Assembly: GCA_934133005.1 (NCBI GenBank)
Contig: CAKPAI010000001.1
Location: 298,769 to 362,768, forward strand
Length of the DNA stretch: 64,000 nucleotides
Source of the DNA: an uncultured Clostridia bacterium
GTDB taxonomy: Bacteria; Bacillota; Clostridia; TANB77; CAG-508
Reading direction: 5' to 3'
Shown: in pieces, positions 1-64,000 of the stretch
Numbering within the stretch: position 1 is the stretch's first letter
How the letters are laid out: the number at the start of each line of letters is the position of its first letter
Notes under the pieces: model-generated
What the model saw: the letters and a program-made list of their open reading frames with translations, nothing else
Told to the model about the DNA's origin: nothing
The model's database searches: none
Made by a program: the position numbers and the translations under genes

Positions 1-489
1 ATTACCATATACTTTTATTCCTTCTTTTACAGGTTCAACAGTAATTACCTCATCACTATCAGCAATAATCCAGTGCAATTGAGAAAGTGGCAACTTATCA
101 CTGAATGGCTTATTCAAAAAATTCATATTTTTAATTAATTGTTTTGCTTCTCTGACATTCGAACATTGTCCCAAAATCCAGGGAATAAACTCATATGGTG
201 TTATATTGTATTTTCCCTCTTCTTTTTCATGATAAACTGCATTTCCTACAAAATTAAGTCCAGCAATTCCAAGTCCTTTTTCATTTATTGCATCATAATA
301 TAATGGATAATTTTCCGTAACATATGCCATTCCAATTATAGCATAATGTGAATTTATTTTTCCTTCTTCTCTAAAACTTAACCTAAAATTTCTTGGAGTA
401 ATAGTAACTTCATCTCCATATGAAAATTCATAATCTAAATTACGACCAAAATAAAAGTCTTTAGTTTTATAAGTGACAGCTGTACACAT
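1..489 (-). CDS. Choloylglycine (bile-salt) hydrolase / linear amide C-N hydrolase family, N-terminal part (3' end beyond window start)
   Basis: Minus-strand ORF starts ATG TGT at ~487-489 preceded by AGGAGG. Translation MCTAVTYKTKDFYFGRNLDYEF... with Cys2 nucleophile right after Met, typical of Ntn-hydrolase CBAH/penicillin V acylase family. No stop before position 1. Confidence 0.7.
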   Translation of the reverse strand, partial: MCTAVTYKTKDFYFGRNLDYEFSYGDEVTITPRNFRLSFREEGKINSHYAIIGMAYVTENYPLYYDAINEKGLGIAGLNFVGNAVYHEKEEGKYNITPYEFIPWILGQCSNVREAKQLIKNMNFLNKPFSDKLPLSQLHWIIADSDEVITVEPVKEGIKVYGN

Positions 490-553
490 ATCTTCCTCCT
501 ATGCCTCTCTCTAATATTTGATTTAAAAAAATTCCCCATTTCTGGGGAATTTT

Positions 554-979
554 TTATTCAATTTCTATATATTTTTTGTTTTCTATTTCTTTCTTTTCTT
601 CCTTTTTAGGAACAATAATTGTTAATGTACCGTTTTTTAATTTAGCCTTTATCTCATTTTCTGTAATATTATCGCCTACGTAGAAGCTTCTTGAGCAAGA
701 ACCTGAATATCTTTCTTTACGTACAAATCTGCCTTTTTCATCATCTTTTTCTTCTTTGTTAACAGTTGCATGTACATTTAAATATCCATCTTGTATTTCT
801 AGTTTTATGCCTTCTTTTTCATATCCTGGTAGATCAATGTCTATGATATATTCGTTTTTCTTTTCTTTAATATCTGTTTTCATTAGTCTACTTGCGCCTT
901 CATTAAAAAATGAATCTCCAAATACATCATCCCATAAATCAAAATCATGTTTTCTAGGTATCATCATCATAAAAATCAA
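554..979 (-). CDS. Hsp20/alpha-crystallin family small heat-shock protein
   Basis: Translation contains IDIDLPGYEKEGIKLEIQDGYLNVHA...GTLTIIVPK, the classic alpha-crystallin domain signature. 141 aa. Confidence 0.85.
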   Translation of the reverse strand: MIFMMMIPRKHDFDLWDDVFGDSFFNEGASRLMKTDIKEKKNEYIIDIDLPGYEKEGIKLEIQDGYLNVHATVNKEEKDDEKGRFVRKERYSGSCSRSFYVGDNITENEIKAKLKNGTLTIIVPKKEEKKEIENKKYIEIE

Positions 980-1235
980 CTCCTTAAAATATATTCTGTG
1001 TTGACACTTGATGGGAGTGGCACATGTTTATGATAATATTCTTTATCATTTGCAGATATATTATACATCTTATTTTAGCAAAATCAAGATACGAGTGCTA
1101 ATTTTCACATAAAATTCATATTTCCTGTGAAAGGTGCTATTTTGCTGTATAAGGCTTTGTTTGAGCTGAGCATTTCTACTGTGTATAAAAACTTTTTCTT
1201 TTTTATAAAAATAAGTCATTGTAAATATTTTATAT

Positions 1236-1640
1236 TTAATTTTCTTTGTCATACTTGTTAATTATAATTTCAACTAATTTCCTATATGATTCATTACATA
1301 CTTTTATATTTTTCTCTGATTTATTTTCAAAATCATTTAAATAATTTGTTTTTAATTCATACACTAAATCTCTTACTTTTTTGTCTTGATATTTATCTGT
1401 TTCTATCAGAAAAACAATAATTTTTTCCTGCTCTTCTTTTCCCAAATCATAAAAATTGTAAGCTCTTCCTCTATGAATATTATTCCATATATTATGAAAT
1501 CCAGTATAGTAATTTTCCATTTTTTCCTTCTTTTTATCCTTATTCAGTTGTATTTTAGTGGTTACTATTGATACTATACAAGATGCAATAATTGAAAATA
1601 TAGTTGTAATACATAAATTTATTATATTATCTTTATTCAT
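1236..1640 (-). CDS. Hypothetical membrane-anchored protein (single N-terminal TM helix)
   Basis: 134-aa ORF. Hydrophobic stretch IINLCITTIFSIIASCIVSIVTT near N-terminus. No recognisable motif. Confidence 0.45.
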   Translation of the reverse strand: MNKDNIINLCITTIFSIIASCIVSIVTTKIQLNKDKKKEKMENYYTGFHNIWNNIHRGRAYNFYDLGKEEQEKIIVFLIETDKYQDKKVRDLVYELKTNYLNDFENKSEKNIKVCNESYRKLVEIIINKYDKEN

Positions 1641-1820
1641 ATTTTTATGACCATTCCTTTCTTCGCCTTCGCTAATGCTACGTGTACAAAAGGCCCAAAC
1701 TTTATTTTTTAGACTTTACCTCAAAACTTCCATATTTTCCAATTTAATTTTAAACATTATAACACATAACGAAAAGATTGTACATTGGGTCAATCAAGTT
1801 TCGCAAAGTAAGGTTAGACT

Positions 1821-1837
1821 GACCTTCGGGTTATGAG
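1821..1837 (+). repeat. att-core-like direct repeat copy 1 (GACCTTCGGGTTATGAG); proposed left junction of integrative element 1
   Basis: 17/17 identity with 23421-23437. 13/13 with 38598-38610. Lies between last chromosomal-looking gene and first island gene. Confidence 0.6.
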
Positions 1838-1938
1838 CGAGACCTGACCACTTTTTGTAAGTTTGTGGAAATTAGAGTTTTTGTTGGTATTTCAGTATTT
1901 ACAAGAGTTTTTATTTACAGAACATTTGTGTATTTTTA

Positions 1939-1979
1939 GGGCATTTTTTGAGAGGATTTTACCCAATTTTTACCCAATT
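1939..1979 (+). repeat. Arm-type direct repeat A1 (GGCATTTT..GAGG..TTTTACCCAATTTTTACCCAATT) ~100 bp inside left core
   Basis: Near-identical ~40-bp copy at ~23260-23299. Contains tandem TTTTACCCAATT x2. Position just inside core is as expected for integrase arm-binding sites. Confidence 0.55.
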
Positions 1980-2065
1980 CATATAGTACGTTTGTTCCGG
2001 TATTTTAAGCTCTTGTAAAGGATAATTTTATTGATAAAAATTTTAATTTTTGGAGGATTTAGATT

Positions 2066-2359
2066 ATGAATAATTTTAGAGAAGTTAATGATAATATTTT
2101 AAGAGATTGGTTAGAATTTAGAGAGGAGACTTTGTGTTGCACTTTAAGTGCTGAGGATAAAAAGCATTTTGTTTATTTTGATGAGATTTCTGGAAAAATT
2201 TTAAAGAATGTTCCAGAACAAAATAAAAAGTATGTCAAGAAACAACTTGATTTGCTTGATGAGAATTTTATGGATTATATTTTCTATTGGAATGAGAAAT
2301 ATTATAGGAATGGTTTTTGTGATGGTGTGCAGCTGATTGGTGGATGTTTTAATAATTAA
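2066..2359 (+). CDS. Hypothetical small protein (97 aa)
   Basis: ORF preceded by GGAGGA RBS (tttggaggatttagattATG). Followed by a 34-bp perfect palindrome. No recognisable domain. Confidence 0.5.
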   Translation: MNNFREVNDNILRDWLEFREETLCCTLSAEDKKHFVYFDEISGKILKNVPEQNKKYVKKQLDLLDENFMDYIFYWNEKYYRNGFCDGVQLIGGCFNN

Positions 2360-2372
2360 TTAAATATCTTTT

Positions 2373-2406
2373 CCAAAGTTTTTTCAAAATTTTGAAAAAA
2401 CTTTGG
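2373..2406. terminator. 34-bp perfect palindrome CCAAAGTTTTTTCAAAA|TTTTGAAAAAACTTTGG (hairpin/terminator or protein-binding site)
   Basis: Reverse complement equals itself over 34 nt. Immediately downstream of the 2066-2359 ORF. T-rich flank. Confidence 0.6.
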
Positions 2407-2461
2407 ATTTTTATGTACTTTTTTCATCTTTTTGAAAAAAGTATCAAAGTAATTGTACAAC

Positions 2462-2487
2462 AAAAGGCGAGTTGATTCTCGCCTTTT
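2462..2487. terminator. GC-rich hairpin AAAAGGCGAGttgattCTCGCCTTTT; bidirectional intrinsic terminator at 3' end of helicase gene
   Basis: 8-bp GC-containing stem with T/A runs on both sides. Overlaps stop of the 2486-5266 minus-strand gene. Confidence 0.6.
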
Positions 2488-5266
2488 ATATTGGATCTAT
2501 TTTTCTTTTAATAAGGATAACATCTTTATTGTCTTCAATATGTTTTATAGTCGATATGATTTTATTTTGGCATTCTGGTGACCAATATATTTTTAATTTT
2601 TCTTTTGCTCTTGTTATTGATGTATAAAAAATGCTATGTGTAATTAGTTCATCTATCTCATTTGTTATTATAACTTTAACAGAATTATATTCCAATCCTT
2701 GTGATTTGTGTATAGAAACAGCATATGCAACTGAAAAAGGTACAATTGTTGTTAAATCTGAATCATCATCCTCGTCAGCGTTTCTATACTTATTAACATA
2801 GAATTTTACAATTGATTTATTATTTTCAGATTCTCCTACCAATTCTAAATCTAAATATTGAATTTCCAATTCATTAATCACTTTATCTATTTCTACTGAA
2901 AACCAAAATCTAAATTCATCCTCTTCTATATCTACGATTCTTCCTTTTAAATTATTATATATTACTGGTGAAAATCTATTAGTATCTCCAAATATAATTG
3001 GATCTCCTACTTTATAAGTACCTAAATCTAGAACTATTGATTTGTTGTTATTGTCACTTTGCAAATAATAATTTATACTATTTATTCCATATAGTCCATC
3101 ATAATTTAGACATAGTATAATTTCATCTTCATCCTGCTTCTTAAATATTTCTTCACCAATTTCTTCTGAAAATTCTTTCTTTACTAACATTTCATCAACT
3201 CTATCATCGCCATTTCTGACCAATTCCCATAAATCTAACAATTCTTGTTTTGTACTTCTCCATGTAAAGTTTAATTCAAATACTGATGTTTGCTTTACTA
3301 ATTTTTTTGATAGTGTAAACCAGTTTCCAAATGTAATAGATTCAATCTGATAAATATCTCCAGCAAGCAATATAGCACTAAAATGTGCTTTTTCTAAAAT
3401 TTGTCTCATATCCGAATTACTAATTATACTACATTCATCAATTATTAAAATGTCGCATTCAGTATCATTATTAGACTCACTAATAAATTTATGTACTGTC
3501 ATAAAATTAGAATTTTGATTCTTTACATTACTCTTTAGATTTTCAACAGCTGAATTTGTATTAGCTAAACATATTTTCTTTTCATTATTATAAAAATATG
3601 TCAAATGTTTAATTAGTGTAGTTTTACCTGTTCCAGCTGCTCCATATATTAAGGCAACTGCACTATTTTCATACATATTTAACAATATATTTTCTTTTTC
3701 TGGACAATTAATCGCGTAAATTCCTTTATTTATAAAACTTTGAAATGATGCTTTATAGCCTTTTATCCCTTTATTTGTCAAGGAATTTAACTTATTAATT
3801 ATATTAATAGTATCATTTTCATATCCATGAATATACAAATTATTATTCTCTATTACCAAGCATCTGTTAGGTTTATGTTTATAATAGATTTTATTATTAT
3901 AAGACTCTACCAATGTTGGAATGTCTCCAAAATTTTTGACTTCATCTATGCTTGTATATAATTTATTATTTTGCTCTGTGTTTTTCTTGACATAACTTGC
4001 CAATAATTCATCATCTCTTCCTTCTATAGGTATTGTCTCTATCAAATCATATCTTGTTGGATTATGATTTATTAATGATGATGCATAAGGCATTTCTTCA
4101 AATGGAATACAACCCCATTGTAAATATAAATCTGATAAAATAGAACAACTATCTGTTGCAAGCTGATTTTTTATGATTCTATTATTGCAATTATATAATA
4201 AGTATCTTAATACAACATTTCCTTTTCTATTATTTTTTATATAATATCTACATTTATCAATTAAGTCTAATATTCCAGTAGTTGTAGAATTATATTTTAT
4301 TTTCTCTTTTGCTTTATCATAATATGTATTATTCATTGTTGCTAAATCTAATAAACTGTATTGTCCTCTTGTTAATAATCTCATAACCTCTAAATATTCT
4401 TTATTATTAGCCTTATAATTTTTATTTATTCCAAAAATTTTATAAAAATTATTTATTTCACATTCTCTTATTGCGACAGACCAATTGTTTATTATATTTA
4501 TTGACATATCTCTTCCAAGAATATTTACTTTTCTTTTAACAATAGATAACTTTATTGAATAATTTGGCATAATATGCATTCTTGTAAATGCTATTATTCT
4601 ATCATACTTATTAACTTTATCTTTAGCTGGTGACAGAGTGACTTCATAATAAATTTTTCCATTAACAAAAAAAGTTTTTATTTTTTGCACATAATATTTA
4701 TCTCCATTGAATTGAGCAGATGTATTAATTGGAACTTGTTTTATTACATCAGCAACTTTTTTATAGTAATCACTAAAAGTACTATCTAAATCAACAGGAA
4801 AATCAGTTATATTATTTAAAATATCTATGTTATAAATTATCTTCATATAATCTTTTAATAATATTAGATATTTATAATATTTAAGCATTAACCTTTCAGC
4901 AGAATCATCATTTTCAACGTAATGTGATCTAGATATTTGTAAATAATAATGAAATCTTTCAATAAATTTTATATTTCCCTTACATTTTATATCATCTAAT
5001 GCTATTCTAACTGTTTTATTATCATAATTAACAGTTTCTGTTTTTCCTGTTAAATATATCTTAACAGCAATATATTCTACAAAAGTTCTTAATGCATTTA
5101 ATAAATTTTGAGATAAAAATCCACGATCATTATCCGAAAATTTATTTATATTTCGTTCAATATTTGAATTAGCTTCCATTATTCTCTTATCTATACTATT
5201 AAAATTATATTTTTCTTCAATTTTTATCATCTTACTTAATCCTTTCTTGTATAATGTAAAAAGCAA
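2486..5266 (-). CDS. Large (926 aa) protein: ~500-aa N-terminal region of unknown function fused to RecD/Pif1-like SF1 helicase (AAA_30 + UvrD_C_2-like)
   Basis: Walker A LIYGAAGTGKTTLIKHL. Walker B ILIIDECSII. C-terminal VSIHKSQGLEYNSVKVII, the characteristic RecD-like UvrD_C_2 motif. N-terminal half has no recognisable motif. Confidence 0.7.
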   Translation of the reverse strand: MLFTLYKKGLSKMIKIEEKYNFNSIDKRIMEANSNIERNINKFSDNDRGFLSQNLLNALRTFVEYIAVKIYLTGKTETVNYDNKTVRIALDDIKCKGNIKFIERFHYYLQISRSHYVENDDSAERLMLKYYKYLILLKDYMKIIYNIDILNNITDFPVDLDSTFSDYYKKVADVIKQVPINTSAQFNGDKYYVQKIKTFFVNGKIYYEVTLSPAKDKVNKYDRIIAFTRMHIMPNYSIKLSIVKRKVNILGRDMSINIINNWSVAIRECEINNFYKIFGINKNYKANNKEYLEVMRLLTRGQYSLLDLATMNNTYYDKAKEKIKYNSTTTGILDLIDKCRYYIKNNRKGNVVLRYLLYNCNNRIIKNQLATDSCSILSDLYLQWGCIPFEEMPYASSLINHNPTRYDLIETIPIEGRDDELLASYVKKNTEQNNKLYTSIDEVKNFGDIPTLVESYNNKIYYKHKPNRCLVIENNNLYIHGYENDTINIINKLNSLTNKGIKGYKASFQSFINKGIYAINCPEKENILLNMYENSAVALIYGAAGTGKTTLIKHLTYFYNNEKKICLANTNSAVENLKSNVKNQNSNFMTVHKFISESNNDTECDILIIDECSIISNSDMRQILEKAHFSAILLAGDIYQIESITFGNWFTLSKKLVKQTSVFELNFTWRSTKQELLDLWELVRNGDDRVDEMLVKKEFSEEIGEEIFKKQDEDEIILCLNYDGLYGINSINYYLQSDNNNKSIVLDLGTYKVGDPIIFGDTNRFSPVIYNNLKGRIVDIEEDEFRFWFSVEIDKVINELEIQYLDLELVGESENNKSIVKFYVNKYRNADEDDDSDLTTIVPFSVAYAVSIHKSQGLEYNSVKVIITNEIDELITHSIFYTSITRAKEKLKIYWSPECQNKIISTIKHIEDNKDVILIKRKIDPI

Positions 5267-5302
5267 AATAATTCTGTAATATAATTACTATTATTTTGCT
5301 TT
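5259..5302. terminator. Hairpin AAAGCAAAATAAT...ATTATTTTGCTTT downstream of fic-like gene
   Basis: 11-bp inverted repeat arms with T-run on minus strand after the stem. Confidence 0.45.
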
Positions 5303-5310
5303 TCTTTAGT

Positions 5311-6246
5311 TTATTTATTTCCAATATAATATTTAATCATTTCTGTGTATTGATCCTGCGCATTTAAACAAGTATCTATTAAATATCCTTTTTCTTTATT
5401 AGTTTGATATTGATTTAGTCCCCTATAATAAAATAGTTTTTCTTTATCTAAAATGATAAATGGTACAATATTATTTTTCAAACATTCTTTAAATGCAATT
5501 ATTCTACCAACTCTACCATTACCATCTTGAAATGGATGTATCTTTTCAAATTTTGCATGAAATTCTATTATTTCATTTATTGTAACTTGTTTCAAAGACT
5601 CATACCATTCTAACAATTTTTTCATATCTCTTTCAACATTTTTAGGATCTGTAGTTTTTAGTCCTCCTACTTCATTAGCTAATTTTTTATAATCTCCCAC
5701 TACAAACCAATCTTTTCTGCTATCTGATGTTCCCTCTTTTAATATTTTGTGAAATTCTTTTATCATCTTTTCAGTTAACTTTTTACTTGCTATATCTAAC
5801 ATATAATCAACTAATTTAAAATGATTAGCCGTTTCTAATACATCATCTAAATCTGTAATAGAATCTTTTTCTGCCAATAAAGTGTTAGTCTCATAAATAT
5901 ATCTAGTCTGATCTTCTGTGAGCTTACTTCCTTCAATATGATTTGTATTATATGCAAATGTAATTTGAGTATTATGATATAGATTTCCTTTTAATTTCAT
6001 ATTTTTTTGTTCTCTTAACACTTCTAAAATATTTATTTTAGATATATCAAAATCATCTTCTTTAATCAATTCATCAACAGAAATTTCAAATATTTCAGCT
6101 AACTTTTTTAATGATTCGATATTAGGTTCTAATGTTCCAGATTCATATTTAGAAACTGTAGCTGGTTTCACTCCTAATGATTCTGCAATTTCAACTTGCG
6201 TCATGTTTTTATTTTCTCTATATAATTTTATTTTTTCTCCTAACAT
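5311..6246 (-). CDS. HTH(XRE)-Fic family protein (Fic/Doc AMPylation-type fold, N-terminal helix-turn-helix)
   Basis: N-term MTQVEIAESLGVKPATVSKYESG (XRE HTH). C-terminal Fic motif IHPFQDGNGRVGR matching HPFx[DE]GNGR. Confidence 0.85.
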   Translation of the reverse strand: MLGEKIKLYRENKNMTQVEIAESLGVKPATVSKYESGTLEPNIESLKKLAEIFEISVDELIKEDDFDISKINILEVLREQKNMKLKGNLYHNTQITFAYNTNHIEGSKLTEDQTRYIYETNTLLAEKDSITDLDDVLETANHFKLVDYMLDIASKKLTEKMIKEFHKILKEGTSDSRKDWFVVGDYKKLANEVGGLKTTDPKNVERDMKKLLEWYESLKQVTINEIIEFHAKFEKIHPFQDGNGRVGRIIAFKECLKNNIVPFIILDKEKLFYYRGLNQYQTNKEKGYLIDTCLNAQDQYTEMIKYYIGNK

Positions 6247-6370
6247 AATAAAAACTCTCCTTTTTGATTATAATAATATTATATCATATCATTTCCAAAA
6301 AAGAAAGTTTTTATTTAATTGTTTTATAATTATTTCTAAAATAGAATCATATATTTTGTTATATACTAAC

Positions 6371-7822
6371 TTAATAAAATAAATTTTCTTTCATTTCAAT
6401 AACCTTTTTATCTATTTCTGAAAAATCATATACAGATGCAAAAATTACTTGATATTCTTTAAAATCACGCTCTAATATCTTTATCATAGCAATAGAAGCA
6501 TTACTTGTTAATTCATTAGTTCGTGGTGAATCAATTATTATAGGTAAATTCAGTCCATATCTATTTTTAATTTCTAATAAATATGCAATCTTAAAAGAAA
6601 ATGACATATGTGTCAAAATTCTTCCTGTTTTGCCTTTTAATTTATTTGTTAATACAAATTTAGAACTATCGCCAATATACTCATCAAATTTTAATTCTTT
6701 GGCATATTTTTTTATAGTATTATAAATTGAATTCAAATACATGTTATTTTCTGATAATATATTATGCAATTCATTCATCAATTTTTGTTTTCTTCTTGTT
6801 AATTGCCCAATTATTTTATCCATTTGTTTTTCATTAATATTGACATCTTTTAGCATCTCATCAACTTCTTCAGCAACAGTTTTTACATTAAATAAAATAT
6901 TTCTATCATTTAGCTCATCTTCAATTTTATTTATTTCGTTTTTAATTTTACCTAAATTTATTTCTAATTCTTTTTTTCTTGTTTCATAGAAAATCTGATT
7001 TTCATTATAATTTAATATATTATCTTTAGCTAGTTTAACGGAATTATCATTAGAAATTTTTACATATATATCTAACTTTTCAAGGTAGTCAACTAATTTT
7101 TTATTATCTTTTAAAATGCCACTAACATCTTTAATATCATTTTTTATTTCAGCCTCTCTTATTTTAAGTAATTTTAATTGACTATATAACTCGTTATCAT
7201 CATTCTTGGTATATGATGTAACTTCTTCAATAATATTTTCACTTTTATATTCCGCAATACTTTTTAGTGATCTATATTTTCGTATTTCATCTTCTATCTT
7301 TTTTATTTCATTATTAATTGAAGAAACATCTTTATCGGATAATGCAGAAATAAAATCTTCTATATTAAATCTGTTTTTTCCTATAATTATTCCTCTATTT
7401 AGAAGAGTCCATCCTTTTTCTTGGTCAATATAAAAAATAGCTAATAAATTATTTAGAATCATAATTTCACTTATGTTAAAAATTTTAGAATGTAGCTCAT
7501 ATAATTGTTCAGGTACTATATAAGTTATTTTCTCATTTTTTTCATTCAAAATAACAATATCTCCTTTTCGTTCAAGTGAATATTGTTGTTCATTTTCTAT
7601 TATATCTATATGTATAAAAAAATCATCAAAAGTCTTTATTCCATCTGTTGCAGGTATGTTATATCCTAGTCCGAATAGTATTGCTCTTAGCAAAGTTGTT
7701 TTTCCTTTTGAATTTTCTTTACTATAAATCAAATTAATCTTATCATCAAAAACAAACTCTCTATATTCATCTTTCCTTTGAATAATAACTTTTCTAATTT
7801 TCATATTTGTTAGCCCTTTCAA
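6371..7822 (-). CDS. lmuB: SMC/ABC-like coiled-coil ATPase; candidate Lamassu LmuB (DUF3732-like)
   Basis: Walker A SKGKTTLLRAILFGLG near N-terminus. ~300 aa of K/E/I/N-rich coiled-coil. C-terminal signature-like KGKTGRILTHMS and Walker B LPIIIDSP. Probable true ATG start at ~7804 (MKIRKV...), 5 nt after upstream stop. Confidence 0.5.
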   Translation of the reverse strand: MKGLTNMKIRKVIIQRKDEYREFVFDDKINLIYSKENSKGKTTLLRAILFGLGYNIPATDGIKTFDDFFIHIDIIENEQQYSLERKGDIVILNEKNEKITYIVPEQLYELHSKIFNISEIMILNNLLAIFYIDQEKGWTLLNRGIIIGKNRFNIEDFISALSDKDVSSINNEIKKIEDEIRKYRSLKSIAEYKSENIIEEVTSYTKNDDNELYSQLKLLKIREAEIKNDIKDVSGILKDNKKLVDYLEKLDIYVKISNDNSVKLAKDNILNYNENQIFYETRKKELEINLGKIKNEINKIEDELNDRNILFNVKTVAEEVDEMLKDVNINEKQMDKIIGQLTRRKQKLMNELHNILSENNMYLNSIYNTIKKYAKELKFDEYIGDSSKFVLTNKLKGKTGRILTHMSFSFKIAYLLEIKNRYGLNLPIIIDSPRTNELTSNASIAMIKILERDFKEYQVIFASVYDFSEIDKKVIEMKENLFY

Positions 7823-8819
7823 ACATTTGCATTATATTTCCTTTTCTTATGAATATTTTTTTTGCAATAATTTTTGAGCAAGCTTTCTCTATAGTTTCCA
7901 TATTGCTATCTTTATTATTTTTAAAAACTATATCGTATATTTCGTTTTCATATTTAATAACAAACTGATTGCTTCTTATTTCTTTATCTTCGATTTTAGC
8001 TTTCATTATTAAATTGCTAATCTTATTATATACATCAAAGTCAGCTTCTTTATAGTTTATTATCCTATCATACGTATCTAATGCTTCAAAAAAAGTTTCT
8101 TCTTCAATTTCCATACTTTCGTCAAACTTTATTGAGTTTCCATCGCCTAATTTTAAGATTAAAAGTCTCCACAAAACATCTTCCTTTTTAAATTTTAATT
8201 TCATATTATTTTGAGTTGCATTATGTAGTGCTTCTGACTCTAACATTTGTAGGAATCTATTTTTATATGGTAGTAAATCCGAACTGATAAAAGTTAAAAA
8301 GTCTTCAATTTTGGCAATTATATATTTCTGTTTTGTTTCTTTATCTTCACCAAAAAAAGGGACTTTAGCAATTATTAATTTATCCCTATTTATGTTCTTT
8401 TGTAATTGATTAAGTTGAATATCAATTTTTTCTTTTGAAGCTAAAGATAATTCATTATATTTGAAAAATGATACTAATTCAAATTCATTTGTTCCAGAGT
8501 TTAATGGGTTCGGTTCTAAATTACTTATATATATTAGGCTTTCTGAATCATTATCATTAACATCTGATAATGATTCCAAAGCCTTTCTTAATTTTGTTGA
8601 ATATGAACTCGTATCACCATCATTAATATTTTGTTTTGATTTTGCTTGTGCATAAATTTTTTTACTATTATTTAATGAAATTTCAATATCTTCCTTTTCT
8701 CCTTCTATCTTCATTTCTTTAAATTTTCCAAAATATTTTATCATTAAATATATAGCTATATTAATTTGAAATTGCCATCCAAAAGCACTTGCACTTGCAT
8801 TTCTATTTATAGCTTTCAT
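7794..8819 (-). CDS. lmuA: PD-(D/E)xK-type nuclease-like protein; candidate Lamassu LmuA (DUF4297/Cap4-nuclease-like N-terminus)
   Basis: N-terminal ASAFGWQFQINIAIYLMIKYF followed by IEGEKEDIEISLNN...YAQAKS, a G-aromatic-x-aromatic-Q then E-x-E-D then Q-x-K pattern. Directly upstream of and operonic with the SMC-like ATPase. Confidence 0.45.
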   Translation of the reverse strand: MKAINRNASASAFGWQFQINIAIYLMIKYFGKFKEMKIEGEKEDIEISLNNSKKIYAQAKSKQNINDGDTSSYSTKLRKALESLSDVNDNDSESLIYISNLEPNPLNSGTNEFELVSFFKYNELSLASKEKIDIQLNQLQKNINRDKLIIAKVPFFGEDKETKQKYIIAKIEDFLTFISSDLLPYKNRFLQMLESEALHNATQNNMKLKFKKEDVLWRLLILKLGDGNSIKFDESMEIEEETFFEALDTYDRIINYKEADFDVYNKISNLIMKAKIEDKEIRSNQFVIKYENEIYDIVFKNNKDSNMETIEKACSKIIAKKIFIRKGNIMQMFERANKYEN

Positions 8820-8904
8820 TTATATTACCTTCTACTCATAAAAATTTAAATTTGGCAAAATTTTAGTAATTTTAATTATTTTTATTATAAGTCAATTTTT
8901 AAAT

Positions 8905-9924
8905 TTATTCTTCCACTTCAATTACAGGTATAAATAATTTCTTTAATTTTATGGTATCTTTAAATTTCTCTGACATATCATCATAGTATTTTAAAATTAA
9001 ATCTACTAATTCACTTCCATTAATAGATTTTATTATTGGATGCTTTTCTAAATATATTTTAGCATTTTTTGCATAATCTGATAAAGTTACAAATAAACCA
9101 TAATCTCCTTCGTCCATAGTTCCTTTTAATGATTGTACTGTAGATTCTGTGATATTTCCATCTTGGCTTTTTACTTGTACAATAATTCTTGGTGGCAATT
9201 CATCTTTATATGCAATAATGTCTTTTCCATTATCTCCTCCGTGAGGACTAATTTTTGTTCTATATCCCATTGCATTTAATAAATCTGCGACAACATCCTC
9301 CAATTCATATCCTTTAAAATTTTTATTTAACTCTTTTAATACATAATCTTTGGTACTTTCTAATATAGTCTCTGAAGTCGCAAATACATTATCGTCATTT
9401 TCTTGATTATTTTTTACCTTCTTTCCATTGTGAAGAGCATTTATAAATTCATCTGCATAATGCCTTACTTGAAAAAATGATAAAAATGATCCTATTTCAT
9501 ATAATGCACCTTGCGAAAATTCTTCTCTTGGTAATTTTTTTAACCATTTTACTTTTCTCTTTTGATTATATTCTGTTTCTCTACTATCAAAGAAATATTC
9601 CCCTTCAATTTGTCCAATATTAATCATTCTATTAAATTTTGTTGGATATATCACATAATCTCCTATTTTAGCTTCATTAACAAATCTAAATAGTTGTCCT
9701 GCAGAACCTGCTATAGATTGTTTAGATTTGTTTGGATAAACTTTATCATAGGCCTTATAATAAGATTCTCTATCTGTATCTATTGTGGATAAATCTCCCA
9801 TTTCATGCCAACCTATAGCTATGACTTCATCTTGTAATAATAAATTTTCATTATTCGTATTATGAATTCCCCAAACTATTATTTCCTCACTCATTATTTT
9901 TCCTTTTATGTTATATTTAATCAC
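8905..9924 (-). CDS. mrr: Type IV (modification-dependent) restriction endonuclease Mrr (Mrr_N winged-helix + Mrr_cat PD-(D/E)xK)
   Basis: Catalytic-domain motif ISPHGGDNGKDIIAYKDELPPRIIVQVKSQ, matching GxDxGxD ... VQxK of Mrr_cat. N-terminal ~110 aa resembles Mrr_N. Confidence 0.8.
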   Translation of the reverse strand: MIKYNIKGKIMSEEIIVWGIHNTNNENLLLQDEVIAIGWHEMGDLSTIDTDRESYYKAYDKVYPNKSKQSIAGSAGQLFRFVNEAKIGDYVIYPTKFNRMINIGQIEGEYFFDSRETEYNQKRKVKWLKKLPREEFSQGALYEIGSFLSFFQVRHYADEFINALHNGKKVKNNQENDDNVFATSETILESTKDYVLKELNKNFKGYELEDVVADLLNAMGYRTKISPHGGDNGKDIIAYKDELPPRIIVQVKSQDGNITESTVQSLKGTMDEGDYGLFVTLSDYAKNAKIYLEKHPIIKSINGSELVDLILKYYDDMSEKFKDTIKLKKLFIPVIEVEE

Positions 9925-10070
9925 TTAAATATGACATATTCTCCTTTTATTCTACTTTTTATATTATTTTAACCTATATTTCTTATTAATGTTTTATTAT
10001 ACTTGAAACTTCTTTGTATTTATACTTTAGCTTGCTCATTTTATATATTTGTTCAACTTAAATTTTTCTC

Positions 10071-13000
10071 CTATTTTATTCTAGAATCAATATATTTCCA
10101 TTCGTCATCTGTTATATTCCATTTTTCACAAAGATACTTATCTGTATAAATCCTATCGTACTTTCCTAAATCAGGTACAAAACAAAATTTATTTCTTAAT
10201 ACATCTTGTGAAACAACAGCTTGTAAAAGTAAAAATCTTATTGTTTTAGTAAATAAATATGATTTAAAATTTTTAACTTCTTCTTCTGTATCAAAAGCTC
10301 CTGCTACAATAAATGATTCTGTACAACATTCACCTGGTTTAGCAATATTCGTATTACCATCATAATAAAATCCAACTGGTTTAGTGAAATCTGTTTGTCC
10401 AGCAATTGGAGATCTAGGAACCAGTAATTTCCATTTATTTAATAATTTATTTTCATCATGTATATCTTTTAAATCGGCATATCTCTTTCCAATCTTTTGT
10501 ATAAACCAGCAAGGAACCCCTTTATCTTTAGGTTTATAATTCGTTGGTAGTCCAAAAGGTTTTTGTGGGGATACCACATTTTCTAGTGTTTTACCATTTT
10601 CTTGTACATTAAAGACTTTCCTAATAATTGGAATAGCTTGGTTAAATCTCACAAATGTATTAAATTCATTTAAATTTCTTGATGAAGAATATTTAACATT
10701 GTTTATAACATTAGTAACTTCACATTCTGTTTTATTATTTTTATCCCATAAGAAATAATTAACACCACCTGCAATATCAGCTGAATCAAAAACATCTCTA
10801 GTATTAGGATAATCAATAATTTTTGTTAAGCATGTATCATTTAGCATATCTTTTCTAAACTCATTCAATCCCATACCTCCAGAAAACCATCTCGATGGAG
10901 TAATCATGCTTATATATTTAGAATCTATTGATTTTGACATATTTATAAACAAATTATATATTGGTTTAGCCTGTGTACCATATCCACCAGTAATTTCTTG
11001 ATATGGAGGGTTTCCAACCACTGCATCGAATTTCATTTGCACTCCTTCCTTATTCCAACTATTAGCATTTAATACATAATTAGTAACTGCTGTTATATTT
11101 TCATCTAATTTAGTTGCAACATCTTCTATTAGTAAAGTATTTACATTATATTCTTTATAACCTGCTAATGTTCTTTTTACAATTTGCATTGCCATTTTAG
11201 TTTTACAAATTATAAAAATATTATTTTCTAATGTTTCTCTCCAAAAATCTTCATTTTTTTCTTCCGTGTAATCTTGCTTATTATAATTTAACAGTCTGTT
11301 CATGTATATACTATAAGAACAATACAAAGCATATAAACCTGTTTTTGAATTTATTTCTAATATTTTAACCTCATTATTCTCAAATAAATCCTTGGTAACA
11401 TTTCCTTGGTTTATAAATCTTGGTTCTTTATCTGGATAATTAAAATTATATCCTCCAATACAGTCTCCTAAATGCATATTTACTGTTTTCCAAGGTGTAA
11501 GTACAGTTTCTTTATCTGGATTTCTAAACATTGAGAATATTTCAGCTAGCTTTTGTATTCTTTCTTTTATAGGCAATGTGTCTGCATATAATGTTGAATT
11601 TCTAATTTGTCTTCCAGCTTCAATAAATATTTCATTATCATAATATTTAGAGAACTTTTTAAATACATCTTTTGTAACGCCATTAGGCATAAATTCATTC
11701 CATGATTTATCATCTACTAATTCAATAAAATTTTGGCTGTCAATATCTTTATTTATTTCAATATCTGCTCCATATATTAGTAATGGTATTCTTATTGATA
11801 TTCCTCTCAATATCGACATTGCTGTTGAAGCTTGTTTTTTCTTTTCTTTTTCTTCTTCAAGTAGTCTTTTTTCTTCTTCAGTTAGCTCTCTCTTAGGTTT
11901 CTTTTTGGCTTCTTCTAATTTCTCATATTCTTCATTATTAAATCCCTGATTGTTAATATCAATACTATCAATTCTTTTTGTTTGTTTACTAACTCCAACT
12001 ATTTTCTTTAAATCATCAAACTCTTTCAAATCTATTTCATCCATTTTTAGTAGATTATCATTATAAATATTTTTATCATCAAATCCATTGGTTACAACTC
12101 TTTGAGCTACTGCTTTTTTTAATTCTCTTAACATTTGAGTAACATCATATTTAATCATTTTAGAACCATCAATTCCAATAATTGGGCAAAAATTTAGAAA
12201 ATGGCTCATAATTTCTTGTGATTGAACTGAACCTGGTCTTACTGATAATTGACCTGCCTGTGCGGCCATTTTTAATGTTCTATCTGGAGCAAAATCAAAC
12301 ACATAACATTTCTCTTTAACTTTGCCTCCAATTTTAGCTGGTGTTTGAACTCTAAATATTGTTTGTAAATAACTAGAAGCCGATGTGGAATATGAGCCAG
12401 AAAGCATGAAAACAGCTGTCCATTCTGGTACACTAACTCCTGTAGTTAATCTTCCACATGAAATTGTAATAGTATTAGTTTCTTCTGGCTTATCTGTTAT
12501 TGCTGTTCTTACCTTCTTTAGAGCTTCTTCATATTTTTCTTCTTCATCACCATTTCCTGCTACATTAACAATCTGAAACATTCCAGATCCAAATACTTCA
12601 TGTTCTTTTAATAATTTACTTAAAGCTTTAGCCTCTTTAACTCCTGGTACCATCCATAATGAATGCCTAAAATATTCAATATACTCTTTAGTTGAATATG
12701 GATAATTAGAATTCTCGTCCTGCTTAGACAATAAATTTAAAAACCTATTTATATCATCTTTATGTACAAAATCTCCTTTTTCATATCCTTTTGGAATAGG
12801 TTTTCGATCAATCTCTAATTCTCCTGTCCAAGTTCTAAAAAATTCTCTAAAGTTAAATGCATTATCCGATACATCCACATATCTAGGCATCAATTTATCT
12901 AAATAATATGTATAAATATTAAGTTGTGGCAAATCGCTATACGGATTAGAATCTCCAAAATGTTCTATATCTGCATCCCATTCTAATTTAGCTGATTGTT

Positions 13001-14012
13001 CCATAATGTAATCCCATGTATAAATTTCATCTTCTTTAAAATCACTTAGTAAATTAAATGGTGTTCCAGATAACATCAATACTTTAGTTTTATAATCATC
13101 ATGTATCTTTACGACACCATCGATTGTCTTTTCTCCTAAACTTGTTCTTGTTCCTTCATGTGCCTCATCAATTACAACTAAGTCCCAGTTATTATTGAAA
13201 ATTAGTTCATCTTTATCAAAATTACCACCTACTTCTGATGATCCTCTTAAATCTTGAATAGAAGCAAAATATACAAATGGTTTATCGCTATCAATTAAAC
13301 TTTCTATATTTTCTCCAAAAGTTTTAGAACCATATTTATAATCACTATCTTTTGAAAATATTTTATTAAAGTCTTCAAACCATCCATTATTTACGACTGG
13401 TCTATGCGTAATTATTATTGTTTTTTTATACTTCTGCCTTCTTACTATTTCTAATGCAGTTAATGTTTTACCAAAACGCATTTTAGCATTCCAAAGCATA
13501 ATATCACTTTTTTTAAAATTTTCAATCGTTTTCTTTATTGCTTCTTCCTGTTCAGGTCTAAATACAATTGGATCCCTATCATAAGAGATCTCTTTTGCAG
13601 TTAACGCTTGTCTATTGTCTTTAACAGCCTTAATAGCTTGCTTAGCAGTTTCCAAATCCACAACAAACCATTCGTTTTGTTTATTCTCTGTATCAAAATA
13701 ATATCTTTCTAATCCGGACCTTAATAAAACATTATGAACTTTTGTATCTTTAAATGAATTACCGTTATTGTCAACTGCTAATTCTGTATATAATAATTCA
13801 TATTTTATACCAGCTGTTGATGTATAACTATTAATCCTATTTTTAGCGGCCTCATTTAATTCTTCAGAATTTGGTTGCAATTCTAACAAAGATTTATTTG
13901 TATGAACTGTAGCCTCTCCTATTTTCAATTTTCCACTATGAAATTCATCATTAATTCTAAAAATATAAATCAACTTATAGCTAAATGTCGACGTAAATTT
14001 ATTTGTTTCCAT
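10071..14012 (-). CDS. 1313-aa three-domain fusion: T5orf172/GIY-YIG-like N-terminal domain + SF2 (ResIII/DEAD-like) helicase + gamma-class N6-adenine DNA methyltransferase; Type ISP/IIG-like single-polypeptide RM candidate
   Basis: N-term YKLIYIFRINDEFHSGKLKIGEAT...NEWFVV (GIY..KIG.T..EWF pattern). Helicase motif I MRFGKTLTALE, II LVVIDEAHEG, III VLMLSGTPFN, VI QTIFRVQTP. MTase motif X TVLTPWKTVNM, motif I ILEINSKTGLYALY, motif IV AVVGNPPYQE. ~300 aa follow NPPY and could be the TRD. Confidence 0.7.
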   Translation of the reverse strand: METNKFTSTFSYKLIYIFRINDEFHSGKLKIGEATVHTNKSLLELQPNSEELNEAAKNRINSYTSTAGIKYELLYTELAVDNNGNSFKDTKVHNVLLRSGLERYYFDTENKQNEWFVVDLETAKQAIKAVKDNRQALTAKEISYDRDPIVFRPEQEEAIKKTIENFKKSDIMLWNAKMRFGKTLTALEIVRRQKYKKTIIITHRPVVNNGWFEDFNKIFSKDSDYKYGSKTFGENIESLIDSDKPFVYFASIQDLRGSSEVGGNFDKDELIFNNNWDLVVIDEAHEGTRTSLGEKTIDGVVKIHDDYKTKVLMLSGTPFNLLSDFKEDEIYTWDYIMEQSAKLEWDADIEHFGDSNPYSDLPQLNIYTYYLDKLMPRYVDVSDNAFNFREFFRTWTGELEIDRKPIPKGYEKGDFVHKDDINRFLNLLSKQDENSNYPYSTKEYIEYFRHSLWMVPGVKEAKALSKLLKEHEVFGSGMFQIVNVAGNGDEEEKYEEALKKVRTAITDKPEETNTITISCGRLTTGVSVPEWTAVFMLSGSYSTSASSYLQTIFRVQTPAKIGGKVKEKCYVFDFAPDRTLKMAAQAGQLSVRPGSVQSQEIMSHFLNFCPIIGIDGSKMIKYDVTQMLRELKKAVAQRVVTNGFDDKNIYNDNLLKMDEIDLKEFDDLKKIVGVSKQTKRIDSIDINNQGFNNEEYEKLEEAKKKPKRELTEEEKRLLEEEKEKKKQASTAMSILRGISIRIPLLIYGADIEINKDIDSQNFIELVDDKSWNEFMPNGVTKDVFKKFSKYYDNEIFIEAGRQIRNSTLYADTLPIKERIQKLAEIFSMFRNPDKETVLTPWKTVNMHLGDCIGGYNFNYPDKEPRFINQGNVTKDLFENNEVKILEINSKTGLYALYCSYSIYMNRLLNYNKQDYTEEKNEDFWRETLENNIFIICKTKMAMQIVKRTLAGYKEYNVNTLLIEDVATKLDENITAVTNYVLNANSWNKEGVQMKFDAVVGNPPYQEITGGYGTQAKPIYNLFINMSKSIDSKYISMITPSRWFSGGMGLNEFRKDMLNDTCLTKIIDYPNTRDVFDSADIAGGVNYFLWDKNNKTECEVTNVINNVKYSSSRNLNEFNTFVRFNQAIPIIRKVFNVQENGKTLENVVSPQKPFGLPTNYKPKDKGVPCWFIQKIGKRYADLKDIHDENKLLNKWKLLVPRSPIAGQTDFTKPVGFYYDGNTNIAKPGECCTESFIVAGAFDTEEEVKNFKSYLFTKTIRFLLLQAVVSQDVLRNKFCFVPDLGKYDRIYTDKYLCEKWNITDDEWKYIDSRIK

Positions 14013-14991
14013 TTTTTCTACTCCTATTTAATAATGTAGTATATTTTATTGGTCTATTAGTTTCCCAATTCATTATTTTACAATAAATTCCATTATGTTT
14101 TTTATAATTATTTTTTTCACAGCCTATACAACTTATTTTTTGTGGCACATCTCCAAATAATGACATATTAATTACTTCATCTGTTTTGCAACTATATGGA
14201 ACTACAAATTTTGTGCCGTCCATTTGCCACACATTCCAAGAAATAATTTTCGCAATCTCTATAATATCTTCAATAAGTGGTTTTTCTTTAAATTTGTATA
14301 AATAATTATCTATAAATGTATACAACAAATTTTCTCTTGCAATCAACAAATTATCTCCTTGAAATTCAAAACCATAAGTATTTTTATATGCTTTCTGTAC
14401 CCAATCCATCCATTCTAACTTATCATTTACATTTTCATTTATAACTCTTAATTTTCTATCTAATAATCCTATCCTATTATTTACTTCTATAATATCACCT
14501 GAAACATTATCATATCTACTTACCAAATATGGTGCTTCTCCACAGGATACTTCCAATCTAGTATTGTAAACATAATCTTGCCATGTTTTATTCGTTTTAG
14601 TTGGAAAATTTATTTTTTCCTTATTTGAAATCCAACTTTTATCACTCTCAATATTAAAAAAACTATCTTCCCCTGACCAAGCATTATCTATTAAATTATT
14701 TTGTGAATTACAAATCCAAGATGGAGTAAAAACTTCAGCCTTATCTCTTATTCTCTTTTCTTGTTCTTTTTTACTTTTCTTTACTCTAGGTTTAATTACA
14801 TTTCCATTATAGCCTGTAATATTTTCAATTTTTATATTATCTTTAACTCCAAATCCTATACCTTTATCTCTATAATTATCAGTAGCCCAAATAATATTGT
14901 TATTTGTCGTATGATCTTTAAGAAGGATATGTAATAATTCATAATTTGTTTTTAGCAATATATTTTCCTGTATATCTGCACTATTTTCCAT
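13999..14991 (-). CDS. Hypothetical 330-aa protein translationally coupled (start/stop overlap) to the helicase-MTase fusion; Cys-rich C-terminus
   Basis: Its stop overlaps the ATG of the downstream 1313-aa gene. Contains AEVFTPSWICN but no MTase motif I/IV. C-terminal CIGCEKNNYKKHNGIYCKIMNW cluster. Function unassigned. Confidence 0.5.
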   Translation of the reverse strand: MENSADIQENILLKTNYELLHILLKDHTTNNNIIWATDNYRDKGIGFGVKDNIKIENITGYNGNVIKPRVKKSKKEQEKRIRDKAEVFTPSWICNSQNNLIDNAWSGEDSFFNIESDKSWISNKEKINFPTKTNKTWQDYVYNTRLEVSCGEAPYLVSRYDNVSGDIIEVNNRIGLLDRKLRVINENVNDKLEWMDWVQKAYKNTYGFEFQGDNLLIARENLLYTFIDNYLYKFKEKPLIEDIIEIAKIISWNVWQMDGTKFVVPYSCKTDEVINMSLFGDVPQKISCIGCEKNNYKKHNGIYCKIMNWETNRPIKYTTLLNRSRKNGNK

Positions 14992-15094
14992 ATTTTCCTC
15001 CCTTCAAATCAGTATAAACATTCTATACTATTTTATATCACAAATTATTCTTTTTCTCAATATAATTCTTGATATTTCTCTCTATTATATATCT

Positions 15095-15718
15095 TTAATT
15101 TCTTCCAAAAAAATGATCATAAGGATAACTAGCTTTAATATATTTTTCAGTTAATTCCATCTTATACTTTTCTAACAATTCCAAATATTTTTGTTTAAAA
15201 ACATTTTTACAAATCCACTCAACACCTTTACTAGAAATAATAACCTTGCCATCAACTAAAAATTTATATTGCTCAAATCCATTATCACACATTTTTTTAA
15301 CTGCTTTTCTAACAGTAATATCTCTTCTATCAAAATACTCACATAGTTGTTTTATTTTCATATCTTCATTCCACCAATTTTTATTATGTTCTACTTTTAA
15401 TAATTCTTCATATTGTCTAATTCTATCTTCAAAAAAATCCACATCAGCATCTATTAAAGATTTTTCTTTTTGAAAATACACTTGAGTTAACCATACATAT
15501 CCTTCTGCTAAAATAAAATATTTCCTACTTTTTACTTTCTCACTCCTCCATCTGCAAGTTGGATGTTTTTTTAGCATAACTTCTATAGCTTTTCTTAAAT
15601 CTTTATGTGTTATTTCTTTTCCATATTTAGTAGTAACACCTAGTAATTGAAATCTCTTTAAGATTTTATTATATGATAAGAAAATACTATCTAAAACTTG
15701 CTCTGAATCCATTTTCAT
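15095..15718 (-). CDS. Phage-related regulatory/DNA-binding protein (possible antirepressor / KilA-C-like); low-confidence family call
   Basis: 207 aa, W/K-rich, sits immediately upstream of phage-type replication genes. No catalytic motifs. Call is by context and general resemblance only. Confidence 0.3.
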   Translation of the reverse strand: MKMDSEQVLDSIFLSYNKILKRFQLLGVTTKYGKEITHKDLRKAIEVMLKKHPTCRWRSEKVKSRKYFILAEGYVWLTQVYFQKEKSLIDADVDFFEDRIRQYEELLKVEHNKNWWNEDMKIKQLCEYFDRRDITVRKAVKKMCDNGFEQYKFLVDGKVIISSKGVEWICKNVFKQKYLELLEKYKMELTEKYIKASYPYDHFFGRN

Positions 15719-16032
15719 TTTTCATCACTCCTACTTTCTTAATTTTATTAATGCTAGTCTACGTAGCATTGATAGTTGGCAAAATTTATTTTGCTCCGAA
15801 TAATGAGGCATTTTTTAATGCCCAATATTCGCCAGCGTGGTGTTTTGACACCCTTTTTGCTGTTTAGGGCAACATGCCCTAATACCCTTTTGGGCTCTCC
15901 GAGGGATACTTTTGATATAAATTTTTTCAAAATATTTTCAAAAAAGTTCAAATTTCTAAAATAAAAACTTGAACTTTTTTGCTTTACTTTTGTTTAAAAA
16001 TATATTATAATATTTTTAGATTTTGGATTAAG

Positions 16033-16887
16033 TTAGCATTTAGTTTTATCGCTTTTGCTAGCTTTTTCTTTTTCATTTATATCATTTTTTATGAGTGAAA
16101 TTCCATAACACATTTTGTATAAAATTTGTATGAATTCTTCTGCTAATTTCCTATTTTCAATAGCAATTTTCTCCAACAATTCTTCTCTTGTATATCTAGT
16201 TGTAATTACTATTGGTAACTCGTTTTCATATCTATTGTTAATAATTCTATACAACTTTTCTAAAGCCCATTTAGTTATTGTTTCACTCCCAAAATCATCG
16301 ATAATTAACATATCAACATTAGAATAAAGTTCCATAATTTCTGACTCTGTCGTAACAGTTTTATTAAAAGATTCTTTTATTCTATCTGTTATAGATCTAG
16401 TCCTTTCCAATAATGCAATTTTTTTATTTCTAATAATCTCATTAGCAATACTTGCTGCTAAATGAGTGTTTTCATATCCTATACTTCCATATATAATAAT
16501 TCCATCTTTAACTTTATTTTCTATACATAAATGTGTATATTTCATTAATGTTGTTATTGTTTCTTGGTTATCTTTAAATCTATCAAAATTTAAAAAATTA
16601 CAATATTTTAATTTCTTTTTTATACAACCATCCTTATATATTTTATTTATAATTTCTCTATACTTTCTTTGTTTTTCTTTTTCATTTTGCTTTGAATCAT
16701 ATTGTTTCCAAAATGCAATTGCTTCACTACAATCACACCTTTCATATTCTACCATATCGTGATTAACATTTGCATAAAGATAACTTAATCCTAATGGCTT
16801 TAATTTTTTATTGCAAAATCCACATTTTGCACCTTCATTGGTGATAACTTTAAAATTCACATTTTCTAAATCCACTTCTATTCTCAT
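16033..16887 (-). CDS. DnaC/IstB-like AAA+ helicase loader with N-terminal Zn-finger (phage replication protein)
   Basis: Walker B-like MLIIDDFGSE. LPIVITTRYTREEL (DnaC box). N-terminal CGFCNKK...CDCSE cysteine pairs. Confidence 0.65.
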   Translation of the reverse strand: MRIEVDLENVNFKVITNEGAKCGFCNKKLKPLGLSYLYANVNHDMVEYERCDCSEAIAFWKQYDSKQNEKEKQRKYREIINKIYKDGCIKKKLKYCNFLNFDRFKDNQETITTLMKYTHLCIENKVKDGIIIYGSIGYENTHLAASIANEIIRNKKIALLERTRSITDRIKESFNKTVTTESEIMELYSNVDMLIIDDFGSETITKWALEKLYRIINNRYENELPIVITTRYTREELLEKIAIENRKLAEEFIQILYKMCYGISLIKNDINEKEKASKSDKTKC

Positions 16888-17359
16888 CTCCTTCTTTAGC
16901 TAATATATTTTTAATCTTATTTTCTTCTTGTGTGTTATCCAACGTTATTGTAACGTTACTTTCTTCTTTTTCACTTTTCAACTTTTCACGATATTTTTGT
17001 TGTCTAATTCTATTTTGTTCTTTATATTTTTCATATGGCTCAATGCTTTGATACTTGTCCCAATTTTTAATTTTATATGCTTCATCTTCTACAATTAGCA
17101 TATTTAATTCTAGAAATTTTTGAATAATTTTTTCGATTTTTTTCTTAGATTTTCCCATAATCTTTGAAAAATTTTCTATTGTCATTGGTTTATTATTGCC
17201 TATTACTAATTTTCCATTTCTATTGCATTCTACAGCAATAATTAATAATTGAATCCATACTCTAAAATATGTATCTCCATCTGGTTCTCTTAACAGTATT
17301 TGAATTTTCCTATTTGAAAATATTTTTAATTCTATTTTCAACCATTGTAAACTATACAT
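16850..17359 (-). CDS. Phage replisome organizer N-terminal domain protein (DnaD-like)
   Basis: MYSLQWLKIELKIFSNRKIQILLREPDGDTYFRVWIQLLIIAVECNRNGKLV matches the conserved WIKL..IF...KI..L...P.GD...WI.LL.A..N..G.L pattern of phage_rep_org_N. Confidence 0.7.
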   Translation of the reverse strand: MYSLQWLKIELKIFSNRKIQILLREPDGDTYFRVWIQLLIIAVECNRNGKLVIGNNKPMTIENFSKIMGKSKKKIEKIIQKFLELNMLIVEDEAYKIKNWDKYQSIEPYEKYKEQNRIRQQKYREKLKSEKEESNVTITLDNTQEENKIKNILAKEGDENRSGFRKCEF

Positions 17360-17387
17360 ATCCTCCTTTCCTCGCTTTCTTTGTAAT

Positions 17388-17633
17388 CTAACTTATAGAT
17401 TTTTGTTCCATATTTTTTAAATATTCATCTAGCGCTTGTACTCTAAATAAATACTTTCCACCAACTTTAGAGCATGGTATTTGCTTTCTTCTTACTAATT
17501 GATTTATCAACCAGTAAGATACACCTAAATACTCTGCTGCTTCTTTCATTGTTAGTGTCGTCCTTTGAATTTTTGGTAATTCCATAATATCACCTCCTGT
17601 TTTTTGAAATTTAGTATTGACTTTTGTTAACAT
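17388..17633 (-). CDS. xis: Excisionase-family helix-turn-helix DNA-binding protein (Xis/MerR-like); probable true start ~17585 (MELPKIQ...)
   Basis: LTMKEAAEYLGVSYWLINQLVRRKQIPCSKVGGKYLFRVQALDEYL is a typical excisionase-family HTH. Strong RBS caggaggtgatattATG before internal Met. Confidence 0.65.
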   Translation of the reverse strand: MLTKVNTKFQKTGGDIMELPKIQRTTLTMKEAAEYLGVSYWLINQLVRRKQIPCSKVGGKYLFRVQALDEYLKNMEQKSIS

Positions 17634-17733
17634 TTGTATTATATTGTCAATAGTTAACTTTGTAAATACTTTTGGGTTTATTTTGATAGCAGGTTAACTT
17701 TAAGTGAATTTATAAACTGTTAACGGAGGAATT
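17586..17733. promoter_or_regulatory. Divergent promoter/operator region with four GTTAAC palindromes (approx. 17625, 17653, 17692, 17718) and a TTGACT -35
   Basis: Four copies of GTTAAC (three as TTGTTAAC/GGTTAAC/AGTTAAC + CTTT) within ~100 bp between divergently transcribed xis-like gene and 17734 gene. Same motif recurs twice in the int promoter. Confidence 0.5.
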
Positions 17734-18783
17734 ATGAATAAAATAAAATATGATGAACCTATAAATATCTTTGTTTCAACAAATGAAGAATTTACCCATA
17801 AGGCATTTTTATGCGGAAAAACAAAATCATCAAAACCTAAGTATTATGATTTAAAAGATGGAGATACTGGCTATTTTACTATTGATACTATAACTAACAC
17901 ACAACCACTTTGTAGCGAACTCATCTCTTTCTTAAATTGTGATTTTGATAATATTGATGAATGTTTTATGTGGTTTACTAAGTTTTTCACTTCATACATA
18001 ATATATACTGGAGAAGAAGATATAAATAAGTTTGAAATTAATAAATTTTATTCTTTTAGTAAAGTAAAAAATTTATTTAAAAAATATTATGAAGAAATAA
18101 AAAAAGACTCAAAACATGGTCAAAAACTATTATCAAAATTTGTTGATTATATATTTAACCTTGATAACATTAAAGAAATAAATGACTTTAGTACAAAAAT
18201 AAGATTTTATATTTATTATAATTCTCATTTTAAGGAACTTGATAGATTTATAAATAATCATTTTTCTATGCCACAAGGCTTTTCTTTTAGAACTATTTCT
18301 GATATTAAAGGAAATACAGAAAAAGATTTAATAAAATTCTTTAAGTCTAAATCCTCTTATGAAATTGAACCAAATTATAGCACTAGTAACGAAAACATTT
18401 ATGAAATTTTATATGTTACATTGTTTCAATTCGTACTTAATAATAAATATCTTATCAAGAAATGTAAAAATTGTGGTAAATACTTTATAACAGATAATCC
18501 ACGTATTAATTACTGTAATAATTTATACAAAGAAAAACAAACTTGTAGAGATATCGGAAACCAAATTGCTCAAAGAGTTAAGCAAGAAAATGAGATTGTT
18601 TATGGTAAATATCGTAAGATTTATGCAAAAAAAGCAATGTTAGTAAAACGTAATCCTGATATAGAAGTTTATAAGATTGATTATGAAAATTGGAAAAAAG
18701 AAGCTAAAGAATTTATGGATGCCATTAGATCTGAGGAGAAAACTTATAAAGAATTTGATGAGTGGTTGGAAGAAAACAAATAA
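17734..18783 (+). CDS. Hypothetical protein with C-terminal CxNCxxYF...YCN...TC[RK]D[IV]G zinc-finger-like domain; paralog of 27455-28774
   Basis: C-terminal KKCKNCGKYFITDNPRINYCNN...KQTCRDIGNQ aligns with ECENCHQYFIPVNRKDEIYCNR...EKTCKDVGAM of the element-2 protein. Both are transcribed divergently from an excisionase-like HTH gene. Confidence 0.55.
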   Translation: MNKIKYDEPINIFVSTNEEFTHKAFLCGKTKSSKPKYYDLKDGDTGYFTIDTITNTQPLCSELISFLNCDFDNIDECFMWFTKFFTSYIIYTGEEDINKFEINKFYSFSKVKNLFKKYYEEIKKDSKHGQKLLSKFVDYIFNLDNIKEINDFSTKIRFYIYYNSHFKELDRFINNHFSMPQGFSFRTISDIKGNTEKDLIKFFKSKSSYEIEPNYSTSNENIYEILYVTLFQFVLNNKYLIKKCKNCGKYFITDNPRINYCNNLYKEKQTCRDIGNQIAQRVKQENEIVYGKYRKIYAKKAMLVKRNPDIEVYKIDYENWKKEAKEFMDAIRSEEKTYKEFDEWLEENK

Positions 18784-18809
18784 AGGAAAAGTTTATTGCT
18801 TTTCCTTAT

Positions 18810-19712
18810 TTATATAATCATTTCATAATCTATAATATCTCTTACATAATTTTCAAGTAAATTGTCATCAGAAATATATTCGCCCCATTCACAATCACAT
18901 GATATTAATTGATGCCCACATATAGGACACATTTCCCAGTCACATCCATCTAGATGATTTTCTCCTTTTTTAGCTCCACAATCGCCACAGTACTTGCAAT
19001 CAATTGAATAATATGAATCATTCGTATTGAACTTATAATTATAAAATTTCTCTTCATCTCCATATTTTATTCTCTTATATGCATTATTATCTTTTGTAAG
19101 TATATACGAATAGTATTGATTTTCCTCAATATCCTCTTTAAACTGTTTTAATTGTTTTTTAGTAAACTCAATTCCTCTAAAAACCTCAAAATCCTTTGCA
19201 TTATTTAAAATATTCTCAATAACATATTTATATTCTTCATTTTGATATTTATGGTGAAAAATTCTATAGTGTAATTTTGTATAAAGCTCAAATAACTTAC
19301 AATATTTTCTTTTTATTTCAATCGAATTAGCATTTACTTTAAAATGAATAAAATTATTTCTTATATTACCACAAGTAATCAATAAATCAGTTTCATTTTG
19401 TGAAAACAATTTTGGCTTTAAATTTTGCAATCTTGCTATCGATTTCGAATATGTTATAGTTTTTGCTTTATCGCTAATTTTCTCATCAATATTTTCATAA
19501 ATCAAACTTTCGTTAATTCTAAACAGAGCTTCTTTTAATAGTAATTCAATTGCTTGAACTAATAATATAAATGTTGTTTTCCACTTTCTTTTTTCTTCTA
19601 TAGAATTTCTATCTTCATCATGGCTTTCATCATATCCTATCTTTTTATAATAGTATAATGTTTCTTTAATATAATCATATGAATTCTCTATTAAATTTAA
19701 TTCAAAATTCAT
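18810..19712 (-). CDS. HEPN-like (Rx4H) protein with Cys/His-rich C-terminal zinc-ribbon cluster; third gene of SLATT-SMODS operon
   Basis: Helical N-terminal region LLVQAIELLLKEALFRI ... ITCGNIRNNFIHF (R-N-x-F-x-H = HEPN Rx4-6H motif). C-terminal DCKYCGDCGAKKGENHLDGCDWEMCPICGHQLISCDCEWGE. Starts 21 nt after SMODS stop. Confidence 0.45.
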   Translation of the reverse strand: MNFELNLIENSYDYIKETLYYYKKIGYDESHDEDRNSIEEKRKWKTTFILLVQAIELLLKEALFRINESLIYENIDEKISDKAKTITYSKSIARLQNLKPKLFSQNETDLLITCGNIRNNFIHFKVNANSIEIKRKYCKLFELYTKLHYRIFHHKYQNEEYKYVIENILNNAKDFEVFRGIEFTKKQLKQFKEDIEENQYYSYILTKDNNAYKRIKYGDEEKFYNYKFNTNDSYYSIDCKYCGDCGAKKGENHLDGCDWEMCPICGHQLISCDCEWGEYISDDNLLENYVRDIIDYEMII

Positions 19713-19733
19713 CTTATATTTTCTCGCTTTCTT

Positions 19734-21032
19734 TTAAACCCTTATTGGAACATCAATTTTTCCTTTAGCTATACATACATTATTTTTTATTATATATGCT
19801 TCAACATAATGGTCACCATCAAATTTAGAATATTCAGTATGTGTATAACTATTTGTTTCTAAAATTTGTCCCCTAATATCGTTTTTTTGCTTAGCTAAAT
19901 CTCCTTCGTTTTTTACTTTCCAAAGAATTTTATCTATACCATAATTCATAATTTCTGCTTTATTTACTATGTAAAATTCTAATTTTTTATCCCTCTTTAG
20001 AAACACATGATTTGTTATCATATCCCTTAAACTAGCTGGGCGGAATCCATCTTGTGTTACTATACAATCCAATTTTAAATTTAATACTACATCAACAGGA
20101 TATTCATCTTCAATAAATTCTTCTGTATGATCATAAGTGTATTGTTCTTTTTCTTCTTCCTCATTTTGTGCTTTAGGAAATTCTTTTCCAAAAAGATTTC
20201 TTAATTCTTTATTTAAATTTTTAGAATCCTCATTTAAATCTTTAATTTTGTTATAAGCTTTTTTGGCTTTTTTTACGAATTTTCCTCCATCATCATTATA
20301 TATTTTTTGATTACTTCCTATTGCAAACCAATAACTCTGATCTTTATCTTCATTCTTTAAGAACTCAAAAATATCTTTAACTAGATTTAAATAATCTTCA
20401 TATCCACAATTTTGATATTCCTTCTTCTTTTCAGGGAAATTATTAGTTAAAGTATCAATTAATAAGCCTTTAAATTTAAAACCTTTTTTGTTTTTCCATG
20501 ATCTAAGCATATGACATATATTTGTAAAATTTCCATTTGTGTCATCATCTTTTTTCTTACATTCGTCTATTTCTGGAATTGGATTTGTAATCTTCCAGCT
20601 TCCTCCATCATTTGTATCTGGATATTTAAATGAATCATCATTTTGCTTAAATCCTGGAACTAATTCTACTGTGTATTTTGTAAAGTTTATTACTACAACT
20701 TGTCCATCACCTTTTAAGTCTGTATTAGGATATTTTTCTTTCAATACATTTTTTACTTCTTGTAATAATTGAGATTGTTTATTTCCATCATTATCATTTA
20801 TTCTATCATAAACACTCTTAGGTAGATTAAAAAGTATGTCCAAATCACTTGTATTTTTTATTGCTGTAGTTCTACCAACTGAACCTACAATATACATATT
20901 AGATTCGTCATCATCTATGTCATAATAATGTTTATTTAATTTTTTTGTAATGCCTTTTACTGTTGTTTGCATATCTTCAAAATTATCTAGTTTTATGTTG
21001 TTACAGAAATCACAAAAATCATCTTTAATCAT
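19734..21032 (-). CDS. Pol-beta-superfamily nucleotidyltransferase, SMODS/CD-NTase-like (432 aa)
   Basis: GSVGRTTAIKNTSDLDILF = GS-x11-DhDh nucleotidyltransferase active-site motif. ~230-aa C-terminal extension. ATG immediately abuts stop of upstream 2TM gene. Confidence 0.55.
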   Translation of the reverse strand: MIKDDFCDFCNNIKLDNFEDMQTTVKGITKKLNKHYYDIDDDESNMYIVGSVGRTTAIKNTSDLDILFNLPKSVYDRINDNDGNKQSQLLQEVKNVLKEKYPNTDLKGDGQVVVINFTKYTVELVPGFKQNDDSFKYPDTNDGGSWKITNPIPEIDECKKKDDDTNGNFTNICHMLRSWKNKKGFKFKGLLIDTLTNNFPEKKKEYQNCGYEDYLNLVKDIFEFLKNEDKDQSYWFAIGSNQKIYNDDGGKFVKKAKKAYNKIKDLNEDSKNLNKELRNLFGKEFPKAQNEEEEKEQYTYDHTEEFIEDEYPVDVVLNLKLDCIVTQDGFRPASLRDMITNHVFLKRDKKLEFYIVNKAEIMNYGIDKILWKVKNEGDLAKQKNDIRGQILETNSYTHTEYSKFDGDHYVEAYIIKNNVCIAKGKIDVPIRV

Positions 21033-21578
21033 TTATTTTCCCTTTCTAAGCTCTACAGGTAAATAGCTATCTATTTCTTCATCTGAAAATGTATTATCTT
21101 TTTGTATTTTTAAAGCTTTTGATGCTTTTTTTACAGCTCTATCACATGTAGATAAGCTTTTCTTGCATATATTATGATATTTTAATAATATCTCATCTCT
21201 CTTCTTAGTAGCTTCATCCAATTCTATCTTATTTAATTTTATATCTGATAATACACAAATGGTTTCATTTTTTAATTGTAAAAATTCTAATGCGCTTAAT
21301 TTATGACTATCTCTTGATTCTTTTAAATTATATGTTTTATAAAAAGTATTTATAAATAGACATATAGCTGAAAAAACAGTGGTAATTATCTTTAAAGCAA
21401 CTTCATCAATAAAAAAGCAAGTTAATAATCCTGATGTAGTAATTGCTGAAGATAATATCTTGCAAAATTCTAAAACATTAAACCAAAAAGAATTAATATC
21501 ACTATGTTTTTCATGAATTTTATGGTTCCATACTATTGATGCAAAAATTTGTCTTATCTCTGATTCTATTATATTCAT
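21033..21578 (-). CDS. Two-TM helix protein, SLATT-like candidate membrane effector (181 aa)
   Basis: Two adjacent hydrophobic helices (FNVLEFCKILSSAITTSGLLTCFFI ; ALKIITTVFSAICLFINTFY) followed by ~100-aa helical/coiled C-terminus. Directly upstream of the nucleotidyltransferase. Confidence 0.45.
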   Translation of the reverse strand: MNIIESEIRQIFASIVWNHKIHEKHSDINSFWFNVLEFCKILSSAITTSGLLTCFFIDEVALKIITTVFSAICLFINTFYKTYNLKESRDSHKLSALEFLQLKNETICVLSDIKLNKIELDEATKKRDEILLKYHNICKKSLSTCDRAVKKASKALKIQKDNTFSDEEIDSYLPVELRKGK

Positions 21579-21699
21579 ATAAATTCCTCCTATATATTTG
21601 TCGTATTATATCATATTTTCTGTAAATAATCCAGTATTTTCAAAGGATTTTAGCTTTCAAATTTTCGACATTTTTTTACATTTTATTACATTTACAAAT

Positions 21700-21823
21700 T
21701 TTTTAAGTTTATTTTTGAAATCTATTGCAATTTGTTAACTATTATTGTATAATATTTTTGTTAACATTTTAATTAAACACTCCTCCCACCCATAGGCATA
21801 CTTGAAAGGAGGTGAAATAAGTA
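21700..21823 (+). promoter_or_regulatory. Integrase promoter: TTGCAA -35 / TATAAT -10 (approx. 21726/21748) flanked by two TTGTTAAC repeats; GGAGGTG RBS
   Basis: tctattgcaatttgttaactattattgtataatatttttgttaacat, then gaaaggaggtgaaataagtaATG. Confidence 0.55.
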
Positions 21824-23017
21824 ATGGCTGGGAGTATAGAAAAAAGAGGAAAAAATAGTTACAGGCTAACAGTATCTGAAGGATTTGGCCTAAACGGAAG
21901 ACCTATGATACACAGAAAAACAGTCCACGGGACTAAAAAAGATGCAGAAGTTGAACTAGCAAAATTTGTTACTGAAGTACAAAATGGTTTAGTACTTGAT
22001 GGTAAATCTCTTAAATTTTCTGAATTTACAGAAATATGGAAAAGAGATTATGGTTCAAAAGAACTTGCTCCATCAACATATAAAAGATATTGTAGAATGT
22101 TAGAAACAAGACTTTTACCATACTTTGGACATTTTTATATTAACAAAATAAAACCAACTGACATTATGAAATTCTATGACTTACTTGAAAAGGATACTCA
22201 GTTAGTTAGGAAAAAAGGTAACAATGGTTCAAAAACAAAAAAGCCCTTATCTGGTAAAACAATTTTAGAGCATCACAGATTATTACGAGCAATGCTTCAT
22301 AAAGCAGTTTATTGGCAATTAATAGTGGCGAATCCTGCTGAACGTGTTCAACCACCTAAAGCTAGAAAACCAAAAAGAAGATCTTATGATGATGAGCAAA
22401 CTAAAATATTACTAGAAAATTTAGAACTATTATCTAGCGAAGATACTAAATACAAAGTTGCAATCATCCTTACAGTATTTACTGGTGTTCGTTTAGGCGA
22501 GTTAATGGGTCTAGAATGGCAAGATGTTGATTTTAAAAACGGAATTATCAGTATTAATCGTTCTAGTCAGTACCTAGCAGATATGGGAGTTTTCACAAAA
22601 GTTCCAAAAACAGAAAGTTCCATTAGAGAAATTGCAATACCTGAATTTATTATTTCTTTACTTGAGAAATATAAGTTATGGTATGAAGAACAAAAATCGA
22701 TTTACGGCGAATTATGGACGAATTCCGATAGGTTATTTGTACAAGCAGATGGCAAACCAATGCATCCTTCTACAATTAGCAAATGGTTTGTAAAATATGT
22801 TGGTCAAATAGGATTACCTGTAATTAATTTTCACGGATTAAGACATACAAATGCAAGTTTACTAGTTGCACAAAATATTGATATAGCAGTAATTTCTGCG
22901 AGACTAGGACATGCACAAATAAGTACTACACTTGATTTTTATGTGCATCCACTACTTTCTCACAATAGAAAAGCTGGATATGCACTAGAAAATTTGTTAT
23001 TACCAACAAGGTCTTAA
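21824..23017 (+). CDS. int: Tyrosine site-specific integrase (phage integrase family, AP2-like arm-binding N-terminal domain)
   Basis: N-term KRGKNSYRLTVSEGFGLNGRPMIHRKTVHGTKKDAEVEL (arm-binding domain). C-terminal HGLRHTNASLL...LGHAQISTTLDFYVH (R..HxxR..Y catalytic box region). Confidence 0.85.
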   Translation: MAGSIEKRGKNSYRLTVSEGFGLNGRPMIHRKTVHGTKKDAEVELAKFVTEVQNGLVLDGKSLKFSEFTEIWKRDYGSKELAPSTYKRYCRMLETRLLPYFGHFYINKIKPTDIMKFYDLLEKDTQLVRKKGNNGSKTKKPLSGKTILEHHRLLRAMLHKAVYWQLIVANPAERVQPPKARKPKRRSYDDEQTKILLENLELLSSEDTKYKVAIILTVFTGVRLGELMGLEWQDVDFKNGIISINRSSQYLADMGVFTKVPKTESSIREIAIPEFIISLLEKYKLWYEEQKSIYGELWTNSDRLFVQADGKPMHPSTISKWFVKYVGQIGLPVINFHGLRHTNASLLVAQNIDIAVISARLGHAQISTTLDFYVHPLLSHNRKAGYALENLLLPTRS

Positions 23018-23259
23018 TTTGAACTTTTTTCTAATTTTCACAAATTACAAATTTTCACGATTTTTTATAGAAGGCAATTCAAAAAAACAAGTATTACTAG
23101 GCAGATGAATTTGAAAGGCAAAGGAGCATATGTTTATATGTGACTGCGTTTCAAATGAAATCTAACGACGTAACACGCAGTTTATTTTTTGAATTTTCCC
23201 ATTGCCTTTTATAATGTATAAAAAGTATAAAATTTTAATGAATTTTTATTGATATTTAT

Positions 23260-23299
23260 GGCATTTGAGGTATTTATTTTACCCAATTTTTACCCAATT
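23260..23299 (+). repeat. Arm-type direct repeat A2 (GGCATTTGAGGTATTTATTTTACCCAATTTTTACCCAATT) ~120 bp inside middle core
   Basis: Matches 1939-1979 including tandem TTTTACCCAATT x2. Confidence 0.55.
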
Positions 23300-23392
23300 T
23301 GACATAAGAATGCCATTTTCAATCATTATTGCAACCAATTTAAAGGCATAAAAAAATACCCACAGTCATTGAAACTGTAAGTATTTATAATT

Positions 23393-23437
23393 TGGTTGCG
23401 GGGGTAAGACTCGAACTTACGACCTTCGGGTTATGAG
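23393..23437 (-). pseudogene. tRNA-Met(CAT)-like 3' fragment (anticodon loop + variable + T-arm + acceptor 3' strand + CCA); contains shared core 23421-23437
   Basis: Minus-strand read: CTCATAA-CCCGA-AGGTC-GTAAG-TTCGAGT-CTTAC-CCCCGCA-A-CCA. Perfect 5-bp T-stem, GTTCGAGTC T-loop, U33, CAT anticodon. Upstream 5' half (23438-23470) is not tRNA-like, so not an intact gene. Confidence 0.7.
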
Positions 23438-23472
23438 AAATGGAATGCATTTCTCGTTTTTTCTATTATGTT

Positions 23473-23515
23473 TTAAAGAGTGCTATTCTGTATATTTACA
23501 GCATAACACTCTTTT
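23473..23515. other. Imperfect 19-bp-arm hairpin AAAGAGTGCTATTCTGTA-tattt-TACAGCATAACACTCTTT in att-proximal non-coding region
   Basis: 11/13 + 6/6 complementary arms seen directly. T-rich on + strand after stem. Confidence 0.4.
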
Positions 23516-23548
23516 TATTATTTAATAATAATTCTATTATTTTTTAGG

Positions 23549-23576
23549 TCGGTAGGGGTATTTTTAGGGGTATACC
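23549..23576 (+). repeat. G-rich direct repeat G1 (GGTCGGTAGGGGTATTTTTAGGGGTATACC)
   Basis: Matches 38494-38519 (GGTAGGGGTATTTTACTGGGGTA). Unusually G-rich for this genome. Lies ~115 bp inside the middle core, immediately after KAP gene stop. Confidence 0.55.
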
Positions 23577-23579
23577 CTT

Positions 23580-26500
23580 TTATCCCACATTATCATTATA
23601 AAAATCTTTTTCTTCATCTATCATTTTGTTTCTAAACATTCTTGTTATTTTAAAATATTGTGCTCTTCTCATCATACTTATTTTAATTACATTACTTGTA
23701 GTAATATGATAGCAATTATATAATATTTCATTTAATTCTTTTTTATTTTCACTAAAATACATTCTTTCAAATTTTCCTAACAATTGATCTATACTTGTAA
23801 TATATTCAACATCATCAATATTTTGTAGTGCTTTTTCTATAAATTTCAAAACAGTTGCTGATTTTATATCATTTTGCTTTATAGTACACAATTCTATCAT
23901 ATTATTTAATAAAACATTATTTGAAATATTATCTAAATTATTATAATTTTGATTTATTATATCATTTAATGTATATTTTTTCATTTTTGACTCTATATTT
24001 AAACAATCTTGTATAGTTCCTTTATCACTAAGAATTCTATTTATATCATCAGTAACAGTTTCTAAATTTTTATTATCAAATGATTTTCCTATAAATTTAA
24101 ATGCTTTATCATAATTAAATCCCTCTAAATCTTTAATATTTCTATTTAGTTCATATATTTTTGATATATAACTAAAATGTTCATCTAGTGCATCAATTAC
24201 TATATTAGGACTGTTTGCTAATTTTATATTATCCACTAAAAATTGCACATATTCTGTCAAATTATCATTTTCACCGCAAAAGAATTTTCTATTATTCCTT
24301 AATATACTAAAACTATCTTCATATGTACTCGTATTTAGGTGTTCATTTAACTTTGGTATTAACAGTTTCATTATATTATCTGGTATTTCATCTTTTAAAA
24401 GCTTGAACGGTAAAATTGCTCTTTCTGGATAGTTATTATAAGCTGATATAACTGTTTTTAAGTATTCTTCCAACTTATCATCACTTATATATTCTTTTGC
24501 ATAAATAACCACCTCATATGTATAATTAAAATATGTCTTATATGATGGATATGATTTATATTTTTTTATTATCGTATCTTCTATAAATTTAGTAATATAT
24601 GATGCGTTTTCTTTTATACATAAGTATTTAAATATTTGTTTTTCTCTTGAATATTCCTTAGATGTATTAAATGCAGACAATTCTGTTAATTTTTCAAATA
24701 TAGTATCTAATATATTTTCATCCAGATATATTACTATATCTTTAAATATTTCATCATATTTTTCGTTTTTGAATATAGTTTCAGTTATATTAGTTAAGGT
24801 CTCTTCTATATATTGTATATTATCTTTGTCTTTAATCAAAATGTTTTTTATAAGTTCTTGAGCTTTCTCTTGCTCTAAGTTATCATTTAAATATTGATCT
24901 ATGTCTTCGCTATTTTCGTCGTTTATTTCGAAATTTATTTTATTTAATATATCTAAAGCATTTACTTTATCTTGACTCTTAGATGTTGCTATTATGTTAG
25001 CTATTTCTGTACCTTTATTTACATCTATATTGTTGCATAATTCCTTTGTAAATAGTCTATTTAGCCTTTCAAGTAATTTAGTATATTTAAATAGTACTAT
25101 TATGTCATCTATGGAATCTAATACTTTATCAACTTTGTCTAGTTCTTTGAAATACTCTTCATATTTAGATAGAATCTTCTCTGAAAAGTCGTTACTTGTA
25201 TCCATATATTTACATAGTGTATTAAATAGTTGATTCCCAAAATATTCTACAAAAATGGTCTGTTCTTTAATATTTACTTTTTCAATAAATATATTAATTT
25301 TTTCTGTATTATTTTCTATTACTTTACAAATAAACTCTTTAAAATTGCCCTTTATATTACTTTCTAAGTTATCTTTTTCTTCTAAATATTTATTTATAAT
25401 TTCTATGTTTTTATCCAAATCTGTATTTTCTTTTGCACAATCTATATATTTATCTAAAAGTTTATTTATGTATTCTTTTTTATTTGCTAATTTTAATATA
25501 GAAAACACATTGTTTATATTTAGTTCTAAAATATTTATTTCTTCTTTAGTATAATCTAAATTATATATTTTTTCTGATAAGTTTTCAGCAATAATAGTCT
25601 TATTCTCTTCTTTTATAACATCAAAAGAATTTATTATTGTTATTATTCCATTTAATAAATCTGTATCTTCTGCATTATCTAGCTCATACATAATTGAATC
25701 AATCATATTGTCATTTTCTTCAATCATTTTTCTGACTGTTTTTGTATTTTTGCTCTCCATAGCTGAAACAATACGTCTATTATTTTCATCACCTGTTTTT
25801 ATACTTATTTCATCTTGTATTAAATACATAAATGGTGCTATATTATTGACTTGATATTTTTCAGTTTGCTTCAAAAAATTTATTAACGGTTCATATTCTG
25901 ATTTTATTTCAGCCTTAATATTTTCTTCATTACCTTTCTGTTCAAAAAATATTTGTAAATCTTCATCTATTTCGTTTATTTTTTTGCTTGTTTCATGTAA
26001 GTCAACAATTCTTTTTATATAATTGAAGTTTCTAAATAACACATCATAAAAATCATTAAAATCAGCTTGTAAAACTGATATCTTTGCTAATTGCAAATCA
26101 GATTCTTCACTATCTAATAAATTTTTTTCAATTTTTCCATTTTTGCTTCTATTGGTCATTAATATTTTATTGTTAACAAATGTATTTATAAGTTTTTTTA
26201 CTTGTCTAGGTGTAGTTACATTTTTGTGTATTAATACCTTTCTAATTACACTTTCCAGTCTATTCATTGTGCAATACTCTTCTATAAAATCCGGTATATT
26301 CTCTTGTACTAAATTTACTGCATATTCTTTTATATCAAAATCTAATAATGGTGGTATATATATTTTATATTGAAACAACTTGTCTAATATTAGCTCACTT
26401 TCTACCATTTGATGATTACCATCTAATTTTATTGTTCTGTTTTGGTCTAATGCCTTTTTTAAAATTGAATCATCAAAAGGAACTATAAAAATACAATTCT

Positions 26501-27308
26501 CAAATCCCACAAACGCTTTTATTGCATCTAATGCTTCTACTATTTTGTCAATGCTTAACCTATCTAAATCATCTATTACTGTTACAATTTTTTTCTTTTT
26601 GTTCTGTCCTATTTTTTTATTTATTGTATCTTCTAAAAATGTTTCATAATCATCTGTTGTTTCTATTGGTATTTTAACTTCAATTTTTTTATCGTATCTT
26701 TTTATAAACTCTGATAGAGTAACTGTAACAAATGATAATATTAAAGGAAATATCAATACTTTTCCAATATTTTTGCAATATCCAAGAAACCATTCTCTCC
26801 AAAATCCATCACCAAATCCATTAAGTTGTACAGCTTTATATATTATAAATGCTACAATACTTACTAATGATATTCCAAAACTTATTTTACAAAATGTTTT
26901 CATCATATTTTTAAATCTTGAATCATCTTCTGTTTCATCTTGATTTATAATATCTCTATATATTTTTTTAATTGTTTCAAAAGTTTTGACTTTTTCACCA
27001 CTAATTCCTTGCCATAATTGTTTTAGAAACACATTTTTTAATGATTCTTTTTCGTATTTCCAAGCATTTATCTCTTGGACAATATAATTGTCAGAGTCTT
27101 TTCTATATTTATCTAATAGTAAATTTACTATTGAAGATTTTCCTATCCCCCATTTTCCAATTAAAGCTATATTATATGGCGGATTTGTATTTTCAATAAT
27201 TAACCTTAAATTATCTACTACGTCTTTTTGATTGAATCTATCGTCATCTATACTTATTAATTCACTATCTTTTAAAAAATATTTTTTCTCTTTTTTCTTT
27301 TTATCCAT
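23580..27308 (-). CDS. KAP-family P-loop NTPase, 1242 aa, with ~850-aa low-complexity C-terminal extension
   Basis: Walker A NIALIGKWGIGKSS. Two TM helices inserted after Walker A (ISFGISLVSIVAFIIYKAV ; VLIFPLILSFVTVTLSEFI). Walker B VTVIDDLDR. Insertion of TM helices into the NTPase core is the KAP hallmark. Confidence 0.75.
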   Translation of the reverse strand: MDKKKKEKKYFLKDSELISIDDDRFNQKDVVDNLRLIIENTNPPYNIALIGKWGIGKSSIVNLLLDKYRKDSDNYIVQEINAWKYEKESLKNVFLKQLWQGISGEKVKTFETIKKIYRDIINQDETEDDSRFKNMMKTFCKISFGISLVSIVAFIIYKAVQLNGFGDGFWREWFLGYCKNIGKVLIFPLILSFVTVTLSEFIKRYDKKIEVKIPIETTDDYETFLEDTINKKIGQNKKKKIVTVIDDLDRLSIDKIVEALDAIKAFVGFENCIFIVPFDDSILKKALDQNRTIKLDGNHQMVESELILDKLFQYKIYIPPLLDFDIKEYAVNLVQENIPDFIEEYCTMNRLESVIRKVLIHKNVTTPRQVKKLINTFVNNKILMTNRSKNGKIEKNLLDSEESDLQLAKISVLQADFNDFYDVLFRNFNYIKRIVDLHETSKKINEIDEDLQIFFEQKGNEENIKAEIKSEYEPLINFLKQTEKYQVNNIAPFMYLIQDEISIKTGDENNRRIVSAMESKNTKTVRKMIEENDNMIDSIMYELDNAEDTDLLNGIITIINSFDVIKEENKTIIAENLSEKIYNLDYTKEEINILELNINNVFSILKLANKKEYINKLLDKYIDCAKENTDLDKNIEIINKYLEEKDNLESNIKGNFKEFICKVIENNTEKINIFIEKVNIKEQTIFVEYFGNQLFNTLCKYMDTSNDFSEKILSKYEEYFKELDKVDKVLDSIDDIIVLFKYTKLLERLNRLFTKELCNNIDVNKGTEIANIIATSKSQDKVNALDILNKINFEINDENSEDIDQYLNDNLEQEKAQELIKNILIKDKDNIQYIEETLTNITETIFKNEKYDEIFKDIVIYLDENILDTIFEKLTELSAFNTSKEYSREKQIFKYLCIKENASYITKFIEDTIIKKYKSYPSYKTYFNYTYEVVIYAKEYISDDKLEEYLKTVISAYNNYPERAILPFKLLKDEIPDNIMKLLIPKLNEHLNTSTYEDSFSILRNNRKFFCGENDNLTEYVQFLVDNIKLANSPNIVIDALDEHFSYISKIYELNRNIKDLEGFNYDKAFKFIGKSFDNKNLETVTDDINRILSDKGTIQDCLNIESKMKKYTLNDIINQNYNNLDNISNNVLLNNMIELCTIKQNDIKSATVLKFIEKALQNIDDVEYITSIDQLLGKFERMYFSENKKELNEILYNCYHITTSNVIKISMMRRAQYFKITRMFRNKMIDEEKDFYNDNVG

Positions 27309-27454
27309 TATTACACATTCCCTTCAATAGTTTTATATTTTCATTTTTTGTCTTTTGTGTAATATTCTCATTTTTATATTAGCAATTCTATCATATTTTT
27401 CCAATTTTGTATATATTTTCCACAAATTTGCCAGACGTCTGGCAAATTCAATTT

Positions 27455-28774
27455 TCATTTTTTAATTTTTCTATTTTTACCAACTTTTTTTCTATTATCA
27501 AATACTTCTATCCTTTGTAACATATCATTTACCTTAATTTTGCCTTCAGCACATTCTTGTTTTAATTCTAATGCCATATAATTCCATTGATTAAACTCAC
27601 TTTTTGAAATTATTTTCCTATCAGCTTTATATTTATACCTTTTATATACTCTCCAATATTCTTTTTCTCCTGGTATATCTCCTGCTTTTTCTTTATGTCT
27701 ATTCATTGCTCCAACATCTTTGCAAGTTTTTTCTGTTCCTTTTATTGGTCGATTACAATATATTTCATCTTTTCTATTTACTGGTATAAAATATTGATGA
27801 CAATTTTCGCATTCTTTAAACTCTATATCACTGCTTACAAATTTTAATAATTCAAATCGAATTAAATCGTTCATATCCTTAATTTCATATAATTCCTTTA
27901 TTTCTGTGCTATCTCTTTTAACCACATCAATCAAATCTTTACTTGTTTTATATTCAGCTGTTTCATCTAAATTAGGAACTGCCCTATAAAATACATTAAA
28001 TGGTTTGTTTATATAAAAATTATCTTGTTTATTTTCAATAACTCTTGTTTGATCTAGAACATATAGTTTTTGTGCATTTGACATTCCTTCTAATTGACTA
28101 TTGGTTATTTTTTTATAAATATAATCTATCTCTTCTTTTAAAATGGCTCTCTTTCTCTTTATATCTGCTATAATTTCTTTTCTTACATAATGATAAAATT
28201 TTATATATCTTTCCTTTTTCTTTTCGTCAATTACTGATGCCAATTTTCTAATTCCTATATATCTATCTGTTTTTAATTTTTTATCTTTATTTGCATTTTC
28301 ATGTTCTACATAAATACAATTTTTTACAGTAGTATCTGGCATTCTCTTTTCTAATATATCCATTCTTTCTACTCCACTTGTTGGAGTTTCAGACATAATT
28401 TCATATAGCATTTGTGTATAAAAGTGCATATATACACAACTATTATCTATTTGTGCCATTAAATCTTGTAACATTTCTATGTAATCAAACATTGATATTT
28501 TAGTATTCGAAGCTTTTTGAGTTATTAAATCAATAACTTGTGTATATGCCATATTTATTTCATCAATATCTAAATACATAAAATTTAATAAATGTATTCC
28601 TAATGGAAATTCCATTCTCTGTACTCCTAAAAAATCTTCATTATCTGGATAAATACATATATGATTATTTTCGTTCAAAGTCGCATATAAAGCCATTTTA
28701 TCACCCCTATATTTTTGGAATATCGATATTTTGCATTTTTTAGAAAATCGATTTCTACGATACATATTATACAA
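27455..28774 (-). CDS. Hypothetical protein with C-terminal Zn-finger-like domain, paralog of 17734-18783 (likely start at MALYATL ~28696)
   Basis: C-terminal ECENCHQYFIPVNRKDEIYCNRPIKGTEKTCKDVGAM. Divergent from HTH gene at 28959. Confidence 0.55.
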   Translation of the reverse strand: MYNMYRRNRFSKKCKISIFQKYRGDKMALYATLNENNHICIYPDNEDFLGVQRMEFPLGIHLLNFMYLDIDEINMAYTQVIDLITQKASNTKISMFDYIEMLQDLMAQIDNSCVYMHFYTQMLYEIMSETPTSGVERMDILEKRMPDTTVKNCIYVEHENANKDKKLKTDRYIGIRKLASVIDEKKKERYIKFYHYVRKEIIADIKRKRAILKEEIDYIYKKITNSQLEGMSNAQKLYVLDQTRVIENKQDNFYINKPFNVFYRAVPNLDETAEYKTSKDLIDVVKRDSTEIKELYEIKDMNDLIRFELLKFVSSDIEFKECENCHQYFIPVNRKDEIYCNRPIKGTEKTCKDVGAMNRHKEKAGDIPGEKEYWRVYKRYKYKADRKIISKSEFNQWNYMALELKQECAEGKIKVNDMLQRIEVFDNRKKVGKNRKIKK

Positions 28775-28958
28775 AACTATTGTAATTTTTTCAATATCGT
28801 TTTATTATTTCCATCAGAAGCAGATAAAAATTTTATCTTCGCTTATGTACATTGAAAACTAAATAGTCCAGATATACACAAATAAAGAAACTTCTACCTG
28901 GCTAACGTGATGTAAAGGGGTAGCTCTCCTAGATGGAGGGAATGGAAACAGAACCATT

Positions 28959-29234
28959 ATGGTATTAAATACATATATAGGGACGTTAAACAAGAAAAAA
29001 AAATTTTTGAGGAAAGGAGAACAAATACCTATGAGAAGTACATTTAAAACAAACGAAGAATTACCTGCAACATTGTCAGCAACAGATATTAGTAAATACT
29101 TAGGAATTTCGAAAGCTAATTCATATCAATTAATGAATCGTTCAGATTTTCCTACACTTAAACTTGGTAAACGAAAATTAGTACCAAAAGATAAATTTTT
29201 AATATGGGTAAATAACAATACAAATGTTATTTAG
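28959..29234 (+). CDS. Excisionase-family HTH DNA-binding protein (probable true start ~29031, MRSTFK...)
   Basis: LSATDISKYLGISKANSYQLMNRSDFPTLKLGKRKLVPKDKFLIWV, typical excisionase/HTH_17-like. RBS gaggaaaggagaacaaatacctATG before internal Met. Confidence 0.65.
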   Translation: MVLNTYIGTLNKKKKFLRKGEQIPMRSTFKTNEELPATLSATDISKYLGISKANSYQLMNRSDFPTLKLGKRKLVPKDKFLIWVNNNTNVI

Positions 29235-29246
29235 AAGGAGTAACTT

Positions 29247-31172
29247 ATGGAAGAAAATATGAATAAAAAAAATAATATTCAGGTAAATGCTTTAAATGTT
29301 GGCACAGAGAAAGCATCTTCTAAATATTATTCTTATCAAAATGATTCTACTGATATTATACAAGCAAATACAAATAAATTCAATAAAAATCAAGAAAATT
29401 CTTTAAGTTCTCTATTTGAAAATACACCTTATGAAATAATTGATGGTTCTTTATTTAAGGTTACAAATAAAAAAGGAAATAAAGTTTATCAAAAATTATC
29501 AAACTTTGTTCCTTATTTAAAAAATGAAACAATTATTGATGATGGTGTAGATGTAAAAAGATATTTGAGCATGGAAGGTAAACATGCTAATGGCAAAAAT
29601 CTGCCTTCCATTAGAATATCTGCAAATGATTTTAACAATATGAATTGGATAACAAAAAATTGGGGCTTACATTGTAATATTGAAACAGGACAAACTGTAA
29701 AAGATTGTATTAGACATGCTATTCAATGTACTGCAACTAATATAAAAATTGAACATATCTATTGTCATACTGGTTGGAGAAATATTAATAACAAATTAGT
29801 ATTTCTATGTAATAGTTTATATTTAGATAAAAATATTGAAACAAATGTTGAACTAGAAGGAAAATTATCACGTTATTGCTTAACAGATGTTACAGAAAGA
29901 AATATCGATGAAGATTTAAAATGTATAAGGAAATTACTAGATACTGAATTTATACCACATAAAATCATATTACCTTTAATTGCTTTAGCATTTCTATCTC
30001 CATTAAATCATTTTCTAGAAATAGCTGATTGTGAACCAAAATTAGTATTATTTTTAATTGGAAAAACTGGAGCTAAGAAAAGCACTCTTGCTTCTCTTAT
30101 ATTATCATTCTTTGGAGATTTTACTAATACTGATTTACCTATATCTTTTAGAGATACTGCTAATAGTATTATTGCACAATCATTTATCTTAAAAGATGTT
30201 TTAACTGTAATTGATGACTACCACCCTTCTACTAAATTAGATGAATTATCTATGAATAAAACAGCACAAGTCATTATGAGATCTTATGGCGATAGAATAG
30301 GAAAAAATAGATTAAATTGTGATAGTACATTAAAAGTATCCAAACCACCTAGAGGAAATGCCATCATTACTGGAGAATCAACACCAGATATTTCCGAAAG
30401 CGGTACTGCTAGATATATCAGTATTGAATTACAGCCAAACGACATTGATGTTTCGAAATTAACCAAATTACAAGAATTATCAAGAAATGGATCTTTTAAA
30501 TCTGTTATGAGTTTTTATATTAGATGGATTTATCAATATGTGAATGGTGTTTATACAGAAAAAGAATATGCAAATAAATTAAGAGAAGATTTTATAAATA
30601 ATAGAAAAATCCTAATTACAGAATTAACTAATAGAAATATAACTTTTCATCCTAGAATACCCGAAGCATTATCTTGGCTCTTTATAGGTTTTGAGAAATT
30701 TTTAAACCTTATGAATAATGCAAATGTTCTTACAAATGATGATTTACAATTTTTAGTTTCCGAATTTGCAGATATTTTAATAAATCTAGCAATATCTCAA
30801 TCTAAAACTGTTACTGAAGATAATCCTAGTATGAAGTTTGTTACTAAATTAAATTCATTGTTAGAAAGCAAAATTGCAAGAGTTCAAGATATAAGAACTT
30901 ATCAATATGCAGGTGGAAATGGCTTTATTGGTTATGAAGATGATATGTACTATTATTTAATATCAAGCATATCTCATAAATTAGTAAAAAAACTTTGTGA
31001 TGAACAAGGAGAATTGTTCTCAGTAAGTGAGAGAACTCTATTAAAACACTTAGATGAAGATGGATTTATAGAAACTTCAAAAGATAGTAGAACAAAATTA
31101 CTACGAGTTGGTGGTAGTCCACAAAGATTTATATGGTTAAAAAAAGATAAATTTAGGAGTATTATACAGTAA
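29247..31172 (+). CDS. Primase/helicase-type replication protein (SF3/D5-like NTPase; DUF927 / P4-primase-C-like)
   Basis: Walker A LFLIGKTGAKKSTLASL. Walker B LTVIDDYHPS. 641 aa. Located between xis-like gene and mob genes as in SaPI/IME-type elements. Confidence 0.55.
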   Translation: MEENMNKKNNIQVNALNVGTEKASSKYYSYQNDSTDIIQANTNKFNKNQENSLSSLFENTPYEIIDGSLFKVTNKKGNKVYQKLSNFVPYLKNETIIDDGVDVKRYLSMEGKHANGKNLPSIRISANDFNNMNWITKNWGLHCNIETGQTVKDCIRHAIQCTATNIKIEHIYCHTGWRNINNKLVFLCNSLYLDKNIETNVELEGKLSRYCLTDVTERNIDEDLKCIRKLLDTEFIPHKIILPLIALAFLSPLNHFLEIADCEPKLVLFLIGKTGAKKSTLASLILSFFGDFTNTDLPISFRDTANSIIAQSFILKDVLTVIDDYHPSTKLDELSMNKTAQVIMRSYGDRIGKNRLNCDSTLKVSKPPRGNAIITGESTPDISESGTARYISIELQPNDIDVSKLTKLQELSRNGSFKSVMSFYIRWIYQYVNGVYTEKEYANKLREDFINNRKILITELTNRNITFHPRIPEALSWLFIGFEKFLNLMNNANVLTNDDLQFLVSEFADILINLAISQSKTVTEDNPSMKFVTKLNSLLESKIARVQDIRTYQYAGGNGFIGYEDDMYYYLISSISHKLVKKLCDEQGELFSVSERTLLKHLDEDGFIETSKDSRTKLLRVGGSPQRFIWLKKDKFRSIIQ

Positions 31173-31174
31173 TA

Positions 31175-31370
31175 TTTTCTGTTACAACTGTTACATTTTT
31201 CTAAATTGCATATGGTTGTAAGAAAATATTAGTAACAATTATCTAAAATTATCTGATACAAAAATGAAACAGAATTTGTTACAACTTGTATCAGATATGT
31301 AACAAATAACGAAAGTTTATAATCAACTTATATAACTATATTCTACAGTGTTGTAACAGATGTAACAGTA
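31175..31370. promoter_or_regulatory. Candidate oriT: six copies of TGTTACA/TGTAACA in direct and inverted arrangement upstream of mobC
   Basis: tgttacaactgttaca (~31179), ttgttacaacttgtatcagatatgtaacaa (~31275, inverted pair), tgttgtaacagatgtaacag (~31348). Confidence 0.45.
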
Positions 31371-31444
31371 TTTTTATATATAATACTTCACTTCTTGCTA
31401 AATTTAAGCTATTCTTTGTAGTTTTTTATAGGCAAGATTCCTAA

Positions 31445-31921
31445 TTGTATAGACATACAATTAAATGGTTGCGTTATTGCTTTAGCAATTACGAACCATT
31501 ATATGTGGCTTTGCCACTAGATTTTACACCCAAAATTCACTTTGGGTGTTTTAATTTTGGGAGAACCCAAACCCCTTTTACAAATTTTAGAGAAAGGAAC
31601 TTAATATATATGAGAAAAAATAATAAACAAATTAATTTTAGAGTTAGTGAAAAAGATTATAACTATATAAAAAGGCAATCTGAAAAAGCTAATATAACTT
31701 TAACTGACTATTTAAAATATTCAGCACTTAACAAGAACATATATGTAATTGATGGATTAGATGATGCTTCAAGAGAACTTGCTAAAATTGGAAATAACTT
31801 AAATCAGCTAACTAGACTATGTCATCAAGGTGTTATTACTTGTTTAGATTTAAGTGAGATTAGAGAGCAGGTGAAACATATATGGCAGTTATTAAATTTA
31901 CTAACTCCAAATCAACTTTAA
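31445..31921 (+). CDS. mobC: MobC-family relaxosome accessory protein (probable true start ~31610, MRKNNKQINFRVSEKD...)
   Basis: FRVSEKDYNYIKRQSEKANITLTDYLKYSAL ... LAKIGNNLNQLTRLCH matches conserved MobC (ribbon-helix-helix start and IGNNLNQ box). RBS agaaaggaac. Confidence 0.7.
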   Translation: MYRHTIKWLRYCFSNYEPLYVALPLDFTPKIHFGCFNFGRTQTPFTNFRERNLIYMRKNNKQINFRVSEKDYNYIKRQSEKANITLTDYLKYSALNKNIYVIDGLDDASRELAKIGNNLNQLTRLCHQGVITCLDLSEIREQVKHIWQLLNLLTPNQL

Positions 31922-33132
31922 AACATATTATAAATTACATAACACAAGATGCTAAAACTACTACTGAATTAATTACAGGAAAAGATTGTACTTCTGACAA
32001 TGCCTTAGAGGAAATGCAAACTGTAAAAAATTTATATAACAAGACAACTGGCAGACAATATATTCATTTAGTACAATCTTTTTCCCCTAACGATAATTTA
32101 AGTTATGACAAAGCACATGAAATTGGATTAGAACTTGCAAAACAATATAAAGGTTTTCAAGTATTAGTAGCAACTCATACTGACAGAGAACATGTACATA
32201 ATCATCTCGTAATAAATTCTGTATCTTTTGAAGATGGTAAGAAATTTCAACAAAGTAAAAAAGATATGGAAAAAATAAAAATACATTCTAATGAATTATG
32301 TGCAAAAAATGGACTTTCCACTATTTCATTAAAAGGAAATTCAAAGGTTAGTAATAGTTTAACACTAAAAGAATATCATGTAGCAAATAAAGGTCAAAGT
32401 TGGAAAATGCAACTAATAAATGCCATTGACTATTCAATAGAAAATTCATTAACTAAAAAAGATTTCATATCAAATATGAATAGTTTAGGGTATCAAGTTA
32501 ATTGGACTGATACAAGAAAAAGTATAACTTACACTACTCCAACTGGAATGAAGTGTAGAGATAATAAATTATATGATATTAAATATTTAAAGGAGACTAT
32601 GCAAAATGAGTTTAATAGAAAATTTAAAAGAGAAAAATCAAATACCACAGCAAACACAAATGAAAGCAGAGTTTTACACAGTTCAACCAGAAACGTGGAT
32701 AACTCTTTTCAAGTGGATAGAAGATACGAAGGACAAAATCAAAAATATGGAATACAAAATGGACAAGCAAATTTCAATGGCAGACATTCTAAATACACTA
32801 AAAAAGGAACTTACAGAAACAATAAGAATACATCTGGAAGTTCAGATGATGAAATATCAAGAGGAATTGAAAGAACTACAAAAGATAAAATGGAAAAATA
32901 TATTCAAATGGATACCAATAGGTATTGTAATAGGTATTTTAGTAACCGTTCTCTGGATACATTAGTATCCCTTGCCTATTTATTTGAAAATAGACAATAT
33001 AATCAAAATAAACCTAAAAGAACAATAAGAAGTTTTAGGAGTTTAAGCAAACAAGCTAAAAAAGAATGGATTATGAAGCATAAATATTCAAGTAGTTTTG
33101 ATTGGTTTGAAGAAGATGAATGGGAAATGTAA
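31882..33132 (+). CDS. Relaxase/mobilization nuclease (MobA/VirD2-like domain, HxH motif)
   Basis: LKHIINYITQD N-terminal region. HTDREHVHNHLVINSV three-His metal-binding motif of relaxases. Overlaps mobC 3' end. Confidence 0.7.
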   Translation: MAVIKFTNSKSTLKHIINYITQDAKTTTELITGKDCTSDNALEEMQTVKNLYNKTTGRQYIHLVQSFSPNDNLSYDKAHEIGLELAKQYKGFQVLVATHTDREHVHNHLVINSVSFEDGKKFQQSKKDMEKIKIHSNELCAKNGLSTISLKGNSKVSNSLTLKEYHVANKGQSWKMQLINAIDYSIENSLTKKDFISNMNSLGYQVNWTDTRKSITYTTPTGMKCRDNKLYDIKYLKETMQNEFNRKFKREKSNTTANTNESRVLHSSTRNVDNSFQVDRRYEGQNQKYGIQNGQANFNGRHSKYTKKGTYRNNKNTSGSSDDEISRGIERTTKDKMEKYIQMDTNRYCNRYFSNRSLDTLVSLAYLFENRQYNQNKPKRTIRSFRSLSKQAKKEWIMKHKYSSSFDWFEEDEWEM

Positions 33133-33150
33133 AAAATATTTTTAACAATA

Positions 33151-33372
33151 TTGACTTTTGACTGTCATAATGTTATTATATTTATGGCAGTCAAAAAGGA
33201 GGTGGATATGACTGAGAAAAAGCTAGGTCGTCCAACTGATAATCCTAAGAATACTAAATTAACTGTTCGTGTAGATGCGGAAACATTAGAAATATTAGAA
33301 AAATATTGTAAGAAAGAAAATATATCTAAAATGGAAGGTATTCGTAGAGGAATTAGAAAATTGGACAAATAA
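33151..33372 (+). CDS. Small ribbon-helix-helix/CopG-like DNA-binding protein (start likely ~33208, MTEKKLGRPT...)
   Basis: KKLGRPTDNPKNTKLTVRVDAETLEILEKYCKKENISKMEGIRRGIRKL. RBS aaaaaggaggtggatATG. Confidence 0.5.
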   Translation: MTFDCHNVIIFMAVKKEVDMTEKKLGRPTDNPKNTKLTVRVDAETLEILEKYCKKENISKMEGIRRGIRKLDK

Positions 33373-33383
33373 AAAAGGAAATA

Positions 33384-33806
33384 GTGTTTCTGACAGTCAA
33401 TCTTATTACACTATTCCCTAGCAATACTACTTCGAAAGTAGAATTACATGAATATTATATCACATGCAATCTTCTACTTTCAACAAAAATGAAAATTTTA
33501 ATGAAAGAAGGAGGATTTTTTATGCCTATCAATCAAAATTTATTTGAAGAAGAACTTGATGAGTTCTTTAATAATCTAATCAATTCATATCTAAACTATT
33601 TATCACAAGAAGATGAAATTTATAAGAAGCTTGGTAAAAATAAAAATTCTTGTATTGAAAATTTTCTAAAGGACTTTCCTAATACTAATGATTCTTTAGA
33701 AAAACTTATCAATTATATTTATTTAGAAAATGAATATGAATCTGATGTCTTATATAGACAAGGTTTTATTGATTGCTTTAACTTTCTAAAACTTCTTGAT
33801 TACTAA
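33384..33806 (+). CDS. Hypothetical acidic protein (probable start ~33522, MPINQ..., 95 aa)
   Basis: RBS gaaggaggattttttATG. No motif recognised. Immediately precedes integrase. Confidence 0.45.
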   Translation: MFLTVNLITLFPSNTTSKVELHEYYITCNLLLSTKMKILMKEGGFFMPINQNLFEEELDEFFNNLINSYLNYLSQEDEIYKKLGKNKNSCIENFLKDFPNTNDSLEKLINYIYLENEYESDVLYRQGFIDCFNFLKLLDY

Positions 33807-35109
33807 ATCAAGGAGGTTCAATATGTCAAAAAGAGGTCAAAATGAAGGCAGTATTAGACAAAGAAAAGATGGTACTTGGGAAGCTAGATATACTGTAGGT
33901 GTAAAAGAAAATGGAAAACCTAACAGAAAATCTGTATATGCTAAAACTAGAAAAGAAGTTAAAGATAAATTAAATGCCATTTTGTTATCTCTAAAGAATG
34001 GAACTTATACTAATTCAAATAATATATTATTCATAGATTGGCTTAGCAAATGGCTTGAAACTTATGCTAAGCCTAATATAAAACTTGCTACATATACAAG
34101 TTATGAAACATATATACGAGGTCATTTGAAACCTTATTTTTCTAATATAAAATTACAATCTGTTTCAGCAGAAATGCTACAAAAATTCTTTAATTATAAA
34201 CAGAACAATGGTAGATTAGATAATCGTGAAGGTGGCTTATCAGCTAAAACTTTGAAAAATATGTATAATATGCTACATGCTTCATTTAAACAAGCATATA
34301 TTAATGGATTAGTTCAAACAAATATCGTTGAAACTATAAGAACTCCTAAAATTTTCAGAAAAGAAATGAGAGTTTTAACTAGAGAAGAACAAAATAAATT
34401 AATTCATGTTGCTAGAAATTATAGATTAGGAATTGTTGTTATATTAGATTTATTTACAGGTATGAGATTGGGTGAAATCCTTGCTTTGAGATGGTGTGAT
34501 GTTGATTTAAAAGGTCAAAATTTAATTGTTAGAAATAGTATTAAGAGATTATCTACCCATGAGAAAGCATCTAAAAATCAGAATAAAACTAAATTAATTT
34601 TAGATACTCCAAAATCTCAAACAAGTTATAGAGAAATACCGCTTCTCTCTCCTATTGTTAAAGAATTAAAAACTCACAAGCAAAAGCAAAAAATTGAAAT
34701 CCAATTAGCTGGTAAATCCTATATAAATAAAGATTTTCTATTTTGTAATCAAATTGGAGAACCTTATGATCAGAAAACTTTTTGGAAAGAGTATTCTTTA
34801 ATGTTAATAGATGCCGGTTTACGAGATAAAAAAGAAAAACCAATTAGAAATAAAATTAAAAAGAATATAAAATCTAAACCCAAATCTCATGCTGATAAAG
34901 TTCAAGTTACATTCCATACTTTAAGACATACTTTTGCAACTAGAGCAATTGAGCAAGGTATGGAAATTCCTGTACTTAGTAAAATTCTAGGACATGCTGA
35001 TATAAGTACCACTTTGAATAAATATTGCCATGCTATTCCAGATAGGAAGCGTGAAAATATGGAGAAAATTGAGTGTTTATATGATGATAGCCTAGATGGT
35101 GGAATCTAG
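33796..35109 (+). CDS. int: Tyrosine site-specific integrase 2 (probable ATG start 33823, MSKRGQNEGSIRQRKDGTWEARY...)
   Basis: AP2-like arm-binding N-terminus. C-terminal HTLRHTFATRAIEQG...LGHADISTTLNKYCH. Strong RBS caaggaggttcaatATG. Lys-rich insertions relative to integrase 1. Confidence 0.85.
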   Translation: MITKSRRFNMSKRGQNEGSIRQRKDGTWEARYTVGVKENGKPNRKSVYAKTRKEVKDKLNAILLSLKNGTYTNSNNILFIDWLSKWLETYAKPNIKLATYTSYETYIRGHLKPYFSNIKLQSVSAEMLQKFFNYKQNNGRLDNREGGLSAKTLKNMYNMLHASFKQAYINGLVQTNIVETIRTPKIFRKEMRVLTREEQNKLIHVARNYRLGIVVILDLFTGMRLGEILALRWCDVDLKGQNLIVRNSIKRLSTHEKASKNQNKTKLILDTPKSQTSYREIPLLSPIVKELKTHKQKQKIEIQLAGKSYINKDFLFCNQIGEPYDQKTFWKEYSLMLIDAGLRDKKEKPIRNKIKKNIKSKPKSHADKVQVTFHTLRHTFATRAIEQGMEIPVLSKILGHADISTTLNKYCHAIPDRKRENMEKIECLYDDSLDGGI

Positions 35110-35135
35110 GCTATTTTGTGTAAAATACTATAATA

Positions 35136-35561
35136 TTAAATTTCATCTGGAGTAAAAACTTCAATTCCATTTTCTATTAAAAGGTCTGCCAATATACCAT
35201 TTCCATCTATTAATTTATTATCAAAATTTCCACTATAAATTTTATTAACTCCACAAGACGGGCTTCTTGGCTGAAGTATCGCTTTATTGATATTTAAGCT
35301 TTTAGCTAATTTTAATACTTCTATTGCTCCTCTTTCAAAATTTTCTGTAACATCATTTCCTTCATTATCAATTGCATATCTTTTTCCATCAATAACTTTA
35401 AGTTCCACAGGTTTTCTTGGTGTCTTTAACCCTCCTAGTTGTTCTGGACAAATTGGTATAGCTTTTCCTTCCTTTACTAAATCAAAAATCTTTTTATTAA
35501 AATTATTGCCTCCACTATATTTGCAATTTATTCCTACTAAACAAGCACTTACAAGTATCAT
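35136..35561 (-). CDS. DUF523 (YbbK-like) family protein
   Basis: MILVSACLVGINCKYSGG...PICPEQLGGLKTPRKP...PRSPSCGV conserved Cys pattern of DUF523. Confidence 0.6.
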   Translation of the reverse strand: MILVSACLVGINCKYSGGNNFNKKIFDLVKEGKAIPICPEQLGGLKTPRKPVELKVIDGKRYAIDNEGNDVTENFERGAIEVLKLAKSLNINKAILQPRSPSCGVNKIYSGNFDNKLIDGNGILADLLIENGIEVFTPDEI

Positions 35562-35953
35562 TACATTAGACCTCTTTCTACTAAATTTGGTATAACATGT
35601 TCTCCTAAAATACTACCTACTTTTATTCCATTTTTCTTATAATCTTTATCAATCCATATTGCTTCTTTAATTTCATTTTTGCATTTTATTTTTCCTTTTA
35701 TTTCAGCTAAATATGTTTGGACATGAATAGGCTCATCTGAAAAACAAGCAATATCATCATATCCACCTATAAATTCAGCATTTACTAATTCTACATTTAG
35801 CTCTTCATCTAGTTCTCTTTTTAATGTTTCAAAATCTGTTTCATTTCCTTCACGTTTTCCTCCTGGAATTATACATTCTTCCCTATTATTCTTTTTTCTT
35901 TGAACAAGGACTTTTTTATCTTTTAAAATTACTCCACCAACTTTATCTATCAT
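35561..35953 (-). CDS. Nudix hydrolase (MutT-like)
   Basis: Nudix box GGKREGNETDFETLKRELDEELNV. Confidence 0.8.
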   Translation of the reverse strand: MIDKVGGVILKDKKVLVQRKKNNREECIIPGGKREGNETDFETLKRELDEELNVELVNAEFIGGYDDIACFSDEPIHVQTYLAEIKGKIKCKNEIKEAIWIDKDYKKNGIKVGSILGEHVIPNLVERGLM

Positions 35954-36017
35954 ATTTTTATTACCTTTCTATCATTTTATACTTTTAAATCAGAACATTC
36001 TTTCTTCTTATTTCTTT

Positions 36018-36824
36018 TTATAATTCAATTTCATCCAAATCATTTGGAACATACACATTACCATTAAAATATTCTTTTGCTTCTTTAGTAAATAATTCTT
36101 TTCTTGTTTCTATATTATTATCGATGCAATGCCATAATAATAAGTTCTTTATATTTAAAGTATTCATTGCAATAGAAACATCTTTTACTGTAGAATGATT
36201 CTTTTCATGTGGTTTTACCTTATATTTGTCTTTTTCTAAACACATTGCTTCATGTAGTACCCAATCTGAATTTTCTATTTTTGAATACACATTTTTACTA
36301 CAAGGAACGTCTCCTAAAAAAGCTAACGTTTTTCCAGAATTTAGGATTATCTTAAATCCATACTGAATACATTCGATAGATTCTGTATCAATTGCTTCTA
36401 CTTCATAACCTATAATATTAAATTTTTTACCATTATCACAAAAATAATATTTCACAATTTCTTTATATAAATCTTCGTGTGCTTTATGAAATGTTGCACT
36501 AATAAACATATCAATTATCTGTTTTATTTCTTCAGTACAATATATATTTAATATACCATCATAATTACTTTTTCTATGTTGTTGCATGATATATCTTAAA
36601 AGTGGTATTATTCCCCATAAATGATCTATGTGTTTATGAGATATAAAAATATCATGTATTTTATTTATATTAATATTTTTGGCTTTTAAATGATTTAATA
36701 TTTGATTACCACTTCCAGTATCAATCAATAAGTAATTACCGTTTGTATTTTCAAGTAACGCACTTAAACTATAACAATTTATTGTTAGTCCACTACCAGT
36801 TCCTAAAACTATTAACTTTTCCAT
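36018..36824 (-). CDS. Metallo-beta-lactamase-fold hydrolase
   Basis: HKHIDHLWG (HxHxDH) motif. GTGSG N-terminal start typical of MBL/RNase Z-like fold. Confidence 0.75.
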   Translation of the reverse strand: MEKLIVLGTGSGLTINCYSLSALLENTNGNYLLIDTGSGNQILNHLKAKNININKIHDIFISHKHIDHLWGIIPLLRYIMQQHRKSNYDGILNIYCTEEIKQIIDMFISATFHKAHEDLYKEIVKYYFCDNGKKFNIIGYEVEAIDTESIECIQYGFKIILNSGKTLAFLGDVPCSKNVYSKIENSDWVLHEAMCLEKDKYKVKPHEKNHSTVKDVSIAMNTLNIKNLLLWHCIDNNIETRKELFTKEAKEYFNGNVYVPNDLDEIEL

Positions 36825-36842
36825 ATTTTTTTTACCTTTTTC

Positions 36843-37295
36843 TTAATCTTTTAAAATATCAACAATATCAATAGGTGCAACTAAATTATTATTTTGGTTA
36901 ATTACTGCTGTTCTAACATAATTTCCTCTTAACATACTTTCCATTTGATTAACTATTTCATCATAATCAAACCATTTAACATCTAAAATTTCTTCTTTAT
37001 CAAACTCAATATTTTCATTAATAAGTTTAGCATTAAAAACAATCATTACAAATAAATCGTCTTCTAAAATTCTATTAGCAACATAGCAAACTCCGTCTAG
37101 TTTAACATCACAACCTGTTTCTTCTTTTATTTCTCTAATTGCTCCTTGCTCTAAACTCTCGTTAAAATCTAAATGTCCTGCTGGAAAATTCCATTTTTCA
37201 TAACATTTTTTCTTCGCTTCTTGTACTAACAAATATTTTCCTTCTTTTTCTATAATTCCACCTACTATTACTTTCATAATTTTGCTTTCCTCCAA
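36843..37295 (-). CDS. Nudix hydrolase
   Basis: Nudix box GHLDFNESLEQGAIREIKEETGCD. Confidence 0.8.
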   Translation of the reverse strand: MEESKIMKVIVGGIIEKEGKYLLVQEAKKKCYEKWNFPAGHLDFNESLEQGAIREIKEETGCDVKLDGVCYVANRILEDDLFVMIVFNAKLINENIEFDKEEILDVKWFDYDEIVNQMESMLRGNYVRTAVINQNNNLVAPIDIVDILKD

Positions 37296-37306
37296 TTATA
37301 TTTCTT

Positions 37307-37837
37307 TTAAATATCTAAATAATACTCAAGTATTCTTCTATCTCTTAAAACAACAAATTTTGTTGCATAAACATCTTCATATTGTGAGTCTTTTAAATCA
37401 TTTATGCAATTTTGTATTAATTCTAATGCCTCAATAGGCTCAACCCATAATAATTTTGCTCCTTCAACTTTTTCTTTTTGCGTCAAATTTAATTTTTGAG
37501 TATCTTCAATAACCTTTGATACAAAAATATATGAGATTTGTTTAAAATTGTTTTTATATTTGTATTCTTCAGTAACACCTAAATATTTTATTATCTCAAC
37601 TTTGCATCCTGTTTCTTCTGCAACTTCACGATAAAAAGCATCTTTTGGATTTTCATTTTCTTCAATGCCACCTCCTGGCAATTTATATTCGTGTTTATTT
37701 GCTTTATTAAAAATTGCAATTTTTCCATCTTCTCGAATTACTATTCCTCTTGCACCTTTTCTTAATTGTGGCTTTTCCATATCACAAAATTTAAGTCCAA
37801 AGTCATTATCTGTTATTTTTGTAATTAATTTTTCCAT
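37307..37837 (-). CDS. Nudix hydrolase
   Basis: Nudix box PGGGIEENENPKDAFYREVAEETGC. Confidence 0.8.
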   Translation of the reverse strand: MEKLITKITDNDFGLKFCDMEKPQLRKGARGIVIREDGKIAIFNKANKHEYKLPGGGIEENENPKDAFYREVAEETGCKVEIIKYLGVTEEYKYKNNFKQISYIFVSKVIEDTQKLNLTQKEKVEGAKLLWVEPIEALELIQNCINDLKDSQYEDVYATKFVVLRDRRILEYYLDI

Positions 37838-37884
37838 TTAACTCCTCCTTAATATTATTATTTTTTAAATAATAATTTTAAACA

Positions 37885-38406
37885 TTACAAACTTCTAATA
37901 TATTGGAACAATTTTTCAAATTCTTCTTTATGTATTAAAAGTCCCTCTGCTTTTTCTTCCACCATTTTTTCTAGATCCTTATATAAAACATACTTAACCT
38001 CTGATACTTCATCATCTTCAAAAGTGTATTCTTCTATTTTTTTATTACATCTTAATAAATACACATAAGCAAATTCCATATTTTTAGGATTTTTTGTGCT
38101 TTTAATCGTTGCAATATATTGTAAATCTTTTTCTTCTGCTTCAACTCCTAATTCTTCTTTTAGTTCCCTTATTGCTCCATCAATTACAATTTCTCCTGCT
38201 TTTATATGTCCTGCTCCAGATATGTCCCAGCAATTAGGATGTGATTTCTTATTTGCACTTCTTTTTTGTAATAATAATTCATTTTTGTCATTTATAATCC
38301 AAACATGTGCTGTTCTATGAAAATCGCCTTCTTCATGTGCTTTCCCCTTTTCTTTTATTTGTCCTGTTGGATTATTATTTTCATCAAATATATCTATATA
38401 TTCCAT
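37885..38406 (-). CDS. Nudix hydrolase (paralog of 41639-42163)
   Basis: Nudix box GAGHIKAGEIVIDGAIRELKEELGV. N-terminal MEYIDIFDENNNPTGQ similar to MSEFWDIYDENRNKTGR of the 41639 gene. Confidence 0.8.
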   Translation of the reverse strand: MEYIDIFDENNNPTGQIKEKGKAHEEGDFHRTAHVWIINDKNELLLQKRSANKKSHPNCWDISGAGHIKAGEIVIDGAIRELKEELGVEAEEKDLQYIATIKSTKNPKNMEFAYVYLLRCNKKIEEYTFEDDEVSEVKYVLYKDLEKMVEEKAEGLLIHKEEFEKLFQYIRSL

Positions 38407-38493
38407 AAGCTCTCCTCTTTCCTTATTGCTATTACTATATCACAAATTCCTTAATTATTCCATAGTTTACCATTAATTCTATTACTTTTCATC

Positions 38494-38519
38494 GTGGTAG
38501 GGGTATTTTACTGGGGTAA
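38494..38519 (+). repeat. G-rich direct repeat G2 (GGTAGGGGTATTTTACTGGGGTAAA)
   Basis: 14/14 GGTAGGGGTATTTT plus second GGGGTA, matching 23551-23574. Confidence 0.55.
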
Positions 38520-38597
38520 AGTACAAAAATAAGACCACTTATTTTCTTGTAGTCTTACTCCTATCTATATTCTATAATTTAATTTTTATTTACTTGT

Positions 38598-38610
38598 TTC
38601 GGGTTATGAG
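38598..38610 (+). repeat. att-core-like repeat copy 3 (TTCGGGTTATGAG, 13 bp; 14 with following A)
   Basis: Identity with the 3' 13 nt of the 17-bp core at 1821 and 23421. ~80 bp to the right of G2 repeat, mirroring the core-to-G1 spacing at the other end. Confidence 0.5.
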
Positions 38611-38702
38611 ATTTCATAAAACAAATTTAAATACTAACATAATATCTTGAAAATATAAGAAATATGTTATAATCAAAGTTAAATTACTAAAAAAAAAGCA
38701 CA

Positions 38703-39308
38703 CTAACTATTGCTTTTTCCACTTGTAGCTATCGTATAAGCTAGTAAAACTAATATAATTTGATATAGTATTATATTTACTCCAAAATTAATTATATTCG
38801 GTATCTTTACACAAACAAATCCTAATAATCCAGCTATTGCAAAGCATAATATTCCAGAAAAAACATTATTAAGAGTAAGTCTTTTTCCTTTATTTTTATC
38901 TTTAGAAAATGGCATTATTATTCCAACTAGAATAAATAACCATGAGCCTGCTAAAAATTTTACAATATTCCTTCCTTTATTAGTTTCCTTTTGAAAAATA
39001 TTATTTGCATAATTATTACTTTGATTATTCATATCTTCTAAAATACTATTATATTCATCTTCTATTCTTTGGTCTTTTTTTATTTTATTTCCGTCTATAC
39101 TAACTATTTTTTGAATTATTTCTATTCTTTTATTTGCTCTATTATAATATAAAAAATTTGCATCAATAATTGGATATAATACTATAGCTAACATTATTAA
39201 AACAATAAAAATCCATGCAATAGTTTTAAATCCTTTCTTCTCATTTATTAATTTTTCAAATAATTTGCTAAACATCTCCTTCATTTCATCATCCCCATAT
39301 TTTATCAT
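38703..39308 (-). CDS. Hypothetical multi-pass membrane protein
   Basis: 201 aa with at least four hydrophobic helices. No motif. Confidence 0.45.
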   Translation of the reverse strand: MIKYGDDEMKEMFSKLFEKLINEKKGFKTIAWIFIVLIMLAIVLYPIIDANFLYYNRANKRIEIIQKIVSIDGNKIKKDQRIEDEYNSILEDMNNQSNNYANNIFQKETNKGRNIVKFLAGSWLFILVGIIMPFSKDKNKGKRLTLNNVFSGILCFAIAGLLGFVCVKIPNIINFGVNIILYQIILVLLAYTIATSGKSNS

Positions 39309-39323
39309 TATCTATTACAATTA

Positions 39324-39707
39324 TTACTCTTTATACTCCCACAACCCCAATTTTCCTTTTGTTTCTATTTGCTTATCAAATACTTCTACATTTTCTAACT
39401 TCCATCCATAATTTTCTTTAAAAGAAGAGTCTGTGTATATATCTTTATTTTCTTTTAATAAAATTTCCTTAAATTCTGTTGACATTTCTATACAATCAAC
39501 TAATTTAACTTTTCCTAATATTTTTTCTGATGGTAAGTCCTCCGGAATATATTTTGATAATCTTTTCATTGCTTCTTTATCTATTCCTTTACCTGCATGT
39601 ATTAGTAATTCTCCTCTATAATTAGTTTTCCAACTTCTAAATTCAAGCCTTTTATCTCCTTGCATTATTAATGTTGCCCAAGGTTGTTTTATTGTTAATA
39701 CCTTCAC
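39324..39707 (-). CDS. ASCH-domain protein
   Basis: MKVLTIKQPWATLIMQGDKRLEFRSWKTNYRGELLIH. The IKQPWA...G.K..E.R start is typical of ASCH. Confidence 0.6.
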   Translation of the reverse strand: MKVLTIKQPWATLIMQGDKRLEFRSWKTNYRGELLIHAGKGIDKEAMKRLSKYIPEDLPSEKILGKVKLVDCIEMSTEFKEILLKENKDIYTDSSFKENYGWKLENVEVFDKQIETKGKLGLWEYKE

Positions 39708-39837
39708 AAATTTTCTCCTTATTTATAACTTTGCTTTTTTCCCTCACACAAAATTCTAATGGCATTCCCATTGCATCTCCTACAACTAATCCAATTATTC
39801 CATTCTTCGAGTCAATTAACCTATTATTTTCTTTCAC
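39652..39837 (-). pseudogene. Possible remnant of ADP-ribosylglycohydrolase N-terminus (61-aa ORF overlapping ASCH gene)
   Basis: NGIIGLVVGDAMGMPLEF resembles the conserved G.LLG.AVGDALG.PVEF start of the ADP-ribosylglycohydrolase family. ORF is too short and overlaps the neighbouring gene. Confidence 0.25.
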
Positions 39838-40256
39838 TATATCACCACTCCATTTGTATGATCAATTTCATGCTGGATTATTTCAGCAACAAATCCTGAA
39901 AATTTTTCATGCTTTTTGTTAAAATTTATATCCAAATAGTCTACTTCAATCTCTTGGTATCTTGTACATTTTCTTTCACCAATTAGTGACAAGCAGCCTT
40001 CTTTTGTTTGATATTCGTCTTTTTTATTTGTAATAATGGGATTTATCATTACAAAATCATATAATCCAGCAGATACACAAATTACTGCCTTGTTATAGCC
40101 TATCATATTCGCAGCAAGACCTACACATCTATCTTTATTAGCATTAAGTGTGTCTAATAAATCATTTGCAATGAATTTATCTTTTTCTGTTACTTTTTCT
40201 GCTTTTTTTGATAAAAACATTACATCTTTTACAATATTTCTTACCATATAACTCAC
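39837..40256 (-). CDS. def: Peptide deformylase
   Basis: GLAANMIGYNKAVI (GxGxAAxQ-like), EGCLSLIGE (EGCLS), IQHEIDHTNG (QHExDH) motifs. Confidence 0.85.
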   Translation of the reverse strand: MSYMVRNIVKDVMFLSKKAEKVTEKDKFIANDLLDTLNANKDRCVGLAANMIGYNKAVICVSAGLYDFVMINPIITNKKDEYQTKEGCLSLIGERKCTRYQEIEVDYLDINFNKKHEKFSGFVAEIIQHEIDHTNGVVI

Positions 40257-40311
40257 CTTACCTAAAAATTATATCAAATTCAAATAATACTATAAAATTT
40301 TTAAGAACTTC

Positions 40312-40851
40312 TTACTTCATTTCATATTTTTGTAAAACATTTCCGTCAACATCTTTTAATATTATCTTATTTTCATCAATTACACTATAGCTATGTGCAG
40401 AATTACACTTTGGAAGTGAAATAGAGCCTGGATTTGCAAAAACAAATCCTTCTTTTTCTTGAATAAATCCTTGATGAATATGACCATACATCATAACATC
40501 AAAATCATCATATGGAATATTCTCAATATTATATTTATGTCCATGTGTAAAGTAAAACTTCTTTCCATTTATATCCATTATTATATGGTCATTAAATTTG
40601 AACTCTGATATCATCTCATCTACTTCTGCATCACAGTTTCCTCTAATTACTAATAATTTTTCTTTCATTTCATTTAGTATTTTAGCAACTCTCATTGGTT
40701 CATACTCTTGACTTAATTCATTTCTTGGTCCATGATAATACAAATCACCTAATAACACTATCTTATCTGGATTTTCTTTCTCCACTATCTCTTTTATTTT
40801 TTCTGTATAATAACCTGATCCATGTATATCTGATATAACTACTACTTTCAT
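40312..40851 (-). CDS. Metallophosphoesterase (YfcE-like phosphodiesterase)
   Basis: VVVISDIHGS, LGDLYYHGPRN, GNCD, GHIHQ calcineurin-like phosphoesterase motifs. Confidence 0.75.
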   Translation of the reverse strand: MKVVVISDIHGSGYYTEKIKEIVEKENPDKIVLLGDLYYHGPRNELSQEYEPMRVAKILNEMKEKLLVIRGNCDAEVDEMISEFKFNDHIIMDINGKKFYFTHGHKYNIENIPYDDFDVMMYGHIHQGFIQEKEGFVFANPGSISLPKCNSAHSYSVIDENKIILKDVDGNVLQKYEMK

Positions 40852-40886
40852 ATTAAAATTTCTCCTTTTCTTAGTATTATAATATT

Positions 40887-41441
40887 TTATTTAGCTAAAA
40901 TTTTAAACATATTATCAAAATACTCTAATATTTCTCTTACATATTTTTCTTCTTTTAAATTCATCTGTTCTAGTTCTTTTAATTGTTCCTTAGAGTACTT
41001 TTTTCTATCTGCTTTTTCAATTATATAATGTACAAAAGCTTCAGAGAATACATCAGCAAATTCGTTTGATTTACAATTAATATCTTTATTTACTTCGCTC
41101 TCACCTAATAATTCTTCATATATTTCCATGAACTTTTTCAAAAACTCTTTATAATTTTTTATTAAGAAATCATTTAATACTAATCCAAATTGTTTTAAGA
41201 TAATTTCTTCCTTGCATCTTTCAAATGATTTGTTCAATAAGTACACAAAAAATTCTCCACTTTCCCTTTCATATTTTATTGTAGCTTTATTTTCATTTAC
41301 CACAAACTTTATTTCAATTTCATTTTTTTCTAGTACATCAAAAAGTTCACATTCTTCCTTGATAATATTTTCTACTTTTATAATATCTTCTTTATTTATA
41401 ATATATTTTTCTTCGTTACAATTCTTTATTTTTTCTTTCAT
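40887..41441 (-). CDS. Hypothetical protein (184 aa, acidic/helical)
   Basis: Clean ORF with no motif. Confidence 0.4.
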   Translation of the reverse strand: MKEKIKNCNEEKYIINKEDIIKVENIIKEECELFDVLEKNEIEIKFVVNENKATIKYERESGEFFVYLLNKSFERCKEEIILKQFGLVLNDFLIKNYKEFLKKFMEIYEELLGESEVNKDINCKSNEFADVFSEAFVHYIIEKADRKKYSKEQLKELEQMNLKEEKYVREILEYFDNMFKILAK

Positions 41442-41638
41442 TTTCTACCTCATAAATTTCTTAATTCTCCTAAATTTTATTATCTTTCGAGCCTAAAGTC
41501 AATATTATATTTTGTACCAAAATAAAGTATGATTAATCTAGATAGTTTTTTACTAAATTTAATCATACTTTATCTTAATTACTTTAAATTTTTTTATAAA
41601 ACTTCCATTTAATCGCCCGTCCGACTCGCCACATGAAT

Positions 41639-42163
41639 TTATCCTAAAATTTTTAGTGCCATTTCAAAATCTTCTTTATCAAAATTTACAGATTGTACAA
41701 TTTCTTTTTCTTCATACATCTTAATAAATTTATCAATATTAACCCACATAAATTCAGTAGCTTCACCATCTGGCAAACTAATTTCTTCATTTTTTATATC
41801 TCTTCTAAATACCCAAACATCTTTAAAATCAGATAATCTTGCCCTATCTTTTTTTCTCTTAATTTCTTTTAAGAAATGTGCTTCTTCTCTTTTAAATGTA
41901 ATTCCCAATTCTTCTTTTATCTCTCGTAGCATTCCATCTAAACTTTTTTCTCCAGCAAGTACAGAACCACCACAACATTCCCACATGCCACCATATATCT
42001 TATTTTTAGCTCGTTTATCTAATAGAATCTCATCATTCATATTTAAAATAATAGCAGTTACAACTATGTGATATTCTCCATCTTTAAATTGATAAACTCC
42101 TCTTTGTGCAGTTCTTCCTGTCTTATTTCTATTTTCATCATATATATCCCAAAATTCACTCAT
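41639..42163 (-). CDS. Nudix hydrolase
   Basis: Nudix box CCGGSVLAGEKSLDGMLREIKEELGI. Confidence 0.8.
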   Translation of the reverse strand: MSEFWDIYDENRNKTGRTAQRGVYQFKDGEYHIVVTAIILNMNDEILLDKRAKNKIYGGMWECCGGSVLAGEKSLDGMLREIKEELGITFKREEAHFLKEIKRKKDRARLSDFKDVWVFRRDIKNEEISLPDGEATEFMWVNIDKFIKMYEEKEIVQSVNFDKEDFEMALKILG

Positions 42164-42267
42164 ATTTTTTCCATATAATACAGCTTTAACAACAAAATTT
42201 ATTGAAGTTGACTATTGTTAGAACGTATCTACTCTCCTTTTTCCCTAGTTTTCCACAATTATATCAC

Positions 42268-43479
42268 TTAATGTGTGAATTTTACAATAAAATGAATCAT
42301 ATCTTTATCCGTTTTCACATCTATTTTAGCATTATTATTTTTTACAATTGCAGCAGCCATAGAAAGTCCTATTCCATACCCTCCAAGTTCTCTACTTCTA
42401 GAAGTTTCTCCTCTATAAAATCTCTCAAACAACCTATTACATTCTGTTCCATCTAAATTTTCGTATGAATTTGATATTTCTAATACAGTATCCTTATTTT
42501 TTCTACATAAATCTACATTTATTTTTCCACCATCAGTTACATATTTGACTGCATTATCTAGCAAAATAGTTACTAATTCATAAATTTCATCATTTTTAGC
42601 TTCTACAATTATATTATCATCTATATTCGTATTTATTTCACTATTCTTAGACATAACTTTAAAATCATTACTAAGATTTTTTACCATATCACTAAGATTT
42701 ACCTCTTGACATTTTTCCTTTTTCTTTTTTTGCTCATCCATTCTAGCTAAACTTAACAATCTTTTTATGAGCACATCCAATCTCTTTGCTTGATTTTTTA
42801 TACTTTTTACCCATTCATCATCCTTTCCATTTTTCATTTCAAGCACTTCTGCATTTGCTAAGATAATTGCAACCGGCGTCTTTAATTCATGACCAGCATT
42901 TGTTACAAATTCTTTTTGCTGTTCTAAATTTGCAATAACATGCTTAATAATTCTTTTTGAAATAGCACTAAGTAACGCAAATACTATAACTAATGCCCCT
43001 CCAGCAACTTCACATGAATACAGTGCTAAAGTTTTTGCTTCTCTAATATATATAGTTGCATCAATTAGTACTATTAATCTTTCTTCTTCCTTTTGAACAA
43101 CTAAATATTTATAGTTTTTATAATAAGCACTATCTTTTCCTGACTCTTCAATTTTATTTGCAATCTCTTCCAAATTCTCATCATTAACAGCTATTATATG
43201 ATCCAAATTTGAAGCTGTTATTTTTCCTTCTTCATCTATCTCAATCCAAAAATACCTAATAGAATGTTCGGTTTCTTCAGTTAATATATCTGGTCTAAAA
43301 TTTTTTTGGTAACTCGGAAATTTTCCATTATTATCTGCAATCAACTTTAATAAAAAATCTAATTGTTCATTCTTTTTTACATAACTTGATACATTTATTA
43401 TAAGCAATATCCCAATTGTAACAACCGTAATTGAAAGCATTGCCATTGCCACAAGTTTTTTTTGCAATTTTTTTAGCAT
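42268..43479 (-). CDS. Sensor histidine kinase (two-component system)
   Basis: N-terminal TM, H-box NAGHELKTPVAIILANAEVLE, HATPase region with DNAVKY and GGYGIGLS (G2 box). Confidence 0.85.
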   Translation of the reverse strand: MLKKLQKKLVAMAMLSITVVTIGILLIINVSSYVKKNEQLDFLLKLIADNNGKFPSYQKNFRPDILTEETEHSIRYFWIEIDEEGKITASNLDHIIAVNDENLEEIANKIEESGKDSAYYKNYKYLVVQKEEERLIVLIDATIYIREAKTLALYSCEVAGGALVIVFALLSAISKRIIKHVIANLEQQKEFVTNAGHELKTPVAIILANAEVLEMKNGKDDEWVKSIKNQAKRLDVLIKRLLSLARMDEQKKKKEKCQEVNLSDMVKNLSNDFKVMSKNSEINTNIDDNIIVEAKNDEIYELVTILLDNAVKYVTDGGKINVDLCRKNKDTVLEISNSYENLDGTECNRLFERFYRGETSRSRELGGYGIGLSMAAAIVKNNNAKIDVKTDKDMIHFIVKFTH

Positions 43480-43488
43480 TTTTATCTC

Positions 43489-44154
43489 CTACTTTACTAC
43501 TATACTTTCAAGTACATACCCATTGTTATTTACAATTTGCACATTAGCACCTAAGGCCTCAAATTTATTTTGCAAATATGATATGTACATTGGTACTATT
43601 TTTATATTTTCATCTTTTCCCCATATACGGTTCTTTATTTCTTTTTCCCCAATTTTTTCAGACTGATTTCCCACCAAAAGTTCCATAAGTTCACTCTCCT
43701 TACTATTTAAATGAAATGATGCTTTATCAGAATATAATTCATTTTCTTCTTTATCTAAAGTTACATTTCCTATTTTTATTTTTTTAGTTCTGTTTTCATT
43801 TTTTCTAACTAGTGCTCTTATTCTTGCAAGAAGTTCATCTTTTTCAAACGGCTTTGTTAAATAGTCGTCAGCTCCTTTATCTAATCCTTCAACTTTATCC
43901 TCTGTTTCTGCTTTTGCAGTTAGCATTAGAATTGGAGTATTTATATTCTTTTTTCTGAGTTCTTCTACAACTTCTATTCCAGTCATTTTAGGCATCATTA
44001 CATCTAATATCAATATATCAAATTTTTCATTTTCTGCTATTTTTAGAGCTTCTTCACCGTTATTTGCAATTTTTACTTCATATTCACTATACTTTAAGAT
44101 TGCTCCTAATGCTCTTGTTAAATCAATTTCATCATCTGCAATTAAAACTTTCAT
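43489..44154 (-). CDS. OmpR-family response regulator
   Basis: Receiver MKVLIADDE...ILILDVMMPKMTGIEV...LTAK. C-terminal winged-helix region. 221 aa. Confidence 0.85.
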   Translation of the reverse strand: MKVLIADDEIDLTRALGAILKYSEYEVKIANNGEEALKIAENEKFDILILDVMMPKMTGIEVVEELRKKNINTPILMLTAKAETEDKVEGLDKGADDYLTKPFEKDELLARIRALVRKNENRTKKIKIGNVTLDKEENELYSDKASFHLNSKESELMELLVGNQSEKIGEKEIKNRIWGKDENIKIVPMYISYLQNKFEALGANVQIVNNNGYVLESIVVK

Positions 44155-44756
44155 TGTTTTCCTCCTATCATATTTCTTATAGTTTGCATATTTAAATCTG
44201 TTGTTGCCATATCATCTGCACATCTTCTTAATTCTTTTTCTATCAATTTTTGATTTTCTATATTTTTCTTATATTTTAATTCATGTTCTAAACTTGCCCA
44301 ACAATCCATTGCAATTGTCCTAATTTGAATTTCACATCTTACTTTGTGAATTTCTCCAATTATATCTAGGTCCATCTCTAAATTTATATGATAGCTTCTA
44401 TATCCATTTTGCTTTGGATTTTTTATATAATCTTTCTCATTTAATATTTTGATTCCAGAATATTTTTTTATAAGTTCTACAATCACATAAATATCATCTA
44501 TATAAGAACAAATAATTCTCACTCCAACACCATCATTTATTCTTTCTAATGCATTTTCTAGTGTCACTTCGATCCCTTTTCTTTTAAGTTTCTCTTTCAT
44601 ACTTTCTTCAGATTTTACTCTGCTTGTAACATATGCAATCGGATCTCTATATCCTTGTGCAATTCTATATCTTCTCATTATATCAATTCTTGATGTTAGC
44701 TCACATACGGCCCCTTCTAACACAACGATCGAATCTTTATAAAATGTATTTTCCAT
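44151..44756 (-). CDS. Small alarmone synthetase (RelA/SpoT-synthetase-domain only; RelP/RelQ-like GTP pyrophosphokinase), co-operonic with TCS
   Basis: GVRIICSY...YRSYHINLE...VRCEIQIRTIAMDCWASLEHELKYK matches the (p)ppGpp synthetase domain. Stop overlaps RR start, the relPRS-like arrangement known from streptococci. Confidence 0.75.
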   Translation of the reverse strand: MENTFYKDSIVVLEGAVCELTSRIDIMRRYRIAQGYRDPIAYVTSRVKSEESMKEKLKRKGIEVTLENALERINDGVGVRIICSYIDDIYVIVELIKKYSGIKILNEKDYIKNPKQNGYRSYHINLEMDLDIIGEIHKVRCEIQIRTIAMDCWASLEHELKYKKNIENQKLIEKELRRCADDMATTDLNMQTIRNMIGGKQ

Positions 44757-44862
44757 GTTAAATTTGTATAATCCTTTCTACATAAGATTGATTAAGATTA
44801 TATATTTTCTTTATGTTCTTTATATGAATTTTCAACAAAAAAATAGTAACCACATTTAGTGA

Positions 44863-45447
44863 TTACTTTATTTCTGATTTTCCAAGTTCTCTATAAACTT
44901 CTCCCCAATTGTAAACTGTTTTTAAACACTTGCTTTCTGGAAGTTCAAAGCTTTCTGCTCCTTTGAAATACATTGTTTTTACGCCTATACTTGATACTTT
45001 CTTGCAATTATCTGTAGAATCATCAATCATTACATCAATATTTTCTTCCTTGCAAACCTCAGCTTTATCTATAGCTCTATAAATATACTTATCAAATAAA
45101 TCTAAACCATTCTTCTTAATTGCTTTATTTGATACTTCTATAATTTCAGGATTCTCAATTCCTCTTGCTGTTATTACAACAAGTTCGTTACCTTCATTTT
45201 TTAACATTTGCAGAACCAACTTTGCACCAGGCATTACATTGGATTTTTCTACAACTTCATCTATAATTTTTTCAAAGAATTCGTCACTCTGCTCTTTACT
45301 CCAAGCAAATCTTTTTTCAAACAACATTTCTCGATTGTCAATTTTACTATTCTGTTTAAGCTCTAGCATATCATACAATTCTGATAATATTCTAAACTCT
45401 TTTTCTGAATCGAATACAACGCCGTCTAAGTCAACACCTATTCTCAT
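44863..45447 (-). CDS. HAD-superfamily 5'(3')-deoxyribonucleotidase-like hydrolase
   Basis: N-terminal MRIGVDLDGVVFD (DxDGV HAD motif I). Confidence 0.6.
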   Translation of the reverse strand: MRIGVDLDGVVFDSEKEFRILSELYDMLELKQNSKIDNREMLFEKRFAWSKEQSDEFFEKIIDEVVEKSNVMPGAKLVLQMLKNEGNELVVITARGIENPEIIEVSNKAIKKNGLDLFDKYIYRAIDKAEVCKEENIDVMIDDSTDNCKKVSSIGVKTMYFKGAESFELPESKCLKTVYNWGEVYRELGKSEIK

Positions 45448-45461
45448 TATCTGCTCCTTTC

Positions 45462-46295
45462 TTATCTATATCTTATTACTCTATATTGAATTTTTAATAA
45501 AATTTTAAATACCGAATTATTAAGTGGATAACTTCTATGTAATGCATAGATATTTAATGTATCACTCATATTTATTCGATTATCAGTTAAATTTTGAACG
45601 TATCCTAAACTCTTTAATGTATTTAATTCATCTTCAGTATATAATCCATAAGGATATGTAAATACTTTTAGCAAATCATCTTTTTCCAAATTCTTTTTTA
45701 AATTTTCATAAGCTATATTTGTTTTTTCTACCAAAGTTTCAGTTGGAAGTTTATCATACTCTAAATGTTCTAATCCATGTGAATATATTGAAATAAGTCC
45801 GCTATCAGACATTTCTTTTGCCTCGTCCCAAGTATAATATCCAGGTATTCCTACACAATCATCAATTAAAAATGATGTCATTGGAATATTATATTTTTTA
45901 GCTATTTCATAAGCATATTTGTAAACACCTGTGTAACCATCATCAAATGTTATTAAAAAGCTCCACTTTGAAATTGCTTTTTCACCATTATAATAATCAA
46001 CTAAATCTTGATATGAAATTGGAACATATCCTAAATTCATAAGTCCTGTAATTTGTTCTTCAAATCTTTTTGCAGTTGTTTGCATATAATCAAACTCAAT
46101 TTGTGATTCATCTTCTACAAGATCATGGTACACAAAAATTGGTATTTGAAGTGTCTTTTCACTTCTATAATATGTATTATGAACAGTTGCAACTTCATAA
46201 ATTACAAATGTTATAATTGCTACAATAATAATTGAAATTATTGAAAGCAGAGTTCTTTTTAAAATTTTATTATTTTTTTCCATTTTCCCCAACAT
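45462..46295 (-). CDS. Polysaccharide deacetylase (NodB-homology) with N-terminal TM anchor
   Basis: ITFDDGYTGVY (TFDDG motif), N-terminal hydrophobic helix. Confidence 0.75.
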   Translation of the reverse strand: MLGKMEKNNKILKRTLLSIISIIIVAIITFVIYEVATVHNTYYRSEKTLQIPIFVYHDLVEDESQIEFDYMQTTAKRFEEQITGLMNLGYVPISYQDLVDYYNGEKAISKWSFLITFDDGYTGVYKYAYEIAKKYNIPMTSFLIDDCVGIPGYYTWDEAKEMSDSGLISIYSHGLEHLEYDKLPTETLVEKTNIAYENLKKNLEKDDLLKVFTYPYGLYTEDELNTLKSLGYVQNLTDNRINMSDTLNIYALHRSYPLNNSVFKILLKIQYRVIRYR

Positions 46296-46427
46296 TCCTT
46301 TCTTTCAAGGAATAAAATTTGATTAAATATATTGTATTTTACAACTATTTTTCAAACTTTTCCCTTTTATTTTCATATTAGTGTTCAAAGAGGTCACTCA
46401 AAAATTTTGTGGCCTCTTTTGTTTTAA

Positions 46428-49046
46428 TTATTTTATTTCATTGCCATAATAGCTGTCTATTAAAATTTGTTTTATTTCTGAAACAAGTGGTACTCTTGGA
46501 TTTGCTGATGTACATTGATCTGAGAAAGCTCTATCTGCAAGTTCATCAACTTTTGCCATCCACTCTTTTTCATCTACTCCTGCGTCTTTAAATGATTTTG
46601 GAATTCCTAGTTCTTCATTTAATTTTTGTACTTCATGAATTAATGACCAAACACCTTCTTCATCAGTATAAGCTGGGAAGTTCATTCTTCTTGAAATATC
46701 TGCATATTTTCTTTGTGCAATATAGTACTCATATTTAGGGAATGATACTAATTTGCTAGGACACGCAACACCATTATATCTTATTACATAAGGAAGAAGT
46801 ATTGCATTTATTCTTCCATGTGGAAGATGAAATTCGGCTCCTATTTTATGTGCCATTGAGTGGCAAACACCTAAGAATGCGTTTGTAAATGCCATTCCAG
46901 CTATTGTACTTGCATTATGCATTTTTTCACGAGCAGTTTTATCATTTGCTCCATCATGATATGCATTTCTGATATTTTTAAATACAAGTTCTGCTGCTTT
47001 TTCAGCAAGTCCGTCTGTATAATCAGATGCCATATTTGATACATAAGCCTCTAGCGCATGAGTTAAAACATCCATTCCTGTATCTGCTGTAACAGATTTT
47101 GGAAGACTCATAACTAAGTCTGGATCAACGATTGCAACATCTGGTGTAAGTTCATAATCAGCTAGTGGATATTTTATATTTCTTTCTTTATCAGTTATTA
47201 CTGCAAAAGATGTTACTTCTGAACCTGTTCCTGAAGTAGTTGGTATCGCTACCATTTTTGCTTTTTGTCCAAGTTTAGGAAATTTATAAGTACGCTTTCT
47301 TATATCCATAAACTTTAATTTCATTCCTTCTATATCAGCTTCTGGTTGTTCATAGAATAGCCACATTCCTTTTGCTGCATCTATTGGACTTCCACCGCCT
47401 AATGCAATAATTACATCTGGCTTAAATTCATTAATTCTTGCTAATCCTCTTTTTATTGTTGCAAAAGATGGATCTGGCTCAACTTCTGCAAATATTTCTG
47501 AATGTACATATTCATTTCTTTTTCTTAAATGATATAAAATTTTATCTACATATCCAAGTTTAACCATTCCCTCATCTGTTACTATGAAAGCTCTTGATAT
47601 GTCTGGCATTTTTTCTAAGTAGGCAATTGAACCTGCCTCAAAATATATCTTTTCAGGTACTTTAAACCACTGCATATTAACTCTCCTTTTCGCAACTCTT
47701 TTTATATTTATTAAGTTTACTGATGAAACATTTGCTGTTGTTGAATTTCCTCCAAATGTTCCACATCCTAAAGTTAATGATGGCATATTTGTGTTGTAAA
47801 TATCTCCTATTCCGCCATGTGTAGATGGAGTGTTTACCATTATTCTTCCTACTTTTACTGCTTCTGCAAATTTTTCTATTGTTTCTTTATTTTCTGAATG
47901 GATAACTGCAGAATGTCCCATTCCTCCAAATTCTATTAATTTTTCTGCTAAGCTAATTCCTTCATCTTCATTTTCAACAATGTAATATGCAAGAACTGGA
48001 CTTAGTTTTTCTTTTGAAAATGGATATTCAATTCCAACTCCATTTTCTTTTAATACTAATACTTTTGTACTTTCAGGTACTTCTATTCCTGCACCTTTTG
48101 CAATTATATAAGGACTTTTTCCTACAATATCAGCATTTAAAGCTTCATTTTTTTCTCTTAAGAACATTTCCGAACGAAGTTTGTTTGTTTCTTCTTCATT
48201 TAAGAAATAGCAACCTGCTTCTTTCATTAGTTTTTCAAATTCTTCATGAATTTCTTTATCTACAATTACTGATTGCTCAGATGCACAAATCATACCATTA
48301 TCAAATGATTTTGAAAGCACTAAGTCATTTACAGAAGTTCTTAATTTTGCTGTTTTTTCAATATAACATGGTACATTTCCAGGTCCTACTCCTAAGGCTG
48401 GTTTTCCACATGAATAAGCAGCTTTAACCATGCTTGTACCACCTGTTGCTAAAATCAAATTTACACCCGGATGGTTCATAAGCATTGATGTTGCATGAAT
48501 TGATGGTTCTTCAATCCATAAAATACAGTCTTCTGGAGCACCAGCTTGCACTGCTGCATCTCTTAAAATTTTAGCAGCCATCGAGCTTGATTTTTGAGCT
48601 CCTGGATGGAATCCAAATATTATTACATTTCTTGTTTTTGCTGCAATTAATGATTTAAACATAGTTGTAGAAGTTGGATTTGTAACAGGAGTTACACCCG
48701 CAATTACACCTATTGGTTCTGCAATTTCTTCGTATCCTTCTTCTTCATTTTCATTTATAACTCCAACCGTTTTATCATATTTTATACTATGATAAATATA
48801 TTCTGTTGCAAACATATTCTTTGTTATTTTATCTTCATAGATACCTCTGCCAGTTTCTTCTACTGCCATTTTAGCAAGTTCCATGTGATGTTCTAATCCT
48901 GCCATTGCCATAGCTTTAACAATTTTATTAACTTGCTCTTGATTTAGTTTCATATATTCTTGTGAAGCTTTTTTAGCTCTTGCAACTAAATCATCAATCA
49001 TTGTTTGAATATGATTTTTTTGTTCTTCTGTAATTTCCAAAGACAT
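46428..49046 (-). CDS. adhE: Bifunctional aldehyde/alcohol dehydrogenase AdhE (start taken at MSLEITEEQ..., RBS AGGAGG; track ORF extends to 49106)
   Basis: N-terminal aldehyde-DH domain plus C-terminal Fe-ADH domain (GGGSPIDAAK...). ~870 aa. Confidence 0.9.
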   Translation of the reverse strand: MSLEITEEQKNHIQTMIDDLVARAKKASQEYMKLNQEQVNKIVKAMAMAGLEHHMELAKMAVEETGRGIYEDKITKNMFATEYIYHSIKYDKTVGVINENEEEGYEEIAEPIGVIAGVTPVTNPTSTTMFKSLIAAKTRNVIIFGFHPGAQKSSSMAAKILRDAAVQAGAPEDCILWIEEPSIHATSMLMNHPGVNLILATGGTSMVKAAYSCGKPALGVGPGNVPCYIEKTAKLRTSVNDLVLSKSFDNGMICASEQSVIVDKEIHEEFEKLMKEAGCYFLNEEETNKLRSEMFLREKNEALNADIVGKSPYIIAKGAGIEVPESTKVLVLKENGVGIEYPFSKEKLSPVLAYYIVENEDEGISLAEKLIEFGGMGHSAVIHSENKETIEKFAEAVKVGRIMVNTPSTHGGIGDIYNTNMPSLTLGCGTFGGNSTTANVSSVNLINIKRVAKRRVNMQWFKVPEKIYFEAGSIAYLEKMPDISRAFIVTDEGMVKLGYVDKILYHLRKRNEYVHSEIFAEVEPDPSFATIKRGLARINEFKPDVIIALGGGSPIDAAKGMWLFYEQPEADIEGMKLKFMDIRKRTYKFPKLGQKAKMVAIPTTSGTGSEVTSFAVITDKERNIKYPLADYELTPDVAIVDPDLVMSLPKSVTADTGMDVLTHALEAYVSNMASDYTDGLAEKAAELVFKNIRNAYHDGANDKTAREKMHNASTIAGMAFTNAFLGVCHSMAHKIGAEFHLPHGRINAILLPYVIRYNGVACPSKLVSFPKYEYYIAQRKYADISRRMNFPAYTDEEGVWSLIHEVQKLNEELGIPKSFKDAGVDEKEWMAKVDELADRAFSDQCTSANPRVPLVSEIKQILIDSYYGNEIK

Positions 49047-49156
49047 AAAATTTCCTCCTATCGTCTTTTTTATTCTTCTGCATAAATTATTTTCTATTTG
49101 CAACAAATTATACTATACTAGTTTAGTTTTTGCAATAGGTTTTATTCTCTATTTTC

Positions 49157-49185
49157 TTGACTTTAGACCGCTTAGAGTATATAAT
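49157..49185 (+). promoter_or_regulatory. leuS promoter TTGACT-17nt-TATAAT
   Basis: ttgactttagaccgcttagagtatataat seen directly ~45 nt upstream of leuS ATG. Confidence 0.6.
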
Positions 49186-49225
49186 TTATGCAGTAAATTT
49201 GAGTTTAATGAAAGGACTAGATATT

Positions 49226-51622
49226 ATGGCATACGATTTCAAAAAAATAGAGAAAAAATGGCAAACAAAATGGGAAACTGAAAGAACATTTAATGCAGAT
49301 AATAATTCTAACAAACAAAAATGGTATGGTCTAATCGAATTTCCTTACCCTTCTGGTCAAGGACTTCATGTAGGTCACCCAAGAAGTTATACTGCAATGG
49401 ATATAATTTCAAGAAAAAGAAGATTACAAGGTTACAATGTATTATTTCCAATAGGTTTTGATGCATTTGGTCTACCTGCTGAAAACTTTGCAATAAAAAA
49501 TCATGTTCATCCTAAAATTGTTACAGCTAAAAATATAGAAAACTTTACAAGACAATTAAAATCAATCGGCTTTTCTTTTGACTGGTCAAGAGTTATAAAC
49601 ACAACTGACCCAGAATATTACAAATGGACACAATGGATATTTATCCAATTATACAAACATGGTTTAGCTTACAAAGCTACTATGCCTATAAACTTCTGTA
49701 CTGGTTGTAAAGTAGGTCTTTCAAACGAAGAAGTTGTAAATGGTGTTTGTGAAAGATGCGGAAGCCCTGTTGTTCAAAAAGAAAAAAGTCAATGGATGCT
49801 AAAAATCACAGAATATGCGCAACGCTTGATTGATGATTTAGACCAAGTTGATTACTTAGAAAAAATCAAACTTCAACAAAAAAATTGGATTGGTAGAAGC
49901 GAGGGCGCTGAAGCAATATTCAAAATCGCAGATTCTGATGAAACATTAAAAGTTTACACAACAAGACCTGATACAATGTTTGGTGCTAGCTACATGGTAG
50001 TTGCTCCGGAGCATCCAATTTTAGAAAAACTTGCATCAAAAATTACAAACCTAGATGAGATTAAAGAATATCAAAAGCAAGCAAGCCTAAAATCTGCTTT
50101 TGAGCGTTCTGAATTAAACAAAGAAAAAACTGGCGTTGAAATAAAAGGATTTAAAGCAATAAATCCTGCAAACGGTAAAGAAATTCCAATCTGGGTTTCA
50201 GACTATGTTTTAATTACTTATGGTACTGGTGCAATAATGGCAGTTCCAGCTCATGACGACAGAGATTATGAATTTGCTACAAAATTTGGGTTAGACATTC
50301 TTCCTGTAATTGAAGGTGGAGATACTTCAAAAGAAGCCTATACCGGTGATGGAAAGCACATAAATTCAGAATTTTTAAACGGACTAAACAAACAAGAAGC
50401 AATTTCAAAAATGCTTACTTGGCTTGAAGAAAATAAAATTGGTGAAAGAAAAGTTAATTACAAACTTCGTGACTGGGTATTTTCTAGACAAAGATATTGG
50501 GGTGAACCAATTCCAATGGTACACTGCGATAAATGTGGTTGGGTTCCAGTTCCAGAAGATGAGCTTCCACTTGTTTTACCAGATGTTAAAGATTATGAAC
50601 CTGGTGAAAATGGCGAATCTCCTCTTGCAAAACATGAAGAATGGATTAATACAACATGCCCTTGCTGTGGTGGAAAAGCAAGACGTGAAACAGATACAAT
50701 GCCTCAATGGGCTGGTTCATCTTGGTACTTCTTAAGATACATGGATCCACATAATAATAAAGCTTTAGCATCAAAAGAAGCTTTAAATTACTGGAACCAA
50801 GTTGACTGGTACAATGGTGGTATGGAGCACACAACACTTCACCTTCTATACTCAAGATTCTGGCATAAGTTCTTATATGATATTGGAGTTGTTCCAACTA
50901 GTGAACCTTATGCAAAGAGAACTTCTCATGGAATGATTTTAGGTTCTAACGGTGAAAAAATGAGTAAGTCAAAAGGAAATGTTGTAAATCCTGATGATGT
51001 AATTGCTGAATTTGGTGCAGATACTCTTCGTGTATACGAAATGTTTATGGGACCATTTGACCAAACAGCACCTTGGTCTGTTGACAGTATTCGTGGTTGT
51101 GCAAAATTCTTAGACAGAGTTTGGAACATGCAAGATATGCTAGTAGATGGTACATCTTACTCTCCAAAATTTGAAAAAATGATGCATCAATCAATAAAGA
51201 AAGTATCTTCTGACATAGAAGAAATGAAATTTAACACTTGTATTTCAACATTTATGACAATGGTTAATGAATTTTATAAGACAAAACAAATAAATAAAGC
51301 TGAATTTAAAACTTTCTTAGAGCTTTTAAATCCATTTGCCCCACACATTACAGAAGAGCTTTATGAAAAATTAGACCTTGGACACACTATTGCAGATTCT
51401 ACTTGGCCAACATTTGATGAAGAAAAGACTAAAAATGATACAATTAACTTACCTATACAAATGAATGGTAAATTAAGAGCAAGCATTGATATTTCAGTAG
51501 ATGAAGACGAAGAAACAATAAAAAAGCTTGTTCATGAAGCTGTAAAAGACAGACTTGAAGGAGTTACAATTGTTAAAGAAATATATGTAAAAAATAAAAT
51601 TTACAATATAGTTGTAAAATAA
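49226..51622 (+). CDS. leuS: Leucyl-tRNA synthetase (start [13 protein letters not shown]...; track ORF begins at an upstream non-ATG)
   Basis: HVGHPRSY (HIGH), CP1 editing domain, KMSKSKGN (KMSKS) motifs. Confidence 0.9.
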
Positions 51623-51639
51623 TTTTAACTACTTAGCAA

Positions 51640-51685
51640 AAAGCCTTATTATTAAATAATTAATAATGAGGTTTTATTTTTTTCT
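51640..51685 (+). terminator. Intrinsic terminator after leuS
   Basis: CCTTATTATTAaataatTAATAATGAGG hairpin followed by TTTTATTTTTTTC. Confidence 0.65.
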
Positions 51686-51806
51686 TATTTATATCTACTA
51701 ATTGTACTTGTAACAAAAATGTAATTTTTTTTTAAATCTTCTGTTACATATTTTTGTCATATTATGTTGTATAATAAGATAGAAAAGTATTCAAAGGAGA
51801 ACTATA

Positions 51807-52901
51807 GTGAATATAGATACAGAACTTAAGAAAGACGGAATTTCAGTGATTGAACCATTAGATGAAGCAAGCGTTAATACAATAGCCAAAAATGTTAGTA
51901 AAAAAATTGCAAATGCATTTCCTAACTTTGGCTTTAGTTTTGATTCTCTTTATTATGATTTTTCTGGGCTTTCTATGTATATTGCAGATATTCCAGAGGG
52001 ATTAGCAGAAGCAAGTTATTTTTATAAAAATTCATCTGTTTATTTTAGAGATGGCATGGGTTTATCAGACATGGAAAAATTTGCAGTTCATGAACTCATT
52101 CATCATCTTCAAGAAGTAAAAGATGAAAAAGGAAAACTTGTACGTTTAGGTCTTTGTACCTTTAAGGGTTCAAAACCATTTGGTATGGCATTAAACGAAG
52201 CCGCAGTTCAAACAATAGCAGCTAATGTATTAGGCTCAACTTTTGAAAATGTTACATACTATGATATAAATTTCTCAACAATTAGCCCAAATTGTTATCC
52301 TATAATTTGTAATTTAATTGCACAAATGGCTTATGTTACGGGAGAAGAAGTATTATTTGATAGCACTCTAAATAGTAACGACCATTTTAAAAATAAATTT
52401 TCAGCAATTTGTGGTGCTGAAACATATAAAAAGGTTTCAATTGCATTTGATAATATATTAAAACTAGAAGAAAATCTTTCAAAACTAAATTCCAAAATTC
52501 AATTTGAAGATTTATCAACTGATAAAACTACTTCTTTGTATACAAAAATGAATAATTTAAAAATACAAATTAGAAAAATATATTTTGAGTGCCAAGAGCT
52601 TATAATAAAATCATTCTTTGATTCTATATTTAAGTCTTTAATAAACTCAGAAGAAATTGATGGTTTTAGAAAAAGATTATATTCTTTCCAAGAATTAATT
52701 GGAACAGCTGATAATTATTATTTCTTTAATAATTACTATATAGAAATGATGGAAAAATTGGATAAAAAATTTGATAACATTACAGATTCTTCTATAAGTA
52801 GCAACACTTATTTAGTTGCAAGAAAAGAATCAAAATTATTAAAACTATTTAGATACATAAAACATGTTCTTTTAAAGAAAGAATTTGAAAATGAAGATTA
52901 A
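51807..52901 (+). CDS. Hypothetical protein with HExxH zincin-like motif
   Basis: FAVHELIHHLQE (HExxH). GTG start with RBS aaaggagaactata. Confidence 0.45.
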   Translation: MNIDTELKKDGISVIEPLDEASVNTIAKNVSKKIANAFPNFGFSFDSLYYDFSGLSMYIADIPEGLAEASYFYKNSSVYFRDGMGLSDMEKFAVHELIHHLQEVKDEKGKLVRLGLCTFKGSKPFGMALNEAAVQTIAANVLGSTFENVTYYDINFSTISPNCYPIICNLIAQMAYVTGEEVLFDSTLNSNDHFKNKFSAICGAETYKKVSIAFDNILKLEENLSKLNSKIQFEDLSTDKTTSLYTKMNNLKIQIRKIYFECQELIIKSFFDSIFKSLINSEEIDGFRKRLYSFQELIGTADNYYFFNNYYIEMMEKLDKKFDNITDSSISSNTYLVARKESKLLKLFRYIKHVLLKKEFENED

Positions 52902-52945
52902 TATACAGAAGTTTAGATAGAGTTTATCTAAACTTCTTATTTTTA

Positions 52946-54196
52946 CTATTTGTTATTTTTTAAAAATTCAATTATATTTTCTGCAGCATTTCTTCCACTT
53001 CTTGCTGCCCATGCCACAGTCTTTTTTTCTCCTACTACATCACCACCTGCAAAAACTTTTGAAATCCCAGTTTGCATCTTTTCATTTACTTGTATATATC
53101 CCCATTTATCTTTTTCAAAATTTTCAAGTGGTTTCTCTTCTATTTTTGAACCAATACACATCACTACATTATCAATATCAATATTAAAATTGCTTCCTTC
53201 AATATTTACTGGTGATAATCTAGTTTCTCCTTCTTTTTTTACAAGTTCTGTTTTTATACATTCTAGCCCAGATACATTTTTATTGTCTTTTGCTAATACT
53301 TCTAATATATTAGTTTGAAACAAAAATTCTATTCCTTCATTTTTGGCATCTTGAATTTCTTTTCTTTCAGCTGGCATTTGTTCTTCAGCTCTTCTATATA
53401 TTACATAGACTCTATCTGCTCCAAGCCTTTTTATAGTTCTACTTGTATCCATCGCAACATTTCCACCACCACTTATAGCAACTTTTTTACCAGTAAAATC
53501 TTTAAACTTTTTATATTCTAATAATTCATTTCCACCAAATACTCCATTAAAGTTTTCTCCTGGAATATTCATTTTAGTAGAAACATTTGCACCTATTGCA
53601 ATAAAAACAGCATCAAAATTATTTGTTAATTCTTCTATAAAAATATTTTTTCCAAGCTCTTTATTTCTTTCAAAATTTATTCCTAAATTTAGAATTTTAT
53701 TTATTGTATCTCTTACAATATTCTTCTCTAATCTAAATTCTGGAATTCCATGTTCTAGTATTCCTCCAAGATTTTCATGCTTATCAAATATTGTAACTTT
53801 AACTCCCTTTTTGGCTAAAAAACTTGCACAAGTAAGCCCTGCAGGGCCACCTCCCATGACGGCTACTTTTTTTTGTTTTAAAATAACATCAATGTCTTTA
53901 GGAATTTCATATTTATTTTTTATTGACTCATCTCCAATGTAAGTTTCCATTTTCCCAATAGATACAGGTTTTCCCTTTATTCCTCTTATACAACTTCCTT
54001 GGCATTGTTTTTCATGAGGACAAATTCTTCCACATACAGCAGGTAGCACTGTTGTATCACACAATATTTCATATGCTCTTTTCGTATCCGTTTCATGTAT
54101 AAAATTTGGTATATTATTTTTAAGTGGACAACCATTATTTTGACATGGCCTTATCTTGCAATTCAAACAATAATCTCTAATTTCATCTACTCTCAT
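52946..54196 (-). CDS. GltD-like NAD(P)H-dependent FAD/Fe-S oxidoreductase (glutamate synthase small-subunit family)
   Basis: N-terminal Cys cluster CLNCKIRPCQNNGCPL...CGRICPHEKQCQGSC. Dinucleotide fold VAVMGGGPAGLTCA. Confidence 0.7.
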   Translation of the reverse strand: MRVDEIRDYCLNCKIRPCQNNGCPLKNNIPNFIHETDTKRAYEILCDTTVLPAVCGRICPHEKQCQGSCIRGIKGKPVSIGKMETYIGDESIKNKYEIPKDIDVILKQKKVAVMGGGPAGLTCASFLAKKGVKVTIFDKHENLGGILEHGIPEFRLEKNIVRDTINKILNLGINFERNKELGKNIFIEELTNNFDAVFIAIGANVSTKMNIPGENFNGVFGGNELLEYKKFKDFTGKKVAISGGGNVAMDTSRTIKRLGADRVYVIYRRAEEQMPAERKEIQDAKNEGIEFLFQTNILEVLAKDNKNVSGLECIKTELVKKEGETRLSPVNIEGSNFNIDIDNVVMCIGSKIEEKPLENFEKDKWGYIQVNEKMQTGISKVFAGGDVVGEKKTVAWAARSGRNAAENIIEFLKNNK

Positions 54197-54261
54197 AATT
54201 CCATAAATACAATTTCTAGAAATATTTCTGAAATTGATCCTTTCTTCGTAATTTACTATCT

Positions 54262-54828
54262 TTATTGGTCCTTACAAATCTCATTATATTTTTTTATCAC
54301 TTCTTTTAAGTCTTGCCAAAATTCAATCTTCTTCGATTCGTCTCTAAGTAATGCTGCTGGATGCCAAGTTGGCATATATAAAATATTTTTCTTTTCTACC
54401 CACTTTCCTCTGGATTGAGTTATTCCATATTCTTCACCTAAAATATTTTTAAGTGCTGTACTTCCTAATAATACAATTATTTTAGGTTTTACAAGTACTA
54501 CTTGGTTTCTTAAATAATCTAGACAAGCTACAGCCTCATCATGTTCTGGTGTTCTATTTTGAGGTGGCCTACACTTTACTACATTTGCTATATAGACATC
54601 TTCTCTTTTTATTCCAAGTCCCATAAATGATTTATTCATAAGCTGTCCAGCTTTCCCCACAAAAGGTTCACCAAGCCTATCTTCATCAGCACCTGGTCCT
54701 TCACCTATAAACATTACATCTGCATTTTTATTTCCAACTCCAAAAACTATATTTGTTCTTTGATTACAGAGTTTACATTTTTTACAACCTTCAATACTTT
54801 TTTCTAATTCTTCCCAATTGTTATACAT
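54262..54828 (-). CDS. Uracil-DNA glycosylase, family 4
   Basis: [25 protein letters not shown] motif. N-terminal Cys (CKKCKLCN) typical of Fe-S containing family-4 UDG. Confidence 0.8.
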
Positions 54829-54864
54829 TTATTATTCCTTTTTCTGTTTATGTTCTTATTATAT

Positions 54865-55773
54865 TTAGTTAAAAATCTCTTCAATTAATTCTATCTTTAG
54901 TTCTTTATCCGTATCAATTTTAGCCTTTGCTCCAATCGGTATTATTGACTTTTGGTTTATATGTCCAAAATTATTAGATTTAATTATTGGAAATTTTTTA
55001 TCTTCTAACGCGTTACATATTATATCTTCTAGCGACACTTTAGATGGGTGCTCATAATTTCCTACCCATAAACCTGCAATATCATCAAATACGCCATTTT
55101 GTTTTAAATAATATATATTTTTATTTACTACTTCTGGTGAAGCTTCATATCCAAGCTCCTCTAAAAATAAAATTTTTCCTTTTGTTTCTACAGCATATTT
55201 TCCAGTAATAAGCTTTGAAAATAATTCAAGGTTTCCACCAACTAATTTTCCTTCTGCTTTTCCTTCTTTCATTGTTATATATGTATCATTTTCTTTTCCT
55301 ATAAGCTTTTTAGCTTGTACAAACTTTTCCATTACTTCTAAATAAGCATCCTCTGTTCCCCAAGAAGTTAAAGACTTAAATGTTGGGCCACTAAATGTTA
55401 CCATGTTGCATTTTTCATTTATTACATCCAACACACTTGTATTATCACTAAATCCGCATATTATTTTAGGATTTCTTTTTATTAATTCATAATCTAAATA
55501 GTCCAAGCAACAGTTGCTGTCTTCTCCTCCTTTAGCACAAAATATGGCCTTTACTTCATCATCCTTAAACATTTGATTTATATCTTCAGCTCTTTTTTGT
55601 GGTAAAGTTCCATATCCTAAAGTATTTTCGAACACATATTTTCCAAATTTTACTTTAAACCCTACTGCCTCCATTAATGATATTGAAGCATTTATATATT
55701 CTAAATCTTTTTCTTCAATATAATCAGATGGTGCAACCACTCCTATATAATCACCTTTTTTTAGTTTTTCCAT
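54865..55773 (-). CDS. ldcA: LD-carboxypeptidase (peptidase S66, LdcA-like)
   Basis: GFSDNTSVL Ser nucleophile motif. C-terminal FGHINQKSIIPIG. Confidence 0.75.
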   Translation of the reverse strand: MEKLKKGDYIGVVAPSDYIEEKDLEYINASISLMEAVGFKVKFGKYVFENTLGYGTLPQKRAEDINQMFKDDEVKAIFCAKGGEDSNCCLDYLDYELIKRNPKIICGFSDNTSVLDVINEKCNMVTFSGPTFKSLTSWGTEDAYLEVMEKFVQAKKLIGKENDTYITMKEGKAEGKLVGGNLELFSKLITGKYAVETKGKILFLEELGYEASPEVVNKNIYYLKQNGVFDDIAGLWVGNYEHPSKVSLEDIICNALEDKKFPIIKSNNFGHINQKSIIPIGAKAKIDTDKELKIELIEEIFN

Positions 55774-55782
55774 TATATCCTC

Positions 55783-56568
55783 TCATTTCATTCCAAGTAT
55801 TGCAATATTTCTACCTGCCTTTTCTTTCTCGGCTCTGTATGAATGTATTAAATTCGAATTACATACTGTACAAATTTTACTTTCAAATATATTTTCCGGA
55901 AGTATTCCTACTTCTTCTAAAATTAATCTATTTATTAAAGTAGTATCAATATTATATTTTTTTTCTTGTTTTTTTATTATATCACAATTTCTATTCATAT
56001 AACTGAATGTTTGTTCAAATATTTGTTTTACATCTTCATCCACTTCAAAATGGCATTTTCCTATACAAGGTCCAATACAAGCAATAATGTTTTTTGAATC
56101 ACAGCCATAATCTTTACACATTTTTATAACACCTTTTTGCCCTATCTTTTGAACAGTTCCCCTCCATCCAGAATGAATGTTAGATATTACTTTTTTTATT
56201 GGATCATACAATAAAATTGGTGTGCAATCAGCAAAAGTTAATATTAAGTCAATTTCCTTTTTATCAGTCACAAGCCCATCAACTTCTTTGAATTTTTCTC
56301 CACACCTATCCACATTTTTTATACAATCTGTGTGTGTTTGAAACGGTCTTACTTCGTTTTCTCTTTTTAGATTTAGAGCTGTCAAAATTCTTTTATAGCT
56401 ATTTTCTACTACATCACTTTTATCTTCTGGTCCGAGTCTTCTAAAATCTAGATTCTTTTTTAGCGTATAACAATGCACTAAATTATCAAACTCTAATAGT
56501 TTTTTAAACTGTAAATATTCAATATTACCATTTCTTACATGAACTATATTTTCATTTGATAAATCCAT
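55783..56568 (-). CDS. pgeF: Purine nucleoside phosphorylase/peptidoglycan editing factor PgeF (YfiH/DUF152 family)
   Basis: HSGWRGTVQKIG and CIGPCIGKCHFEVDED conserved motifs of YfiH family. Confidence 0.75.
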   Translation of the reverse strand: MDLSNENIVHVRNGNIEYLQFKKLLEFDNLVHCYTLKKNLDFRRLGPEDKSDVVENSYKRILTALNLKRENEVRPFQTHTDCIKNVDRCGEKFKEVDGLVTDKKEIDLILTFADCTPILLYDPIKKVISNIHSGWRGTVQKIGQKGVIKMCKDYGCDSKNIIACIGPCIGKCHFEVDEDVKQIFEQTFSYMNRNCDIIKKQEKKYNIDTTLINRLILEEVGILPENIFESKICTVCNSNLIHSYRAEKEKAGRNIAILGMK

Positions 56569-56569
56569 A

Positions 56570-59500
56570 TTATTCCTCTCTTTCCTTTATCATCTCAAAA
56601 ATAGCTTCTTTATTTAGATTATTTACGAACCTATAACTACTTTTAGGATTTTGATTATCAAATCTGCAGATTGATCTATATTTACAATATTCACATGGTG
56701 TAGATTTAGTCTTACTATTATAAGCTGGCCTAATTTCAATATTTCCACTAAGTAAATTTTCCGAAATTTGCTTAATTACTTTATCAGTATATTTTTGTAA
56801 ATACTCAAACTGTTCTTTTGTTATACAACTGCCACTAGACTGTTTATTTAATTCTCCAGCACTAGTAATTCCTACAGGAATAATTTTACTTACTCCTTTG
56901 GGTTCATTTTCTATGTTCCTATCCATTTTTCTTATTATATTTACATCAGCTAAGATAAGTCCTTTCATTTTAAATTCTTGTCTTATTTTTTCTTTTATTT
57001 CTTCTTCTGAAAGCATCTTATCCGAACTGAATTTTTTATCAAGCAACGAAAAATATAATACACCTGCTGGTAGAAAATCTTCTACTTTGCATGTTTCGTT
57101 TAAATATGTAATAAGTTGAAGCTGAAGCCCTGCTATTACTTTATTTAGATCCATACTATGAATTGAAGATTTATAATCTATTATTCTTACATAATTTCCA
57201 TCTGGTTGTTTTAATATGTCAACTCTATCTATTTTACCAACAATTTCCACAGTTTTTCCACTATCTGTTTTAATTGTAATAGGCCTATATTTGCCTTTAC
57301 TCCCAAACTCTACTTCATGTCCAAATACTTCAAAATCACTTTGTTTTATTGTCTGAATAATATATTTTATAGACACTTTTATTACTCTTTTTAATCTATT
57401 CGTGAGCATTCTATATTTAGCCGTATATTTGAAAATGTAATTTTTATTAAGTGTTAATTTTTCTTCTATAATTTCATTTAAAATTTGTTCTACTTCTTCA
57501 TCAGAAAGTTCTTTAATACTTAGTTTTTTCTCTTCAATATCTGCGAAAAATGTGTCTATTACATCATGCATAAAAGTTCCTGTATCAACACTTTCTACTT
57601 TTAAAGTTTCTTTATCATTTAGTTTTAAACCATATTTTAAATAGTATGAAAATGGACAATTTGCATAGCTTTCCAATTTAGATACACTTGTTTTTAGAAA
57701 ACTACCATATAATTTTTCTATATTTTCTTTATTTAGCCATTCAGACTTACTTACGTAATTTAAAGCTTTTATTGCCTCTGCTAGCCTATCTTTCCATTTT
57801 TCTTCTTGACTGTATAAACTATATACACTAAACCAAATCTCGTCAATTTCTTTTCCATCCCTAAAGTTTCTTAAATTTACTAGTAATTCTTCAAATATAT
57901 TCTCTTCTGTTACAAGCTTTGATTTTCTATTTATAATGTCACTTTCTTCTATGATGTTTGGAAAAATCTTCTTTATTCTTGCAATTAAAATTGACGGTCT
58001 TAATCCTTTGCTCTCCATATCAGATGAAGAATATGATAAAAACATTTTATTTTCAGCTGTTGTAAATGCTTTGTATATATTAAAATTATCCTCATAAATT
58101 CTTTCAATTGTTCCTTTGGCAAGTTCTATACCATTTTCTTTTATTATATCTCTATCCTTATCATTTAAAAATCCTTCTGCTTTATTTATTGATGGAAACA
58201 TTCCATCATTTAGTCCAATTATAAATATAGCTTTTACTTTGTGACTTCTAGATCTATCTACATCTCCCACAATCACTTGATCTTGTGCCATTGGTATAGT
58301 TCCTAGTTTGCTTTCTCTTAATCCAGTTTTTAAAATTTGCATATAATTCTCAAATGATATTTTTTCATCTCCAAATACCAATACTATTTCATCTAACACC
58401 TGCATAATAATTTTCCAGCTTGTCTCATACTCTGCTGAAAGATTTACTTTTTCTTCATCATTTAGTTTTTTAATTTTTTCTTCAAGCATTTTGTCAATTT
58501 TATTATTTATAAAATATTTATACAATTCTTCTGAAATTTGTTTTGCAGTTTTATTTCCTGATAAATTTTCCTTTAATTTTACTAAAGGTTCTGAAATTAG
58601 CTTTCTTATCTCATTTAATTTTTTTACTTCTTCTTCTCCAATTTCATCACTATCTTTAAAGTTCCAGTCCTCTTTATACCATTTACTGCCTTTAATTTCC
58701 CACTTCAAAGAATAATTTTCAAGTCTGTATATCTCTTCATTGGAGATATTGTTAAATCCAGATTTTATGTAATTTATTACACTATCATATGACCAATTTT
58801 TTGCAAATACTTCTAATATTGCTATCAAATATTTTACTAATACATTTTGACTTAAATCTCTTTTTTCATCTATATATACTGGAATTTCATATTTATTAAA
58901 TATTGCCTTGCATAAGTTTGAATATGAATCTATGTTTTTAGTTATAACAGCAATATCTCTATATCGATATCCTTCATTTTTGACAAGATTAACAATTTCT
59001 TGTGCAACTTCTTCAATTTCTGAATATTGATTATTAGCTAAAAATAGCCTAATATTCTCTATTTTTTCAGAATACTTTCTATATGGATAATTATATAAGT
59101 TTTTTTCCATATGACTAAGTTCTTCATTTTTATATCTATAAGTTTTTTCTAGAAAAATAGGCTCCTCTATTTTTACATTAATACTCTTAGCAAGTTTCAT
59201 AAGTTTTGATGCAGTTTCTTTATTGCTATAAAAAATGTCATTTACTGCATTTTTATCAAACTCTAAACTATCTGAACTTATATTTATTGTTACTTTTTCT
59301 GCCTTTTGTAACAACTTTTCAATTATCATATACTCTTGTTTCGTAAAACCTACAAATTCATCTATATATATTTCTGTATTATCAAATATATCAGTTTTGT
59401 CAAGCTCTTCATATAGAATCGAAAGAGAATCATTTTCATCTATATAATTATTTTTAATCTTTTCTTGAAATTTGCTATAGACAGTATATACATCCTCTAA

Positions 59501-59959
59501 TTTACTTTTTAAATATTTATCTTCTATATTTTCTTTTAAGTTTTGTAATCCTTCAACAGATACTCCATGTTTTTTAAGTTCTGTTATCTGCGTTAAAACC
59601 ATATCAATATTATTGCTATTTTTTCCTAACAATTTTAGATTATTGTTCTTATCAGAAAGCAAACTATACACAAGCATAGCCTTTCCACAATTTGATAGAA
59701 TAGTTTTATTTACACCACCAACTTCACTTGCAACTCTATGTGCCATACGAGCAAGAGTAAGCACTTCTGCATTTATAACTGCCATACTTGCTTGATTTTT
59801 TTTTATATTATCTAATAGCTCTTTTTCTGCCGAAAATGAAAATTGTTCTGGAGTTATTATATATTTCTTTCTACCATTATTTATATTTTTGCTTAGTTCA
59901 TCAAATATGTAGCTGGTCTTTCCTGTACCACTTCTACCATATATTATCCTCATACTCAT
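56570..59959 (-). CDS. addB: ATP-dependent helicase/deoxyribonuclease subunit B (AddB/RexB)
   Basis: N-terminal IIYGRSGTGKTSYIF. 1129 aa. C-terminal Fe-S staple CEYCKYRSICRFD. Confidence 0.85.
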   Translation of the reverse strand: MSMRIIYGRSGTGKTSYIFDELSKNINNGRKKYIITPEQFSFSAEKELLDNIKKNQASMAVINAEVLTLARMAHRVASEVGGVNKTILSNCGKAMLVYSLLSDKNNNLKLLGKNSNNIDMVLTQITELKKHGVSVEGLQNLKENIEDKYLKSKLEDVYTVYSKFQEKIKNNYIDENDSLSILYEELDKTDIFDNTEIYIDEFVGFTKQEYMIIEKLLQKAEKVTINISSDSLEFDKNAVNDIFYSNKETASKLMKLAKSINVKIEEPIFLEKTYRYKNEELSHMEKNLYNYPYRKYSEKIENIRLFLANNQYSEIEEVAQEIVNLVKNEGYRYRDIAVITKNIDSYSNLCKAIFNKYEIPVYIDEKRDLSQNVLVKYLIAILEVFAKNWSYDSVINYIKSGFNNISNEEIYRLENYSLKWEIKGSKWYKEDWNFKDSDEIGEEEVKKLNEIRKLISEPLVKLKENLSGNKTAKQISEELYKYFINNKIDKMLEEKIKKLNDEEKVNLSAEYETSWKIIMQVLDEIVLVFGDEKISFENYMQILKTGLRESKLGTIPMAQDQVIVGDVDRSRSHKVKAIFIIGLNDGMFPSINKAEGFLNDKDRDIIKENGIELAKGTIERIYEDNFNIYKAFTTAENKMFLSYSSSDMESKGLRPSILIARIKKIFPNIIEESDIINRKSKLVTEENIFEELLVNLRNFRDGKEIDEIWFSVYSLYSQEEKWKDRLAEAIKALNYVSKSEWLNKENIEKLYGSFLKTSVSKLESYANCPFSYYLKYGLKLNDKETLKVESVDTGTFMHDVIDTFFADIEEKKLSIKELSDEEVEQILNEIIEEKLTLNKNYIFKYTAKYRMLTNRLKRVIKVSIKYIIQTIKQSDFEVFGHEVEFGSKGKYRPITIKTDSGKTVEIVGKIDRVDILKQPDGNYVRIIDYKSSIHSMDLNKVIAGLQLQLITYLNETCKVEDFLPAGVLYFSLLDKKFSSDKMLSEEEIKEKIRQEFKMKGLILADVNIIRKMDRNIENEPKGVSKIIPVGITSAGELNKQSSGSCITKEQFEYLQKYTDKVIKQISENLLSGNIEIRPAYNSKTKSTPCEYCKYRSICRFDNQNPKSSYRFVNNLNKEAIFEMIKEREE

Positions 59960-60843
59960 ATATTATTTTCTCTCTTCCAATAAAACAAATACTGCTGTGC
60001 TATTCCTTCTAATTCTCCAAATTTTTCTACTGCAATTTTTTCTATTTGTGCTTTACTTACTTTCTTTTCATCTTCATTATGAATATATAAATCATTCATT
60101 ACTCGTCTTACCCATACATCAATAGGAAAAACATCAAATCTCTTTAATGAAGAAAATAACAATATGCAGTCTGCAACTTTAGGACCAACACCACACAAAG
60201 TAAGTAATTTTTCTCTTACTTTTTTAGTATTCTTTTCACTTTGTAGTTCTTCTAATGTTACAATTTTGTTATTTATCATTAATGTTGTTTCATATATATA
60301 TTTATCTCTAAAACCTGCACCCAAATCTCTAAAATCTTGCTTAGAAGCTTTCGAAAGCTCCTCTACTGTTGGAAAAGTATAAAATTCTTTTCCTCTAAAC
60401 TCTATTTTATGACCATATTTAGCTGAAATTCTATCTATTATTCCTTTTATTCTAGGAATATTATTATTTGCAGAAATAATAAATGATATTATCATCTCCC
60501 ACAAATCTTGATTTAAGATTCTTATTCCTCCGCCATATTTAATAGCTTCTTTCAAATTTTCATCAACATTTGAAAGATTTCTTTTAATTTCTTCATAATT
60601 TCTATCTAAGTCAAAATAGTTTTTGCAAACTTCTTCTATATTGCCATCACATATTCCCTCAAATACTATATCTTCTCCACTTTCTTTTACATTTAATACA
60701 TTTCTTCCAAATATTCCTGTATAACTTCCATCATTTTCTTCATTCCATCTAAAACATTGACCACAGTCAAATATGTCCTTTACTTTGAAAGATTTACAAT
60801 TTTTTAGTATATATTTTTGTTCCATTTTTTCTCCATTTATCAA
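59956..60843 (-). CDS. ogg: 8-oxoguanine DNA glycosylase / DNA-(apurinic) lyase (HhH-GPD family)
   Basis: LCGVGPKVADCILLFS ... FPIDVWVRRVM helix-hairpin-helix GPD region with catalytic K. Confidence 0.75.
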   Translation of the reverse strand: MINGEKMEQKYILKNCKSFKVKDIFDCGQCFRWNEENDGSYTGIFGRNVLNVKESGEDIVFEGICDGNIEEVCKNYFDLDRNYEEIKRNLSNVDENLKEAIKYGGGIRILNQDLWEMIISFIISANNNIPRIKGIIDRISAKYGHKIEFRGKEFYTFPTVEELSKASKQDFRDLGAGFRDKYIYETTLMINNKIVTLEELQSEKNTKKVREKLLTLCGVGPKVADCILLFSSLKRFDVFPIDVWVRRVMNDLYIHNEDEKKVSKAQIEKIAVEKFGELEGIAQQYLFYWKRENNI

Positions 60844-60961
60844 TATTATTTGACTATTATTAAATCATTTTTTTCTTATTTTTTCAATATATATTAGTAC
60901 TTTCTTTGGGTAAGTTATCTGCATTTTATGACAGCTTTTTCTTCTTTTCTACTTTTTATTT

Positions 60962-61891
60962 CTACTTTCCTATTTCTTCGCTTTTTTTAAACCCTTTTCC
61001 CAAGACTTCTCTTGCATTTATTATAATTATAAAAGCATTTCTATCAATGCTTTTTGCCTCCTTTTGTATAGCATAAGCTTCATTCCTTGAACCAACACAT
61101 AAAAGAGTCAGCTTTTCTTCATTTGTATACATTCCTTTTGAGTATAATCCCGTACTTCCTCTATTTACTTTTTCACTTATCGCTTCTGCTATTTCATTAA
61201 ATTTTGGTGAAATAATAAAAATTGCTTTAGTGAAATTTGCTCCTTCAAATATAATATCTATCATTTTTCCCATTAAATATATTGCAATTGCAGAATATAA
61301 ACCAATCTCAATCGTGTTGAAAACAATAACATTTAATATAATTATTATAACGTCTATTGCTAGAATTAAATTTCCACTTCTATATTGAGGTTTATATATT
61401 CTAATAACGTATGAAAGTAAATCAGACCCACCTGTTGAAGCATTCATCTTTAATATTAGGGCTGTTCCTATTCCAACTAACACTCCTCCATAAATACAAG
61501 CTAAAAACTTATCGTTTGTAAGTGGATTTATTTTATCGAAAATGTCCACAAAAATTGCAAGCAATACAGTTCCAATCACAGACCTAAAAGACAATTCTTT
61601 GCTTATCTTAAAAAATGAAATAATTAATAATGGAATATTTAATAAAAACATTGTTATTCCTAAAGATATATTAAATACATAGTAAAAAATTGTCCCTATA
61701 CCCGAGAAACCACCAGTAGAAAGTTCATTTGGTAATAGAAATAATGATATTCCCATCGCCATAATGATAGTTCCTAAAGCAATTATACTATATTCTTTAG
61801 CTATTTTAGCAATTCTATTTTCCTTAGTTATACAAATTTTTTCTATCTTTTTCCTTATTCTTTGCTTTTTCTTTTCTTTCCTATTTTTCAT
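60962..61891 (-). CDS. YitT-family membrane protein (DUF161 + DUF2179)
   Basis: Multi-TM N-terminal region with GGFSGIG motif and C-terminal soluble DUF2179-like domain. Confidence 0.7.
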   Translation of the reverse strand: MKNRKEKKKQRIRKKIEKICITKENRIAKIAKEYSIIALGTIIMAMGISLFLLPNELSTGGFSGIGTIFYYVFNISLGITMFLLNIPLLIISFFKISKELSFRSVIGTVLLAIFVDIFDKINPLTNDKFLACIYGGVLVGIGTALILKMNASTGGSDLLSYVIRIYKPQYRSGNLILAIDVIIIILNVIVFNTIEIGLYSAIAIYLMGKMIDIIFEGANFTKAIFIISPKFNEIAEAISEKVNRGSTGLYSKGMYTNEEKLTLLCVGSRNEAYAIQKEAKSIDRNAFIIIINAREVLGKGFKKSEEIGK

Positions 61892-62063
61892 AATATCACC
61901 TATTGTAAGTATTATCTTTTTAGCAATTTTTATTCATTTAGTAAAATTAAGCCAAAATTTACTTTAATGTCCAAATTTCTTTTATTAGATTTACAATATT
62001 TTTTTCTACATATATAATAAAAATATATCATGTCTCAAAGACACAAGAAAGGAATTTTTTATT

Positions 62064-62510
62064 ATGAATAAGGATGAAAGAAAACAAAAAATTGCTGAAT
62101 TTAATGAAAATTTGAAAAACTTTGGAGATAAAGTAAAAGACTGTACTGACACTGTTACAATCTCTGGTATGTACGCTAAAGACGCAATTGACGAAAAAAT
62201 TAGTGATGCAAAAAGTGGTCTTGAAGCAGCAAAAGAAAATGTTAGAATCATTTCAGAAAGAGGAAAAGGAAAAATTTCAAGCGTGTTGTTAAAAGCTCAA
62301 ATGGATTTAAATGTTGCTAAAGAAAATATTGCAGAGAAAAAAGATGCTAAAGATAAAGAAAAATTATCTAAATACATTGATGATGAACTAGACTATGCAG
62401 AATCTTCTTTACAACTTGCATTCTTAGCAGCCCAAGAAGCAAAACTTGCATTTTTAGAGGCAGTTGCAGCTCAAGAAGAATATGACGAAAAATACGGTAA
62501 AGACGAATAA
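62064..62510 (+). CDS. Hypothetical coiled-coil protein (148 aa, K/E/A-rich)
   Basis: ORF with RBS aaaggaattttttattATG. No motif. Confidence 0.45.
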   Translation: MNKDERKQKIAEFNENLKNFGDKVKDCTDTVTISGMYAKDAIDEKISDAKSGLEAAKENVRIISERGKGKISSVLLKAQMDLNVAKENIAEKKDAKDKEKLSKYIDDELDYAESSLQLAFLAAQEAKLAFLEAVAAQEEYDEKYGKDE

Positions 62511-62539
62511 TCAAAAAGTAAAAAATATACCAGAAATTT

Positions 62540-63595
62540 TTATTCTGGTATATTTTTATTATATTTTTCTACGATCTTTACTTTTAATTTTCCTGGTCGA
62601 ATATTAGAATTTATTTTGGGCTCTACCACAACTGCATAAGTTTCCTTTAGCTTTTTAATATTTTCCTTTTTATGACCTACAACATTATTTATGTCTTGTG
62701 GATTAACTTCTAATTCTACCTTTATTACATTAGAATTTATTTTCTTTATTTCATGAGCTATTTTAGCATACCATAATGCATCTTCTACAAGTTGCCCAAA
62801 AGCTGGATGGTATGGTCCACTTACAACCTCACTATTTTTATCATTAATTGAAGTTATTGTATCTGTATTTTGAAGTCCTACTCTTATAATTTCGATTTTC
62901 TTTCTTCTATATAATTTTACAATTTCTTTACTTCTTTCTACTGCTTGATTTACTGTCAAAGGTATAAATTCTCCATCATTATATTCCTTTTCAAGTTCAG
63001 TACCTTTTATTACAAGAACTGGATATATTCTAATCATTTTAGGACGTAGTTTTATTGAATCTTTAGCTGTTTGAATATCATCTTTTTCTGTACTTTCTGG
63101 TAGCCCTACCATGATTTGATGTCCTAAATCAAAATGATACTTTCTTATTAGTTTTGAAGCTTTCTTTACATTTTCAAATGAATGTCCTCTCTTACATTTT
63201 TCTAATATGTAATTATTAGTAGACTGCACTCCTAATTCAATTGTCTTTACATTATACCTTTTTAACATTTTTAAAATTTCTTTATTTATTGCATCTGGTC
63301 TAGTAGAGATTCTAATGCTATCTACCTTTTTAGCTTGTATATAAGGCTGAACTGCTCCTAACAATTCCTCTTGCTTTTTTCTATCTATTGCAGTAAAACT
63401 TCCTCCAAAAAAAGCTACCTCAATATTTTTTTCACCATTTTTAAAATTTTTTAAGTAATATTCAATCGTCTTAATTACATCATCTTTAGTTACTTGTTTT
63501 TGTTCTCCACTTATTGTTCTTTGGTTACAAAATGTGCAACACTTTGGACATCCTAGATGTGGCACAAATACTGGAATAATATATCTTTTTTTCAA
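62540..63595 (-). CDS. Radical SAM protein (ELP3-like / TIGR01212-type), conserved neighbour of rnc
   Basis: PVFVPHLGCPKCCTFCNQ Cys cluster at N-terminus. Located directly downstream of rnc as in clostridial genomes. Confidence 0.75.
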   Translation of the reverse strand: MKKRYIIPVFVPHLGCPKCCTFCNQRTISGEQKQVTKDDVIKTIEYYLKNFKNGEKNIEVAFFGGSFTAIDRKKQEELLGAVQPYIQAKKVDSIRISTRPDAINKEILKMLKRYNVKTIELGVQSTNNYILEKCKRGHSFENVKKASKLIRKYHFDLGHQIMVGLPESTEKDDIQTAKDSIKLRPKMIRIYPVLVIKGTELEKEYNDGEFIPLTVNQAVERSKEIVKLYRRKKIEIIRVGLQNTDTITSINDKNSEVVSGPYHPAFGQLVEDALWYAKIAHEIKKINSNVIKVELEVNPQDINNVVGHKKENIKKLKETYAVVVEPKINSNIRPGKLKVKIVEKYNKNIPE

Positions 63596-63630
63596 TATAA
63601 TTTCCTCCTTGCCTCATATATATTACTTTT

Positions 63631-64000
63631 TTATTTTTCTAGTGCTTTTCTTGCAGCTTCCTGTTCTGCTTGTTTTTTTGTTTTTCCTGTACCATTTGCT
63701 AAAACTTTTCCATCAAGTTTTACTTGTGCTACAAATGTTTTATTGTGATCTGGTCCAGACTCTGAAATAATTTCATATTTTATAGATACATTTCCGTGTT
63801 CTTGCAGTTTTTCTTGAAGTATCGTCTTATGGTCTTTTATCCCAACATTTTTAGTAGCTATTTCTATTTCATCTTTTAAATTATTAACGATAAATTTTTC
63901 TGCTTCGTTTAACCCACCATCAAAGTACATTGCAGCAATTATAGCTTCCACGCTATCGGCCATAATTGCAACTTTTCTATTTCCTTGGTGTAATTGCTCA
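63631..64000 (-). CDS. rnc: Ribonuclease III, C-terminal part (dsRBD); 5' end beyond window
   Basis: AIIAAMYFDGG ... dsRNA-binding domain ...KKQAEQEAARKALEK. ORF open to window edge. Confidence 0.85.
   Translation of the reverse strand, partial: EQLHQGNRKVAIMADSVEAIIAAMYFDGGLNEAEKFIVNNLKDEIEIATKNVGIKDHKTILQEKLQEHGNVSIKYEIISESGPDHNKTFVAQVKLDGKVLANGTGKTKKQAEQEAARKALEK

Follow-up and report, generated by a model that had tools for sequence, protein, structure and literature searches.

Tandem accretion of ICEs, IMEs and CIMEs at a single att site has been described, including cases in which distantly related integrases have the same specificity (PMC5704250). Examples are ICESt1/ICESt3-CIME of Streptococcus thermophilus and IME_Sag2603_tRNAlys, which lies with a decayed ICE in S. 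agalactiae (PMC5704250). Here we analysed a 64-kb stretch of DNA (the window) and find that it very probably contains a head-to-tail array of two complete integrative elements with unrelated cargo, E1 and E2, which share a tRNA-fMet core and occupy a core-bearing scar in the chromosome of Clostridium sp. CAG:389. As in the described tandems, the elements are arranged head to tail with a common att between them and probably have decayed neighbours, and their integrases, <30% identical, both recognise the 3' part of one tRNA gene (PMC5704250). Unlike in those tandems, the host is an uncultured gut Clostridium, the target is tRNA-fMet and the site has no tRNA gene; one partner has lost the arm that restores the tRNA, the array holds no conjugative element, and the cargo is mostly anti-phage defence. 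The mechanism is the known tandem accretion of integrative elements, of which E1 and E2 are new members.

Sublocation classes, with tyrosine integrases that target the tRNA anticodon loop, were reportedly set out by Williams (Nucleic Acids Res, 2002). Like such anticodon-loop integrases, those studied here have an attP with the tRNA 3' portion from anticodon loop to CCA (∼45 nt) and a junction at the anticodon loop, and the integrase gene adjoins the rebuilt tRNA (loci L029, L089 and L090). Unlike them, the tRNA 5' half is absent in most of the copies found here, because another element or scar lies beyond the core. SGI1 is also an integrative mobilizable element that forms tandem arrays and uses non-canonical sites; however, its arrays consist of copies of one element at thdF (PMC2297512), whereas the present array combines two unrelated elements with a common core of tRNA origin. 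Pipolins are likewise integrative elements flanked by direct repeats and have been described as exchangeable defence platforms (PMC11551731). In our elements, the variable slot holds different defence systems (CBASS, restriction-modification, Mrr, Fic, KAP) even where the backbones are otherwise the same. In contrast to pipolins, there is no PolB here; the backbone consists of integrase, excisionase, DUF6076, replisome organiser and DnaC-like ATPase. The features of the locus, in window coordinates, are as follows.

1236..1640, minus: p134, just outside the E1 left end; probable relic of an earlier element, E0 (a homologue adjoins the integrase in E3 elements)
1821..1837, plus: core copy A, GACCTTCGGGTTATGAG, attL of E1; exact 17-mer, left flank not tRNA-like
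1838..2065, plus: E1 left arm; tandem arm-type repeats TTTACCCAATT twice at 1958-1979, the 22-nt repeat being exact in the other arm
2066..2359, plus: p97, conserved first gene at E1-like left ends (homologues beside core and arm repeats)
2486..14991, minus: E1 variable defence cargo (Pfam, PADLOC)
15095..18783, both strands: E1 backbone, p207 and the next four lines (Pfam; 99.6% conserved)
16033-16887, minus: DnaC/IstB-like ATPase (Pfam)
16850-17359, minus: replisome organiser (Pfam)
17388-17585, minus: excisionase (TIGR01764, E=3.5e-14)
17734-18783, plus: DUF6076 (Pfam)
18810..21578, minus: E1 integrase-side cargo, including p300 (Pfam, PADLOC)
19734-21032, minus: CBASS cyclase, SMODS+AGS_C (Pfam; PADLOC Cyclase E=1.9e-163)
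21033-21578, minus: SLATT_4 2TM effector (Pfam)
21824-23017, plus: int1, E1 tyrosine integrase (Phage_integrase, SAM_3 domains)
23018..23437, minus: E1 right arm; arm repeats 23278-23299, terminator-like hairpin 23348-23392, tRNA-fMet 3' half 23393-23437 with core copy B 23421-23437
23438..23579, plus: E2 left arm, TAGGGGTAT twice at 23553-23573; 92-94% identical to the left arm of E2 relatives (L055-L058)
23580..27308, minus: E2 cargo slot 1, KAP-family P-loop NTPase of 1242 aa (Pfam KAP_NTPase E=1.8e-34; weak PifA/QatA similarity)
27455..35109: E2 backbone, including DUF6076 (minus), p641 and p94 (Pfam; 85-87% nt identical to L055-L058)
29031-29234: HTH_17, E2 backbone (Pfam)
31610-31921: NikA/MobC, E2 backbone (Pfam)
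31882-33132: MobA/VirD2 relaxase, E2 backbone (Pfam)
33208-33372: RHH, E2 backbone (Pfam)
33823-35109: int2, E2 tyrosine integrase (Phage_integrase, SAM-like domains)
35136..38406, minus: E2 cargo slot 2, 2-thiouracil desulfurase, NUDIX, MBL-fold hydrolase and three more NUDIX (Pfam)
38407..38610, plus: E2 right arm with TAGGGGTAT at 38498, then CTGGGGTAA, and core copy C, TTCGGGTTATGAG, at 38598-38610
38703..39308, minus: p201, just outside the E2 right end; probable relic of another E1-like left end, E4 (homologues at E1-like left ends)

Core copies and the tRNA-fMet fragment

The 17-mer GACCTTCGGGTTATGAG is present exactly at both predicted places, 1821-1837 and 23421-23437, and no further copy with up to three mismatches occurs in the 64-kb window; none of 100 shuffles of the sequence gave a match. 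At the third site, CGGGTTATGAG occurs again at 38600-38610 (0.21 occurrences expected), and the common stretch, judged by eye, is TTCGGGTTATGAG, which fixes the anticipated recurrence of 13-14 nt at 13 nt. All three cores (1821, 23421 and 38598) are on the plus strand and thus in direct orientation. In terms of tRNA-fMet, the core corresponds to the anticodon loop, the 3' strand of the anticodon stem and the variable loop, and the direct repeats at the element ends that match these parts are 17 nt long in E1 and 13 nt long in E2.

The original prediction also placed a 45-nt tRNA-Met(CAT)-like 3' fragment on the minus strand at the middle junction, with no intact tRNA at any of the three sites. 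Both points hold. The relative locus L029 has an intact tRNA-Met(CAT), and the 3' 45 nt of this tRNA, which run from the anticodon loop to CCA, are identical to the fragment (23393-23437). As the L029 tRNA combines a C1xA72 mismatch with a GGG/CCC anticodon stem, it is an initiator tRNA-fMet, which refines the earlier assignment. The tRNA scan that had been proposed, performed with ARAGORN, found no tRNA in the 64 kb, and Rfam returned nothing at gathering score over the whole window; a T-arm match of the Rfam tRNA model in the E1 right arm was weak and sub-threshold. We also considered the left flank of site A as a decayed tRNA 3' end, but a match to the T-arm at 8 of 9 positions was unconvincing and Rfam had no match there.

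An E1-family relative (E3, in L029) and E2-family relatives (L089 and L090) occupy intact tRNA-fMet genes, and in these relatives the tRNA is rebuilt at the integrase-proximal junction, which is not the case in the window. Because the window lacks a tRNA, the array is placed in a scar and not in a gene; this target is apparently a core-bearing scar between relics of two more elements. The original target of the array was presumably tRNA-fMet, the 5' half of which is absent from the window.

Content, boundaries and independent occurrence of the two elements

E1 (1838-23437, 21.6 kb) comprises an integrase, an excisionase, a replication module and defence cargo. Its variable region encodes an SF1 helicase (PDC-S53), an HTH-Fic protein (PDC-S04/SoFic-like), PDC-M46 B and A, an Mrr nuclease (PDC-S02), a helicase-methylase type IIG/ISP-like enzyme and a methyltransferase; in other E1 copies, the same slot holds type I or type III restriction-modification modules instead. 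The 99.6% conservation of the backbone in L015-L018 extends from window position 15013 rightwards, and at the integrase end this backbone stands beside at least six unrelated right flanks, with all junctions diverging directly after ...GGGTTATGAG (TTATGAG), that is, after 23437. A protein identical to int1 is found on many contigs, in at least six different right contexts. This 99.6% identity of the E1 backbones contrasts with only 78-88% identity of the host genes that flank them. The left end of E1 was observed in one context only and is therefore placed by the 17-nt repeat, the arm repeats (TTTACCCAATTTTTACCCAATT, exact at 1958-1979 and 23278-23299) and the conserved p97, whose homologues adjoin core and arm repeats in L018, L055, L056, L061-L063, L066 and L067. 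Neither NCBIfam nor Pfam gave a function for p97, p134, p201, p207 or p641. No recognisable relaxase was found in E1, its backbone had no meaningful match among 50,697 phage records, and capsid, terminase, tail and packaging Pfam domains, as in a prophage or phage satellite, were absent from both E1 and E2.

E2 (23438-38597, 15.2 kb) encodes a relaxase, NikA/MobC, an integrase and a KAP NTPase and belongs to the integrative mobilizable elements. Its MobC-relaxase part resembles (66%) small mobilizable plasmids of Clostridium and Lactococcus, and no T4SS or coupling-protein domain was detected in any E1 or E2 ORF of ≥90 aa. A relaxase plus accessory protein without a conjugation apparatus is the gene content of an IME, which would be mobilized by a helper conjugative element. 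Cargo slot 1 contains Mrr/nSTAND1, restriction-modification or other genes in E2 relatives. The separate families of arm-type repeats expected just inside the cores are TTTACCCAATTTTTACCCAATT in E1 and TAGGGGTAT in E2, the latter at 23553, 23565 and 38498. TAGGGGTAT lies within an 80%-identical 44-nt repeat, D4 (23521-23564 and 38466-38509), which we rejected as the true E2 att, as the family breaks at the tRNA-derived core and not at D4.

Domain searches confirmed one tyrosine integrase per interval, as predicted, int1 at 21824-23017 and int2 at 33823-35109; the two are 26% identical. The locus shows two elements in direct orientation with a common att and distinct integrases of the same specificity. 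Arrays of opposite order, an E2-like followed by an E1-like element, are present in L055 and L056, and in L017 and L018 a second E1-like element comes after E1. In all sightings within this species E1 and E2 occur together, and transfer of accreted elements as composites is documented (PMC5704250), both of which would fit a single composite element of 36.8 kb that arrived and moves via the outer cores (1821 x 38598). We regard this as unlikely, as L015-L018 and L022 contain E1 but not E2, while E2-family members have no E1 to their left in L056 and L057 and stand in reversed order in L055 and L056. Since the two families are found apart, they are separable units. A composite would concern history only and leave the identity of the parts unchanged. 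The earlier view of two elements integrated sequentially into the same target therefore stands for the discrete, core-bounded units and is amended for the target, which is here a scar and not a tRNA gene; that E1 and E2 entered one after the other, in either order, is plausible.

In the closest E2 relative (integrase 95%), GACCTTCGGGTTATGAG and TTCGGGTTATGAG delimit a 13.2-kb unit, found in three different left and four different right contexts, with arms that match window 23421-23575 and 38419-38610 at 90-94% identity. The E2 right arm shares 89.6% identity with L055 13823-14015; this L055 segment stops at the same core, with four different flanks beyond, and Clostridium sp. CAG:389 homology likewise stops exactly at 38610. 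As boundaries and arms of the closest relative match, site C is the true end, although it lies 3.5 kb beyond int2. Moreover, minus-strand cargo directly follows the integrase in every E2-family member (HD-GNAT-NUDIX-HD, or AAA_21 plus AbiE), and in L055-L057 this block is within the core-bounded unit.

It would be most surprising if E2 instead ended after int2 (∼35110), with the NUDIX/MBL block being host chromosome and the match at 38598 due to chance or an unrelated old scar. Such an end would agree with the CAG:389 species reference (L037), identified in a contig scan with the MBL gene, where homology ends 6 nt within the region of the int2 stop codon and the NUDIX block is joined to another gene exactly at the int2 stop, as well as with the conservation of NUDIX3-NUDIX2-MBL in 17 related MAG species with other flanks and the resemblance of the block genes to housekeeping genes. 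However, the post-integrase position of cargo throughout the family argues against it, as does the 95% relative, in which the same right arm and 13-nt core form the boundary 2.7 kb past the integrase; this unit contains an HD-GNAT-NUDIX-HD block and has four different flanks outside. In addition, no core-like sequence is present at 35100-35140, and the CAG:389 junction keeps the last int2 bases and truncates a TIM-barrel ORF, indicating a deletion derivative or misassembly; the residual bases and truncated ORF also rule out L037 as an E2-free site. Finally, a dispersed repeat family unconnected with element ends, for which recurrence of the 17-mer is the one argument, can be dismissed with near certainty, given just three copies in 64 kb and, in the 97 fetched loci checked for core placement, all copies at element junctions or within a tRNA-fMet gene. 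A census of ∼35 distinct junctions likewise found the core only at these two kinds of place, and IMG/VR supplied six additional junctions.

Flanking genes and a proposed model of integration

Outside the array, p134 is 82% (nt) and 76% (aa) identical to the integrase-adjacent gene of related E3 elements (L027-L033); it has no Pfam domain, and no integrase remains at the site. At E1-like left ends, homologues of p201 (64-83% aa) are found next to p97 homologues, arm repeats and core, and in the window p97 and the arm are missing beside p201. No additional cores or backbone genes of flanking elements remain in the window. Judged by these similarities, p134 and p201 are probably single-gene relics of two older related elements.

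In the mechanism that we propose, the integrase would bind the arm-type repeats of both arms and the core, and strands would be exchanged in or beside the 7-nt anticodon loop (TTATGAG). This crossover position is suggested by the loss of identity of every family junction exactly at the loop edge. The outcome would be arrays in any order. On entering a gene, E1 with its full tRNA 3' half would restore the tRNA. Distant E2-family members (integrase 60%) sit in intact tRNA-fMet and have the full 3' half in their right arm, whereas the E2 subfamily retains 13 nt of the tRNA and could therefore not rebuild it. As its entry would inactivate a real tRNA-fMet, the E2 subfamily may depend on seeded or scar cores. 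We propose as a tentative possibility, somewhat short of an even chance, that the array has become independent of the tRNA gene and that the E2 subfamily now depends on cores from E1-like elements or scars. If so, the core would be copied with each integration, making arrays self-propagating landing pads that could move to and persist at chromosomal sites without a tRNA and gather defence cargo.

Bacterial genomes gather foreign DNA by this well-known route, and the present understanding of the mechanism is unchanged. E1 and E2 represent two previously undescribed families of integrative elements from uncultured human-gut Clostridia, which carry anti-phage systems (CBASS, restriction-modification, Mrr, Fic, KAP, AbiE and others) from one species to another. 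The exact att cores and boundaries are useful for MAG annotation, and the locus is a clean natural case in which distantly related integrases use one att and an element is no longer able to repair its tRNA target.

Empty sites and predicted junctions

Every examined contig of the species carries E1 and E2 in place, and these contigs yielded neither an empty site nor a circular form or excision junction; the empty attB hoped for in the original prediction was thus not among them. Exact-protein look-ups with p134, p201, p97, the relaxase and the 2-thiouracil desulfurase returned the window arrangement only and no empty site, and IMG/VR scans for the E2 attP junction or for E2 beside a tRNA 5' half gave nothing. 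Homologues of the flanking genes, considered as a route to insert-free relatives, proved to be cargo genes of related elements. Both elements may be mobile at present. The attP junctions predicted for their excised forms are CGAACTTACGACCTTCGGGTTATGAGCGAGACCTGACC for E1 and TTTACTTGTTTCGGGTTATGAGAAATGGAATGC for E2, and the predicted chromosomal junctions read CGAACTTACGACCTTCGGGTTATGAGATTTCATAAAAC with E2 excised, GGTTAGACTGACCTTCGGGTTATGAGAAATGGAATGC with E1 excised and GGTTAGACTGACCTTCGGGTTATGAGATTTCATAAAAC with both elements excised.

Core copies and anatomy of the two elements

The 17-mer GACCTTCGGGTTATGAG occurs exactly at 1821 and 23421, as originally predicted; no third copy was found in the window even at ≤3 mismatches, and 100 shuffles gave 0 matches. 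Its last 11 nt appear again at 38600 (expected 0.21), and by eye the stretch in common with the core at this third site is 13 nt (TTCGGGTTATGAG, 38598-38610), in agreement with the 13-14 nt predicted to recur there. The minus strand of 23393-23437, CTCATAACCCGAAGGTCGTAAGTTCGAGTCTTACCCCCGCAACCA, had been described as a tRNA-Met(CAT)-like 3' fragment; an intact tRNA-Met(CAT) in a relative's locus, L029, has the identical 45 nt at its 3' end. Because this tRNA combines a C1xA72 mismatch (5' end CGCGGGG, 3' end CCCCGCAACCA) with a GGG/CCC anticodon stem, it is, judged from its sequence by established criteria, an initiator tRNA-fMet. ARAGORN found no tRNA in the window and an Rfam search nothing reaching the gathering score, consistent with the claim that none of the three sites holds an intact tRNA. 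Within E1, a hairpin and T-run (23348-23392) immediately follow the 3' fragment of the tRNA; they look like the terminator of the tRNA gene, copied together with its 3' half.

Each interval has, as had been proposed, its own tyrosine integrase (int1 and int2, 26% identical) and its own family of arm-type repeats inside the cores, TTTACCCAATT in both arms of E1 and TAGGGGTAT in both arms of E2.

Features of E1 (1838-23437), in order
Left arm: two copies of the 22-nt repeat TTTACCCAATT
p97, the first gene, after the left arm
Defence cargo, after p97: PDC-S53 helicase, Fic, PDC-M46 A and B, Mrr, type IIG/ISP-like restriction-modification enzyme, methyltransferase
Backbone, after the defence cargo: DnaC-like ATPase, replisome organiser, excisionase, DUF6076
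CBASS pair, between backbone and int1
int1, between the CBASS pair and the right arm
Right arm: the 22-nt repeat again, terminator-like hairpin, tRNA 3' half

Features of E2 (23438-38597), in order
Left arm: two copies of TAGGGGTAT
KAP NTPase, after the left arm
DUF6076, HTH_17 and p641, after the KAP NTPase
NikA/MobC, relaxase and RHH protein, after p641
int2, after the RHH protein
Block after int2, minus strand: 2-thiouracil desulfurase, five NUDIX genes, MBL hydrolase
Right arm: TAGGGGTAT again, then the 13-nt core

No relaxase was recognisable in E1, although it has a replication module, and no transfer apparatus was found in E2 despite its relaxase and accessory protein, so that E2 would need a helper. 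The DUF6076 gene (17734-18783 and 27455-28696) is divergent from the HTH_17/excisionase gene in E1, E2 and E3, a family of elements related to E1, whatever the cargo (also in L027, L055, L089 and L093). This marks DUF6076 as a conserved backbone gene, possibly a regulator of excision.

Copies in other contexts and the right end of E2

The int1 protein is found, identical, on many metagenome contigs, and the E1 backbone (15013-23437) recurs at 99.5-99.9% identity in L015-L018 and L022. The right-hand sequence differs in each of these copies, all of which diverge exactly after ...GGGTTATGAG; in other E1 copies, type I or type III restriction-modification modules replace the cargo left of 15004.

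The right end of E2 was in doubt because site C, the 38598 core copy, lies 3.5 kb beyond int2 and the genes between look like housekeeping genes. A 95%-identical relative of int2 belongs to an element on contigs L055-L059 that is flanked by three different sequences on the left and four on the right. L055, L056 and L057 have only positions 775/777 to 14015 in common (99.6-99.98% identity), a segment with GACCTTCGGGTTATGAG at its left end and TTCGGGTTATGAG at its right end. The arms of this element match the window at 92-94% (23421-23575) and 89.6% (38419-38610), and between integrase and right arm it has an HD-GNAT-NUDIX-HD block; more distant E2-family members have AAA_21 and AbiE genes there. 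Given such cargo in the relatives, sequence comparison indicates that cargo between integrase and attR is a hallmark of the E2 family and that the window's NUDIX block is part of E2.

This second cargo slot (35136-38406), where relatives have defence genes, encodes five NUDIX hydrolases, a 2-thiouracil desulfurase and an MBL-fold hydrolase whose match to the anti-Pycsar Apyc1 family is weak and below threshold (23 bits, cut-off 50). The block could serve nucleotide housecleaning or counter cyclic-nucleotide signalling next to the CBASS of E1.

Several neighbouring arrangements were also observed. L037, the species reference (Clostridium sp. CAG:389, FR901881.1; 1-4130 against window 35103-38610), has the NUDIX block and right arm, with KAP to int2 replaced; the last bases of int2 are retained at the junction, a TIM-barrel (AP-endonuclease-2-like) ORF is truncated, and the core, here the variant CTCATGACCCGAA, is followed by an E2-type left arm of 68% similarity. 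Such a structure suggests either a plastic array in this species or a misassembly. In L015 (11560-11800, against window 39500-39740), from another species, a 99.6%-identical E1 has its right junction within an ASCH gene homologue, at the position of window sequence GTCCTCCGGAATATAT, a partial core match; this is the result either of integration at a secondary site or of a deletion that an integrase mediated between core and pseudo-core. In L014 (11615-11751) and L020, a ~135-nt E2-type left arm with degenerate repeats follows the core of E1 in a genome without E2 genes, and is probably what remains of a deleted E2-like element.

The tRNA-fMet target and crossover

Three relatives are located in a genuine tRNA-fMet gene. 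At L029, an E3 element adjoins the intact gene beside ComEA and PBP5; at L089 and L090, the right arm of E2-family members (integrase 60% identical) supplies the 3' half of the intact tRNA-fMet in which they end. In L063 the tRNA 3' half that follows an E1-like left end is native and point-mutated, and in L055 a tRNA 3' half with no neighbouring integrase abuts an E2-like left end. These loci show the anticodon-loop region of tRNA-fMet to be the family target. In a census of ~35 distinct junctions, the core occurred only at element junctions or within tRNA-fMet genes. IMG/VR added six integrase/3'-half/core junctions, several with right flanks similar to E1-like left arms. Arrays exist in either order, as E2-like followed by E1-like (L055, L056) and as E1 followed by another E1-like element (L017, L018).

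Lambda-type tyrosine integrases assemble through arm-binding and core-binding domains on attP, with its arm repeats and core, and exchange strands within a 6-8-bp overlap. By analogy, int1 and int2 would assemble on the arm repeats and core of their attP, with directionality provided by the HTH_17/excisionase protein. As identity is lost at the 5' edge of CTCATAA in all junctions, the anticodon loop is the likeliest crossover overlap.

In several hosts (L014, L018, L042) the native tRNA-fMet gene has the anticodon stem TTGGG/CCCAA, whereas the elements carry CCCGA (window 23421-23437), so that an initiator tRNA rebuilt by integration would contain a G-U pair; in the hosts of L029 and L089 the stem has TCGGG, matching the elements. 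The intact native genes in L014 (15319-15394) and L018 (19446-19521) are situated to the right of E1, at distances of 3.7 and 7.8 kb and in the orientation opposite to its tRNA fragment, which could reflect inversion between inverted cores.

History of the array and its setting

The window lies in the chromosome (LeuRS, AdhE, AddB and RNase III on its right side) and is assigned to Clostridium sp. CAG:389 (99% aa, 98.8% nt). No tRNA-like sequence was found in the outer flanks, left of site A (1821) or right of site C. The ORF left of site A, p134, has 82% nt identity to a gene beside the integrase in E3 elements; for p201, right of site C, the homologues (64-83%) are found at E1-like left ends, next to the core, the arm repeats and homologues of p97. 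The simplest reading, about as likely as not, places E1 and E2 in a core-retaining scar flanked by what is left of two older elements.

In five contexts, the tRNA sequence that the window's E2 subfamily retains is just 13 nt long, and in none of these did the junction census place a tRNA 5' half next to the core. With only these 13 nt, the subfamily is, as far as its sequence indicates, incapable of rebuilding the tRNA gene.

Serial integration of two elements into the same target is supported as regards discrete units, variable contexts and a common core; the order of E1 and E2 cannot be deduced, since either order predicts the present junctions, and the array sits in a tRNA-less scar. The original prediction is supported with four refinements: the tRNA is that of the initiator (tRNA-fMet), the NUDIX genes count as cargo of E2, the scar lies between probable relics, and E2 does not restore the tRNA.

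ICEs, IMEs and decayed CIMEs are described as accreting in tandem in a review of IMEs, including pairs with integrases <30% identical yet of common specificity (PMC5704250), and SGI1 forms tandem arrays and uses secondary sites (PMC2297512). The phenomenon is already known; the window contributes another case of it, in which both host and element families are new.

The right flank (38703-46295) consists of consecutive small enzyme genes on the minus strand (ASCH, deformylase, metallophosphoesterase, NUDIX, small alarmone synthetase, NT5C), similar in flavour to the E2 cargo block and to the L015/L016 flanks; part of it could be old element cargo rather than core chromosome.

Follow-up and report, generated by a model that had tools for sequence, protein, structure and literature searches.

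Element 1, an integrative island of 21.6 kb (positions 1838-23437), very likely encodes a heterobivalent tyrosine integrase that uses tandem 11-bp repeats as arm sites beside a tRNA-fMet core. The island lies in the window, by which the whole 64-kb stretch of DNA analysed is meant. It is bounded by two 17-bp cores and contains the tyrosine integrase, an Xis-like gene, a replication module, and defence cargo. The following features define its ends:

1821-1837, + strand: integrase-distal core, GACCTTCGGGTTATGAG, where the chromosomal flank meets the left end of element 1

23421-23437, + strand: integrase-proximal core, GACCTTCGGGTTATGAG; the element ends right after ...TTATGAG

23395-23437, − strand: element-borne 3' half of tRNA-fMet, from the anticodon loop to CCA, found by direct reading of the sequence

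The core occurs in exactly two copies in the window, with all 17 bp identical at both junctions, and a 13-bp version of it, TTCGGGTTATGAG, is found again at positions 38598-38610. The left flank, comprising an HSP20 gene and an ORF of 134 aa, was constant across 23 contigs, and among relatives of the island sequence conservation collapses immediately outside the distal core. The core constitutes the anticodon stem-loop of initiator tRNA-fMet, in attB the stem TCGGG/CCCGA around the loop CTCATAA, and the 23395-23437 segment matches annotated tRNA-Met and tRNA-fMet genes. In addition, the core appears to have inverted half-sites flanking an overlap of ~7 bp, the cleavage positions being putative.

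To the right of GAG the sequence is not constant: it differs in most of the 80 relatives and, for the identical element, in 7 of its 10 contexts. The latter raised the suspicion of low-specificity insertion. This was ruled out by 15 relatives in which the core and 3' half are joined to the 5' half of tRNA-fMet. According to the analysis in the ARAGORN program, an intact tRNA-Met(CAT) is present at the junction in all seven of these 15 loci that were checked, with all three motif types described below represented. Since the element brings the tRNA 3' half (anticodon loop to CCA), integration restores an intact tRNA. The differing right flanks are other islands stacked in tandem; the integrase gene adjoins the tRNA, and several elements are stacked at one site. 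In the window itself, ARAGORN detected no intact tRNA, and the tRNA-fMet 5' half is also absent, so that this copy may not sit at a functional attB. The displaced tRNA 3' remnant at the left junction of the window is decayed. A search for the empty site using the 134-aa flank protein found every contig read to be occupied. Related islands compete for one tRNA-fMet site, often in tandem.

Inside the island, two tandem pairs of repeats unlike the core in sequence lie either side of it, within ~150 bp. Each belongs to a longer direct repeat of 40 bp, with the left arm, GGCATTTTTTGAGAGGATTTTACCCAATTTTTACCCAATT, at positions 1940-1979 and the right arm, GGCATTTGAGGTATTTATTTTACCCAATTTTTACCCAATT, at 23260-23299 on the same strand. 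These repeats had been described in an earlier note in the single orientation seen here, with a start at 1939; that position corresponds to the third G of a GGG, and the true start is 1940. The tandem arrangement is likewise as described there. The unit, given as a 12-mer, in fact has a period of 11 bp, and two successive 12-mers overlap by one T. Each arm thus contains TTTTACCCAAT twice, followed by T. The arm features are as follows:

1957-1979, + strand: integrase-distal arm sites, TTTTACCCAAT units at 1957-1967 and 1968-1978, plus T

23277-23299, + strand: integrase-proximal arm sites, TTTTACCCAAT units at 23277-23287 and 23288-23298, plus T

1947-1955, + strand: conserved box TTTGAG(A)GG, 1-2 bp ahead of the distal tandem

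23264-23270, + strand: conserved TTTGAGG box, preceding the integrase-proximal tandem

23302-23331, + strand: half-sites ACATAA and CATTATTG flanking a variable spacer, in the integrase-proximal arm only

The core-to-tandem gaps are 119 bp on the left and 121 bp on the right, where the gap runs from the tandem to the middle core; the distances of about 100 and about 120 bp given previously hold when measured to the whole 40-bp module. The exact 12-mer has four copies in the 64-kb window, all within the two arm repeats, and by our rough base-composition estimate (64 kb, 26% G+C) about 1e-8 chance recurrences of the exact 23-mer are expected.

The 22-mer is rare beyond the integrase family. Its matches in IMG/VR (2.9 million contigs) number just two, each on a large viral contig that is unrelated and carries no integrase, and the type-C motif gave no matches in IMG/VR. 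When the arm region was compared with phage and plasmid collections, no match to it was obtained, and the tRNA part of the query alone was matched.

For comparative analysis, 80 species-level relatives were picked by integrase similarity alone (integrases 82-98% identical). In about 75 of the 80, the pattern CCCAA-N6-CCCAA occurs once per locus on the integrase side, 148-151 bp before the core GGGTTATGAG. The distance from the integrase stop codon to the tandem varies from 155 to 315 bp, while the distance to the core stays fixed; outside these positions, 840 kb holds just one other match to the pattern. Variant motifs among the relatives were TTTTACCCAA, TTCCCCAA, and TTTTCCCAA. The distal arms of type C, available for 49 loci, are placed 120-122 bp from the core, at 121 bp in 45 of them; this agrees with the distal gap of the window, which is 119 bp to the tandem and 121 bp in the register of the 20-mer. 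Conservation is fairly high across the entire attP region, so that conservation of the motif by itself is weak evidence.

A metagenome scan with the type-C 20-mer revealed two contexts, with the core either 148 bp downstream or 131 bp upstream, exactly as spaced in the window. On six type-C contigs the two contexts occur together, on one strand and separated by 17-27 kb. Together with the window, this makes seven elements, covering types A and C, whose two arms share one motif variant at the same spacing. Type-T element ends were sought via P0122, and the short contigs obtained showed just a decayed distal-arm remnant; in decayed remnant arms the motif is lost. The core-plus-arm geometry of attL and attR proposed from the window alone is therefore real and conserved throughout the integrase family.

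The box ahead of the tandem (TTTkGAGr) occurs in type A and type C elements, in each of the two arms, and is constant across motif types; it may be a site for an accessory protein. The ACATAA and CATTATTG boxes are invariant in 72 distinct sequences, and the block that they form is another candidate accessory-protein site. A reading of this conserved block 3' of the proximal tandem as a hairpin was dropped, as the RNAalifold consensus did not contain any pairs.

Two genes of the element could encode proteins acting at these sites:

21824-23017, + strand: tyrosine integrase, 397 aa (Pfam Phage_integrase, PF00589, 1.9e-25)

21824-22003, + strand: predicted arm-binding domain of the integrase, codons 1-60 (AlphaFold2 model)

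17388-17633, − strand: Xis-like HTH_17 protein, probable recombination directionality factor (Pfam HTH_17, 2.4e-12; Tn916-Xis, 1.2e-4)

The integrase has a core-binding SAM-like domain (SAM_3, PF14659) at residues 65-119 (1.6e-14). Among solved structures it is closest to 3NKH and 6EMY (Tn1549 Int), the similarity to the latter covering residues 139-379 (E 2e-13); the best phage integrase matches show less than 45% identity. 3D modeling of the N-terminal domain in the AlphaFold2 program, with an alignment of 55 sequences, gave strands at residues 3-9, 12-21, and 27-35 and a helix at 38-53 (mean pLDDT 85), and a single-sequence model had the same strand-strand-strand-helix topology. The Arm-DNA-bind_4 family (PF14657) matches 29 of 50 homologous N-termini (best E-value 6e-6), and the N-terminus of the window integrase itself falls below every Pfam arm-domain threshold. 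Phmmer and profile searches of PDB sequences with this domain returned designed proteins only and no solved arm-binding domain. Three strands and one helix are also the published make-up of arm-binding domains in the IntTn916 group, which Pfam frequently fails to recognise (PMC8138268).

The variable base of the repeats, located before CCCAA, tracks residue 16 of the N-terminal domain. The pairing of T with A, V with C, and I with T holds in 73 of 75 loci, comprising 41 loci with T16 and A/A, 21 with V16 and C/C, and 11 with I16 and T/T. One further locus is intermediate, combining S16 with a mixed C/A motif, and the sole exception, L060, arose by recombination, the breakpoint falling near nucleotide 800 of the integrase gene. 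A G variant of the arm base exists too. I16 occurs on three sequence backgrounds and V16 on two; the correlation is partly phylogenetic. The repeats thus appear to be arm sites specific to their own integrase, and hence co-varying with it, which lends sequence-level support to the earlier proposal that they are candidate sites for the 21824-23017 integrase.

A bolder interpretation would be a recognition code diversified within the family: a single residue of the arm-binding beta-sheet, position 16 (T, V, I, or S), would pair with a single arm base (A, C, T, or mixed, respectively), and private arm sites would let each integrase excise only its own element, leaving neighbours and composites of several islands in place. 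We consider this conceivable, though rather doubtful. If it is true, arm-site divergence would be a mechanism of identity and orthogonality for co-resident islands, and the family would provide a natural series of switchable arm specificities.

The repeats might instead bind the Xis-like HTH_17 directionality factor, on the model of the head-to-tail X1/X2 sites of lambda. The element does carry an HTH_17/Tn916-Xis-like gene, direct repeats at a phase of one helical turn suit cooperative winged-helix binding, and the CCCAA block, like the Xis-like protein, is invariant. This alternative is nevertheless improbable: the DNA-binding region of the protein is invariant over elements with A-, C-, and T-type motifs, while the variable base tracks the integrase residue, and because this region does not vary with the motif, Xis is rejected as its reader. 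Moreover, symmetric placement in both arms is typical of integrase arm sites, and the TTTGAGG and ACATAA...CATTATTG boxes are better candidates for an invariant protein.

It is still less probable that the repeats are iterons or operators of another protein of the element (a replisome organiser with a DnaC-like loader, or a regulator), forming an origin or control region across the circular joint. Genes for a Phage_rep_org_N protein and an IstB/DnaC-like ATPase are present in the element, and in the circular form the tandem pairs would lie ~280 bp apart, as they do at junctions present in metagenome contigs. Against this, the motif is absent around the replication genes (16033-17359), exact copies are confined to the two arms, the spacing is tied to the core and not to any gene, and the repeats co-vary with the integrase N-terminal domain. 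Finally, it is hardly credible that the repeats are functionless leftovers of arm DNA duplicated long ago, kept by the slow evolution of an attP region conserved at 60-99% per column, as the two units and the two arms vary together from lineage to lineage with CCCAA, the 11-bp phase, and the core distance kept, and decayed remnant arms are without the motif.

With the repeats taken as integrase arm sites, the following mechanism can be proposed. The catalytic and core-binding domains would act on the 17-bp core, where TTATGAG, the anticodon loop of 7 nt, is the most likely place of strand exchange. The N-terminal domain of ~60 residues (1-60) would bind the tandem 11-bp sites, with TTTTACCCAATTTTTACCCAAT as a putative ligand duplex. 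There would be four such sites, ~120 bp from the core in each arm, in one orientation and one helical turn apart, and integrases bridging arm and core would fold the attP of ~300 bp, or the pair of attL and attR, into a recombination complex. The Xis-like HTH_17 protein would set the direction of the reaction, probably via the nearby conserved boxes.

Outside Gammaproteobacteria, attP arm sites have been mapped in very few cases; a preprint on mv4 lists only L5, Tn916, CTnDOT, and mv4 (10.1101/2023.11.06.565760). The present analysis maps attP at the sequence level, with its core, two tandem arm pairs, and candidate accessory boxes, for a very common family of islands in uncultured human-gut Clostridia (CAG-273-like). 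Islands of this family shuttle defence systems, among them restriction-modification systems and a SMODS-SLATT pair. The pairing of residue and base is testable and is of use in annotating island ends and in engineering orthogonal integrases. The current understanding of how such integrases work is unchanged.

As in lambda, where Int binds P1, P2, and P'1-P'3, the island has a heterobivalent tyrosine integrase with a putative N-terminal arm-binding domain, short non-core repeats flanking the core in an attP of ~250-300 bp, and a separate excisionase. The five arm sites of lambda are unevenly placed, whereas the four sites of the island form two tandem pairs that share one orientation and lie symmetrically at ~120 bp. 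The island has a tRNA-fMet anticodon stem-loop as its core and yielded no IHF or Fis sites, and the similarity of its integrase to lambda Int is marginal (E 0.5-0.9). The general scheme shared with lambda has been described (bioRxiv 10.1101/2023.11.06.565760, PMC9791396).

The element also shares features with a class of genomic islands and prophages, reportedly described by Williams in 2002, that integrate at the anticodon-loop region of tRNA genes. Unlike members of this class, the window is without the tRNA 5' half, and the 3' remnant at its left junction is decayed. The likeness lies in the element-borne tRNA 3' half, the integrase next to the tRNA, and the pile-up of elements in tandem.

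The island is also close to the IntTn916 subgroup (Tn916, Tn1549 Int, and mv4 Int), with which it shares hosts of Gram-positive or Firmicutes type, a predicted arm domain of three strands and a helix, Tn1549 Int (6EMY, E 2e-13) among the closest solved structures, and a Tn916-Xis-like partner. Integrases of this subgroup are marked by a conserved beta-hairpin that is inserted in the catalytic domain between its strands 2 and 3 (PMC8138268). Tn916 and Tn1549 insert with low target specificity and not into a tRNA gene. In mv4, as in the island, a complex attP contains a tRNA-derived core (bioRxiv 10.1101/2023.11.06.565760), whereas the target is the 3' end of tRNA-Ser in mv4 and the anticodon loop in the island. 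The island attP appears to be a further, IntTn916-like case of the known attP of heterobivalent integrases; its arm sites are ordinary for such elements, and the comparative support for them is unusually clean.

The segment between the left and middle cores (1838-23437) is a 21.6-kb island. Both repeats that the earlier note had placed inside these cores were found, in one orientation. The repeats were read from the window sequence and the cores were located by a sequence search of the window.

1821-1837 and 23421-23437: 17-bp core GACCTTCGGGTTATGAG
1940-1979, + strand: distal repeat GGCATTTTTTGAGAGGATTTTACCCAATTTTTACCCAATT
23260-23299, + strand: proximal repeat GGCATTTGAGGTATTTATTTTACCCAATTTTTACCCAATT
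21824-23017, + strand: tyrosine integrase
17388-17633, - strand: HTH_17/Tn916-Xis-like protein
Encoded in the island: SLATT-SMODS pair
Encoded in the island: DUF6076 protein
Encoded in the island: phage replisome organiser and DnaC-like ATPase
Encoded in the island: Eco57I-type restriction-modification enzyme (1313 aa)
Encoded in the island: Mrr nuclease, Fic protein and helicase

In the 23-mer common to both repeats, the 11-bp unit TTTTACCCAAT occurs twice in tandem and is followed by a T; the tandem arrangement proposed previously thus stands, with a unit of 11 bp in place of the 12-mer. In a search of the 64-kb window, the exact 12-mer was confined to the two repeat sites. From the left core rightward to its tandem pair the distance is 119 bp, and from the middle core leftward it is 121 bp, which bears out the suggested core-plus-arm layout at both ends. 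A 13-bp version of the core occurs again at 38598-38610. In both arms, a TTTGAGG-like box, kept across motif types, is located directly upstream of the tandem (1947-1955, 23264-23270). The ACATAA and CATTATTG boxes (23302-23331) directly follow the tandem in the integrase-proximal arm only; they are invariant, and the spacer between them is variable (16-17 bp). According to RNAalifold, no consensus hairpin is predicted at this block, so that the block would more probably be a site for a dimeric protein.

With one genome scanned per species, 249 relatives were obtained and 80 of them kept (82-98% identity); these loci were picked on protein similarity alone, and their hosts are all uncultured gut Clostridia, e.g., CAG:273 and CAG:343. 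The sequence CCCAA-N6-CCCAA occurs once in each of the 80 loci, always 148-151 bp before GGGTTATGAG, while its distance to the integrase stop codon varies from about 155 to 315 bp. One other match was present in 840 kb, both strands included. The motif differed between integrase groups.

Arm motif and integrase identity to that of the window
TTTTACCCAAy, twice: 92-100%
TCTTTCCCAAC TTTTTCCCAAA: 90-93%
TGTTTCCCAAnnTCTTCCCAAT: 84%
TCTTCCCCAAC TTTTCCCCAAT: 82-84%

A metagenome scan for the 20-mer TCTTCCCCAAC TTTTCCCCAAT returned at least 120 matching stretches. Among the matches listed, about 100 were AT-rich gut contigs with the 20-mer in two contexts, namely, with the core 148 bp downstream (integrase-proximal arm) or 131 bp upstream (distal arm), both spacings being equal to those of the window; the distal-arm gap was 121 bp in 45 of the 49 distal arms listed. 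In six of the listed contigs, two same-strand copies of the 20-mer were separated by 17-27 kb, the first in the distal and the last in the proximal context; therefore, an element with a variant motif has its own variant in both arms. About 20 of the listed matches were GC-rich and unrelated. GC-rich soil and environmental contigs (L110, L114, L129, L134, L144, L172, L178, L202 and others) contain TTCCCCAACTTTTCCCCAAT, often with AAGCGG after it, and appear to represent a conserved feature unrelated to the integrase family. Two IMG/VR contigs of 152 and 183 kb (L096, L097) carry arrays of 4-5 tandem TTTTACCCAAT/TTTTACCCGAT units; no integrase was found near the arrays, and both are unrelated large viral contigs. 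Additional arm variants (loci L158, about 1183; L094; L071) include the G-type TTGTGCCCAAATGGTGCCCAATT and mixed A/C pairs.

In the integrase, residues 1-15 and 33-60 are nearly invariant, and residues 16-19 and 24-31 change with the motif type. For each locus, residue 16 was paired with the bases that precede CCCAA in the two units, and the combinations were counted.

Integrase residue 16 and motif base
T16, A/A: 41 loci
V16, C/C: 21 loci
I16, T/T: 11 loci
I16, A/A: 1 locus
S16, C/A: 1 locus

Three different sequence backgrounds have I16 and two have V16, and in L094 the mixed A/C pair occurs together with S16. The sole exception, L060, is recombinant: its integrase gene matches an I16 lineage over nucleotides 1-800, and the remainder of the gene and the adjoining arm match a T16 lineage.

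AlphaFold2 modeling with 55 diverse homologues predicts strands at residues 3-9, 12-21 and 27-35 and then a helix at 38-53 (mean pLDDT 85 for residues 1-60); a single-sequence model gave the same topology. Arm-binding domains of the IntTn916 subgroup have this strand-strand-strand-helix topology and are often missed by Pfam (PMC8138268). The window integrase itself had no match to a Pfam arm domain; homologous N-termini matched PF14657 (Arm-DNA-bind_4) in 29 of 50 cases and PF12167 in 4. Residue 16 sits in the second predicted strand and, by strand alternation, would share a face with R14 and S18. Sequence and fold searches of solved structures with this very small domain were uninformative.

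On the - strand, 23395-23437 corresponds to an initiator tRNA-fMet 3' half (anticodon loop to CCA); this half is the sole part of the region to match annotated tRNA-Met/tRNA-fMet genes elsewhere. In 15 of 80 relatives, the core runs directly into CCCGACGAGCTGCCAACTGCTCCACCCCGCG, the tRNA 5' half, and ARAGORN found an intact tRNA-Met(CAT) at this junction in all seven loci checked. These junctions show that the family integrates into the tRNA-fMet anticodon stem-loop and that the new 3' half comes from the element. When 10 contexts of this element were compared, the sequence to the right of ...TTATGAG differed in 7; these varying right flanks consist of additional islands in a tandem stack. On the left side, the flank (an HSP20 gene and an ORF of 134 aa) does not vary among 23 contigs; its end is a decayed tRNA-like remnant. 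Neither an intact tRNA nor a tRNA 5' half was found in the window, and in close relatives the intact host tRNA-fMet (L002, 15319-15394; L006, 19446-19521) lies several kb rightward in the orientation opposite to the element-borne half. This suggests that the original target gene was rearranged or lost in the lineage of the window. A subfamily (L121, L142, L166, L193 and others) with the core CCTTAGAGTTATGAG has lost its copy of the tRNA T-arm and acceptor and retains the 148-bp arm-to-core spacing.

At least 77 public contigs carry an identical integrase; among them, the integrase-adjoining backbone is constant and the restriction-modification cargo is variable. When copies L001-L010 were compared with window positions 2486-15000, integrase and backbone were identical and the cargo was unlike (type IIG enzyme in the window and L001, type I system in L002, type III-like in L003-L006), which suggests that the island's distal half contains a hotspot of cargo exchange. 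A second mobilisable element (23438-38610), located between the middle and the right (13-bp) cores, has genes for a KAP NTPase, DUF6076, HTH_17, a NikA/MobC-like protein, a relaxase and a tyrosine integrase (33796-35109), the N-terminus of which resembles an arm-binding domain; tandem GGGGTAT repeats of its own are present close to each end (23554, 23565; 38495, 38507).

Three other readings of the repeats are disfavoured. If they were Xis sites, the Xis-like protein would have to recognise them; its DNA-binding region TLTMKEAAEYLGISYWLINQLVRRKQIPCSKVGGK is identical in A-, C- and T-type elements and therefore cannot track the variable base. Against this reading, and against iterons, stand the co-variation of the motif, its symmetry about the core and its absence elsewhere in the element. 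The same three observations speak against a relic without function.

Arm-type sites are textbook features; two things would go beyond routine annotation, namely, the apparently clean co-variation of one residue with one base and the possibility that each of the stacked islands with one common attB has a separate arm specificity. In the proposed mechanism, the anticodon stem-loop core would be handled by the catalytic and core-binding domains, the two phased sites of each arm would be bound by the putative N-terminal domains of the integrase, and direction would be set by the Xis-like protein, possibly via the boxes TTTGAGG and ACATAA...CATTATTG, which are invariant. The system is most likely one of heterobivalent recombination of the lambda type, closer to that of Tn916 or mv4.

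Follow-up and report, generated by a model that had tools for sequence, protein, structure and literature searches.

Element 1, a probable relaxase-less integrative island with defence cargo in two slots and a candidate oriT, in an uncultured gut Clostridia bacterium

Element 1 (1821–23437, 21.6 kb) of the window, i.e., of the whole stretch of 64,000 nucleotides analysed, is probably a relaxase-less island on an IME-type backbone, which has probably retained an oriT together with an accessory protein and carries defence cargo in two slots. The oriT and accessory protein are ascribed to it because MobA/VirD2 relaxase operons elsewhere start with homologues of p207 and of the 187-nt block beside its gene. 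The backbone consists of Int, DUF6076, Xis, the replisome organiser, the DnaC-like loader, p207 and the left-end 97-aa gene; coordinates are collected in Table 1.

Table 1: Positions (window numbering) and assignments of the features of Element 1.
Feature	Position	Strand	Assignment and remarks
attL core	1821..1837	.	GACCTTCGGGTTATGAG; left edge of Element 1; exact repeat of 23421-23437
Left arm-type repeat	1958..1979	+	TTTACCCAATTTTTACCCAATT; exact second copy at 23278-23299
97-aa Cys-rich protein	2066..2359	+	Conserved left-end backbone gene
Cargo hotspot 2	2444..15012	-	~12.6 kb; downstream of p207
PDC-S53 candidate, SF1B/RecD-like helicase	2486..5266	-	PADLOC PDLC05035, 1160 bits, full length
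HTH_3-Fic protein	5311..6246	-	PDC-S04 8e-108; SoFic 2e-24
PDC-M46B, LmuB/SMC-like ATPase	6371-7822	-	PADLOC 9e-135; weaker LmuB matches
PDC-M46A	7794-8819	-	PADLOC 4e-59
Mrr_cat nuclease, type IV-restriction-like	8905..9924	-	Pfam Mrr_cat 5e-24; PADLOC PDC-S02 5e-123
Restriction cassette	10071..14991	-	330-aa partner gene first, then 1313-aa fusion
1313-aa fusion, restriction enzyme	10071-14012	-	ResIII helicase + Eco57I-type N6A methylase; REase_MTase_IIG 4e-40
330-aa partner	13999-14991	-	MTase_II call from PADLOC only, 5e-129
p207, 207-aa winged-helix protein	15095..15718	-	Backbone; two winged-helix domains (AF2 model)
187-nt conserved non-coding block	15719..15905	-	5-6 hairpins; candidate oriT
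Terminator-like hairpin	15939..15981	-	Ends xis-rep operon
Replication module (organiser + loader)	16033..17359	-	Pfam, PHROGs
DnaC/IstB-like helicase loader	16033-16887	-	Pfam; PHROGs DnaC-like loader
Replisome organiser, Phage_rep_org_N	16850-17359	-	Pfam; PHROGs replisome organiser
HTH_17 / Tn916-Xis-like excisionase	17388..17633	-	Pfam, PHROGs; 65 aa in public gene calls
DUF6076 protein	17734..18783	+	Divergent from xis; conserved backbone gene
Cargo hotspot 1	18792..21679	-	Between DUF6076 and int; HEPN-like/zinc-finger protein + type I CBASS
HEPN-like/zinc-finger protein	18810-19712	-	PADLOC PDC-S64 1.6e-13; Rx4H motif + Cys-rich tail
CD-NTase	19734-21032	-	SMODS + AGS_C domains; 2e-163; motif GS..DLD intact
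SLATT_4 effector	21033-21578	-	Two transmembrane segments; 5e-51
Tyrosine integrase	21824..23017	+	Pfam Phage_integrase + SAM_3
Right arm-type repeat	23278..23299	+	Exact copy of 1958-1979
Initiator tRNA-fMet 3' half, borne by element	23396..23437	-	Ends in attR core 23421-23437

Both ends of Element 1 carry the same exact 17-bp direct repeat; the whole window was scanned for this att core (≤3 mismatches allowed) and 2 matches were found, 0 being expected by chance. The arm-type repeats lie ~120–140 bp inward from the ends, and the left one is a probable integrase arm site. A sequence-only reading of 2486–21578 had put the left junction at 2486, inward of the att core; the integrase and the right junction (23421–23437) also fall outside that interval. 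Its view of a discrete mobile element was borne out by the exact repeat, the arm-type repeats and the integrase. The tRNA 3' half in the window is identical to that of the intact tRNA-Met(CAT) adjoining the integrase in 13 related loci; this intact initiator tRNA (CGCGGGG...CTCATAA...CCCCGCAACCA) was found in 13/60 related loci scanned. Within the window no intact tRNA was found; the 5' half is missing and the tRNA is not rebuilt in this copy. Between contexts, homology ends exactly where the attR core ends; in 12 metagenome loci the att core and left end follow tRNA 3' halves that are intact, decayed or absent, and displaced or decayed 3' halves were found at left junctions. Element 1 is, with reasonable confidence, a site-specific integrative island of a family that canonically targets the initiator tRNA-fMet gene in its 3' half.

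No match for p207 was obtained in the Pfam, PADLOC, PHROGs and NCBIfam libraries; its AF2 model (pLDDT 70) gave generic HTH fold matches only, and a match to TerS (small terminase) was not found in the fold comparison. The family is narrow (186 representative clusters). Homologues are the first gene of [p207-like]-[small ORF]-[PF03432 relaxase] operons in loci L122, L128 and L130, with ArdC and a methylase upstream of these operons, and in L123 a homologue precedes a NikA-like gene. A MobC-domain fusion, P0361, was found once, on a contig of 4 kb, and the MobC domain is missing from its close relatives. The protein is proposed to be a relaxosome-accessory or oriT-binding protein. The 187-nt block shows 82–100% nucleotide identity in >40 loci, whereas the adjacent DnaC-like proteins are merely 42–60% identical; its hairpins covary, 97.8% of cells being paired (33–51% with the partners slid) and both-side changes being counted in 31 cells (10 in shuffles). 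In L122, L126, L128, L129 and L130 a homologous block core immediately precedes the p207-like gene, and p207 and the block are associated with relaxase operons; covariance-model matches upstream of distant relaxase operons are weak (19–24 bits, E about 1e-3). The block is a putative oriT.

The same island might just as well use the block as the 5' leader RNA of p207 or as an sRNA, controlling the expression of p207 or of the cargo, transfer then proceeding by generalized transduction, transformation or co-excision with a relaxase-bearing neighbour, Element 2. The block's structure is specific to one strand, G-U pairs occurring in the sense orientation; in 20/27 sequences one stem pair is G-U, which suits RNA and suits ssDNA less well. 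The block sits between the terminator-like hairpin and the p207 ribosome-binding site, and the mobilization module of SGI1 includes a required sRNA according to the available text of PMC9299015. Element 2, ~140 bp from Element 1, combines the DUF6076|Xis module, common to both, with NikA/MobC and a relaxase, which also points to IME affinity. Against this, the block stands immediately upstream of the relaxosome operons in L128 and L130, the classical oriT position; no Rfam family matched it; and identical Element 1 backbones occur without Element 2. The relaxase of Element 2 is only 35% identical to the block-accompanying relaxase of L122, and no copy of its putative oriT region was found within Element 1. 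An RNA role is rated as somewhat unlikely, and oriT is retained as the preferred assignment.

No relaxase was found in 1821–23437 (Pfam, NCBIfam) and a type IV secretion or mating-pore module is absent, all genes of Element 1 being accounted for. Relatives with an integrase 82–84% identical have a PF03432 relaxase after DnaC; in family members more distant from Element 1, ParB_N, a MobA/VirD2 relaxase and an HTH gene follow DnaC. Relaxase-bearing relatives are L089, L090, L092-L094, L096 and L105. Firmicutes IMEs, e.g., Tn6104 of Clostridioides difficile, are alike in having their own integrase and excisionase and no mating-pore genes, in the replisome-organiser and DnaC maintenance module, recorded for both Tn6104 and IMEs of streptococci, and in passengers including R-M systems (Guedon et al. 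2017, PMC5704250). As in IMEs, an integration/excision module of its own with att sites was found in Element 1 and a mating pore was not; the encoded relaxase of IMEs, present as MobA/VirD2 in close family members, is absent. Element 1 further differs in its tyrosine integrase for initiator tRNA-fMet and in two dedicated defence hotspots, and its DUF6076 and p207 genes are undescribed for those IMEs in the available text of PMC5704250.

Integrative elements that bear an oriT, lack a relaxase and carry defence genes near the oriT (iOriT islands) were described by Ares-Arroyo et al. (bioRxiv 10.64898/2026.01.13.699239). Element 1 is like them an att-delimited island with integrase, without relaxase and MPF, and with defence genes adjoining a candidate oriT; it differs in that its oriT is putative, in retaining a dedicated accessory protein, p207, as well as replication genes, and in its host clade (uncultured gut Clostridia, vs six nosocomial species). 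Islands of the SGI1/MGI type, as far as set out in the accessible parts of PMC9299015 and PMC8409611, would be alike in dependence on helper conjugation and in a small mobilization module with a non-coding element; they differ in their proteins, which are not related to those of Element 1, and SGI1 has an atypical relaxase of its own, MpsA.

The sequence-only reading had regarded the backbone as satellite-like, of the PICI kind. On that account induction would come from a helper phage, the phage-type module would replicate the island, helper capsids would package it, and the defence genes would be carried as in PICIs and P4. The integrase at one end with its specific att site, the divergent, regulatory-looking DUF6076|Xis pair, replication genes from a family associated with phages and a length of 21.6 kb, which would suit a capsid, are in keeping with it; p207, as a DNA-binding protein adjoining a conserved site, could in principle form a pac or cos recognition pair. 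PICIs/SaPIs and P4-like satellites also share with Element 1 an excisionase and variable defence cargo at fixed slots, as reported in the available text of Rousset et al. 2022 (PMC9122126). Organiser plus DnaC is, however, already described as a maintenance unit in IMEs of Firmicutes (PMC5704250); at the amino-acid level the organiser is only 33–37% identical to its counterparts in temperate phages of Firmicutes. Searches of Pfam and PHROGs gave no terS, ppi, cpm, capsid, portal, pri-rep or Stl-type gene and no HTH repressor; no other packaging or capsid-hijack gene, Stl/Str-type divergent repressor pair, AlpA-type regulator or link to a phage was found, and a mimic of a helper's cos or pac site may be present. 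The backbone had no nucleotide match in 50,697 phage records; the sole related IMG/VR locus has the family gene layout (ORF sizes only) and no p207; the fold of p207 matches generic HTH proteins and not small terminases; and relatives carry relaxases, the operons of which are headed by p207 homologues. A phage satellite is therefore improbable, and the relaxase-less island on an IME-type backbone is preferred.

PADLOC defence models were matched by 10/15 genes in 2486–21578 (~80% of bases), in agreement with the earlier statement that nearly all cargo genes are recognisable or candidate immunity genes. Since the profiles are matched over almost their entire length, these are neither chance hits nor pseudogenes. 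Of the interruptions, the replication module and the HTH_17 excisionase were present as that reading named them; p207 and DUF6076, two genes of no known function, lie there too. The suggestion that the unassigned genes are candidates for new defence functions was weakened: every gene inside both hotspots already matches a PADLOC model, and the truly unassigned ones (p207, DUF6076 and the 97-aa gene) are conserved backbone and not cargo. Seven systems are carried, namely CBASS, HEPN-like, helicase-methylase with partner, Mrr-like, PDC-M46, HTH-Fic and PDC-S53. Five of the seven are PADLOC 'PDC' models, described by the PADLOC authors as untested candidates; anti-phage activity of these five is presumed.

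In hotspot 1, the CBASS is of type I: a CD-NTase with an adjacent effector and without Cap2/Cap3 or HORMA/TRIP13 genes. In hotspot 2, the PDC-S53 helicase has Pfam domains AAA_30, Viral_helicase1 and UvrD_C_2, Walker A at residue 542 and a long N-terminal region of no assigned domain; the Fic motif HPFQDGNGR of the HTH_3-Fic protein is intact (residue 237); the Lamassu-like PDC-M46 pair (6371..8819) gave no match in Pfam and NCBIfam searches. The 1313-aa fusion has DEAH at 282 and NPPY at 1001, and its N-terminus gave a weak T5orf172/GIY-YIG-like nuclease match (E 0.007). Compared with type ISP and IIG enzymes, which unite nuclease, SF2 helicase, N6A methylase and target-recognition region in one polypeptide, helicase and methylase are clear, the nuclease match is weak, the 330-aa partner is separate and a PDB relative is lacking; for the partner itself a Pfam domain, an NPPY-like motif and a PDB relative are all absent. 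The cassette pair recurs in one related locus (92% and 86% identity).

Integrase relatives of ≥82% identity were found in 80 species-representative genomes, 55 of which also show adjacent backbone, and 109 indexed collection blocks contain the identical integrase; Element 1 is one member of a large family found in uncultured gut Clostridia of low GC. The cargo turnover anticipated by the sequence-only reading was confirmed by comparative genomics, the two hotspots swapping content across 55 species loci (Thoeris, Pycsar, PARIS, Septu, AbiL, Dodola and restriction-modification (R-M) systems). The edges of hotspot 1 were set from two loci in which DUF6414 and an AAA ATPase stand in place of the cassette; over its 55 loci, 91 non-redundant proteins match 328 PADLOC models. 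The edges of hotspot 2 were set where homology with differently loaded variants ends (about 15013 and about 2443). Its alternative loads are type I R-M; type III R-M with DUF5655, Fic and nSTAND; and type III R-M with an MmeI-like methylase and HATPase; the p207-proximal part holds mostly R-M methylases and nucleases across species. Unrelated systems lie side by side, and what a given slot holds varies between related genomes, as in a defence island. Integrase-associated defence islands and hotspots of E. coli and Pseudomonas, and defence loci on chromosomally integrated mobile elements, to the extent covered by the available text of PMC10121019, PMC10250203 and PMC10201445, are alike in clustering unrelated systems at a tRNA-type site and in content that differs between related genomes; Element 1 belongs to another host phylum and element family, and its slots are defined to ~100 bp by the backbone.

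Element 1 has recently spread between species: its backbone is 99.5–100% identical in at least 6 different flanking contexts, the flanks of which are merely 78–88% identical or unrelated, and one near-identical backbone is inserted into an ASCH-like gene. Tandem arrays with related elements were observed. The 97-aa protein gave no match in Pfam, PADLOC and PHROG searches; homologues (50–73% identity, seven loci) were found immediately to the right of the att core in adjoining elements, where the following member of a tandem array has its left end. An immobilised remnant, that is, a fixed, vertically inherited defence locus with diversity elsewhere arising by homologous recombination between related islands, would fit the presence of the island with the same left-end cargo in 23/23 contigs read per identical flank protein (three, including HSP20 and a 134-aa protein; among these contigs an empty site was not encountered in this species), the tRNA left unreconstituted in the window, the missing relaxase and the cassette swaps sharp-edged at conserved backbone genes, but it is quite unlikely in view of the perfect 17-bp repeats, the intact, full-length int and xis, and a near-identical backbone in such divergent flanks.

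For the preferred relaxase-less island, the gene families suggest that Int and Xis would excise and integrate Element 1, with the circular form, once excised, maintained by organiser plus loader. In the sub-family of Element 1 the 187-nt block and p207 stand in place of the ParB_N–relaxase–HTH module of relatives, and the island would transfer on a relaxase and mating pore borrowed from a co-resident conjugative or mobilizable element, as an 'iOriT'-type hitcher; neither a helper element nor a matching relaxase was found in this genome. Excision activity, oriT function and the identity of the helper are presumptive in this scheme. The two fixed slots, the DUF6076–int gap and the downstream side of p207, take interchangeable cassettes, and the type I CBASS would act by abortive infection via the SLATT pore. 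The DUF6076 protein is possibly a regulator.

As such, the island is a useful but conceptually familiar find. That the 187-nt block and p207 form a previously undescribed minimal mobilization module and, with DUF6076, mark a new hitcher family is a tentative proposal, with the balance somewhat against it. If true, an oriT with its own recognition protein and no relaxase would allow the defence-bearing island to hijack MobA/VirD2-type relaxases of unrelated elements in uncultured gut Clostridia, and R-M methylases would come first in the leading region. DUF6076 is a conserved zinc-binding protein without structural relative, at the position expected of a master regulator, and the family would offer a ready catalogue of defence cassettes for a host clade without cultured phage-host systems.

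Element 1, an integrative island of the window, was found to extend beyond 2486-21578, the range in which its cargo had been described. Its ends are marked by an exact 17-bp att core that was first recognised by reading the sequence and then confirmed by match search, a generic repeat finder having given nothing useful; even when up to 3 mismatches are allowed, the window contains these two copies and no other, the chance expectation being none. No intact tRNA was detected in the window by ARAGORN or Rfam, only the 3' half of the initiator tRNA; by the same programs the 5' half was absent to the right of the window copy, and the element-borne 3' half is unjoined. Since there is no tRNA-fMet gene within the window, the genome must carry one elsewhere. 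Of 60 related loci scanned, 13 have an intact tRNA-Met(CAT) that contains the core, 300-430 bp beyond the integrase; at metagenome left junctions the displaced 3' half is intact, decayed or absent. Both outer flanks are housekeeping (left: HSP20, choloylglycine hydrolase, GatCAB; right: AdhE, LeuRS, AddB, OGG). To the right, Element 1 is followed by ~137 bp of flank and then by Element 2, a neighbouring integrative element. The 137-bp stretch (23396-23574 region) is common to the related loci L002 and L008 and is taken for older flank or remnant, because neither of them has Element 2.

Features of Element 1 and Element 2 (positions in the window)
Feature	Position	Details
att core, exact 17-bp repeat	1821-1837 and 23421-23437	GACCTTCGGGTTATGAG
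22-bp arm-type repeat		one copy ~120-140 bp inside each Element 1 end
Predicted attP junction of excised Element 1		...CGAACTTAC-GACCTTCGGGTTATGAG-CGAGACCTGACCAC...
Predicted matching empty site		...GGTTAGACT-core-AAATGGAATG...
Intact tRNA-Met(CAT) of related loci		CGCGGGG...GGGCTCATAACCC...CCCCGCAACCA
Initiator tRNA 3' half	23396-23437	42 nt at right end, minus strand
Tyrosine integrase	21824-23017	
Hotspot 1	18792-21679	limits from L020 and L023, with DUF6414 + AAA ATPase in place of the CBASS cassette
Type I CBASS, gene 1	19734-21032	CD-NTase with AGS_C sensor
Type I CBASS, gene 2	21033-21578	SLATT_4 effector
HEPN-like Cys-rich protein	18810-19712	PDC-S64-like
187-nt block	15719-15905	minus strand, non-coding
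p207	15095-15718	minus strand, 207-aa backbone protein
Hotspot 2	~2444-15012	begins directly after p207
330-aa partner of the 1313-aa enzyme	13999-14991	reading frames overlap
1313-aa DEAH helicase + Eco57I-type methylase fusion	10071-14012	type IIG/ISP-like
Mrr_cat nuclease	8905-9924	PDC-S02
PDC-M46A/B pair	6371-8819	B subunit is an LmuB-like ATPase
HTH-Fic protein	5311-6246	PDC-S04, SoFic-like
PDC-S53	2486-5266	SF1 helicase
Element 2	~23575-35130	DUF6076, HTH_17, 641-aa protein, NikA/MobC, MobA/VirD2 relaxase, 140-aa protein, own tyrosine integrase

The window has a G+C content of ~25%. Within 2486-21578, 15 real genes were counted, all but one of them on the minus strand; Pfam and PADLOC scans place 10/15 in families of known or candidate defence genes, with profile matches over nearly the full length, and the catalytic motifs are preserved (Fic HPFQDGNGR; CD-NTase GS..DLD; DEAH; NPPY; Walker A). 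These matches and motifs confirm the dense defence island that the sequence-only reading had seen here. The five PDC systems (PADLOC candidate-defence models) are described by their authors as candidates from a guilt-by-embedding screen (bioRxiv 10.1101/2024.01.29.577857). The further proposal that unassigned genes of the island are good candidates for new defence functions proved weak: all genes in the variable slots match PADLOC models, and the genes without a match (p207, DUF6076 and a 97-aa gene) are all three conserved backbone. The 1313-aa helicase-methylase and its 330-aa partner always travel together; no PDB relatives of either were found. The partner is labelled 'Type II methyltransferase' by PADLOC, yet it has no Pfam domain and no (D/N/S)PP(Y/F) motif; it may not be a methylase despite this label.

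Integrase relatives at ≥82% identity were present in 80 species-representative genomes, nearly all of them MAGs of uncultured Clostridia or Clostridium (e.g., Clostridium sp. CAG:273, CAG:343) from humans, mice, rabbits, goats and chickens; a few short contigs carry the titles Bacilli, Erysipelotrichaceae or Lactobacillus johnsonii. By tblastn with the window proteins, the conserved order is Int(+) ... DUF6076(+), Xis(-), RepOrg(-), DnaC(-), p207(-) ..., interrupted by two variable cargo slots. Hotspot 1 over 55 loci gave 118 ORFs in 91 clusters at 60% identity, and its proteins match 328 PADLOC models, including ThsB, AbiL, AriA, PycC, HEC-01A, PtuA, DolB and several PDCs. Hotspot 2 holds, in variants with near-identical backbone, the cassette of the window, a type I R-M system, or a type III R-M system with further genes; across species its proximal part encodes mostly R-M methylases and nucleases. 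In three cassettes a methylase gene is the first downstream of the 187-nt block, an order that, speculatively, would suit early protection after entry. With cargo swapped at both hotspots on a conserved backbone, a defence island with cargo turnover in related genomes is well supported.

In a public collection, 109 indexed blocks contain an identical copy of the integrase protein. The 8.4-kb segment 15013-23437 is 99.5-100% identical across at least six different right-flank contexts, between which homology breaks off exactly where the att core ends, whereas flanks comparable with the chromosome of the window are just 78-88% identical; a near-identical backbone in such flanks points to recent spread between species. 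In several genomes a further family member starts, with its left end (97-aa gene homologue or S53-like helicase), right of the core; such elements form tandem arrays. The copy in L003 interrupts a homologue of the ASCH-like gene of the window (39324-39707) at a site that resembles the core only partly (L003:11598-11771); the uninterrupted homologue in the window matches the core at only ~9/13 positions, and the integrase therefore appears tolerant of secondary sites. Against mobility stands that no empty site was found in the same species: for each of three exact left-flank proteins, the island was present in 23/23 contigs read.

In more distant members of the family, whose integrases are 82-84% identical, DnaC is followed by a relaxase homologue; in L092, an element at an intact tRNA-fMet, ParB_N, MobA/VirD2 relaxase and HTH_26 (Pfam) follow. 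In the sub-family of the window this position is occupied by p207 and the non-coding block. p207 gave no match in protein-family libraries, and among 1.84 billion representative proteins a profile search returned only 186 relatives; its predicted structure (medium confidence) has two winged-helix domains, for which Foldseek against PDB and BFVD gave generic winged-helix/HTH matches only (E>0.003). On a 68-kb contig (L128) and a 300-kb contig (L130), a p207-like gene is the first of a [p207-like]-[small ORF]-[PF03432 relaxase] operon, and the arrangement in L122 resembles both. A NikA-like gene follows the p207-like gene in L123; in L127 the p207-like gene is the last of a Xis-AAA_25 operon with an integrase adjoining. 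It is the operons of L128 and L130 that carry the argument linking p207 to relaxases, and little weight is placed on P0361, a p207 homologue with a MobC domain, which was downgraded as evidence, being a singleton with close relatives lacking that domain. Just upstream of the two operons (L128:4733-7721; L130:4689-7720) are ArdC-type antirestriction and N6_N4 methylase genes, which looks like a conjugative leading-region arrangement.

The 187-nt block is 82-100% identical in >40 loci, whereas identity is no more than 42-60% in the adjacent DnaC-like proteins. A 65-aa ORF (15754-15951) was rejected as a gene, being uncalled in public contigs and broken by 1-nt indels in homologues. The block folds into 5-6 covarying hairpins and has no match in Rfam; 97.8% of its cells are paired vs 33-51% with partners slid 1-3 columns, and 31 cells are changed on both sides vs 10±2 in shuffles. 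A ~70-nt insertion with a long GC-rich hairpin was noted inside the conserved block of L033 (5192-5257). A covariance model made from the block located its core directly upstream of the p207-like gene in L126 (E 5e-15) and, more weakly (E ~1e-3), upstream of p207-like genes in L122, L128, L129 and L130; the L122 core shows compensatory differences, read by eye. An oriT classically lies immediately upstream of the relaxosome operon. The position of the core directly upstream of p207-like/relaxase operons on unrelated contigs leads us to infer an oriT function for the block, with p207 as its accessory DNA-binding protein. The block may instead be a leader RNA or sRNA, as it is preceded by a terminator and followed by the p207 start, and one of its stem pairs is G-U in 20/27 sequences. 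If the block is an oriT, Element 1 would be one of the recently described 'iOriT' hitchers, relaxase-less elements that carry defence genes clustered near oriT (bioRxiv 10.64898/2026.01.13.699239), as Element 1 does near its candidate oriT.

Several lines of sequence evidence point to a backbone of the integrative and mobilizable element (IME) type. For Firmicutes IMEs such as Tn6104, replisome organiser and DnaC, both present in Element 1, are listed as a maintenance module (PMC5704250). The relaxase homologues of the more distant family members, and the relaxase of Element 2 together with the DUF6076-Xis pair common to both elements, were counted in the same direction. The satellite-like backbone of the sequence-only reading, and with it a phage satellite, is not supported: Pfam and PHROGs gave no terS, capsid-remodelling, ppi, pri-rep or repressor-type HTH genes in Element 1, phage records searched with the backbone by megablast contained no nucleotide match, the replisome organiser shares just 33-37% identity with its counterparts in Firmicutes temperate phages, and IMG/VR yielded one related locus with the integrase (82% identical; family gene layout, judged by ORF sizes alone) and none with p207. 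The earlier interpretation is partly supported: the defence island with turnover stands, the satellite backbone lacks support, and the claim of new defence genes is weak. Plasmid records yielded a 62-bp Fic fragment and nothing else.

Element 2 is an IME with one defence-like cargo gene, a KAP-family NTPase with weak PifA/QatA matches. Its relaxase is only 35% identical to that of L122, and an Element 2 oriT mimic inside Element 1 was rejected (chance matches of 11-25 bp only). Upstream of its mobC-like gene, 31173-31444 holds many GTTACA / TGTTACAAC repeats in both orientations, which look like iterons or oriT repeats. The DUF6076 genes (17734-18783 and 27455-28774) are divergent from the HTH_17 excisionase in both elements and family-wide; the AF2 model of DUF6076 is confident (pLDDT 83), with four invariant cysteines in a zinc-ribbon-like site, and neither an informative structural neighbour nor literature was found.

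That integrative mobile elements can carry defence islands is well established; Element 1 is a defence-carrying integrative mobilizable island of a kind already known, with a well-defined two-hotspot architecture, and its family leaves existing concepts unchanged. Across at least 55 species-level genomes of gut Clostridia with small genomes, the family offers two defence hotspots with precise boundaries, and in P2/P4 and E. coli islands such slots have been a productive source of new immune systems. It also lends independent guilt-by-association support to the PADLOC candidates PDC-S53, S04, M46, S02 and S64. The relaxase-less mobilization module is a testable candidate: the hitcher reading predicts that the 187-nt block is bound by p207 and nicked by a MobA/VirD2 relaxase. 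If true, Element 1 would be a Firmicutes example for the recent idea that many 'immobile' islands are relaxase-less hitchers.

Follow-up and report, generated by a model that had tools for sequence, protein, structure and literature searches.

Two overlapping genes, here called A and B, lie on the minus strand of a 64,000-nucleotide stretch of DNA from an uncultured gut Clostridia bacterium (the window). Do these genes encode a Lamassu defence system? The first-pass annotation had read them as a Lamassu-like lmuA-lmuB pair, and our results support that reading: with a probability of roughly 75%, the pair is a self-contained, compact Lamassu defence module of the LmuC-less (type I-like) kind. 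Both open reading frames were found where the annotation had placed them, on the minus strand:

8819 to 7794, minus strand: gene A, with an ATG start, encoding an LmuA-like effector of 341 aa that matches PDC-M46A
7804 to 6371, minus strand: gene B, encoding an LmuB-like SMC/Rad50-type ABC ATPase of 477 aa (from the ATG) that matches PDC-M46B
8820 to 8904, minus strand: intergenic region 5' of gene A, 85 nt, with a possible promoter and a GAAGG ribosome-binding site, as read from the sequence

The whole pair spans about 2.45 kb, and the GC content of its DNA is 21-25%. Because stop codons are frequent in DNA of this composition, open reading frames of such length are not the product of chance. 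Antisense open reading frames of 82, 75 and 64 aa also occur within the pair; we judged these to be spurious, low-complexity frames in AT-rich DNA. For gene B, a length of 483 aa had been given, and a frame of that length does exist when translation is taken to begin at a TTG (7822 to 6371, minus strand). Translation most likely begins, however, at the ATG at 7804 and yields 477 aa, since the PADLOC profile for B begins at residue 7 of the longer frame and the homologues have 477 aa. With B taken from this ATG, the end of gene A, including its stop codon, overlaps gene B by 11 nt. A promoter scan returned 45 sites against 34 expected, and a terminator scan predicted none between the pair and its neighbour genes; at 23% GC, this AT-rich DNA makes both scans uninformative.

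Searches with PADLOC assigned both genes to a single candidate system. A matched the PDC-M46A model at 4.3e-59 (residues 4-332 on profile positions 3-329 of 335) and B matched the PDC-M46B model at 8.9e-135 (residues 7-482, numbered from the TTG, on positions 1-476 of 483); the models are thus matched end to end by adjacent genes, and we found no structural difference between the pair and PDC-M46. PDC-M46 is an unpublished candidate in PADLOC-DB v2, where it is modelled separately from Lamassu. One survey remarks on PDC-M46 overlapping Lamassu calls (PMC11811056), and no DefenseFinder name for PDC-M46 is given in the supplements to that survey. The pair is real and intact; it represents a type of system that is already known, and catalogued as a candidate, and is not an unusual example of it. 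B was matched, in addition, by the PADLOC LmuB models, at values from 4.7e-16 (PDLC00252, the best) to 4e-5, and by the PDC-M22B model. None of the PADLOC LmuA models matched A.

Scans of Pfam, NCBIfam and PHROGs gave only noise for the two proteins and for each of the homologues in the two alignments. The Pfam check that had been proposed for DUF4297 and DUF3732 was negative for A, for B and for all 39 aligned homologues: neither these nor any other relevant family appeared at E<=1 in 21 homologues of A and 18 of B. When a DUF4297 link for A was sought through remote homologues, the top matches listed were all full-length family members that carry no Pfam labels. Unlike canonical Lamassu, therefore, the pair lies outside both the Pfam DUF4297/DUF3732 families and the PADLOC LmuA models, and on this basis we regard it as a divergent relative that has been catalogued separately as PDC-M46.

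A search of the PDB with single sequences gave no usable match (A found nothing, and B reached LmuB only at E 8.3), so that family profiles were needed to connect the pair with known structures. When the profile of the A family was compared with all PDB sequences, its sole relative was BcLmuA (9ux7_C, E 0.016), a match that improved to E 0.0033 with a broader alignment of the family; this link, at E 0.003-0.016, spans about 50 residues. In the same comparison, the sole significant relative of the B family was BcLmuB (9ux7_A, 1.6e-6), over residues 9-459. Entries 9ux7 and 9ux8 represent BcLmuAB, a type I Lamassu from Bacillus cellulasensis NIO-1130 that belongs to clade S of the short Lamassu systems. 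That both partners fall on the two chains of a single entry, 9ux7, carries more weight than the E-value of either match taken by itself.

The product of gene A consists of a nuclease domain followed by a helical domain:

8340 to 8819, minus strand: Cap4-type PD-(D/E)xK nuclease domain, A residues 1-160
8640 to 8705, minus strand: predicted active site, A residues 39-60 (E39, D44, E46, Q58, K60), with little or no variation across 62 homologues
7797 to 8327, minus strand: all-helical C-terminal domain, A residues 165-341, presumed to serve in LmuB docking and oligomerisation

The motifs that had been picked out in A (G-W-Q-F-Q, E-x-E-D and Q-A-K) are present as F13-G-W-Q-F-Q18, E41-K-E-D44 and Q58-A-K60, and residues G14, F17, Q18, E39, D44, Q58 and K60 are invariant in the 62 homologues. 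In an AlphaFold2 model of A (pLDDT 86, pTM 0.85), approximately residues 1-160 form an alpha/beta N-terminal domain, and residues 165-338 form a C-terminal domain that is helical throughout. Using Foldseek, we found that the best structural match of this model is BcLmuA, followed by Cap4 nucleases. The match to BcLmuA extends over the nuclease and the C-terminal domain alike, whereas those to Cap4 are limited to about 170 residues. K60 of A aligned with K59 of BcLmuA, and in BcLmuA the K59A mutation reduces defence (bioRxiv 10.1101/2025.06.23.660979). Both the N-terminal effector domain and the LmuA C-terminal domain are present in A. The proposal that A is a Cap4/LmuA-type nuclease thus holds with respect to its fold and its aligned lysine, but not with respect to DUF4297. 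A also differs from Cap4 itself, the CBASS effector built of DUF4297 and SAVED: A lacks the SAVED/CARF sensor domain, and its C-terminal half, which consists of helices only, could be aligned with the C-terminal domain of LmuA. In addition, the partner of A is an SMC-like ATPase, whereas that of Cap4 is a cyclase.

The product of gene B contains the elements of an SMC-like ATPase in the following arrangement:

7694 to 7723, minus strand: Walker A, B residues 28-37 (S-K-E-N-S-K-G-K-T-T), with G34, K35 and T37 invariant
7409 to 7432, minus strand: Q-loop region, B residues 125-132 (Y-I-D-Q-E-K-G-W), invariant in 59 homologues
6752 to 7324, minus strand: antiparallel coiled-coil arm, B residues 161-351, from AlphaFold secondary structure, with an elbow at 190-198 / 303-313
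7010 to 7075, minus strand: apex of the arm, B residues 244-265, a cysteine-free beta-hairpin (strands 247-251 and 254-257) in place of a zinc hook
6623 to 6640, minus strand: signature-like motif, B residues 389-394 (L-K-G-K-T-G), with L389, K390 and G394 conserved
6512 to 6547, minus strand: deviant Walker B, B residues 420-431 (L-P-I-I-I-D-S-P-R-T-N-E), with D425, S426 and E431 invariant

The Walker A, coiled coil, signature-like motif and Walker B that had been described for B could all be located, the coiled coil as a structural prediction (pLDDT 84) and the motifs as N31-S-K-G-K-T-T37, L389-K-G-x-x-G394 and I-I-I-D425-S. Nine residues (G34, K35, T37, D127, Q128, D425, S426, E431 and Q452) are invariant in the 59 homologues of B. 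In the AlphaFold2 model, a Rad50-like head carries an arm made up of helices 161-243 and 266-351. The pLDDT is lower at the elbow, and the topology of the arm parallels that of the kinked BcLmuB arm. The closest structural match of this model was BcLmuB (9ux7_A, Foldseek 6.1e-15), followed by SeLmuB, YydD, VcLmuB, SbcC and Rad50. The likeness of B to LmuB is thus borne out by the PADLOC LmuB models and by the profile and fold of BcLmuB, but the likeness to DUF3732 is not, as no match to that family was found.

Individual motifs of B aligned with those of BcLmuB. K35 corresponds to K37 of BcLmuB, and the K37A substitution abolishes ATPase activity in that protein (bioRxiv 10.1101/2025.06.23.660979). 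The Q-loop FYIDQEKGW aligned with FYIDQDDSW, and the signature-like motif aligned with ISG-SG. Similarly, the Walker B segment LPIIIDSPRTNE aligned with IPFCMDSFIKNE of BcLmuB, both carrying the deviant D-S; the IIID-S of B fits the consensus hhhhD[Q/S/T/E] published for the Walker B of short Lamassu (PMC12663957). At the tip of the arm, the hairpin stretch of B aligned with the CQYC hook region of BcLmuB. We found no cysteine at all in the B protein of the window, and the apex CxxC is absent from all 59 homologues.

Taken as a system, BcLmuAB resembles the pair closely in its architecture. It consists of lmuA followed by lmuB, without LmuC; BcLmuA combines a Cap4-type nuclease domain with a helical C-terminal domain and has its catalytic lysine aligned with that of A (K59 / K60), and BcLmuB shares with B the Walker A, the FYIDQ Q-loop, a Walker B that deviates in the same way (D-S ... 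N-E) and the kink in the coiled coil. For both proteins, BcLmuAB is the best PDB match by sequence profile as well as by fold, at an identity of approximately 14% for A and 19% for B. The lengths of the proteins differ: A has 341 aa and BcLmuA 315 aa, and B, with 477 aa against the 562 aa of BcLmuB, is 85 aa shorter. B also falls about 120 aa below the average short LmuB of about 600 aa (PMC12663957), and in this respect the description of B as short for an LmuB, and of the pair as a compact variant, was correct. A further difference is that BcLmuB carries a CQYC zinc hook where B has a cysteine-free beta-hairpin, although short LmuB proteins carry 0, 1 or 2 CxxC, so that the hook is not strictly defining. 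In BcLmuB the hook forms the tip of the arm, near the place where LmuA docks; as B has no hook and a shorter arm, the geometry with which A docks on B may differ from that in BcLmuAB.

The pair was also compared with more distant systems. Type II Lamassu / ABC-3C, represented by VcDdmABC (9uxh, 9nxx) and Salmonella LmuACB (9hqu, 9hr5), shares the LmuB-type ATPase and the Cap4-type LmuA (structural E of 1.3e-4 for A and 4.7e-11 for B). VcLmuB likewise has no zinc hook, and hook-less LmuB proteins are thus known from other working Lamassu clades. Type II systems, however, require a middle LmuC, which is absent from the pair, and their LmuB proteins have about 630-650 aa and a D-Q Walker B. That no lmuC-like gene is evident had already been remarked upon; indeed, the overlap of the two genes leaves no room for one, and the relatives do not share any third gene. 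Because a middle component is neither present nor conserved, we exclude an assignment to ABC-3C. An RloA/RloB-type assignment does not fit either, as general scans with PADLOC, Pfam and NCBIfam contained no match of this type. SbcCD / Rad50-Mre11, finally, shares with B the ABC head and the antiparallel coiled coil (Foldseek about 1e-9), and SbcCD has been proposed as the ancestor of Lamassu (PMC12663957). Compared with SbcCD / Rad50, however, B has a far shorter arm, no zinc hook and a deviant Walker B, and the pair does not include an Mre11/SbcD phosphoesterase partner.

An exhaustive profile search placed 723 clusters (at 50% identity) in the A family, 282 of them below 1e-30. When each species was represented by a single genome, a scan yielded 67 loci. 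A was matched in 65 of these, and in approximately 58 of the 65 B lies directly 3' of A, mostly with a 4-nt overlap; together with the 11-nt overlap in the window, this bears out the Lamassu gene order and tight coupling that had been noted. The lengths of the homologues are nearly constant (327-349 aa for A, 471-492 aa for B), none has a Pfam label, and the divergence of A is correlated with that of B (Spearman 0.71). The hosts belong to several phyla and include Clostridia, Bacilli, Gastranaerophilales, Akkermansia, Coriobacteriaceae and Deferrimicrobium, among others; among the Clostridia and Bacilli of the human gut the A family is common, and one locus, found in a human-gut Clostridiales MAG, shares 99% identity with the window. 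The same pair is found on eight plasmids of lactic-acid bacteria, one of them just 7.6 kb in size, and in the Ruminococcus phage NatCom_2329. In these records both proteins are annotated as hypothetical, with a single exception that reads 'AAA family ATPase'.

The surroundings of the pair are rich in defence genes. In the window, its neighbours are an Mrr-like nuclease (PDC-S02) upstream and an HTH-Fic protein (PDC-S04/SoFic) downstream, and the dense defence island to which they belong, which sits on an integrative element, also holds a type IIG-like enzyme and CBASS. Clustering of the flanking open reading frames of about 58 loci revealed no conserved third gene, as no family occurred in more than 8 loci. 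Recombinases, HTH proteins and genes of restriction-modification systems make up the recurring families; the recurrent neighbours that were scanned with PADLOC proved to be restriction-modification enzymes of types I, II and IIG and a nuclease matching PDC-S02.

The homology and folds of the two proteins, the conservation of catalytic residues, the kept operon and the defence-island context are observations made on the pair and its relatives. For its mode of action we draw on the studies of BcLmuAB, SeLmuACB and VcLmuACB, from which a 2:1 complex, sensing of DNA ends, release of A, tetramerisation and the resulting phenotype are inferred by analogy. B is an SMC/Rad50-like ABC ATPase in which a short coiled-coil arm with a kink connects the two halves of the head. 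B probably dimerises, and the dimer would hold one A through the helical C-terminal domain of A, such that the sequestered effector, with its N-terminal Cap4-type PD-(D/E)xK nuclease, would stay monomeric and inactive. Binding of the B dimer to foreign DNA ends, or to aberrant replication or DNA structures, would then release A, and B may modulate this step of DNA binding or release by turning over ATP slowly at its deviant Walker B. The freed A would oligomerise, presumably as a tetramer, through its C-terminal domain and cut DNA non-specifically. As a consequence, the infected cell may be killed or arrested (abortive infection), or an incoming plasmid destroyed.

A more far-reaching proposal is that the PDC-M46 family constitutes a 'mini' class of Lamassu in its own right, set apart by its size and by the shortest LmuB arm known, which dimerises via the cysteine-free beta-hairpin and not via a zinc hook. 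We put this forward tentatively and consider it doubtful. The same doubt attaches to the different geometry of dimerisation and of effector holding that forms part of this proposal.

Other explanations were weighed against a Lamassu module. The pair could be a distinct nuclease-ATPase system, PDC-M46 itself, of Lamassu ancestry and with another mechanism; for instance, A and B might remain together in a stable complex, with B loading onto DNA or clamping it and guiding A to cut foreign DNA directly, without release, tetramerisation or abortive infection. The sequences are indeed very divergent and fall outside the Pfam Lamassu families, the zinc hook is missing and the arm shorter, PADLOC models PDC-M46 apart from Lamassu, and types I and II of Lamassu already differ in their response to ATP and in LmuA docking. 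We nevertheless think this explanation unlikely: the best structural match of A covers the nuclease and the C-terminal domain of BcLmuA, published work holds the LmuA C-terminal domain to be the conserved element of sequestration and oligomerisation, and working Lamassu such as that of VcLmuB manages without a hook. Less probable still, and in our estimate quite improbable, is a role in housekeeping (SbcCD-like processing or repair of DNA ends) or in the maintenance or competition of plasmids and phages. Such a role is suggested by the structural closeness of B to SbcC and Rad50, by the presence of the pair in a phage genome and by some small plasmids of lactic-acid bacteria on which it is the main cargo. 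However, plasmids and phages commonly carry defence genes, A is a Cap4/LmuA-type effector and not an Mre11/SbcD phosphoesterase, the distribution of the pair is patchy, mobile and adjacent to restriction-modification and other defence genes, and in the window the pair lies inside a defence island on an integrative element.

The same island raises the question of whether the pair belongs to a larger system that includes the upstream Mrr-like nuclease or the downstream HTH-Fic protein, both of which lie on the same strand, separated from it by short gaps and no predicted terminators. We found that the neighbours vary from locus to locus, and because each flanking family is limited to 8 or fewer of about 58 loci, we reject a larger operon with either neighbour. 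Furthermore, the Mrr-like protein and the Fic protein are each matched by a single-gene candidate of their own in PADLOC (PDC-S02 and PDC-S04/SoFic), and a shared system appears highly improbable.

The identification of the pair as a compact, LmuC-less Lamassu module leaves the picture of how Lamassu works unchanged. What it provides is a mechanism-level annotation for a widespread pair that is labelled 'hypothetical protein' in RefSeq/GenBank and appears as an unnamed candidate in PADLOC, and it ties PDC-M46 to type I Lamassu. Because the A family is large (723 clusters) and frequent in the gut, Lamassu counts that are based on Pfam probably miss it. In addition, this hook-less pair could be a convenient minimal system for the study of SMC-like sensing of foreign DNA, and if the family were truly a 'mini' class, its 2.45 kb would represent a minimal model for SMC-based immunity.

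The defence island, the dense cluster of defence genes that houses the compact Lamassu-like pair, is enclosed in its entirety by two copies of a perfect 24-nt direct repeat, ATTTTACCCAATTTTTACCCAATT (positions 1956-1979 and 23276-23299 of the window; spacing 21,320 nt). A tyrosine integrase gene lies immediately inside the right copy. We propose these repeats as candidate att sites of an integrative element of approximately 21.3 kb. The genes within the repeats, and one beyond the right copy, are as follows (PDC-S02, PDC-S04 and PDC-S53 are unpublished PADLOC candidate systems).

2486-5266, minus strand: RecD-like SF1 helicase, 926 aa; candidate PDC-S53, matched end to end (1160.7 bits)
5311-6246, minus strand: HTH_3 + Fic protein; PDC-S04 (8e-108), SoFic (2e-24)
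8905-9924, minus strand: protein of 339 aa, Mrr_cat nuclease domain at its C-terminus; single-gene candidate PDC-S02 (5e-123)
10071-14991, minus strand: region of a type IIG/ISP-like fusion and a type II methyltransferase; domain and PADLOC matches
13999-14991, minus strand: the separate type II methyltransferase (5e-129)
16033-17359, minus strand: phage-type replication module
19734-21578, minus strand: type I CBASS-like pair
19734-21032, minus strand: its SMODS + AGS_C oligonucleotide cyclase (1.9e-163)
21033-21578, minus strand: its 2TM effector (PADLOC Effector, 4.6e-51)
21824-23017, plus strand: tyrosine integrase
23580-27308, minus strand: 1242-aa ORF; partial PifA (6.6e-18) and partial QatA-like matches

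The Lamassu-like pair is flanked directly upstream by the Mrr_cat protein and directly downstream by the HTH_3 + Fic protein. The type IIG/ISP-like protein, a fusion that combines T5orf172, ResIII helicase and Eco57I-type methylase domains in 1313 aa, is directly preceded by the methyltransferase gene, with a 14-nt overlap. In the CBASS-like pair, the effector gene is followed by that for the cyclase. The RecD-like helicase carries a long N-terminal extension with no assigned function. Just outside the right repeat, the 1242-aa ORF may represent a further defence gene at an integration hotspot.

Relatives of the pair are found on mobile carriers: two such loci, L068 (1011-3517) and L069 (967-3397), come from phage and plasmid carriers. 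Ruminococcus phage NatCom_2329 carries a relative close to one genome end, and small lactic-acid-bacteria plasmids carry others; in a 7.6-kb L. plantarum plasmid, the relative is the main cargo and adjoins a YafQ/Phd toxin-antitoxin pair. The island itself contains a phage-type replication module, in which a replisome organiser (Phage_rep_org_N) is accompanied by an IstB/DnaC-like ATPase; the presence of this module suggests that the element derives from a phage or is a satellite, and is not simply a genomic island.
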